Source: Staphylothermus marinus F1 | GTDB lineage: Archaea > Thermoproteota > Thermoprotei_A > Sulfolobales > Desulfurococcaceae | DNA length: 32,000 nucleotides | Reading direction: 5' to 3' | Assembly (NCBI RefSeq): GCF_000015945.1 | Contig: NC_009033.1 | Span: forward strand, 60,001 to 92,000 | Shown: positions 1 to 32,000 of the stretch, in pieces | Layout of the letters: each line of letters opens with the position of its first letter | How positions within the stretch are numbered: the stretch's first letter is position 1 | Notes under the pieces: model-generated | Seen by the model: only the letters and a program-made list of their open reading frames with translations | Told to the model about the DNA's origin: nothing | The model's database searches: none | Translations under genes and position numbers: made by a program

Positions 1-2217
1 ACAACTGAGGGAACAGGACTAGTTCATGGAGCACCGGGGCATGGTATGGAAGATTTCACAGTTGCTAAAAAGATTGGAATAGATTTTATTGCTTCACCAA
101 TAGATGATGAGGGCAGATTCACTAATGTAGCAGGTAAATATGCTGGTAAAAAAGTTAGAGAAGCAAATCCCGAAATAATAAAAGATTTAAAGGAGAGAGG
201 GGCTCTTCTACACGCGTCACAAATAACACACAAATACCCTGTTTGTTGGCGCTGTAAAACACCCATAGTTATGAGAGCTACTAAGCAATGGGTACTTAGA
301 GTAACCAAGCTAAAAGAGAAATTGATTAATGAAGCGAAAAAAGTTAACTGGATACCTGACTGGGCACTTGACAGAATGATGCACATGCTCGAAAACTTAC
401 AGGACTGGGTTATAAGTAGGCAGAGATACTGGGGGACACCACTACCTATATGGGAGTGTCCTGAAGGACATAGAATAGTTGTTGGAAGCATTAATGAGCT
501 CGAGAAACATGGGGGTAAGAAGCCTAAGGAGCTTCATAGACCATGGATAGATGAAGTAGAGATAAAATGTCCAATATGTGGTAGACCAATGAAACGCGTG
601 CCTGATGTAATGGATGTATGGTTTGACAGCGCCATCTCATTCTATGCAGCTAATGGTCATCCGGAAAAGCTTCGTTTAGAAGATGTTATATTAGACTTTA
701 TAGTGGAAGGCCATGATCAAATACGTGGATGGTTTTTCTCACTACTACGAGCAGGAGTCCTGGGTTTCCAGAGTAAACCATATAATACGGTCTTAGTTCA
801 TGGATTCGCATTAGACGAGCATGGTAGAGAAATGCATAAGAGTCTAGGAAACTATGTTGGAACAGATGAAGCTATTGAGAGAGCCGGCAGGGACCCGTTA
901 AGGTTCTGGGTTAGCCAAAACACTGTATGGGAGGATCTAAGGTTTTCTTGGAGAGGCATAGATGAGATACGCAGAGACCTAGGCATTGCATGGAACACAT
1001 TCGTTTTCGCCTCCACATATATGAACCTAGACAAATATGATCCTCTTCAGCATAGAATAGATGATTACAAAGAGTTTTTGAGATACGAAGATAAATGGTT
1101 ATTATCACGCATTAATAGTATTGCTAAAAAAATAACGGAAAGCTTGGAGAAATACTATATACATGAAGCAGCTAGAGAACTCCGCAAATTCATAGTTGAA
1201 GATGTTAGCCACTGGTATATCCGCTTAATAAGACCGCGTGTATGGGTCGAGGAGAACACACCTGATAAATTAGCAGCTTATTCAGTTTTATACTATGTTT
1301 TAGAGAAATGGTTGAGAATGATGGCTCCATTCACACCATTCCTAGCCGAGAAAATATATCAAGAAGTCTTTAGGAAAGCTAATCCCGAACTACCATTATC
1401 TATACATTTACTTGATTGGCCAAGCATTGATGATGAATACATTGATGAAGACTTGGAGAAAATAATGAATGTTATTAGGGAGATCTATGAAGCAGCAGCT
1501 GCTGCTAGAATGAAGGCTGGAATAAAGCTTCGCCAACCAGTAAAATCCCTCACAGTCTATACGGATAGGGAAAGAATAAGAGAAGTAACCAGGAAGTATA
1601 GTGGATTACTTGCTAGATTAGTAAATGTTAGAAAAGTAGAGGCTAAACAAGTAGCTGAAATAGGGAAGATAGTGAAATACAAGGTTTCACCGATCTATAG
1701 AGTTATAGGCCCGCTATACCGTAAGCTAGCAAAGAAGGTAATCAATTATATTATGGAAAACCAGGAGAGCATAGCTAGAGATATTATAAGGAAAGGAGAA
1801 CACACAGCATATATTGAAGGACAAGAAATTAAATTAACAAAAGAACAAGTGTTAATTACACCATCATATGTGGAAGGATACAGTGTTGAAGAAAGAGAAT
1901 GGGGAAGTGTAGCTATAGATACTAGGCTCAGCAAAGAAGAAATAGCAGAAGGACTAGCAAGAGATATCATAAGAAGAATACAAGTAATGCGTAAAGAAAT
2001 AAACCTACCACTAGATGCTAAAATAGAAACATATATCTATGCGCCAAGAAAACATGTTGAACTATTAAAACCATATACAGAATACATTAAAAACGAAACA
2101 AGATCAGAAAAACTAACATACCTAGACACGCCCGAGCAACTCGAGAAAATACAAGGATATAGAAAAGAATGGGAAATACAAGGGGAACAATACATTATAG
2201 TAATAAAACAATTATAG
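1..2217 (+). CDS. ileS: isoleucyl-tRNA synthetase, C-terminal ~738 aa (5' end lies upstream of the window)
   Basis: Frame 1 is open from nt 1 (TTEGTGLVHGAPGHGMEDF), so the Met at 46 in the ORF track is internal. Contains the GTGxVHxAPGHG motif typical of IleRS, WVISRQRYWGTPLPIW, a KMSKS-type loop as MHKSLGN, a CPICG zinc knuckle and a long C-terminal extension. Confidence 0.9.
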   Translation, partial: TTEGTGLVHGAPGHGMEDFTVAKKIGIDFIASPIDDEGRFTNVAGKYAGKKVREANPEIIKDLKERGALLHASQITHKYPVCWRCKTPIVMRATKQWVLRVTKLKEKLINEAKKVNWIPDWALDRMMHMLENLQDWVISRQRYWGTPLPIWECPEGHRIVVGSINELEKHGGKKPKELHRPWIDEVEIKCPICGRPMKRVPDVMDVWFDSAISFYAANGHPEKLRLEDVILDFIVEGHDQIRGWFFSLLRAGVLGFQSKPYNTVLVHGFALDEHGREMHKSLGNYVGTDEAIERAGRDPLRFWVSQNTVWEDLRFSWRGIDEIRRDLGIAWNTFVFASTYMNLDKYDPLQHRIDDYKEFLRYEDKWLLSRINSIAKKITESLEKYYIHEAARELRKFIVEDVSHWYIRLIRPRVWVEENTPDKLAAYSVLYYVLEKWLRMMAPFTPFLAEKIYQEVFRKANPELPLSIHLLDWPSIDDEYIDEDLEKIMNVIREIYEAAAAARMKAGIKLRQPVKSLTVYTDRERIREVTRKYSGLLARLVNVRKVEAKQVAEIGKIVKYKVSPIYRVIGPLYRKLAKKVINYIMENQESIARDIIRKGEHTAYIEGQEIKLTKEQVLITPSYVEGYSVEEREWGSVAIDTRLSKEEIAEGLARDIIRRIQVMRKEINLPLDAKIETYIYAPRKHVELLKPYTEYIKNETRSEKLTYLDTPEQLEKIQGYRKEWEIQGEQYIIVIKQL

Positions 2218-2430
2218 AACAAATTAGATCATAGTAAGGGTTCGAGTTTAAACACACTCTTTAAACATGGTTTAATAATATAGGTTTTATTAGCTAGATT
2301 TAATATTTTATCAGCTGTTCTCACAACTAGTTTATTATCCACCATAACTACTGTAAACCCTCCTATTCTTAGTTGAATCTATAGTTTATCATAGTAGTTA
2401 AACTTATTAGTTTAACTAAAACATGTATAA

Positions 2431-2685
2431 TTGGTGATATCTGTGAGTGTTGTTAAAGTTTATAAGAAAGGTATTATTGTTTTGCCAAAGAATATACGTG
2501 AAAAAGCAGGAATCGAGGAGGGAATGCTGCTTAAAGTTTCTGTTGAAAATGGCAAGATCGTGTTGAAACCACTTGATCTATGGGAGAAAGTGTGGGGTTG
2601 CTGTAGAGGCAGAGGAACAGCTGAAAAAGCAGAGTTAGAACTAGATCAGGAGGAAGAAGAGTTTTGGAAAGGGAGAGAGAAGTAA
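2431..2685 (+). CDS. vapB: AbrB/SpoVT-fold antitoxin (VapB-like)
   Basis: 84-aa ORF with an N-terminal SpoVT/AbrB pattern (KGIIVLPKNIREKAGIEEGMLLKVSVENGKIVLKPL) and an acidic tail. It overlaps the downstream PIN gene by 22 nt. The start is uncertain (TTG 2431, GTG 2434 or GTG 2443). Confidence 0.75.
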   Translation: MVISVSVVKVYKKGIIVLPKNIREKAGIEEGMLLKVSVENGKIVLKPLDLWEKVWGCCRGRGTAEKAELELDQEEEEFWKGREK

Positions 2686-3119
2686 TAATTGATACATATA
2701 CTCTTCTAGCCATAGCATACGATGAAGTAAGTAGAAAAGCATATGAGATACTGGAAAATGTACGTGATAGAAAAATCAGAGGCTTAATACCAGTAACTGT
2801 TGTGTATGAATACATTGTTCACTGGTTAAGGGGAAGAATACCTGTTCTCAAAAACATAGATGAAGTATTAACATATTTGAAAACATATTTTAAAATAACA
2901 GATCTAAGCCTTGACGATTATGTGGAAGCGACTCAGATCAAAGTTAGAGGAGATAATATTCTTAAAAAATCAAAAATATCTGGCCTAAGAAATAGGAGAT
3001 TAAGCATAGTTGATTCTACAATAATAGCATTAGCTAAGAGGAAGAATGCTCCTATCATAACGGGAGATAAAGATCTTGAATACGTTGCTAAAAAAGAAAA
3101 TGTTGATGTTATATGGTAA
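2664..3119 (+). CDS. vapC: PIN-domain ribonuclease toxin (VapC-like)
   Basis: 151 aa. The N-terminal IIDTY carries the first PIN acidic residue. The C-terminal IVDSTIIALAKRKNAPIITGDKDL is typical of PIN domains. Paired with the upstream AbrB-type gene. The TTG start is inferred. Confidence 0.75.
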   Translation: MEREREVIIDTYTLLAIAYDEVSRKAYEILENVRDRKIRGLIPVTVVYEYIVHWLRGRIPVLKNIDEVLTYLKTYFKITDLSLDDYVEATQIKVRGDNILKKSKISGLRNRRLSIVDSTIIALAKRKNAPIITGDKDLEYVAKKENVDVIW

Positions 3120-3199
3120 GATAATAAATAATTTATTTTCATCTCTTTATTATATTAAAATTATTATATTAATAAGAAAATCATAGTAGATGATGTAAT

Positions 3200-3604
3200 A
3201 TGGTGGAAAAACTTAACATTGATTTCTTAATTGAGAAAGCTAAGAGTGTTTTAAAGAATAGTTATGCACCATATAGTGGAGTACATGTAGCAGCAGCTGT
3301 TTTAACTAGGAATAATAGTGTTTTTCTAGGCGTCAATGTTGAGAATGCTAGTTATGGTTTAACAATATGTGCTGAGAGATCAGCTATATCAGCAATGGTT
3401 ACCGCGGGTGAAAGGGAACCAATAGCTGTAGCAATTGTTACTGATCTAGATAATCCTATTCCGCCTTGTGGAGCTTGTAGGCAGGTTATAGCAGAGTTTA
3501 ATCTTGAATCAACTATAATAATGCATAGTGTAAAAACAGGCGAGACTATTATAAAGAGTTTGAAAGAATTATTCCCTGATCCATTCAGTCTAGATCATAA
3601 GTAA
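3200..3604 (+). CDS. cdd: cytidine deaminase
   Basis: 134 aa with the zinc-ligand motifs CAERSAI and PCGACRQV of the small homotetrameric cytidine deaminases. Confidence 0.9.
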   Translation: MVEKLNIDFLIEKAKSVLKNSYAPYSGVHVAAAVLTRNNSVFLGVNVENASYGLTICAERSAISAMVTAGEREPIAVAIVTDLDNPIPPCGACRQVIAEFNLESTIIMHSVKTGETIIKSLKELFPDPFSLDHK

Positions 3605-3646
3605 TGATTAGTACTCTATGGACATATATGCATCTGGGTTGGGAAT

Positions 3647-4096
3647 ATGTCGAAACGTAAGAAATCAGTTGAAGCATTGTTATGGCTTGGTCGTGGATTG
3701 ATCCTGCTCGTTGACTATATAATAGTTATAATGATGGTTATTCTAGTGTTTTTCGCAGTATTAATAATCATTAATGATCTACTGAATACTTGGAATAACT
3801 GGAAAACTGCGGGGATGGAGCAGGTACAAATTGTTGCAAATGACGTATTCTTTCTAATAGTGTTCATGGAGATAACGCGTAGTGTGGTGGTCGGTAGGAA
3901 ACAACCTGAAATGTATTTAGTGGCTTTGGCAGAGGTGGGTTTTGTTGTAACTATACGTGAGATCATTGCTGCAGTGATTATGCGTTCATTCTATAATCTA
4001 TTATTGTCATCATTATCATCACTAGTAATTGCTACAGTTCTACTTATAATATACAGGTATGTATTACCTCACAGAACACCCACGGAGAGAAAATAA
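3647..4096 (+). CDS. small integral membrane protein, PsiE-like
   Basis: 149 aa with about 4 hydrophobic helices. The segment FFLIVFMEITRSV...VGFVVTIREII resembles the PsiE (phosphate-starvation-inducible E) family pattern. The assignment is by eye only. Confidence 0.45.
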   Translation: MSKRKKSVEALLWLGRGLILLVDYIIVIMMVILVFFAVLIIINDLLNTWNNWKTAGMEQVQIVANDVFFLIVFMEITRSVVVGRKQPEMYLVALAEVGFVVTIREIIAAVIMRSFYNLLLSSLSSLVIATVLLIIYRYVLPHRTPTERK

Positions 4097-4208
4097 TTGT
4101 AAATAATTACTATTATTACTGGAAGTGTTGATAGAGTTTTTTAAATTGTAGAGGAAAAAGCTACAGATATGTTTTCTTAATTGTTTCTACCTACCATAGT
4201 TTAATATA

Positions 4209-4416
4209 GTGGTTGCCCATGCTTTATTTTTGGATGCTATGGTTGTTTTGGTAGATTGGTTGGGTTCGCTTTATAAACCCCTACTAACATGTATGGTTAA
4301 TGGAATGCAGATGAAGGGCTCTATGTGGTCTATGTGGAGCCCCGATAGCCCCCTCCGTGAAGGGATGAAGCCCCGACCCAAGAGGGGGAAGCCCGTGCAT
4401 AGCATGGGCAACCACT
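4209..4416 (+). mobile_element. tnpB-less miniature element (MITE-like) of the IS family at 18557-19917, copy A
   Basis: Perfect 14-bp terminal inverted repeats: GTGGTTGCCCATGC (4209-4222) and GCATGGGCAACCAC (4403-4416). Contains a left-end-like TTTATTTTTGGATGCTATGGTTGTTTTGG. The GC-rich core at 4305-4416 is near-identical to the tnpB 3' end/right end at 19771-19917. The 75-aa ORF 4209-4436 is an artefact of reading this element. Confidence 0.75.
4270..4277 (+). promoter_or_regulatory. candidate archaeal TATA box inside miniature element A
   Basis: Palindromic TTTATAAA about 30 nt upstream of the conserved core start (4305). The same GGGTTC(G/A)CTTTATAAACCCCT block recurs in the copy at 21.8 kb (TATA at 21852-21859) but is absent from the full-length IS. 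Confidence 0.3.
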
Positions 4417-4691
4417 ATTCTCAACAACTATTCTAGCAAAATTATCTATTCTATAATGCCAGTAATCTGATTTTTCAATGAAATCGTCGAATAAGGTATC
4501 TAAATTATTATTTTTCTTTGATAAGGGTTTTTTATTCAACAATTAAACCTCATCACATTGTTTGTTTAGACAGGTAATTATGTGATCAAATAGATATTTA
4601 AGCGTTAGTCTAAAGTTATATTTTGTCTAATAATTTTATTTTACATAATGGAAAAACTATTAAATTGAAGAATTAATTTTTTAAAATACTG

Positions 4692-5663
4692 GTGATAGAC
4701 ATGATTACTAAGAAGCGAATACTTGCGATAATAATAGTCATAGTAGTAGTTGTAGGTAGTCTATATTATCTAGATGCCCAAGCATCTCTGAGGAAAAATA
4801 TCGTAAGATTAGTTGTTGGAGTAGAACTAAATGATCACTCTGCTGCATTCTGGGTTGCATTAGATAAAGGTTATTTTAGGGATTTGGGTTTGGATGTTGA
4901 ATATAAAACTTTCAGTACTGGATTAGAATTAGCTGTTGCTCTGAGTAGAGGAGATTTTGACATAGCACTTGCATGTATTGGTCCAGTGATGGTTATGTAT
5001 TCAAGAGGGGTCCCAGTTATTCTTGTTGCTATGACTCATTTAAACGGATACTCCATGATCATTGGTACTAAGATAAATAATATACATCAACTAAATGGAG
5101 CTAAGGCATCAGTTTCAGGTCCAGGCTCGCCTGTTTGGTTAATTGCACATATGTTCATGGAAAAATATAATGTTAGTTTTACCTTAGTCAAAATGCCTCC
5201 TTTCATAGCTGTTAATGCATTGCTAAACCACCAGGTTAGCATTAGTTTTTTACCTGAGCATTACGCCACTCTTGCCGTGAAACTGGGGGGTTTCAGGGCA
5301 TTGACGAATCAGGACTTATGGAAAAACATGCCTGGATCAGGTGTTTTTGTCAAGAAAGATTTTTTAAAGGATCACAGAGATCTTGTCGAGAAGTTTGTGT
5401 ATGCTATTTATAGAGCCATACTGTTTATTAAGAATAACCCGGAAGACGCCGCAATTATTGTTGCAAAACATTTAGCATCAACTACAGAAGTTATGGCTGA
5501 TTCTATGAAGTATTTAGATTATACTGTAGAAATAAATGTTTCAGCCATCCAATATTATTCTAAACTTCTACACAAGTATGGTGCTATAGATCATGAAATA
5601 AATGTCGACAATTTTATTGATATAAGCATTCTCGAGGATCTCGGGTTGATGCGTCATGGATAG
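4692..5663 (+). CDS. ABC transporter substrate-binding protein, NMT1/SsuA-like (NitT/TauT family)
   Basis: 323 aa. An N-terminal membrane anchor is followed by an NMT1/THI5-like binding-protein pattern. Overlaps the permease gene by 8 nt. ATG 4701 is a possible alternative start. Confidence 0.65.
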   Translation: MIDMITKKRILAIIIVIVVVVGSLYYLDAQASLRKNIVRLVVGVELNDHSAAFWVALDKGYFRDLGLDVEYKTFSTGLELAVALSRGDFDIALACIGPVMVMYSRGVPVILVAMTHLNGYSMIIGTKINNIHQLNGAKASVSGPGSPVWLIAHMFMEKYNVSFTLVKMPPFIAVNALLNHQVSISFLPEHYATLAVKLGGFRALTNQDLWKNMPGSGVFVKKDFLKDHRDLVEKFVYAIYRAILFIKNNPEDAAIIVAKHLASTTEVMADSMKYLDYTVEINVSAIQYYSKLLHKYGAIDHEINVDNFIDISILEDLGLMRHG

Positions 5664-6402
5664 GATGATCTACTATGTTTTTCTATCAATATTTTTTATC
5701 ATTACTATGTGGTATTTCTTAGCTTTTTATTCTCCAAAATATTTGTTTCCATATCCCCACACAGTATTTTATGCTTCTATAGATTTAATTACTAAAATGG
5801 ACCTATTAGAAAACTTATTGTATTCAACCATAAGAGTCGCCATAGGCTATGTTATTGGTGTGTTTTTAGGTATAGGATTGGGTGTTCTTATTTTGTTAAG
5901 CAGACTTATTCGGAGCTTATTATATCCGATTGTAACTTTTATTGTTATAACTCCTAGTTTTGCATTTATTCCATTACTCATGATATGGATAGGATTAAAT
6001 GATTGGCTAGCGATAACGGCGATTATAATTTGTACAGCGTTCCCTATAATATATGCTTTCATGAGTTCTCATAAATATATTGATCGCGAATTAATAGAAG
6101 CAGCTAGAATCTATGGAGCAACAGACACCTATATAGCAATACATATTATTCTTCCACTCTCAATAACACATTTAGCTACAATACTAAGATATGAAGCAGG
6201 GCATAGTTGGAGACTAGGATTTGTAACTGAATATATAGCATTAAGTAATGGTTTAGGAGCACTAATGATGTATGCTTATTCAACACTAAGAGTTGACGAA
6301 GTGATAGCCTTACTCATAATTATAGGGTTACTAACATATATTTTCCAGCAAACAATTACCCTTATAGAGAATAAGTTGCTGAAAAAATGGTATATAACGT
6401 GA
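5656..6402 (+). CDS. ABC transporter permease (NitT/TauT family)
   Basis: 248 aa, multi-TM, with the EAA loop EAARIYGATDTYIAIHIILPLS typical of binding-protein-dependent permeases. Confidence 0.8.
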   Translation: MDRMIYYVFLSIFFIITMWYFLAFYSPKYLFPYPHTVFYASIDLITKMDLLENLLYSTIRVAIGYVIGVFLGIGLGVLILLSRLIRSLLYPIVTFIVITPSFAFIPLLMIWIGLNDWLAITAIIICTAFPIIYAFMSSHKYIDRELIEAARIYGATDTYIAIHIILPLSITHLATILRYEAGHSWRLGFVTEYIALSNGLGALMMYAYSTLRVDEVIALLIIIGLLTYIFQQTITLIENKLLKKWYIT

Positions 6403-6709
6403 TGTCTTACCTATTTTCAACCGTAGACGGCGCTATTAATTGTTTCTGCTTGTAAAAACTTGGATGATTATTAATTCTATAAACAGATGCTTCAAATAAT
6501 CCCTAAGGAGTCTAACTTGGCAGATAGTGGGAGTGGGGGGAGTATTAGATATATAAGAGGTCGTCTCACTTGGTCTCAAAGTTATAGTAATTAGTATGGG
6601 TGTAGTCGGTATTTTGGATGCATTTATAGGAATGCTTATTTGATCCAGAATGAGTGTGTTATTTCCTTGTTCAATTAATATTGTCAAGTTTAAGCGAATA
6701 TTATTGGTT

Positions 6710-6901
6710 GTAGTTGTCTGTGCTTTATTTTTGGTTGTTTTGGATGTTATGGGTATTTGCAGGGGCTTCCCCCTTTTGGGTTGGGGCTTCATTCCTTCAT
6801 GGTGAGGGTTATTGGGGCTCCAAGGAGCAACTCTCACTCCTCGACCCCCACCAATAAAAAGAACACATAAACAACCATAATATCCAAACAAGCGAATAGT
6901 C
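6710..6901 (-). mobile_element. tnpB-less miniature element, copy B (internal-deletion derivative, most diverged)
   Basis: The reverse complement begins GACTATTCGCTTGTTTGGATATTATGGTT, which matches the IS left end at 18557. It keeps the tnpB SD and start (GGTGGGGGT..GTGAGAGTT). It then jumps directly to TGGAGCCCCAATAACCCTCACCATGAAGGAATGAAGCCCCAACCCAAAAGGGGGAAGCCCCTGC and a right-end inverted copy of the left end. Boundaries are +/-10 bp. Confidence 0.7.
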
Positions 6902-6982
6902 CCTATCCATGCTCGCTTTATAAGCTACTAAACATATATATTGGTTCAGATTAGGTTTAAGGGGCATAGAGGAGGATTTTAA

Positions 6983-8254
6983 TTGTTGCTTATCCATACA
7001 GCAGATCTTCATATTGGTGCTTTTAGCAATAGACCTCTTAGAAACGCTAATGTTGAAGCTTTCGAGAAAATTGCGGATTATACTATTGATAATAAGATTC
7101 CATACTTAGTTATTGCTGGAGATTTCTTTGAGAGACCTAGGATAGAGAATTTTGAGGTTCTTCGCAGAATATATAGGATTTTGAGAAGGTTAAAAGAGAA
7201 CAATATATATGTTGTAAGTATTCCTGGAAGCCATGATTCCTCGCCTAGGGGGGCAGATATACTTACATTACTTAATGAAGCAGGCTTAATACATGTTCCC
7301 ATGTATCAAATCGGTGAAAAACTTGTTTTATACCCTCTCAAGCTAGGAGACATTGTTTTCTACGCTATTCCTGGTCTTAAAAATAACTTGGAAACAATAT
7401 ATCTGCGTGATAGAAAAGTCGTGTTTAAGCAACTAGAAGGTAAGGTAGAGAATATAGTTGTTCTCGCTCATACTAGTGTTAAGTTTGCCGGTTATGATCC
7501 AAGCATTTATAGTTATAGATATGGTAAAGCAGTTATTGAAAACCAGAATATTTTATCTACTCTGCCGAGAAATACAAAATATTTGGCTCTAGGACACATT
7601 CATTTTCCTCTCCCATTATTTGATGAAGCCGTAACCAATATTGCTTATCCAGGAGCTCCTGTTGGTAGAGATGCCAGTGATCTTGAGGAAACGTATCTTC
7701 TACGTAAAAAACATAGTAGAGATAGAAGGTTTCTTCTAATCGATATCAGTGAAGAGAAAACCATTGCTAAAAGTATATGGGAACCGTTTAATATATATGT
7801 TGAGTACATTAAGGATTACTATAAAGGATTCAATGATACTGTTCAAGAGGTTAAAAAAGTCATAAAAGATTTACCGGTAGAAGGATATAATGCGTTAATA
7901 CTTGATATTGAAGGAATACCTTTAGATGATAGGAATAAGTTGATACATAAACTCAGAGAAATAGAGCAGCAAAAAAGGATACTGATACATTTGAAAATGA
8001 GAGGTTTTAGGAACACAAGTGAATTAGAGATTAGTTTTGAGGATATAGGAGATATAGAAGAAATTGAAAGGATAGCAGTTGAAGAATTCGCGAGAAAGCT
8101 CGGTATAAAAGCTTCTCCGCAGAAAATACTTGAGCTAATAAATATTTTGAGCAAGGAAAAATCACCCGATACCAATGAAACGGAGTTTTATGAATCACTA
8201 TTCAAAGAATTGAAACCAATCATGGAGGAGATCCTCGGTGTCAATAAGGATTAA
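6983..8254 (+). CDS. mre11: Mre11-type metallophosphoesterase nuclease
   Basis: 423 aa with calcineurin-like phosphoesterase motifs in order: IHTADLHIG (I), VIAGDFFE (II), PGSHDSSP (III), LAHTS (IV), LGHIHFP (V). TTG start at 6983 with GGAGG at 6971-6975. An AT-rich TATA-like run lies at 6934-6941. Confidence 0.8.
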   Translation: MLLIHTADLHIGAFSNRPLRNANVEAFEKIADYTIDNKIPYLVIAGDFFERPRIENFEVLRRIYRILRRLKENNIYVVSIPGSHDSSPRGADILTLLNEAGLIHVPMYQIGEKLVLYPLKLGDIVFYAIPGLKNNLETIYLRDRKVVFKQLEGKVENIVVLAHTSVKFAGYDPSIYSYRYGKAVIENQNILSTLPRNTKYLALGHIHFPLPLFDEAVTNIAYPGAPVGRDASDLEETYLLRKKHSRDRRFLLIDISEEKTIAKSIWEPFNIYVEYIKDYYKGFNDTVQEVKKVIKDLPVEGYNALILDIEGIPLDDRNKLIHKLREIEQQKRILIHLKMRGFRNTSELEISFEDIGDIEEIERIAVEEFARKLGIKASPQKILELINILSKEKSPDTNETEFYESLFKELKPIMEEILGVNKD

Positions 8255-9563
8255 CGATATTTATGATTTATTATCAAGCATAGTAGATGATCTTAGGCGC
8301 GACTTCATAGAGACGCAACAAGATCAATTGATTAGTCTCCGAAGAGAAGTTTTCCATAAATTCTATGCTGTTGAAAATATAAATAGGGATTCAGACAAAA
8401 TATCTGTTGCTTTTGTTGATGCAGGATTTAAACCCTACCAGCTAGATGTATCGATAATTATACCTATACAGATAAGTGGAATAATTAGAGATGAAAATGG
8501 AAAGCTTCATAAGATTAAAAATCTCTTAGATAAACCTGTAAATGATTTCCTTATACTGTATTCCAGTAGGAAGAGAAAAGATGATAGATATATTTTCACA
8601 ATTAAAATTAAATCCTTATATGATAATTCATTATTGTTTAATAAAAGAGAAGATGCTGAAGAAGTATCCAAAGAAATAAACAAATTATTGCTCAACATTA
8701 GTGGATCAACTCTTTTCGAGAACCCCAAATCTTTTATAAAGCTCACTAAGTATGTTGAGGGATTACTGGAGCTTGCATATGCATTGAAGCTATTGTTAAT
8801 GCTTGAAGAAAATGGCAGTATTGTACCAGCATATATTGTATTGGATGGAACACTTATTAAATGGTTTAGTATACCGCGCAGACCAGAAGGTGTGGATGGC
8901 TTAGATATATTATCTATAATTCTAGGCATCGATGCCGATGAGATCAAAAAATACTTGTTTAGAATAGTTGGTTTATCAAAAACATCAAAGTTTACAAACA
9001 TTATTCGTAGTCAGAGCTTATTCTACACCAAAAAGCCTAGCACAATTAATGGTAGAGGATTATATAGTCTAGTCGATTTAGAAGGCATAAATAATGCAGC
9101 AAAAATCCTTGGGGAGTATTGGAAGAGAGGAGGAAATAAGGATTTTGTTAGAGAAACCATACGTATTTTTAATAGGATAGTTTATAGTAATCATGAAGTA
9201 TATGTTGCAAGATTTCCACTGACACCGGATTATAGAAATGTGTTTATCCTGGATATTTATCTTGATAAGCCAATAATTGATCTAGGGAAGGGGGAAGTTG
9301 TATTAAACAAAGATAAGGCTTCTAGTGTTAATCCTTATATATCATATATTGTTAATACTATGATGCAGTATAGAACGAGAATAATAGGAGAGCCTCCTTA
9401 TGGTTATATGGAGATAGACAATATTGTTAGATTACGTGAAGATACCCGTAAATTCTTTGAACAAGCTCTTATCCGAGTACTTAGATCCCAAGACGATCTT
9501 GCTTCACGTATTCTCGAACAAGTTTTCTCTCCAACCACGCGTATGAGATATGGTTATAGGTGA
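8238..9563 (+). CDS. nurA: NurA-like 5'-3' nuclease
   Basis: 441 aa. The acidic-residue motifs VAFVDAGF and YIVLDGTLIKW match the NurA D...DGS(L) pattern. The C-terminal PPYGYMEIDNIVRL aligns with the NurA GYPxxLxxAH region, with ID in place of AH. GTG start with GGAGGA 8 nt upstream. Overlaps mre11 by 17 nt. Confidence 0.6.
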   Translation: MSIRINDIYDLLSSIVDDLRRDFIETQQDQLISLRREVFHKFYAVENINRDSDKISVAFVDAGFKPYQLDVSIIIPIQISGIIRDENGKLHKIKNLLDKPVNDFLILYSSRKRKDDRYIFTIKIKSLYDNSLLFNKREDAEEVSKEINKLLLNISGSTLFENPKSFIKLTKYVEGLLELAYALKLLLMLEENGSIVPAYIVLDGTLIKWFSIPRRPEGVDGLDILSIILGIDADEIKKYLFRIVGLSKTSKFTNIIRSQSLFYTKKPSTINGRGLYSLVDLEGINNAAKILGEYWKRGGNKDFVRETIRIFNRIVYSNHEVYVARFPLTPDYRNVFILDIYLDKPIIDLGKGEVVLNKDKASSVNPYISYIVNTMMQYRTRIIGEPPYGYMEIDNIVRLREDTRKFFEQALIRVLRSQDDLASRILEQVFSPTTRMRYGYR

Positions 9564-11575
9564 TATGTGTGTCTAAACCTATTGGTTTAATCTATTCTTG
9601 GAAAACTGATCACGTAGAAGTTGTTCTTACACGCGAAAATTATCGTCCAGGAATAGGAGACATCCTATATACAAAGCAAAATAATAGATATGTTCTGCTT
9701 CAAATAGTTGGATTCGAAGGAGAATTGCCGATCGGCAGTGGCTCCATAGTAAAGGATCTCGAGGAAGCACCGCCTATATATAGTGCAGAAACATCAATGT
9801 ACGCTAATGCATATTTATTCTTTGAAATAAGAAATATCAATAGCGAAAAACCTCTTGTTATAAAACCATATCAGCCACCGCCGCTTAATACACCAGTATA
9901 TGTTCTGCATCCCAAGGATCCCGAGTCTGAGAAAATAATGAACTTGCTAAGCAAAGGTATAACGGGTGAGGGAGAAACTGTTCCCATCGGTTGGTTGAGA
10001 AGCGGTATAGCCCCTGCTAAAGAGCTTAGAGAAGAAAAATACTTTACAAATGCTCCTTTAAACCTTGATCTATCATTATCTATACCTAAACACTTCCTAG
10101 TAGCGGGTCAAACAGGTGCTGGTAAAACAACAAGTGTAATGGGCATAATAATTCAGTGGGCAAGAAATAGTGGTAAGAATATTGCTTGGCTAATAATTGA
10201 TAGACATGGAGAATATAGTAAGACAGAAAACAATGGATTCGCGGACTTACTAGCTAAAGCATTATTTATGAATGATAAGTTAGAAGTGAAAGCAAAGATT
10301 TATGAGTTCACAGTTAATGAGGGAGAGAATAGAACAAAATCATTATCAAAAGATACCGTTGTTCTATTATCTGGAACAATGAATATTTCAAGTATAAGCG
10401 TCTATGATTTAGCAAACGTTCTAGACCTATCCCCAGATAAGATTAGCGATTTAGAAGAAACAATAGATATAATTGGAAGCCTCATCAAAGCATCAAAAAT
10501 AGATGATGCTTGGAAAAGAGTATTCCTAAACGAAAGAGACGAGCCTACAGGCCAGGTAATAGCACTTCTCCCAATACTTGTTGATAATGTATTTAGATAT
10601 GAAGGAATAGGTGAGCAGAAGAAGAAAGGTATTTATAGAGTATTATTAAATGCTGGAATAGATATTCGTAAACTAAGAACTTATAGACGCTTAATACTGG
10701 GAACACTCGGTCTCTCACGTAAAACAGCGATAGTTAGAGTAGGTGAGGCATCTAAGCCCGTTACAGTTATAAATGATAATTCATCGGTATTCAAGGTTTC
10801 ACCGCTACTTAAGGATCCATATAGTTTAATTATGATCATGAAAGCCATGGTTAATGCTGTGTCAGAAGTCTACAATATAAGAGAGAAAGGAGCATATCCA
10901 TGGCTAGGAATAAATGTTAAACCAGAAGTTACAGTTATTGAGTCAGGAACGTTTTCAATAGATAAAATTGTTGAAAACATAAACAATGGTGAAACAGTAA
11001 TACTTGATGTATCAAAAATACCTCTAGGCCAAGGAGACGTTATTGTTCAAAGCATTATTCGCAGATTATTCGAGTCCCGCATGGGTCTAGGAGTTGACAG
11101 GATCAAGGAGCTCCCGCCAATAGCTATTGTCTCCGAGGAAGCACCACTCTATTTAAGCCCTGATAAGGTTAGAAGTCCTTACAACGTGTTTGCAAGAATA
11201 GCTCGTGAAGGCAGAAAGTTCGGATTAGGGCTTATAGCAATTACACAGTTAGCAACACAAATTGAGAGACAAATACTTGCAAACTTTAATACTATCATAG
11301 CTTTGCGGACGAAATTTGTATCAGATATTAATTATTTCTCAAATATAGGAATACCTGGAGAAACACTTACAAGCTTAGGTGATCGTGAAGGATACCTTTA
11401 TACTCCGGACTTAAGAGTTAAAGAGCCTATACCAATATATATACCCGGCTATTTTGAGCTCGCAGAAGATCTAAGTAGAGAATATCTAGAAAAAATCAGG
11501 AACGTGAAGGAAACGGAAAAGAAAGCATTGACACAGATATTTAAAAACATAGAGGAAGAGGATGAAGATATATGA
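9560..11575 (+). CDS. herA: HerA/FtsK-type hexameric ATPase-helicase (enlarged)
   Basis: 671 aa with an N-terminal HAS-barrel-like segment. Motifs: Walker A GQTGAGKT (aa 183-190), IIDRHGEY, ILDVS, Walker B IAIVSEEA (aa ~521-528) and ARIAREGRKFGLGLIAITQ. GTGA overlap with nurA. GTG 9569 is an alternative start. Confidence 0.8.
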   Translation: MICVSKPIGLIYSWKTDHVEVVLTRENYRPGIGDILYTKQNNRYVLLQIVGFEGELPIGSGSIVKDLEEAPPIYSAETSMYANAYLFFEIRNINSEKPLVIKPYQPPPLNTPVYVLHPKDPESEKIMNLLSKGITGEGETVPIGWLRSGIAPAKELREEKYFTNAPLNLDLSLSIPKHFLVAGQTGAGKTTSVMGIIIQWARNSGKNIAWLIIDRHGEYSKTENNGFADLLAKALFMNDKLEVKAKIYEFTVNEGENRTKSLSKDTVVLLSGTMNISSISVYDLANVLDLSPDKISDLEETIDIIGSLIKASKIDDAWKRVFLNERDEPTGQVIALLPILVDNVFRYEGIGEQKKKGIYRVLLNAGIDIRKLRTYRRLILGTLGLSRKTAIVRVGEASKPVTVINDNSSVFKVSPLLKDPYSLIMIMKAMVNAVSEVYNIREKGAYPWLGINVKPEVTVIESGTFSIDKIVENINNGETVILDVSKIPLGQGDVIVQSIIRRLFESRMGLGVDRIKELPPIAIVSEEAPLYLSPDKVRSPYNVFARIAREGRKFGLGLIAITQLATQIERQILANFNTIIALRTKFVSDINYFSNIGIPGETLTSLGDREGYLYTPDLRVKEPIPIYIPGYFELAEDLSREYLEKIRNVKETEKKALTQIFKNIEEEDEDI

Positions 11576-14070
11576 TCATATTGGGGCTCAGACTGAAAAA
11601 CATTCGTAGCTACATAGATAAAACAATAGTATTTCCGCGGCAAGGCATTACAGTAATATATGGAGATGTGGGAACAGGTAAATCAACAATATTATCAAGT
11701 ATAGCATACGCATTATTTGGACAACCAAAATCTAAGATCCCTGATCCTATGGAGAGATATGCTTATCCTAAAGGCGAAGATCTCCTAAGAATAGGGACAA
11801 GAGAAGGATATGTTAGGCTATTAATACAGCAAAAGAATAGAATAATACTCGTTGAAAGAAGACTTATAAAGAGATCAGAGGGTAAAGTAAGTGATCCGGG
11901 CGGTAGATTAGTAGTATTCGAATATGTAGAAGAAAATGGTGAACAAAAACTAAAACTAATTCACGACAGATATTATTCCTCGGAGGAATTAAAGAGGAGA
12001 GTTCTGAAAGAATTAGGTATACCCGAGATAATTTCGAAGCAGAAACCACTAATATTCACAAATGCTATATATGTTCCTCAATTCAGTGTAAACGACATTA
12101 TTAACTTGGGAGACAATGAAAGAATATTATTAATAAATAAAGCATTGAATATTGACAAATACAATAATATAAAGACTAACTTAAGTAAGCTAACATCTCA
12201 AATCCTTAATAGTGAAATAAAAAACTTGAGAAATTATGAACAAAGACTTGAAAGCATACTTGGTAAAAATAGTATAGAAGAGCTAGAAAAGAAGATCAAG
12301 GAGGCTGAAAAAGAGATAAACAATATAAATATGGCAATTCAGCAAGTAGATGAATCTATTCGAAAGCTGGAAAACGAGATCAAGAACTACCAGCAACAAT
12401 ACGAGAAAAAACAGGAAGAACGCAACAATATAAAGCAGAAACTAGCAGTTATAAAGCATAGCTTAGAAGAACTACGAGCAAAAGAGGATAATATAAAACA
12501 GCTAACAAGTCTTCTCGGACTAAATGAACCAATACAACTAGATGTTTTATCATCGAAAATTAAGAGCCAACTAGAAGAAATAGATAAACAATTAAAGAAC
12601 ATTGATCAACGAAAACAAGAACTACAAAAGAAAATAGAAGAAAACAGACACTTATCAGAAACAATAAACGCAGAAATAAATAAGTACAGAGAAAAAATAG
12701 GAGAATTAAAAGCAAAAATTAACAGTAAAAACGAGATGTTATCTGAAAAACAAAAAGAACTTCTTGAAAAAGAAGAGTTATTGAAAAAAGGAATTTGTCC
12801 CCTCTGTAAACAAAAAATCGCACATGAACATGGCTATAAGTTAATTAATTCATTAAAGAACGAAATAGAGACGATTAAGAAGGAGATATTAGAGATTCAA
12901 CAGTTACTTAGAACGGCTCTTGAGGAATTGAAAAAGTATGAAGACAAAAACCTCGAAATTAATAATGAAATTAAACGCTTAGATGAACAATTAAGGATCA
13001 TTGATAAAGAAAGAGATAAGCTTATCAATGAAAAGATGGAATTGAACGATAAATTATCTAAGCTCACAGAAATAAAGCGTCTCTGTGACGAAATAGAGAA
13101 GTTGAAACAGAAAATAAGGGATAAAGATCTATTGGAGAAACAGTTAGTACATATAGAGACTTCTATTTCAGAGTTAAAGAAAATAATTGATGAAGAAACC
13201 AGAAAATATAAATTATTAATGAATAAGAAAACAGATCTAATTGGTAAAAGGGAAAAAGTGAAGGCTGAAATAGAATCTTATAAACAACAGATTCAACAGT
13301 TAAAAGAATATTATGAGGAGTACCAAAAAACTAAGGAGCAAAGAATGTTCCTAGAAAACATGAAGAAATTCCTATATGGCGAAAGAAATAGGAGAGGCTT
13401 ATTCTATGACTTAGTGGAGAAGGTTGAGGAAAGAGTTAGGAGCATAGCTTATGATAAGTTCCGTTCATTATTTATAAATTACTTCTTAAAGTTGATGGAG
13501 GATCATGAGATATTAGATGTTGACCTAGATGAGAAATTCAGCCCAGTTTTCCGAATAAAAACTAAGAGAATAATTGGCGAAATTACACAACCAAGCGGAG
13601 GTCAATTAACAAGTGTTAGCTTAGCTTATCGTTTAGCATTAAATGCTGTAGCTAGAAGTATGACTCCCCAGTTAAGAAATAGTACTTTAATACTTGATGA
13701 ACCAACTTATGGATTCAGTCCTGAAAGAGTTGAGAAACTTCGCGAACTTCTATATGAGATAAGCAATCGTGGTAAGAGACAAATAATCGTTGTAACACAT
13801 GATCGGAACCTATTAGATGTTGGTGATTGCAGAATAAAACTTGATATTAACAGGGAAAATAATGAAACAATAGTTAATTATGAAGAATGTAATAATTTAT
13901 CGAAAGAATACTATACATATATTGAAAACATTTTATCCAAAGGATACACATCAATACTGACCACTAGGGAAGCGGAGGAGAAAGAGGAAAAACTAGTAGG
14001 AGGATTTGAGCCAAAATTTAAAAGCAGGAAGGTGAGTAAGTCTAGAAGCATTTTCGACTTTCTGGCTTAG
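11572..14070 (+). CDS. rad50: Rad50-type SMC ATPase
   Basis: 832 aa. Walker A GDVGTGKST (aa 31-39), a long K/E-rich coiled coil and a central CPLC zinc hook at aa 409-412. Also signature SGGQLTSVSLAYRLAL, Walker B LILDEPT and VVTHD. ATGA overlap with herA. Confidence 0.85.
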   Translation: MIILGLRLKNIRSYIDKTIVFPRQGITVIYGDVGTGKSTILSSIAYALFGQPKSKIPDPMERYAYPKGEDLLRIGTREGYVRLLIQQKNRIILVERRLIKRSEGKVSDPGGRLVVFEYVEENGEQKLKLIHDRYYSSEELKRRVLKELGIPEIISKQKPLIFTNAIYVPQFSVNDIINLGDNERILLINKALNIDKYNNIKTNLSKLTSQILNSEIKNLRNYEQRLESILGKNSIEELEKKIKEAEKEINNINMAIQQVDESIRKLENEIKNYQQQYEKKQEERNNIKQKLAVIKHSLEELRAKEDNIKQLTSLLGLNEPIQLDVLSSKIKSQLEEIDKQLKNIDQRKQELQKKIEENRHLSETINAEINKYREKIGELKAKINSKNEMLSEKQKELLEKEELLKKGICPLCKQKIAHEHGYKLINSLKNEIETIKKEILEIQQLLRTALEELKKYEDKNLEINNEIKRLDEQLRIIDKERDKLINEKMELNDKLSKLTEIKRLCDEIEKLKQKIRDKDLLEKQLVHIETSISELKKIIDEETRKYKLLMNKKTDLIGKREKVKAEIESYKQQIQQLKEYYEEYQKTKEQRMFLENMKKFLYGERNRRGLFYDLVEKVEERVRSIAYDKFRSLFINYFLKLMEDHEILDVDLDEKFSPVFRIKTKRIIGEITQPSGGQLTSVSLAYRLALNAVARSMTPQLRNSTLILDEPTYGFSPERVEKLRELLYEISNRGKRQIIVVTHDRNLLDVGDCRIKLDINRENNETIVNYEECNNLSKEYYTYIENILSKGYTSILTTREAEEKEEKLVGGFEPKFKSRKVSKSRSIFDFLA

Positions 14071-14080
14071 TTGCTTTTCT

Positions 14081-14088
14081 TTTAAATA
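14081..14088 (+). promoter_or_regulatory. candidate TATA box for the 14110 gene (leaderless geometry); T-rich tract may also terminate the rad50 transcript
   Basis: TTTAAATA is centred about 25 nt upstream of ATG 14110. It is preceded by the T-runs CTTTTCTTTT directly after the rad50 stop. Confidence 0.3.
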
Positions 14089-14109
14089 TTTTTCCCGATA
14101 TTATAATGT

Positions 14110-15039
14110 ATGGGTATAGAGAAATTGTTTTCTAAATTAATAGAGATAATACGGCATCTTCCCGCGTTATTGGGGGATGAAGGAAAAATACCTGAGGAGA
14201 GAGTTAGAGAGGAAGTTATTGAGCCTTTTCTAAATATTCTTGGTTGGAGAATAGAAGATGGTAGCTTAAGTAAGAAATATGTTATTAAACATCATAGAGA
14301 AACCATTAATATAGACTATGTGCTACGAATAAATAGGATCCCGGTAGCGTATGTTTTAGTCTATGAGATGGCGAAACCTCTTGTTTTAGATGGTAAAGTT
14401 AAAGATCTACTTGTTCTCAGCAGATCTCCTAGGAACATTGTTTTAACTAACGGTCTTGAATGGGTTTTACTAGTTATTCCTAATAATGTTTTTGAACAAC
14501 CCATCATTAATGGGAGATTCAGTCTTTTAATAAATGAACATAATATTTATGATTTCTTATCAAACACATTAAAATTAGTGAATCCACTAGTATTTCTCAA
14601 GCAAAACCCGCTATGGCTATGGATGCAAGAATACATTAGAAAACAGCATCAAACTCCTCGGAGCAAATGTGAAAAAGCTGTATTATTAAAGAATTATGAG
14701 AAAGAAAAACACGGCTTACCCAAATATGTAATTATGCCGGATGGATCAGTATTCTCGATAAATCATTGGAATGAATGGCTGGTGAAAACGGTTAAATGGC
14801 TATACAAGAAAGGATATATAGCTGAAAAGGATCTGCCAATCAAGTTACCGCGTGGAAGAACATATATTCTCAATAGAAAACCATTACATCCCAAGGGGAA
14901 GAGATTCCGCTCAGCAACTAGAATAGCTAGAGGAATATATTTAGAGAAAAACGTTGGCTCCGAAGCTGTATTGAAGAGGATATTGTTTCTTCTAAGGAAA
15001 TACGGTATAAAACCAAATGATGTTTTACTCTGTTTTTAA
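14110..15039 (+). CDS. HSDR_N / PD-(D/E)xK-like nuclease-fold protein with uncharacterised C-terminal domain
   Basis: 309 aa. The N-terminal EERVREEVIEPFLNILGW...INIDYVL...VLVYEMAKP...TNGLEWVLL follows the pattern of the type I restriction enzyme R N-terminal (HSDR_N) domain. The acidic/lysine motif is E-x-x-K rather than E-x-K. I do not recognise the C-terminal half. Confidence 0.45.
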   Translation: MGIEKLFSKLIEIIRHLPALLGDEGKIPEERVREEVIEPFLNILGWRIEDGSLSKKYVIKHHRETINIDYVLRINRIPVAYVLVYEMAKPLVLDGKVKDLLVLSRSPRNIVLTNGLEWVLLVIPNNVFEQPIINGRFSLLINEHNIYDFLSNTLKLVNPLVFLKQNPLWLWMQEYIRKQHQTPRSKCEKAVLLKNYEKEKHGLPKYVIMPDGSVFSINHWNEWLVKTVKWLYKKGYIAEKDLPIKLPRGRTYILNRKPLHPKGKRFRSATRIARGIYLEKNVGSEAVLKRILFLLRKYGIKPNDVLLCF

Positions 15040-15052
15040 AATATATGGTGAA

Positions 15053-16240
15053 CTAGTAGACTATCCGGAATCTTATCTTTATTTTTGACAGCTTCTTCAT
15101 TGCCAATAATTTTTCTTTCCTACCAATTTTGGCTGAATATATTATATCTTCAAGTGTAGCAATAACTTCTTCTGCATCTTTTTTATTTACTGGATACGGT
15201 ACTCCATCCTTGCCTCCTATTGCGTAAGCATATTTGAAGGGATCATATGGGGTATTTACTGGGTCATTGGTGCTTGGAGGCTCGTTATATATTAAGTCGC
15301 TCATAAGAGCTAATGCCCTAATTGTTTTTGGGCCCACTCCTCTAATCAACAATAGATCATCTAAATTCCCTGGTTGTACCTCATATGTCCTCCTTAGTTT
15401 CTCCAATATATGCTTAGGTAGTGGGAGTGGTTCATAAATAATTATTTTATTGATGCGTTCTAGTTTTATTCTCCCAGTTCTAGAGGGTGTTATGTATGAT
15501 AATATTTCTCTCTGACCCTTTAACTTATTGAACAAACTACTGTATTCATTAATTATTGTATTAGGATTCTCCTTTGCTAGGTCGAGAATTGTTTTTCTAG
15601 CCTTCCTACTCTCACGTGATACAAGGTTCAAGACTAGATCATGTTTTATTCCTGCAACAGCTTTATGTGGATCCTCATAGAAGCTTGTGTCTTGGAACCA
15701 GTGATATCTACGAGCCATTCTATGTTTTAAATTCATACCCTGCTGTATAATAGCCCATACACCATTCTCGGAAACAAATAATGCGTGATGGTAAAGTGTA
15801 TAATTGTCCTGAAGCATTACGGAATCTACTTTAGCTATTATTCTCGAGGCTTTCTCTAATAGCTTACTAGTATCAGAGTTTATGCCTAACAATTCAGTTG
15901 CATATGGAATTTCTTCGGGAACTTGCCTAGCATATCTTCCTTTACCTCCTAACACTAGAAATCCAAGATCCGGATTATTCCATGAGACTTCTTTCAATAT
16001 GCCTGTTGTAACAGTTGTGGAGCCACTGCTATCCCAATCCATGCCAATAACATTGTTGAAAGCTTGAAACCATAATGGGTTAGAGAATCTCTCAACAATC
16101 TTGTCAGGACCAAATTCCTCAACCATGATCTCAAGAATGGCTTTGGCTAATCTTTTCATAATATTTGCTAGCCATGCCGGAACATGTCCTTGGTGCAGTG
16201 GTAGCTCAGAGATTCCTTCGAGCATCATTTTAGGCTCCAT
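15053..16240 (-). CDS. DUF763-family protein with C-terminal helix-hairpin-helix
   Basis: 395 aa. HQGHVPAWL...GMDWDSSGSTTVTTG is the pattern I associate with DUF763. The C-terminal LLLIRGVGPKTIRALA is HhH-like. Confidence 0.55.
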   Translation of the reverse strand: MEPKMMLEGISELPLHQGHVPAWLANIMKRLAKAILEIMVEEFGPDKIVERFSNPLWFQAFNNVIGMDWDSSGSTTVTTGILKEVSWNNPDLGFLVLGGKGRYARQVPEEIPYATELLGINSDTSKLLEKASRIIAKVDSVMLQDNYTLYHHALFVSENGVWAIIQQGMNLKHRMARRYHWFQDTSFYEDPHKAVAGIKHDLVLNLVSRESRKARKTILDLAKENPNTIINEYSSLFNKLKGQREILSYITPSRTGRIKLERINKIIIYEPLPLPKHILEKLRRTYEVQPGNLDDLLLIRGVGPKTIRALALMSDLIYNEPPSTNDPVNTPYDPFKYAYAIGGKDGVPYPVNKKDAEEVIATLEDIIYSAKIGRKEKLLAMKKLSKIKIRFRIVY

Positions 16241-16302
16241 AATAATATATGGTGTTTAAAAACCGTTATAAACAATGTATTAAGAATTATTCGTAGAGGT
16301 GC

Positions 16303-17007
16303 TTATTTATAGTTATTTATTAAATCCACTATTTGCGGGACTTTTACTAAACTATTTACTATATATGCTTTATTGTTTAATACGATGATCTCGCTTTCCA
16401 TCCCTCTTTTTAGTAGTGTTGCTCTTGCTCCGGCAATTAATGCTCCGGCGAAGTCGTTTATCAAGCTATCGCCTACATGCAGTATTTCATTGATCTTACA
16501 ATTTGCTTGATCTGCTAGTATCTCAAATACTTCTTTATCAGGTTTCTGAACACCTATCTCGTCGCCGAAGAGTGTTATATCAGCGTATTTTAGCAAGTTG
16601 TTCTGCTCTAGTATGATCCGTGTAGCCATTCCAGGCCAGAACAATACGTTTCCTAGAAAAGCTATTTTCAAGTTTCTTCTTTTTAATTCTATCAATGCTT
16701 TTTCGGAGTCAGGGAAGCTGATATTCTTTATTCTTTCATCAAGGATTGCTTGAACAGTTGCTTTAAATAAGTCATCAATGCTAATTCCCATTTTCTCGGC
16801 GAAAAACTTTGCTGAATCATAAATTGGTTTCTTAAACAATCCTTTAAGCCTAGCTTCTATAGCTTCATAATATGTGTTCATTAATTCTTTGTATACGTTC
16901 TCCAATGGTTTCCCTGTCAAGCTTGATAGCTTCTCAGATATTAACTGGTAGAATTTCGATGTATCCAGAAGAGTCTTCCATATATCGAATGATACAATTT
17001 TGATCAT
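16303..17007 (-). CDS. HAD-superfamily hydrolase (subfamily IA / haloacid-dehalogenase-type motif I)
   Basis: 234 aa. Motif I is FDIWKTLL (D-x-aromatic-x-T, as in type II HAD). Motif IV is HVGDSLINDFAGA. Confidence 0.7.
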   Translation of the reverse strand: MIKIVSFDIWKTLLDTSKFYQLISEKLSSLTGKPLENVYKELMNTYYEAIEARLKGLFKKPIYDSAKFFAEKMGISIDDLFKATVQAILDERIKNISFPDSEKALIELKRRNLKIAFLGNVLFWPGMATRIILEQNNLLKYADITLFGDEIGVQKPDKEVFEILADQANCKINEILHVGDSLINDFAGALIAGARATLLKRGMESEIIVLNNKAYIVNSLVKVPQIVDLINNYK

Positions 17008-17132
17008 TTTTCCTCGCTCTCCAGAATGATCATTATCTTAATTATATATCTTCTTTATTGGATTTTATTGGTTATCTAAAACAATTTAATTAATCTCGCG
17101 TTAATAGTTAAATGATATGGGGCGTATAGGTT

Positions 17133-18299
17133 TTGGCTAATGAATTATTGATACTTATCGACTTAGCCATAGTTATTTTCATGGCCAAGGTATTGGAGGA
17201 GATAATGGCTCGTATAGGTCAGCCCCCTATATTAGGAGATCTTTTGGCTGGTATAATTGTCGGTCCCAGTATTTTAGGATTAATCACTGTTACTCATAAT
17301 GTAGAGGTTATTGGATGGTTAGGCATAGTTATCCTAATATTTCTCGCCGGATTAGAAACTGATATCGAAGCTGCTAAGAAATATGGTTTTGACGCCGTAC
17401 TAGTTGCTTTGGGCGGAGTAGCTTTAACTTTTATCCTAGCCTTCATTATTGCTATGTTTTTCAATTATAGTTTTATAACATCATTATTTATAGCAACAAT
17501 TCTCACACCCACAAGTGTTAGCGTTACAAGTATGACTCTACTTGAACTAGGAGTTATACGTTCACGTGTTGGAGAAATTATTTTAGGTGCAGCATTTGCG
17601 GACGACGTAATAGCTATGATACTTTTCGCGTTAATATCCAGTATTGCTTTCTATGGTGAAATAAGACATGAATCAATAACAATGATTACTATAGGGTTAG
17701 CACTTATCTTCACATTGTTCCTAGTCTTCTATTATTCTTCAAATAAGCTGTTTAACCGTTTTATAATGCGTTCAAGACTTGTTGATGCCCCTATAATACA
17801 CTTATTAATGATTGGTATTGGAATGTCTATTATATCAGCTTATTTCGGATTATCTCCTCTCATAGGAGCTTATCTAGGAGGATTAGCTATGAGTAGAGTG
17901 GTTAAAAGTGCTCGGACAATGGAGTTTTTCGAGATACTTGTACAAATAATTTCTCCCTTCTTCTTCGTATATGCTGGTATATTGTTAAATCCATGGATTG
18001 TGATCGGTAAGATCAATTTATTAGAGACAATAGGTGTTATAATTGCAATAGTCGCTTCTGGAATAATCGGTAAAATACTGGGTTGTGGAGGGACAGCTTA
18101 TCTATTAAGGATGGATAAGAAATCATCTCTAACCATAGGTGTCGGCATGATGCCTAGAGCGGGTGTTGATCTCGTAATAGCCGTTGTAGGATTAACCATC
18201 GGGGTTCTAACAATGGAGCTATACTTATCAGCCCTTATACTAATCTACGTAACAAGTCTTTCAACACCGTTTCTCCTCAAAAAACATTTTTCAAAATAA
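17133..18299 (+). CDS. cation:proton antiporter (CPA2 / Kef-NapA type)
   Basis: 388 aa, polytopic (about 11-12 TM). The N-terminal IGQPPILGDLLAGIIVGPSILG and GLETD motifs are typical of the Na+/H+ exchanger family. Confidence 0.8.
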   Translation: MANELLILIDLAIVIFMAKVLEEIMARIGQPPILGDLLAGIIVGPSILGLITVTHNVEVIGWLGIVILIFLAGLETDIEAAKKYGFDAVLVALGGVALTFILAFIIAMFFNYSFITSLFIATILTPTSVSVTSMTLLELGVIRSRVGEIILGAAFADDVIAMILFALISSIAFYGEIRHESITMITIGLALIFTLFLVFYYSSNKLFNRFIMRSRLVDAPIIHLLMIGIGMSIISAYFGLSPLIGAYLGGLAMSRVVKSARTMEFFEILVQIISPFFFVYAGILLNPWIVIGKINLLETIGVIIAIVASGIIGKILGCGGTAYLLRMDKKSSLTIGVGMMPRAGVDLVIAVVGLTIGVLTMELYLSALILIYVTSLSTPFLLKKHFSK

Positions 18300-18319
18300 G
18301 CTGTTTGAGGAGGAAAATT

Positions 18320-18556
18320 ATGGCGAAACTATTAATTCTAAGAGCATTCTTTGAGACAAGCAATGGAGGCTACTATTCACCATTAAATAGAGAATGCTAT
18401 ACATTATTACCAATACCAGAAGATCTAAGCAAACTTGGCAAAACACCGCCTCACTTACATCCGGAGAAAATAATTGATCAATGTACTGGTGAAAAACTTT
18501 CAAAGTTTTATCCAATAGAACACAATAATAATCCCATAAACAATGATCCCAGGCTA
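18320..18556 (+). pseudogene. 5' fragment of a small gene interrupted by the IS (79 codons)
   Basis: ATG 18320 is preceded by GAGGAGG. The ORF reads MAKLLILRAFFETSNGG...NNDPRL and then runs into the IS left end. The matching 3' fragment lies at 19918-20088. Confidence 0.6.
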
Positions 18557-18684
18557 GACTATTCGCTTATTTGGATACTATGGTTATTTTTGGAAATTAT
18601 GAAAACTATTGTTGTTTTGTAGTGTTTATATTTATGTGTTCTCTTTGTATATTCTTATGTAATATTTTATGGTGGGGGTTGGGG

Positions 18685-19902
18685 GTGAGGGTTTATGCAA
18701 CCGTTAAGGTTATGGGGGTTGCTCCTGATCCCAGCCTCCACCACAAACTCTATTTATTTCTTAGATCATATCGTGACTGGACACAGTACATTATAGACCA
18801 GATATGGTCTTATAATAGAATCCCATCTATGAAGAATCTACATGATAGATTCTATATGTTGTTGAGGAGCAGGGGGTTCCGTGCACATCACTGCCACAAA
18901 ATTGAACGTAGAGCTAAAGAAATTGTTAAATCCGTTAAGAAGAATAGGAGTAGAAAACCAGTATTGAGAAAATTAACTGCTAGAATAGACTATGAAGATT
19001 ATAGATTGGACTTGAAGAGTAAAACATTAAAGATAGCTGTACTAGATAATGAATGGGTTATAGTGAAGCTGAAATGGTATAGTTATATAAACAAGTATCT
19101 TAATAGTGATTGGAATCTTAAGGAAATACTTGTATCTTTTAGAAACAATAATATATGGGTTTATTTGGTTTTCGAAAAACAAGTTGTTTTCAGGAAGCCT
19201 AGGACATTAATGGGTGTAGACATTAATTTCGATAATATAACATATACCATTCTAGACAGGAACGGTAAACTAGTAACAATGGGTACTATTCCATTCAAAG
19301 GTTTACGTAAAGCACTGCATTATAAGAAGCTTGCTGAGAAATTGCAGAAGAGATATCCTAGGAATTGGAGATTTGTTAAATGGGTTAGAATGGTTAGAGC
19401 TAGGTTGAGGAGAGCCAGAAATATTCTTAAAGACACCTCACACTACATAGCCAAGAAAATTGTAGAAATAGCTAATGAACATAACTCAGTAATAGTATTG
19501 GAGGATCTAGAGAATATTAAGAAAAACAATAAAAGTAAAATGTTTAATTGGAGAATGCATTTATGGGCGTATCGTAGAGTGCAGGAGTACATTTATTATA
19601 AAGCGTTGATTAGAAATATGTTAACGGTATTTATTGACCCAAAATACAGCTCTAAGAAGTCTCCTATAGGTGGTAGATTAATTTTCATAAACTATAAATA
19701 CGTCAAACTACCCAACGGCTTTATTGTTACTCGCGACATTGTTGCTTCGTGGAACCTAGCACTCAAATATCTGCGGATGAAGGGCTCTATGTGGTCTGTG
19801 TGGAGCCCCGATAGCCCCCTCCGTGAAGGGATGAAAACCCGACACAAGAGGGGGAAGCCCGTGCAAACAATTCCCAAAATAACCATAGTTTCTAAAAGAT
19901 AA
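18685..19902 (+). CDS. tnpB: TnpB-like RuvC nuclease (OrfB), with a cysteine-less zinc-finger region
   Basis: RuvC-I is MGVDINFD, RuvC-II is VIVLEDLENIK and RuvC-III is TRDIVASWNLA. The probable start is GTG 18685, after GGTGGGGG. The upstream part of the ORF-track frame (18571-18684) is left-end sequence. The segment between RuvC-II and RuvC-III (IDPKYSSKKSPIGG...KLPNGF) contains no Cys. Confidence 0.8.
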   Translation: MRVYATVKVMGVAPDPSLHHKLYLFLRSYRDWTQYIIDQIWSYNRIPSMKNLHDRFYMLLRSRGFRAHHCHKIERRAKEIVKSVKKNRSRKPVLRKLTARIDYEDYRLDLKSKTLKIAVLDNEWVIVKLKWYSYINKYLNSDWNLKEILVSFRNNNIWVYLVFEKQVVFRKPRTLMGVDINFDNITYTILDRNGKLVTMGTIPFKGLRKALHYKKLAEKLQKRYPRNWRFVKWVRMVRARLRRARNILKDTSHYIAKKIVEIANEHNSVIVLEDLENIKKNNKSKMFNWRMHLWAYRRVQEYIYYKALIRNMLTVFIDPKYSSKKSPIGGRLIFINYKYVKLPNGFIVTRDIVASWNLALKYLRMKGSMWSVWSPDSPLREGMKTRHKRGKPVQTIPKITIVSKR

Positions 19903-19917
19903 TGCCCGGGCAACCAC
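19771..19917 (+). ncRNA. candidate TnpB guide-RNA (omega/reRNA) scaffold overlapping the tnpB 3' end and right end
   Basis: The GC-rich core is shared with the three tnpB-less copies. Hand-derived stems are GGGCTC-N15-GAGCCC, CCCCCTC...GAGGGGG, GGG-N7-CCC and a terminal GCCCGTGC/GCCCGGGC. The position matches where TnpB systems encode their RNA. Confidence 0.4.
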
Positions 19918-20088
19918 TCTAAGCGTTACTGGAGAATAACGTGTGAGGGAGGAGATAAAATATTCCTATACTATCTAGATCCTCTTCTATTATTAGAGGA
20001 GAACATTGATAAGGTTAAGAATAAGCTTCTAATAGAATATGCTCCCGGCTTATCCATTATACCTGTGGTTAACTTATTGCTTATATAA
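19918..20088 (+). pseudogene. 3' fragment of the IS-interrupted small gene (56 aa + stop)
   Basis: An open frame reads SKRYWRITCEGGDKIFLYYLDPLLLLEENIDKVKNKLLIEYAPGLSIIPVVNLLLI* immediately after the IS right end. It is in phase with 18320-18556 once 18557-19917 is removed. Confidence 0.55.
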
Positions 20089-20138
20089 TAAAGAAAAAAT
20101 GTTATTGAGACATTTATGTAAGCATTGATGTATTATTT

Positions 20139-21689
20139 TTAGAGTAGATATCTCCACACGCCTCTTCCACGATAACTATAAACTATTGTTTTCCACGCTG
20201 TTACTTCTTCTATACTATACCCTATTCCTTCTCTTCCTATTCCTGAATCTTTTCTGCCTCCAAATGGATAGTATCCTATTCCGTGTCTTGGATACTCATT
20301 GATATATATGGCTCCTACCTCTAGGAATCTTATTAGTTTTCTGATTTTATTGATATCCTTACCAAATATTGCTGCGTCCAAACCGTATCTTCTCTTATTA
20401 GCGATTTCTATTGCTTCATCCACGTTCTCAATAGGCGTTATCAATGCTACTGGTGCGAATACTTCGTCAACGAATAGTTTTGTCTTAAACAGCTTGCTTT
20501 TATCTGTTAACTCTATCAATGTAGGCTCCATATATGTATCGCCAAGTCTTTTTCCGCCAAACAGTATTTTTCCTCCCTTATTCACGGCGTCCTCTATAGC
20601 TTTCATTGCGTTGTCAACAGCATATTTTGTTATTAATGGTCCAACACTATATGCTGGGCAACGAGGATCGCCTACCTTATATTTTCCAAGCTCTTCTACG
20701 AGTTTATTCTTGAACTCTTCATAGATTGGTTTTTCAACTAGTATAAGCTTTATTGCATCACATCTCTGTCCAGCATAGCTTGTAATTCCTACTGCGATAT
20801 TTCCCGCTGCATGCTCGATATCTGCATCGCTAAGTACTATTGCTGGGTCTCCTCCTCCAAGTTCTAATACATACTTCTTTATTCCACCAGTTCTCATCAC
20901 TTCTAATCCTGTCTCTGTACTACCGGTGAAGCTTATTGCTCCTATTCTTCTATCCGGCAGTATTTCTTTCATTTCTGACCCTTTAATGGTTAATAGAGCG
21001 AATGCTTCTTTAGGAAATCCTGCTTCCTCGAGTAGTTTAACGAATAAGATGACGGGTATTGGGTCAAGTGATGAAGGCTTTAATAAGACAGCGTTTCCAG
21101 CTACAAAGCTATATGTAAACTTATTAACTGTGTCGAAGAGAGGATAATTGAAAGGTGTAATCGCTAAAACTATTCCATAGGGTTCTTTACGCACTATCCC
21201 TTCGGACTCTAAGGTTAACTGGCTCCAATCACCAGGTATATATTCTCCTATAAGCCTTCTAAGATCCATTTTAGCCTTACGGAGTCTCTCAATAGATGCA
21301 TTTACTTCTCCTCTTGCCTGCGAATATGTCTTACCACTGTCGATAACCAATGCTTCTACGATATCGTCTCGGTGATGAGATAATAGATCGGCAAGTCTTT
21401 CTAATAGATCAAGCCTTCGATCACCCGGAGTATCACGGACAGCCCATCTACCTTTATTATACATTACATCAATAGTTTTATGAACAAGCTCGAGTGAAGG
21501 CTTACTGACAAGGGCTATTAATGATCCATCAATTGGTGAGTGAACCTCTAAATAATCACCGCTATCTATCCATTGACCATTAATGAATGTTTTGAAAACC
21601 AGAACTCCATCCTTGCGGACACTATATATATCTCTAAATAGACTGTCTTTAAAGTCTAGAATAACACGATCCATATTGATACGCCCCAT
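20139..21689 (-). CDS. gapN: non-phosphorylating glyceraldehyde-3-phosphate dehydrogenase (ALDH superfamily, GAPN)
   Basis: ALDH catalytic motifs LELGGGDPAIVL and SYAGQRCDAIKL. Also ITPFNYPLFDTVNK, FTGSTETG and the C-terminal RHGIGYYPFGGRKDSGIGREGIGY...VWRY, which closely follow my recollection of archaeal GAPN. The start is taken as ATG 21689 (ATG 21674 is an alternative). The ORF-track extension to 21722 reads into the miniature element. Confidence 0.85.
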   Translation of the reverse strand: MGRINMDRVILDFKDSLFRDIYSVRKDGVLVFKTFINGQWIDSGDYLEVHSPIDGSLIALVSKPSLELVHKTIDVMYNKGRWAVRDTPGDRRLDLLERLADLLSHHRDDIVEALVIDSGKTYSQARGEVNASIERLRKAKMDLRRLIGEYIPGDWSQLTLESEGIVRKEPYGIVLAITPFNYPLFDTVNKFTYSFVAGNAVLLKPSSLDPIPVILFVKLLEEAGFPKEAFALLTIKGSEMKEILPDRRIGAISFTGSTETGLEVMRTGGIKKYVLELGGGDPAIVLSDADIEHAAGNIAVGITSYAGQRCDAIKLILVEKPIYEEFKNKLVEELGKYKVGDPRCPAYSVGPLITKYAVDNAMKAIEDAVNKGGKILFGGKRLGDTYMEPTLIELTDKSKLFKTKLFVDEVFAPVALITPIENVDEAIEIANKRRYGLDAAIFGKDINKIRKLIRFLEVGAIYINEYPRHGIGYYPFGGRKDSGIGREGIGYSIEEVTAWKTIVYSYRGRGVWRYLL

Positions 21690-21696
21690 GGAAGTG

Positions 21697-21933
21697 GTGG
21701 TTGCCCGTGCTTTATGATGCACGGGCTTCCCCCTCTTGGGTCAGGGCTTCATCCTTTCATCGAGGGGGCTATCGGGGCTCCACACCGACCACTTGAAGCC
21801 CTTCATCTGCATTTCTTTTTAAATCATGTATGTTATAAGGGGTTTATAAAGTGAACCCAACAACTATCCCTCAAAACAATTATAGCTTCCACAATTTCCA
21901 AAATAACCATAGTATCTAAATAAGAGAATAGTC
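21697..21933 (-). mobile_element. tnpB-less miniature element, copy E
   Basis: The reverse complement begins GACTATTCTCTTATTTAGATACTATGGTTATTTTGGAAATT, which is the left end. It contains GGGTTCACTTTATAAACCCC (TATA at 21852-21859) and the GC-rich core (21697-21812). It ends in the hairpin GCCCGTGC-ATCATAAA-GCACGGGC plus AACCAC. There is an in-frame TGA in the former TnpB tail frame. Confidence 0.75.
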
Positions 21934-22045
21934 TAATAATATTTATTCAATATTACTCCTAATAAATATGTAGTTATATGAATAACAGAAATTATAGAAT
22001 CTATGATAATACTACGTGAAAAATAAATGTATCCTAGAAAAGCGA

Positions 22046-23284
22046 TTAAACAATTTTAGCTAGAAGATCCAAATAGTTCTCTATATGTCTAACAATAGTA
22101 AAGTGTTTCAGAACATGCTTGTACCCGTTCTCCCCTAGCTCCTTTCTTTTTTGCGGATTCTTGATTAAATATATTGTTTTCTTAGCTGCTTCTTCAACTG
22201 TTTCCGCAAGATGACCTGTGACACCATCGATGACTTGAAGCTTTATTCCTCCACGCGGTCTAGCAACTACTGGTTTTCTCTTCCATAATGCTTCTGTTAC
22301 AGCTAATCCGAAACCTTCTCTTCTGCTCATTTGTAAAACTACCGTTGCTGCTCTTTGAAAAGCATTAACTTCTAATGTGCCAACATTTTTGAGATTTGTA
22401 AGAATAAATATGTCTTCATCCATGCCTGCATATTTAAGTGTTTTTTCATAATATATCCATCCCTCAGGATCATCTGTTGCCATACTTGTTACAAGCAATA
22501 GCTGTGTATCTGGAAATTCTTTTTTAACTAACCTATATACATCTATGGCTGCAAAAGGATCCTTCCATGGATCAAATCTTGCTACTTGTAACAATATAGG
22601 TTTCTCTGGATCGATCCCGTATCTATTAAGTATTTTTTCAATAGTGCTCCATGAGAGCTCCTTATTCTTATCGCTTAACGGATCTATTGAGGGGGGCATA
22701 ACGTATTTAATAGGTGTAGGTGTCTCAGGATGAATGTATTCTTTTAGATGGAAAATTGATGCTTCGTATCCTCTAAGTAACTGTGAAATAAATAACCATA
22801 CAGGCTTATATGGCGTGCTTAAATCTATGTGGCACCTCCATATCCATTTCTTATTGTTTTCCGCGAATTTTCTTATGGGAAGAGGCTGTGGATCATGAAC
22901 TACTATATGTGTTGAATCTAGAACAAGTTCGTTTTCAACATTCCATTTATTATTTTCTAAATATATTCTCTTTTCTTCATCGCTAAGATCAATTTCTGCG
23001 CCCTGTAGTGCGTTATGTATCTTTTTGGTAACGTTAAAGAATTCATTGCCTCCCTTGATAACCTCCCATCTAGTCGTTATGCCTATACTATTCATTAAAG
23101 GTACGAGACTATAGAGTATTTCTGCAACTCCCCCACCTAGACTTGTAGAATTAACATGTGTTAACGTGATATCTCTAAGTTTTTCCGCTTTTTCAACTAT
23201 TCTATTAATGTATTCCTCTCCATATATTGAAGTATAGTCCTTTATGTTTTTATGTGACAAATCTTGTATTAACATGTAGACCAC
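22046..23284 (-). CDS. treT: GT4-family glycosyltransferase, trehalose glycosyltransferring synthase (TreT)-like
   Basis: 412 aa. HVNSTSLGGGVAEIL...RWEVIKGGNEFFNVTKKIHNALQG is the pattern I associate with archaeal TreT. The C-terminal GT-B motif is REGFGLAVTEALWKRKPVV. Genomic context is a TrmB-like regulator and a sugar ABC system. Confidence 0.7.
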   Translation of the reverse strand: MVYMLIQDLSHKNIKDYTSIYGEEYINRIVEKAEKLRDITLTHVNSTSLGGGVAEILYSLVPLMNSIGITTRWEVIKGGNEFFNVTKKIHNALQGAEIDLSDEEKRIYLENNKWNVENELVLDSTHIVVHDPQPLPIRKFAENNKKWIWRCHIDLSTPYKPVWLFISQLLRGYEASIFHLKEYIHPETPTPIKYVMPPSIDPLSDKNKELSWSTIEKILNRYGIDPEKPILLQVARFDPWKDPFAAIDVYRLVKKEFPDTQLLLVTSMATDDPEGWIYYEKTLKYAGMDEDIFILTNLKNVGTLEVNAFQRAATVVLQMSRREGFGLAVTEALWKRKPVVARPRGGIKLQVIDGVTGHLAETVEEAAKKTIYLIKNPQKRKELGENGYKHVLKHFTIVRHIENYLDLLAKIV

Positions 23285-23340
23285 AACCTGTAGATGGCTC
23301 GGTACATTAATATATTTTAGCTGACGTAGTATATAGAGGT

Positions 23341-23363
23341 TTCCAAGAATTTATCACTTGGAA
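23341..23363. promoter_or_regulatory. inverted repeat TTCCAAG-N9-CTTGGAA in the treT/trmB divergent intergenic region (candidate operator)
   Basis: Perfect 7-bp arms at 23341-23347 and 23357-23363. The repeat lies 22 nt upstream of the trmB-like ATG and just downstream of the AT-rich TATA-like runs at 23307-23338. Confidence 0.3.
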
Positions 23364-23384
23364 GAAGTAAATTTGGGGATTTAA

Positions 23385-23957
23385 ATGAGCTCTGAAGACG
23401 TAAGAGAACTAATTTATAAGTATTTAGAATTCATTGGGATCAAAGGTTATGAAGCAAAAGCGTATCTAACATTATTAAAATATGGAGAGGAAACAGCCCC
23501 CAAACTAGCTGCACGTGCAGGAATACCCTTACCTAGAATATATGATGTTCTCGAGACACTTTCTAGGAAGGGACTTGTAGAAGTGAAAGCTGGCAGACCA
23601 AGAATATATAGAGCTCTCCCACCCAGCCTGGCTCTGACAAGATATGTTAAGTCATATGTTGAACAAGTGCTTGAAATGAATAAGCGGATAGTAAATGAAT
23701 TAGAGAAGATATATAGTAGTAGGGAAAGCCATGAACCATATATTTGGTTATCTCATAGTTTGGAGGCTAGTATTGAGAGAACACGTGAATGGATCAAGAA
23801 AATGAGAGTTGATGGTTATGCATCACTAAATAACAACTTACTCAAAGAACTAGTTTCTGTTCTAGGTAGGAAATTAAAGAATAACAAAGAGATCCCATTC
23901 AGCTTAACATTATTAGAGAAGCCGAAAAAGAATAATTATGAAGAACTAGAAAAATAG
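23385..23957 (+). CDS. trmB: TrmB-family sugar-responsive regulator, N-terminal part (winged HTH + coiled coil + start of effector domain); split ORF
   Basis: 190 aa. YEAKAYLTLLKYGEETAPKLAARAGIPLPRIYDVLETLSRKGLVE is a TrmB-type wHTH. The ORF ends at a TAG directly after an A5 run. Confidence 0.7.
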   Translation: MSSEDVRELIYKYLEFIGIKGYEAKAYLTLLKYGEETAPKLAARAGIPLPRIYDVLETLSRKGLVEVKAGRPRIYRALPPSLALTRYVKSYVEQVLEMNKRIVNELEKIYSSRESHEPYIWLSHSLEASIERTREWIKKMRVDGYASLNNNLLKELVSVLGRKLKNNKEIPFSLTLLEKPKKNNYEELEK

Positions 23958-23965
23958 ATAATTTA

Positions 23966-24433
23966 ATGATCCTGCTTCAGCCAACAGGGTTTATAAACAT
24001 GTATGAACAGGATCTTAGTCGTGCAGCGTTATTTAGTGATAACTATACTTTATTTACTACCGAGAACGAGTTATTGATAATACTAAATGATACATATTAT
24101 TATGGTTATTGGCGGAGCGCAGAAATATTGAAACCTCTGAATATTAGGAGAGGCGATACATATAGGACGATGCATCAATGGTTAGCTGTTTCAATAATAA
24201 AGGATGCGCTCAGCCAAGGCTATTCAGTAGAGCTATATGTTACAGGTTATCGGGTTAAGGATAGAAAACCAGTAGAGATCAAGGGATACGCTAAAAGCGT
24301 TTATAAGAGCCCAGATGATAGGACGAGAACTATATATATGGAAACGCATGAAGGAGAAAAAGTCTCGATAGGAGGTATAGGTGCTAGCATGGAAGATGTA
24401 GAAGCTAGGTTTATGGAGATAAAAATAATTTAG
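23966..24433 (+). CDS. probable C-terminal (effector-domain) part of the split TrmB-family regulator
   Basis: 155 aa in the -1 frame relative to 23385-23957. Its frame is open back to 23942. The combined length of about 348 aa fits full-length TrmB proteins. The domain assignment rests on context and length, not on a recognised motif. Confidence 0.45.
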   Translation: MILLQPTGFINMYEQDLSRAALFSDNYTLFTTENELLIILNDTYYYGYWRSAEILKPLNIRRGDTYRTMHQWLAVSIIKDALSQGYSVELYVTGYRVKDRKPVEIKGYAKSVYKSPDDRTRTIYMETHEGEKVSIGGIGASMEDVEARFMEIKII

Positions 24434-25503
24434 AATATTATTGTTTCTAATCTCTCCCCACTAGGTGCGAATACATGTAGTTTGTTTATTCTTATAGTTG
24501 CTAGATCTCCATGATCAATTTTTGCCTCCAATAAGACACGGATCGATATTCCGTTTCCAAGATCCATTTTTGCATATCGCCTAGAACCAACATATTCTAT
24601 AATTGCAACCTTGCCGACAAGATGCCCTTCATCACCTTGTTTGAGAGCTACTGCTTCATCAGGTCTTATACCAATATATAACTCATTATACTTGCCCTCG
24701 TATTTTTTGCTGAGTCCTAGTTGTTCCAGTATTCTATGGTTGACTGGTAGTTTATAGATATTCATTGGAGGATCACCTATGAAGTTAGCTATGAAGACGT
24801 TTGCAGGTTCATTATATAGTTCTTCTGGAGAACCCATTTGTTGCATTTCACCATTTCTAAGAACCATTACTCTATCACCCACAGCAAAGGCATCTGCTTG
24901 ATCATGTGTGACCAGAATCGTTGTTATTCCAAGTTTCTTCTGTATTTCTTTTACGAATTCTCTCGCCGTTACACGGATTCGTGCATCAAGATTGCTGAAT
25001 GGTTCATCTAGTAATAGTATATCTGGTTGTTTAACTAGTGCTCGAGCTACAGCTACTCTCTGTTGTTGCCCGCCAGACATGTGTCCAGGTTTACGATTTA
25101 ATAGATCAGCTATTCCTAGTGCTTCAGCTACTATTTTCACACGCTTATCTATTTCTTCACGTGGAACCTTCTTTATTTTGAGTGGAAAAGCTATGTTATC
25201 ATAAGCTGTCATGTGAGGATATAGTGCCCAGTTCTGGAAAACCATGCCGATATTTCTATCTCTTGGTTCAACAAATATTCCCTTCTCCGCGTCAACAACT
25301 GTTTTATCACCAATTACTACTCTCCCCTTAGTGGGAACTTCTAGTCCAGCAATTATTCTCAACAAAGTTGTTTTACCTGAACCAGAGGGCCCCAGGATGA
25401 CGAAGAATTCTCCTGGCTTTATCTCTACATTGATGTTTTTTAATGCCACCACGTTGGGCGGGAAAATTTTCCATAAATTCTCGATTTTCACGCCTTTAAC
25501 CAT
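24430..25503 (-). CDS. sugar ABC transporter ATPase (MalK/UgpC-like)
   Basis: 357 aa. Walker A GPSGSGKTT, signature MSGGQQQRVAVARA, Walker B LLLDEPFSNLD, H-loop VTHD and a C-terminal MalK-type regulatory domain. Confidence 0.9.
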   Translation of the reverse strand: MVKGVKIENLWKIFPPNVVALKNINVEIKPGEFFVILGPSGSGKTTLLRIIAGLEVPTKGRVVIGDKTVVDAEKGIFVEPRDRNIGMVFQNWALYPHMTAYDNIAFPLKIKKVPREEIDKRVKIVAEALGIADLLNRKPGHMSGGQQQRVAVARALVKQPDILLLDEPFSNLDARIRVTAREFVKEIQKKLGITTILVTHDQADAFAVGDRVMVLRNGEMQQMGSPEELYNEPANVFIANFIGDPPMNIYKLPVNHRILEQLGLSKKYEGKYNELYIGIRPDEAVALKQGDEGHLVGKVAIIEYVGSRRYAKMDLGNGISIRVLLEAKIDHGDLATIRINKLHVFAPSGERLETIIF

Positions 25504-25510
25504 GTATTGA

Positions 25511-26383
25511 TCACCTTTTCATAGCCCATCCTCTAAATCCTCTCATATAGTATTTATTGAAGAAAGCATATACTAGGAGAGGAATAATCATAGCAACTAT
25601 AGAGCCGGCTGAGAGAAGCCCCCAATCCACCTGGAACTGACCCTTCAATCTTGGAAGCATTTGTGTAACAACCATTTTATTAGGATCAAATATTAGCATT
25701 AAAGCGAAGAAGAAATCATTCCAAACCCACGCGAATTGCAGGACTGAGGCAGATATTATCCCAGGAAGAGATAATGGTAGAACTACTTTTGTGAAAACCT
25801 GGAAATCATTAGCTCCATCAACTCTTGCCGCCTCCTCTAATTCAACGGGTAATAATGAGAAATAATTTCTGAGGAAAAACGTGATCCATGGAATACCCCA
25901 TGATGAATGCACAAGTATTAATCCCAAATATGTGTTGAGTAAATGCATGTCTTTTAGTAGGAAAAATATTGGTATAATAGTCATTTGTTGCGGGACAGCC
26001 ATTAAAAACAATATTGTTGCAAATAAGTATTTCTTCATAGGTAAACTGAAACGAGCAAAAGCATAAGCTGTTAATGCAGCTACAAATACGGGTATGAGAG
26101 TGCTTGGTATTGCTATAATAAATGAATTAATTATTCCCTTAGATAATGAGAACATAGGATTAAATAAGACATCATAGTAGTTTTTCAATGTTGGATTAAA
26201 TGGTGATAAAGCCCACCAACCATACAATACCACTTCTCTAAACGGCCTTATGGAAGTCATGAATAATCCTATGAATGGTGTTATCCATAATATACCAATT
26301 ATCCATGCAACAATGTTTAGAATCAATAATTTAGTAGGCGAACCTATGAGACCCGCTCTTCTGAAACGAATTAGTTTATTCAC
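25511..26383 (-). CDS. sugar ABC transporter permease (MalG-like)
   Basis: 290 aa, 6 TM, with the EAA loop EEAARVDGANDFQVFTKVVLPLSLPG. Confidence 0.85.
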   Translation of the reverse strand: MNKLIRFRRAGLIGSPTKLLILNIVAWIIGILWITPFIGLFMTSIRPFREVVLYGWWALSPFNPTLKNYYDVLFNPMFSLSKGIINSFIIAIPSTLIPVFVAALTAYAFARFSLPMKKYLFATILFLMAVPQQMTIIPIFFLLKDMHLLNTYLGLILVHSSWGIPWITFFLRNYFSLLPVELEEAARVDGANDFQVFTKVVLPLSLPGIISASVLQFAWVWNDFFFALMLIFDPNKMVVTQMLPRLKGQFQVDWGLLSAGSIVAMIIPLLVYAFFNKYYMRGFRGWAMKR

Positions 26384-27297
26384 TTTCTCTCACCATGTAG
26401 AGTGGCTTTGATCCATAATACAACCACTGGGATTATTATGATCGTTAATATTGTAGCTACCGTAGCTGACATTGCATAGTCTCCTAGACGAGCAAAATAC
26501 TCATACATCAAAAGTGCTAGGACTGTAGATGCTCCTCCCGGCCCACCCTGTGTAGCTGCATATACTATATCAAAGATCTTGAGATCCCATAGAATAGTCA
26601 TGGCTACAACAGTTAAGGTTACAGGTTTAAGCAAGGGAATAATCACTTTAAACAGTATTGTTTTGAAATCAGCTCCATCAACAATTGCTGCTTCAATAAC
26701 TTCTCTTGGAATAGAGGATAGACCAGCTGAATACATTGTTACAGTGAAGCCGCTCCATAACCAGACGGAGCCCAGTATTAGTGAGAACAACGCTGTATCG
26801 GGATATATTGTCCAGGTTTTAACAAATGAGCCTAAACCTACTGCTTTGAGCAGAATATTTACAACTCCTAAATCTTTATCAAAGCTAAACGAAATAAGTA
26901 GGCCTCCAACGATCATGGGTATAACCATTCCTATAAAAATAAACGATCTTATTATGCTTCCGCCCTTAACATATTGGAGATAAACAGCAAATAAAATACC
27001 TATAATAAGTGTTAAAGGCAAATGTATTGCTAACCATATAATATTGTGCACTATTGCACCCATGGGAAACGTATGTGTTTTTATTCCTTCTAAATTAATG
27101 AACCGCTCATCCGTTACAACTTTATAGTAATTATATAGACTAGGAGGCTTATTAGTTATATCTACTCCGGGAACAACATTTATGTTAAAGCTAATCATTA
27201 TGGTTGCAAAAATGGGATAAACAACAAATATAAGGATGAGGATGAGGGCTGGTATTAAAAAAGATGATCGGATTGGATTTAGTCTATACATGCTCAT
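26380..27297 (-). CDS. sugar ABC transporter permease (MalF-like)
   Basis: 305 aa with the EAA loop IEAAIVDGADFKTILFKVIIPLLKP. There is a 4-nt overlap with the downstream permease. Confidence 0.85.
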   Translation of the reverse strand: MSMYRLNPIRSSFLIPALILILIFVVYPIFATIMISFNINVVPGVDITNKPPSLYNYYKVVTDERFINLEGIKTHTFPMGAIVHNIIWLAIHLPLTLIIGILFAVYLQYVKGGSIIRSFIFIGMVIPMIVGGLLISFSFDKDLGVVNILLKAVGLGSFVKTWTIYPDTALFSLILGSVWLWSGFTVTMYSAGLSSIPREVIEAAIVDGADFKTILFKVIIPLLKPVTLTVVAMTILWDLKIFDIVYAATQGGPGGASTVLALLMYEYFARLGDYAMSATVATILTIIIIPVVVLWIKATLHGERK

Positions 27298-27322
27298 TTT
27301 ATCTATATTCCCTCCAACTCTA

Positions 27323-28594
27323 CTATTTGCTTGGGAAATTCACTGTTAATGTATTTAATACATCGTCTAGCTTGTCCGGATCCACCCATAATAGTTTAAG
27401 CTGGTCCCAGAATAGTTTCTGCCATTCTCCACCAATGCTATCATCTAAGTCTGGTAGAGGAGTCATTGTTTTTATTTTCTGGTAAACCATCCGCATTGGC
27501 GCCCAATGATCCTTTATACTAACTTTAAGCCATGTAGCGAATTTACCTGCATGTGTTCCTACATGAACCCTTTGTCCCTCAGTGGCTAGCCATTTAGCTA
27601 GTAATTTGGCTTCTTGTGGATGTTTAGTGAACTTTGGCACGAACAAATAATCTGTGCCCATAACTACTCCTTTACATCCTGGTAATGGGAAGAACCCCAG
27701 ATCATTAGGGTCATCAACCATTCCAGTTATCCATGTTCCCATAAAGTATAATGCATATTTACCGCTCCACCATTCCTCAACAGCTTTTGTCCACTCGATA
27801 GGTGGGCTGAAATAACCTTTTTTGATAAGAGGTATTATATAGTTTTGAAAGATCTGTTTAACCCGCGGATCGTTAAACTTTATTTCTCCTTTTATTAGCT
27901 TCAATTGCATATCTGGCCCGCCAAATGTAATAATAAAGTGTTCTACAACATCGCTTATTGGCCATCCAACACTATCTCCTGTAACTATTGGTGCTTTAAT
28001 ACCGGGTATTTGTTTGATTTTGTCTAGTAATTGTAGGAATTCATCCCATGTCTTAGGTACGGATAAGTTGTGTTGTTGGAAGAATGATTTACGGTACCAG
28101 AATCCTGGTTTAGCCCATGCAGTAAACGGTAATCCATATATTTTATTGCCTGATTTGACGGGATCAAATATTCCTTTTATATATTCATCTGGATTAACAA
28201 GGCCGCTGAGATCCATTAAATATCCTTTGTCACCATACTCCTTTATCCACCAACCCCACATAAATATTACGTCTCCAGGCGCCATACCAGCTTCGAACTG
28301 TGGCGGTAAAATACTTGCTAAATCCTCAGCACGATATATACGATACTCTACCCTTATGTTTGGATACTCCTCCATAAACTTGTTTAATACCTGTTGAAAT
28401 GCTTTCATCTCTGCACCTGCCCATGGACCTATTACTGTAAGTGTTACTTTCTCTGTTGGTGTTTGTGTTGTTGTAGTTGGAGATGGTTGCTGCGGACTTA
28501 TGGTAAAATATCCTATACCATATCCGATCAATATTCCTACAATAAGTGAGATCGCTACTGCAACAAGTAATTTAGATGATGCGGTCGTACTCAT
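27323..28594 (-). CDS. sugar ABC transporter substrate-binding protein (family 1, MalE-like), membrane-anchored
   Basis: 423 aa. An N-terminal TM helix is followed by the Thr/Pro-rich linker QQPSPTTTTQTPTEK, typical of archaeal binding proteins. It is first in the minus-strand SBP-permease-permease-ATPase run. Confidence 0.85.
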   Translation of the reverse strand: MSTTASSKLLVAVAISLIVGILIGYGIGYFTISPQQPSPTTTTQTPTEKVTLTVIGPWAGAEMKAFQQVLNKFMEEYPNIRVEYRIYRAEDLASILPPQFEAGMAPGDVIFMWGWWIKEYGDKGYLMDLSGLVNPDEYIKGIFDPVKSGNKIYGLPFTAWAKPGFWYRKSFFQQHNLSVPKTWDEFLQLLDKIKQIPGIKAPIVTGDSVGWPISDVVEHFIITFGGPDMQLKLIKGEIKFNDPRVKQIFQNYIIPLIKKGYFSPPIEWTKAVEEWWSGKYALYFMGTWITGMVDDPNDLGFFPLPGCKGVVMGTDYLFVPKFTKHPQEAKLLAKWLATEGQRVHVGTHAGKFATWLKVSIKDHWAPMRMVYQKIKTMTPLPDLDDSIGGEWQKLFWDQLKLLWVDPDKLDDVLNTLTVNFPSK

Positions 28595-28807
28595 AATATT
28601 ACCCTGGAGGATTATTTATCACTATTAAGTATATAATTTCCCCCAAATATATAAGCTTATTCATTCCACTAACCTCCCACAAACAAGCAAACAGAATTTT
28701 AAAATATAATAAAAATAAGTGAGGACTATACTAGGCTCATATGTACTTAAAGATACACATATGAAGTAGCATGTTAAAGAAAAAACAAATGCTTTGTAAT
28801 ACTTCGT

Positions 28808-29800
28808 TTAATGTTTAAAGAACGGTTTAAAAGGGATAATGTCGGTCATTAAAAGTAATCCCGGTGATAGATCATTTATTATGTTTGCAATATTTAGAAC
28901 AACAGCTACTGTTCCTTGGTCTCCGGGTGTTCCCGTGCTTCTCCATCTTACTTCGTAATCTGTTCCTATAACCATGATTTCTTCATATTCTTTTGCTCCA
29001 AGATAAGCATGAAACTCTAACCGTATTATTTCTTTTCTATTCTTATATCCAGTACCATATCCCTTTATACCTATTACTTCTCCTTTCCTAACTTTAAATT
29101 CTCCAATAATCATATCTTTATCAGCTATTATAGGCTCTTGTCTTTCCTCTACTTTATCCAAATGAATCCCGGCAGCATCTGCTATTAAATAAACTGATTC
29201 TGCATATCCTACATGACCTGTTAGTTTTCCTTCTCTCAGAGCTTTCATATATTCTTCAGGATCCATTCCTATACCTATCTTTTCGACAAAGCTTTTCCTC
29301 CTCTTCGAAGCATCTAGGCTTCGCTTCGCTACTATTTTCTCTACAATATTGAATGGTGCTGTAAGCACTATTGGCAGCGTGTCCAGAAGGAATCCTGGAT
29401 TAATACCTGTTCCTAAAACTGTTACTCCATAGCGTAATGCTTCTTCATTAAGCTTCCTAGCTAATACTGGGTAACGATAATATGGGTATGAGAGTGTTTC
29501 ACATGTTGAAACAGTATCTATTCCAAGCCTTACCAAACTAAGAATCTGGTCATATACTTTATCAAGATAACTACTTGTAGCATGAACAACTACGTCAGCA
29601 TCAATTAATTCCTCAACATCTCTACTCACAACTACACCATATTTCTCCTCAAAACCCAGAATTTCACCTATATCCTTACCAATGATTTTTTCATCAATAT
29701 CAATTGCTCCTACAATTTCCCATCCACGCTTAACAGCTTCGCGTGCTACGAGACGCCCAATAGAGCCAAAACCATATATTCCGATCCTCATCAATATCAC
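28808..29800 (-). CDS. DapB-fold NAD(P)-dependent dehydrogenase (2,4-diaminopentanoate / amine dehydrogenase-like family)
   Basis: The Rossmann N-terminus is MRIGIYGFGSIGRLVA, so the likely true start is Met 29791. LGTGINPGFLLD and the overall length of about 330 aa fit the DapB-like amine dehydrogenase group. The substrate is unknown. Confidence 0.55.
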   Translation of the reverse strand: MILMRIGIYGFGSIGRLVAREAVKRGWEIVGAIDIDEKIIGKDIGEILGFEEKYGVVVSRDVEELIDADVVVHATSSYLDKVYDQILSLVRLGIDTVSTCETLSYPYYRYPVLARKLNEEALRYGVTVLGTGINPGFLLDTLPIVLTAPFNIVEKIVAKRSLDASKRRKSFVEKIGIGMDPEEYMKALREGKLTGHVGYAESVYLIADAAGIHLDKVEERQEPIIADKDMIIGEFKVRKGEVIGIKGYGTGYKNRKEIIRLEFHAYLGAKEYEEIMVIGTDYEVRWRSTGTPGDQGTVAVVLNIANIINDLSPGLLLMTDIIPFKPFFKH

Positions 29801-30032
29801 CTGTAATAGTTATGTTTAAAACAAAATAAAAATAGTTGAAAATTACCAATAGTACTACCGAGATTTAAGTAACAAAAGACTCATAATTATCCCTAAGAAA
29901 AACTAGCATTCTCTATCCCATATAAGAGCTGAAAAACGTTGACAATTACTTATTATTTCCATATATGGATTAAATGGTTCATTAATATCATAGTCAAGTT
30001 ATTATATAGATGTCTTCGTGATGAAACATTTT

Positions 30033-30500
30033 CTACCCTTTATTTAGGCATTTAGCTTTATCTAACGCTGCAACAACATGTCTTTCAAGAACTTCTGGTG
30101 TGATGTATCCATATAGTTGATTGATTTGTTTTCCATTGACAAATAATATTGTCGTCGGTGTCCCCAAAATTTCCATTCTCCATGCGATTTCTGGGTTATA
30201 ATCTATATTCAACCTGTAGAAACCTGCTCTTCCACTGTATTTTGAGGCCACATATTCGAAAACAGGGTGGTAAGCCCTACAATACGGACAATTAGTCGAG
30301 TAAAAGTTTACTACTGTAACCTTACAGTTTTTTATGGCGCTTATTAATTCTTCATAATCATTCAGCTCTAATACTCCTCGAAAGATCTTTGAACAACAAG
30401 TATATGTTATTCTTCTAGAAATTATCCGGTGAGCGATCTTCTCTAGTATAGGTGCGAGTTCTTCATCATACCCCATTAATGTACTGATCATATTTAACAC
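30033..30500 (-). CDS. thioredoxin-fold protein with CPYC active site
   Basis: 155 aa. VVNFYSTNCPYCRAYHPVF and a later ILGTPT (cis-Pro loop) are typical of thioredoxins. There is an N-terminal extension of about 50 aa. Confidence 0.7.
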   Translation of the reverse strand: MLNMISTLMGYDEELAPILEKIAHRIISRRITYTCCSKIFRGVLELNDYEELISAIKNCKVTVVNFYSTNCPYCRAYHPVFEYVASKYSGRAGFYRLNIDYNPEIAWRMEILGTPTTILFVNGKQINQLYGYITPEVLERHVVAALDKAKCLNKG

Positions 30501-30587
30501 CTTTTAACCAAGGTTTTTAAATCGGCTATTTGTTTTTATTATGTCTCGTAGTCAATATATTTCCATAACAAATAGGATATTTTATAG

Positions 30588-31868
30588 GTGTGGTATATGT
30601 TCGTTAAGGAACTTAAATGTAGTAAGTGTGGAAGAACATATAGTTTAAAGGAGAAGCCAGTGATGTGTATAAATAAGGATCTAGGGAGACTCGATATATT
30701 CTATGACTATGAAGCAATAAAGAATGCTGTCAAACCGGAGGATCTAGCGAAAAGAGAATTCTACATGTGGAGATATAAGGAGTTCTTGCCGGTACCTGAT
30801 GAGAAATATATTGTTAGCATAGGCGAGGGTGGAACGCCTCTAATAAAAGCTAATAGACTAGCCGAGAAGCTTGGGTTAAAGAATTTATATTTGAAAGATG
30901 AAACACGCAACCCTACTGGTAGCTTCAAGGATAGATGCATGAGTGTTTCGGTATCTATGGCTAAGTATTTCGGGTTTAAGAGAGCGGTGGTGGCTAGTAG
31001 TGGTAACGCTGCAGCTGCGTTGGCTGCTTATGGTGCTAGAGCAGGTATTGAAGTATATGCTTTTGTCCCTGACTTCGCAGGATACGGTAAGATCGCTCAA
31101 TTATTGTTCTATGGTGCAAAAGTTTTCAGAGTTAGATGGGTTGAAGCAGAGGATCCAACTGTTAAAATGATGAGGTTATTAGCGGAGAAATATGGTTTCT
31201 ATCCATCACCGAGTTTCGGACCATTTAATCCATACCAGATTGAAGGCCCGAAAACTATAGCTATGGAGATCGTTGAGCAACTTGGATGGGATGTTCCTGA
31301 CCAAGTATTCGTACCAACAGGTGCTGCAAGCTTGTTGACAGGGGTCTATAATGGTTTTCGTGATTGGAACAATGTTGGATGGATAAATAAGTATCCGAGA
31401 ATGGTTGCTGTACAGCCTGAGGGTAATCATCCATTTGTTAGAGCATGGATGGAAAAAGCAGACCCCAATAAGATAAAGCCTTGGGAGAAGCCTCCAGAAA
31501 CAATTGCTACAGGTCTCGAAGACACTTTTCCATGGGATGGAGATGCAGGGCTAAGAGCACTATATAATACTAATGGTTACGGAGTAGTAGTCAGTGATGA
31601 AGAAATACTGGAGGCTATGAAGCTTTTAGCCAGCTTAGAAGGATTGTTCGCTGAACCCAGTGGTGCAGCAGGTCTTGCAGGATTAATTAAAGCATTAGAG
31701 GATGGAAAAGTAGATAGAGATGAAACAATAGTTGTGCTTGTAACAGGTCATGGCCTAAAGGATCCAGATATTGTTAAGAAGACGGCTGGAGATGCACCAA
31801 CTATAAATCCCGACCCTCAAGAATTCTTCGCTAAAGCTAAAGAGTTCTACAAAGTTGATTTCAACTAG
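30588..31868 (+). CDS. thrC: threonine synthase
   Basis: 426 aa. N-terminal CSKCG zinc-ribbon-like motif, PLP-lysine motif PTGSFKDR, SSGNAAAALAAY and the C-terminal TGHGLKD. Confidence 0.85.
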   Translation: MWYMFVKELKCSKCGRTYSLKEKPVMCINKDLGRLDIFYDYEAIKNAVKPEDLAKREFYMWRYKEFLPVPDEKYIVSIGEGGTPLIKANRLAEKLGLKNLYLKDETRNPTGSFKDRCMSVSVSMAKYFGFKRAVVASSGNAAAALAAYGARAGIEVYAFVPDFAGYGKIAQLLFYGAKVFRVRWVEAEDPTVKMMRLLAEKYGFYPSPSFGPFNPYQIEGPKTIAMEIVEQLGWDVPDQVFVPTGAASLLTGVYNGFRDWNNVGWINKYPRMVAVQPEGNHPFVRAWMEKADPNKIKPWEKPPETIATGLEDTFPWDGDAGLRALYNTNGYGVVVSDEEILEAMKLLASLEGLFAEPSGAAGLAGLIKALEDGKVDRDETIVVLVTGHGLKDPDIVKKTAGDAPTINPDPQEFFAKAKEFYKVDFN

Positions 31869-32000
31869 TTTTTCTCCTCCTTATCTATTTTTACTAGAAT
31901 TAGATACTGAACACTTAGTAAGAAAATAATTGTTCTATAATTGTATCAATATCTTTTACATATATGATTCTCGTTCTTCTATAATTGTTTCTAGCAGTAT

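Follow-up and report, generated by a model that had tools for sequence, protein, structure and literature searches.

In TldR and other exapted TnpB homologues, a nuclease-dead protein has a fixed guide RNA encoded beside it. Characterized TnpB systems use transposon target motifs (TAMs) of the TTGAT type, and homing by cutting of the empty site has been demonstrated in bacterial IS605 elements. In ISDra2 and other TnpB elements, a structured RNA (omega RNA or reRNA) comes from the end of tnpB together with the right end (RE), and the flank supplies the guide. Archaeal sotRNAs likewise lie at the 3′ end of IS1341-type tnpB genes (PMC4615843). The palindrome-associated transposable elements (PATEs) of Haloquadratum walsbyi, the HqIRS families, derive from IS200/IS605 or IS1341-type elements (PMC3119063). 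PATE-like elements of Geobacillus stearothermophilus frequently encode omega RNAs, and Meers et al. proposed that PATEs use TnpB in trans (PMC10055086); the concept of gene-less IS200/IS605 elements that provide omega RNA in trans has already been published. Here, we compare with these systems a 32,000-nt stretch of the Staphylothermus marinus F1 chromosome (NC_009033.1, positions 60,001 to 92,000), referred to below as the window.

Four copies of a GC-rich module and one TnpB insertion sequence

A repeat search, blastn and a covariance model placed four copies of a GC-rich module (A to D) essentially where the earlier note on this DNA had put them (Table 1). In the repeat search, A (4306-4399) was 95% identical to C (19772-19865) over 94 nt and 89% identical to D (21717-21818, inverted) over 102 nt, C and D were 85% identical, and B (6758-6822) matched A, C and D at 82 to 86% over 65 nt. 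The covariance model, built from relatives, scored C at 94, D at 59, A at 58 and B at 50 bits (E ≤ 2e-10 for all), and no fifth copy was found in the window by blastn. Some boundaries had to be moved: A ends at 4415 rather than 4416, B extends over 6710-6898 rather than 6759-6832, and the copy once labeled E is D. The G+C content of the 63-nt core (4336-4398), counted earlier by hand as about 70% in an AT-rich window, is 69.8%, compared with 35.7% for the window. The module gave no sequence match and no Rfam match.

Table 1. Coordinates of the elements and their parts in the window. The 20-nt length of the presumptive guides is an assumption taken from known TnpB systems.
Feature	Positions	Strand	Remark
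Element A	4209-4415	+	tnpB-less derivative, 207 bp, intact scaffold
BRE/TATA-like box of A, TTTATAAA	4270-4277	+	inside CGCTTTATAAACCCC; ~40 nt upstream of H1
Helices of A	H1 4316-4342; H2 4349-4388; H3 4391-4409	+	H2 inner stem 4362-4374; tail 4410-4415
Presumptive guide of A, TATTCTCAACAACTATTCTA	4416-4435	+	flank directly past RE
Element B	6710-6898	-	decayed, independently deleted derivative; GGAC at 6899-6902
AGAC, target/TAM-like motif	18556-18559	+	directly 5′ of left end of C
Copy C, full tnpB-only IS	18560-19917	+	IS200/IS605 family, IS1341-type organization; left end (LE) 18560-18684, RE end 19917
tnpB of C	18685-19902	+	405 aa; divergent TnpB without zinc-finger cysteines
Omega-RNA-like scaffold of C	19771-19917	+	overlaps last ~45 tnpB codons
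Helices of C	H1 19782-19808; H2 19815-19854; H3 19857-19911	+	tail AACCAC 19912-19917
Presumptive guide of C, TCTAAGCGTTACTGGAGAAT	19918-19937	+	first flank bases past conserved RE end
Presumptive guide of D, CACTTCCATGGGGCGTATCA	21677-21696	-	directly after AGAC in relative's empty site
Element D	21697-21930	-	tnpB-less derivative, 234 bp, LE and RE
Intact scaffold of D	21697-21812	-	
TATA-like box of D	21843-21850	-	
AGAC adjoining D	21931-21934	element's	

The protein encoded by copy C, which is 100% identical to S. marinus WP_052833768, can be assigned to the TnpB family by its matches to Pfam PF07282 (E 4e-7), TIGR01766 (58.9 bits; cutoff, 32), NCBIfam guided_TnpB (94.7 bits, with a cutoff of 100) and, in a PDB profile search, TnpB 9nzp (E 5e-13) and Cas12f. 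The RuvC residues D179, E273 and D351 are conserved in 32 homologues, and the clade lacks the zinc-finger cysteines found in characterized TnpBs. The description "one TnpB" given earlier is true of the window only, because at least four genes for TnpBs of this clade are present in the genome (ABN69196, ABN69868, ABN70245 and ABN70632). Neither the window nor the surroundings of any relative showed a Y1 transposase (TnpA). The LE start of C was set by family alignment and by the empty site of D, and its RE end is confirmed by the relative L201, with which homology ceases exactly at 19917/19918. Of 28 left ends in this family, 27 have (A/G)GAC before TATT and one has GAT, suggesting RGAC as the TAM, unlike the motifs of characterized TnpB systems.

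The module as a probable omega RNA scaffold

As seen in copy A, the stems named in the earlier note are present at the coordinates given there: H1 (GGGCTC/GAGCCC) at 4316-4321/4337-4342, the H2 outer stem (CCCCCTC/GAGGGGG) at 4349-4355/4382-4388 and the H2 inner stem (GGG/CCC) at 4362-4364/4372-4374, which reads AGG/CCT in D. To these we add an overlooked terminal hairpin, H3 (GCCCGTGC...GCAYGGGC), whose loop is shortest in A (3 nt), longer in D (8 nt) and longest in C (39 nt). All three hairpins appear in the minimum free energy (MFE) fold of the A scaffold (4305-4415; z = -3.0), and the MFE fold of the C scaffold has a z-score of -2.7.

The three helices show strong covariation across 70 metagenomic relatives. 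In a first set of 36 sequences, 94.5% of cells were paired, compared with 36 to 52% when partners were slid, and 43 cells had changed on both sides (12 in shuffles); in a second set of 35 sequences, 95.8% were paired, double-change cells numbered 58 (16 in shuffles) and five of the seven H2 pairs covaried. In each set, none of 500 shuffles scored as high. The claim that the module is conserved as a structured RNA, and not as a protein-level repeat, is therefore upheld by covariation in two independent sets of relatives. Since G-U pairs are many (in set 1, GU in 16/36 sequences at pair 24/52 and in 32/36 at pair 34/43), the structure is specific to the tnpB-sense strand.

The RE terminus is a conserved ...GGGCAACCAC, and across 73 TnpB-linked tails conservation ends just past this sequence or, in a second subfamily, past GGGGAAACCC. 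Thus, as had been suspected, the module occupies the position of a TnpB omega RNA/reRNA scaffold, covering the last ~45 codons plus the RE and stopping where the flanks diverge. Judged by covariation and position, this TnpB insertion sequence has in the module the scaffold of its guide RNA (omega RNA). As a predicted RNA, it differs from the omega RNAs of ISDra2 and others and from archaeal sotRNAs in being short (about 110 to 150 nt, three helices).

The tnpB-less copies as deletion derivatives

The earlier note had taken the orphan copies for stand-alone RNA genes, a view that we abandon: D and B carry LE sequence, which had been overlooked, as well as an RE, A and D share one deletion junction (..ATGCAGATGAAGGGC), and D is a discrete insertion. 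A and D are 82% identical over 198 nt and have in common a 49-nt segment with CGCTTTATAAACCCC. The BRE/TATA-like box of A recurs in D and, in relatives, upstream of tnpB; in A and D it is probably a promoter. In the full IS, a loop of the RE is complementary to the LE; this loop is deleted in A and D. At its left tip, A carries the RE tip in inverted form in place of the canonical LE tip, with 4205-4223 being the perfect reverse complement of 4401-4418, and A may be immobile. B consists of an LE (match at 6866-6901, 89% identical to 18557-18592) and a tnpB start region (GGTGGGGGTCGAGGAGTGAGAG at 6831-6852) joined to the H2-H3 portion of the module; it lacks the 5′ arm of H1, ends in a degenerate RE tip reading AGACAACTAC, and its fold has a z-score of -0.5. 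Other tnpB-less copies occur near relatives (L185 2853-3014, L186 16806-16961, L130 1603-1756 and 6432-6590).

By this composition, the three copies are best classed as short non-autonomous, PATE-like derivatives of the TnpB IS. Like PATEs, they are short and gene-less, share their ends with a tnpB-bearing IS of the same genome, arose by core deletion, lie beside a short target motif without target duplication, keep C-terminal tnpB remnants (as does HqIRS71) and presumably use TnpB in trans. They differ in their hyperthermophilic Thermoprotei host and TnpB clade without zinc-finger cysteines, in the inverted LE/RE similarity of the family ends, in the 18-nt perfect inverted terminal repeat of A, which PATEs by definition lack, and in the promoter-like box that A and D keep immediately before the scaffold. 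Miniature inverted-repeat transposable elements, or MITEs, are also short, non-coding, multicopy IS derivatives, and A shares their terminal inverted repeats; however, target-site duplication is absent at D and C, insertion is oriented and 3′ of a fixed motif, and the parent IS is apparently no DDE transposon.

The relatives L201 and L202 have a syntenic TreT-GAPN intergenic region from which D is missing precisely. Two stretches of the window align with L201 at 88.5% identity each, 26000-21931 with L201 1943-5993 and 21698-20131 with L201 5992-7560. The empty site in L201 reads ..TTTTTAGAC|CACTTCTATGGGG, and the occupied site in S. marinus reads ..TATTAGAC|TATTC...CAACCAC|CACTTCCATGGGG, which fixes the D boundaries to within 2 nt. 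Therefore, D sits 3′ of AGAC without target duplication. With the presumptive guide sequence beside AGAC in the empty site, this arrangement is that expected for IS200/IS605 TnpB homing.

We consider it the best explanation, with a probability of roughly 0.68, that C is an IS with an omega RNA scaffold at its 3′ end, that A and D are PATE-type descendants guiding TnpB in trans, and that B is decaying. Since the three helices end 6 nt before the RE, the RNA would run into the flanking DNA, which would be the guide. A single internal deletion would have cut out tnpB and spared the left-end region with the promoter-like box, the whole scaffold and the right end; as A and D have one deletion junction at two loci, the short form itself probably multiplied after that deletion. 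B would be a second, independent deletion derivative. The A and D RNAs would be made from the retained box and bound in trans by TnpB from the full copies, of which the genome has at least four; once the element had been excised, the complex would cut the site left empty, in which AGAC precedes a match to the guide, and recombination could then restore the element. Programming of TnpB in trans by tnpB-less copies is consistent with this anatomy. Points that speak against this reading are the failure to see a TnpA in the window or beside relatives, the missing zinc-finger cysteines, the altered left tip of A and the RE loop lost from A and D.

Deletion remnants or host functions

A considerably less probable reading is that the tnpB-less copies are inert deletion remnants of dead IS copies, whose structure seems conserved only through youth. 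B is plainly decaying, A lacks the canonical LE tip, the L186 orphan is 5′-truncated and by eye identical to the adjoining IS end, and a copy at L149 3303-3426 adjoins what by eye seem frameshifted tnpB remnants (tblastn found no TnpB similarity); IS605-type core deletions are also common in Haloquadratum (PMC3119063). However, the A and D modules are 10% diverged, yet their substitutions, 10 in all and the sole basis of this statistic, broke 0 of 24 scored base pairs (P = 0.011 to 0.038 under random substitution), and they include one compensatory pair and two wobble-preserving changes. These compensatory changes could predate the loss of tnpB. The earlier statement that pairing is kept between copies thus holds for A and D (24/24 pairs), whereas B has three H3 mismatches. 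Also at odds with inert remnants are the TATA-like box kept at equal distance in A and D, the single junction at two loci, which indicates a multiplied short form, and the exact boundaries of D.

Rather improbable is a takeover of one or more orphans by the host, in which D would give GAPN its promoter or 5′ leader, and the intact but possibly immobile A and LE-less L185 orphan would be fixed trans guide or regulatory RNAs. D is inserted, oriented into the gene, 7 nt upstream of the start codon of GAPN (an aldehyde dehydrogenase gene, identified by Pfam Aldedh and the names of homologues), and its guide overlaps an upstream in-frame ATG (21687-21689). The relative has an AT-rich box (TTAATTAAATAATTA) located 17 to 32 nt upstream of the ATG of GAPN; in S. 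marinus, D puts 234 bp between this box and GAPN, its own TATA-like box is oriented toward the gene, and its H3 loop, ATCATAAAG, lies ~23 to 31 nt upstream of the ATG. No LE-like sequence precedes the L185 orphan within 360 nt, but this orphan does have CTTATAAACCCC, and its H2 is fully paired and of its own type (CCCGGGC/GCCCGGG). All of this, however, is a matter of position; AT-rich strings resembling a TATA box abound in the genome (8 occurrences of CTTTATAA, 4.6 expected), the guides have no second match in the window that could be a target, and elements could donate a promoter yet stay selfish. If the takeover were true, the orphans would resemble TldR in having a guide RNA that no longer serves transposition and is directed at a host site, but the TnpB studied here has conserved RuvC residues, and its orphan RNAs are set among mobile elements.

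Single-stranded DNA or peptide

It is very unlikely that the hairpins work not as RNA but solely as signals to a transposase in single-stranded DNA at the transposon end. TnpA recognizes subterminal DNA hairpins at IS200/IS605 ends (PMC10055086), H3, 6 nt from the RE tip, could serve in this way, and covariation by itself does not separate RNA from single-stranded DNA. Nevertheless, H1 and H2 lie 60 to 135 nt inside the end, in coding sequence, too far for a transposase end hairpin and where omega RNA scaffolds have theirs; moreover, G-U pairs are frequent, and the LE has no matching hairpin set. That the orphans encode a small peptide, the C-terminal tail of TnpB, has next to no likelihood: in A, the former TnpB frame does hold an ORF of 44 codons that begins with ATG (4304-4438), but in D this frame ends after 23 codons at the TGA already noticed earlier (..ERMKP*), B lacks the 5′ part, and among relatives no part of the TnpB protein is less conserved than this tail, while its nucleotides covary.

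Four copies of a GC-rich module in the window

The right end (RE) of the full, tnpB-only insertion sequence C (18560-19917, +) is part of a GC-rich module that was found four times in the window, with pairwise identities of 82 to 95%, as the earlier note on this DNA had claimed. No fifth copy was detected in the window by either blastn or a covariance model. The 63-nt core of the module has a G+C content of 69.8% versus 35.7% for the window, which agrees with the GC-rich core in AT-rich DNA described in that note; the stems and the in-frame TGA of copy D were also present where it had placed them. The other three copies belong to the tnpB-less elements A (4209-4415, +), B (6710-6898, -), and D (21697-21930, -), here called orphans. 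L207, a public assembly of short reads whose sequence is that of S. marinus (window positions 4345-6898), breaks off within A and at the terminal base of the left end (LE) of B, consistent with A and B being multicopy repeats of the genome.

Coordinates of the module copies, the tnpB gene, and the tnpB-less copies of relatives (window positions for A to D; contig positions for L loci, which are metagenomic loci of relatives)
Feature	Position	Strand	Description or basis
Module copy A	4305-4415	+	repeat comparison
Module copy B, core	6758-6840	-	repeat comparison
tnpB of C	18685-19902		405 aa; 100% identical to S. marinus WP_052833768
Module copy C	19771-19917	+	repeat comparison
Module copy D	21697-21812	-	repeat comparison
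L185 orphan	2853-3014		full scaffold; own fully paired H2 type; CTTATAAACCCC upstream
L186 orphan	16806-16961		5'-truncated; by eye identical to adjoining IS end
L130 orphans	1603-1756 and 6432-6590		more distant scaffold type; same three-helix layout
L149 orphan	3303-3426		beside apparent decayed, frameshifted tnpB (by eye; no tblastn match)

The TnpB of element C

Judged by its sequence, the protein encoded by C is a divergent TnpB. It matches Pfam PF07282 (E 4e-7) and, among the NCBIfam models, TIGR01766 with 58.9 bits (cut-off 32) and guided_TnpB with 94.7 bits, slightly under the cut-off of 100; a profile search also matched it to a solved TnpB (PDB 9nzp, E 5e-13) and to Cas12f structures. 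In an alignment of 32 homologues (52 to 87% identity), the RuvC residues D179 and E273 do not vary and at least 90% of the sequences keep D351, these residues being assigned from their position in the D-E-D motifs GVDINF, VLEDL, and TRD and not from a structure. The segment ..PKYSSKKSPIGGRLIFINYKYVKLPNGFIVTRD.. of the C protein contains no cysteines of the CCCC zinc finger of the TNB domain. The same cysteines are missing across the whole clade in this alignment, with the RuvC D/E/D residues kept and a TNB consensus of ..TSKTSPIGGKLxFINYRWVKLPNGxIxTRD... In two clade members, P0066 and P0083, the final RuvC Asp is also replaced (SRHH). The 656 homologues recovered at an E value of ≤1e-5 come mostly from hot-spring and vent metagenomes. 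S. marinus F1 itself has at least four TnpB genes of this clade (ABN69196, ABN69868, ABN70245, and ABN70632), so the single TnpB of the earlier note holds for the window and not for the genome.

The module folds as a predicted omega-RNA scaffold

In C, the module (19771-19917) overlaps tnpB codons ~362 to 405 and the RE. We gathered 80 metagenomic loci, of hot-spring and hydrothermal-vent origin, that encode TnpB relatives. Among 73 non-redundant tnpB 3' tails, conservation extends up to GCACGGGCAACCAC (S. marinus group and subfamily sub1) or CCTCGGGGAAACCC (subfamily sub2), past which the flanks are unrelated. Three helices (H1, H2, and H3) were predicted by RNAalifold from the alignment of the relatives' modules, and covariation-aware folding, which the earlier note had proposed as a check, revealed covariation in two sets of 36 and 35 sequences. 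In the first set, aligned with structure-blind MAFFT, 94.5% of the cells were paired versus 36 to 52% when the partners were slid, and 43 cells carried double changes versus 12 in shuffles, with none of 500 shuffles reaching as high. In the second, 95.8% of the cells were paired and double-change cells numbered 58 versus 16; its H2 variants included CCCCCGC/GCGGGGG, CCCCGTG/CACGGGG, CCCTGCA/TGCAGGG, and CCCCGCA/TGCGGGG. The H3 loop ranges from 3 to ~55 nt across the family, and H3 covaries between the subfamilies (GCCCGTGC/GCACGGGC versus CCCCGAGG/CCTCGGGG). G-U pairs are frequent, which makes the fold specific to the tnpB-sense strand. The GGGUU of the H1 loop and the AACCC of H2, possible pseudoknot partners, are both nearly invariant in sub2.

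These features identify the module, at the level of sequence, as a structured RNA-type element at the RE of the insertion sequence. H1 and H2 lie 60 to 135 nt inside the RE, in coding sequence with a poorly conserved protein product, a position that is explained by an omega-RNA scaffold and not by a transposase end-hairpin. Rfam 15 has no family for the module at gathering scores, and only chance matches appeared at an E value of ≤10. With its three helices and strong covariation, the module constitutes an uncurated family of predicted omega RNAs. The loose pattern GGAGCCCCN{30,50}GGGGGAAGCCC, searched across genome contigs, gave nothing but chance matches, which lay in GC-rich bacteria (L001-L120).

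A natural empty site defines boundaries, target motif, and presumptive guide

The aldehyde dehydrogenase neighboring D is GAPN, and a 93%-identical orthologue was found on the Logan contigs L201 and L202 of a close relative, which have the same TreT-GAPN synteny as the window. By blastn, window positions 26000-21931 correspond to L201 1943-5993 and 21698-20131 to L201 5992-7560, both at 88.5%, and D is exactly missing from both contigs, a presence/absence polymorphism that speaks for mobility of the element. The covariance model detected no remnant of the module in L201-L206, and exact look-ups of the S. marinus TnpB paralogues, GAPN, and TreT matched no record. The empty site in L201 reads ..AATAATTATTTTTAGAC|CACTTCTATGGGGTG, and the site occupied by D reads ..AATAAATATTATTAGAC|TATTCTC...GGGCAACCAC|CACTTCCATGGGGCG; the insertion produced no target duplication, and the junction ambiguity is just 2 nt. 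This alignment places the start of the LE at TATTC, and therefore the (A/G)GAC that precedes it, found 5' of the LE in 27 of the 28 family left ends, is the target motif and presumptive TAM. For D, on which the guide test was carried out, the empty site reads AGAC|CACTTCTATGGGGTGTATC, with CACTTCCATGGGGCGTATC as the flank directly beyond the RE. The presumptive guide of D is thus what the relative has after AGAC at the empty site, the layout required for TnpB homing. For the four presumptive guides, a search of the window for a second target yielded only partial matches at chance level.

For C, homology with L201 ends at 19917/19918 and there is no target duplication; as its left flank is not syntenic in L201, only the right boundary is confirmed. 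Synteny with L201 is preserved beside the RE of C and breaks exactly at the insertion sequence (window 18400-18559 versus L201 7617 onward), suggesting an IS-associated rearrangement; beyond the break lies a Na+/H+ exchanger gene in the window and an NTP-transferase gene in the relative. No empty sites were recovered for A and B, as the nearest relatives with the ABC-transporter genes are only 74% identical and have unalignable intergenic DNA. Between subfamilies, the motif in front of the LE and the terminal bases of the RE switch jointly, AGAC occurring with ..CCAC (S. marinus group and sub1) and an inferred AGCC with ..ACCC (sub2), a pattern that recognition of both cleavage sites by a single enzyme would produce.

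The orphans are transposon derivatives

The earlier note had read the orphans as stand-alone RNA genes, a view that their anatomy contradicts. A, D, and B measure 207, 234, and 189 bp, contain no intact gene, and by tblastn hold only tail remnants of TnpB. D and B have both ends of the full element, that is, the RE and an LE of 88 to 90% identity (D 21895-21935 versus C 18555-18595, 90%; B 6866-6901 versus C 18557-18592, 89%), and A has the RE, internal LE sequence, and an RE-like left tip. Moreover, A and D, which are 82% identical across 198 nt, share the deletion junction ..ATGCAGATGAAGGGC, and its occurrence at two loci indicates that the short form itself has multiplied. The tnpB-less copies are therefore transposon derivatives and not bare RNA genes. 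A and D also share a 49-nt segment with CGCTTTATAAACCCC. Located ~40 nt upstream of H1, CGCTTTATAAACCCC resembles a BRE/TATA box, has a counterpart upstream of tnpB in the relatives, and is a putative promoter.

Between the scaffolds of A and D, 10 aligned positions differ: six are unpaired, two preserve wobble pairing in stems, and the remaining two form the compensatory change GGG/CCC to AGG/CCT. None of the 24 pairs is broken (P = 0.011 to 0.038 under random substitution), which is suggestive of maintained pairing, given only 10 differences, some of which may predate the loss of tnpB. B is a separate deletion, in which the LE and the tnpB start region are fused to mid-module. It is decaying: the 5' arm of H1 is absent, H3 has three mismatches, the RE tip is AGACAACTAC, and the fold is no better than that of shuffles.

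The left tip of A, GTGGTTGCCCATGC (4205-4223), is a perfect 18-nt reverse complement of its RE tip (4401-4418) and replaces the canonical TATTCGC. Recombination between inverted copies and insertion beside a solo RE are candidate origins, and A may be immobile. A alone has TA on both flanks, a pattern that says nothing in AT-rich DNA. In C and D, the left and right tips differ from each other (TATTC.. versus ..CAACCAC). In C, LE positions 18570-18595 (..GGATACTATGGTTATTTTTGGAA) and the H3 loop of the RE (19871-19896, TTCCCAAAATAACCATAGTTTC.., same strand) are 88% complementary over 26 nt, a partial inverted complementarity that is unusual for IS200/IS605 elements. Among the relatives it shows as weak matches on the minus strand shortly before tnpB, and A and D have lost the RE partner by deletion.

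Using nhmmer and the covariance model, tnpB-less copies were found beside several relatives as well (see table), indicating that the phenomenon recurs in this lineage. No LE-like sequence occurs within 360 nt upstream of the L185 orphan.

Identity and possible roles of A and D

According to the best supported reading, A and D are non-autonomous, PATE-like IS200/IS605 (IS1341-type) elements in which a predicted omega RNA is still encoded. Their RNAs would be transcribed from the retained promoter-like box and loaded in trans by the TnpB of full copies, and the TnpB-RNA complex would then cut the RGAC-flanked empty site left after excision, so that the element is restored. A mechanism of this kind, with loading in trans, was proposed by Meers et al. 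(PMC10055086). Neither a Y1 TnpA nor its gene was found in the window or beside the relatives. In Haloquadratum, PATEs arose by core deletion of IS1341-type elements, and some retain C-terminal tnpB remnants (PMC3119063); for archaea, RNAs located at the tnpB 3' end have been reported as sotRNAs (PMC4615843). Considering these precedents for PATEs, omega RNAs, and sotRNAs, A and D belong to an already known kind. Like PATEs, A, B, and D are too short for a transposase, with an in-frame stop in D, and D was inserted next to a short motif without target duplication. PATEs have no terminal inverted repeats. On this point the elements are mixed: the two tips differ in C and D, the subterminal LE and RE are partly inverted-complementary, and A has the perfect 18-nt repeat.

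A different role is conceivable for D with respect to its neighbor. D was inserted 7 nt before the upstream in-frame ATG of GAPN (21687-21689) and splits the gene from an AT-rich box that the relative has 17 to 32 nt ahead of the ATG (L201 5900-6010). Its H3 loop ATCATAAAG precedes this ATG by ~23 to 31 nt, and its internal TATA-like box points into GAPN. With the ancestral box cut off, D may now supply a promoter or leader to this important glycolytic gene, and from this position promoter capture of GAPN is possible. A broader proposal is that some tnpB-less copies are no longer selfish, D serving as GAPN promoter and TnpB-binding 5' leader, and the LE-deficient A and L185 orphan (the latter from a hot-spring relative) as immobile, promoter-equipped guide-RNA genes. 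We regard this as improbable. If true, the immobile A and L185 copies would direct the cell's TnpBs to fixed sites on the chromosome, which would bring archaea a step closer to a domestication of the CRISPR or TldR kind. Two further candidates were discarded: a peptide, by the in-frame stop codon in D, and the label of MITEs for the orphans, by the lack of target duplication at D or C.

On the reading of A and D as PATE-like elements, the window reveals no new principle and offers a clean archaeal example of a modular TnpB system, with a full insertion sequence, two intact guide-RNA-only derivatives, and a decaying one within 18 kb. A natural empty site directly gives the boundaries, the RGAC motif, and one guide/target pair, and the predicted omega-RNA family accompanies a TnpB clade that is widespread in hot springs and hydrothermal vents and has lost its zinc-finger cysteines. 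These offer useful entry points for studies of TnpB trans-loading and for thermostable genome-editing scaffolds.

Other sequences associated with the elements

Just outside the LE of B, at 6913-6941 (+), TCGCTTTATAAGCTACTAAACATATATAT is 72% like the promoter-like segment of A over 29 nt. It also resembles the tnpB promoter box of the relatives, lies ~50 nt upstream of a Metallophos gene (6983), and may simply be a strong promoter consensus of S. marinus. In the relative locus L126, a second, distant TnpB (12009-13244; ~31% identity), whose CxxC zinc finger is intact, is encoded ~800 nt downstream of the first insertion sequence. The same locus has a conserved, divergently oriented 48-aa open reading frame inside the insertion sequence, between the LE and tnpB (9730-10000, -), as do 47 other loci, ~60% of the relatives, with the consensus MSxVYVFEAxIVKYxGxRYVIYPPKEYQEKLxKxHGRKVKVIVVIESE. 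This open reading frame is missing from the S. marinus copy C and has no significant counterpart in Pfam and none among the PDB sequences. An Arc protein is reported for IS605 elements in a preprint (10.64898/2026.09.24.754181), and by analogy the 48-aa product may be a small regulator with a comparable role.
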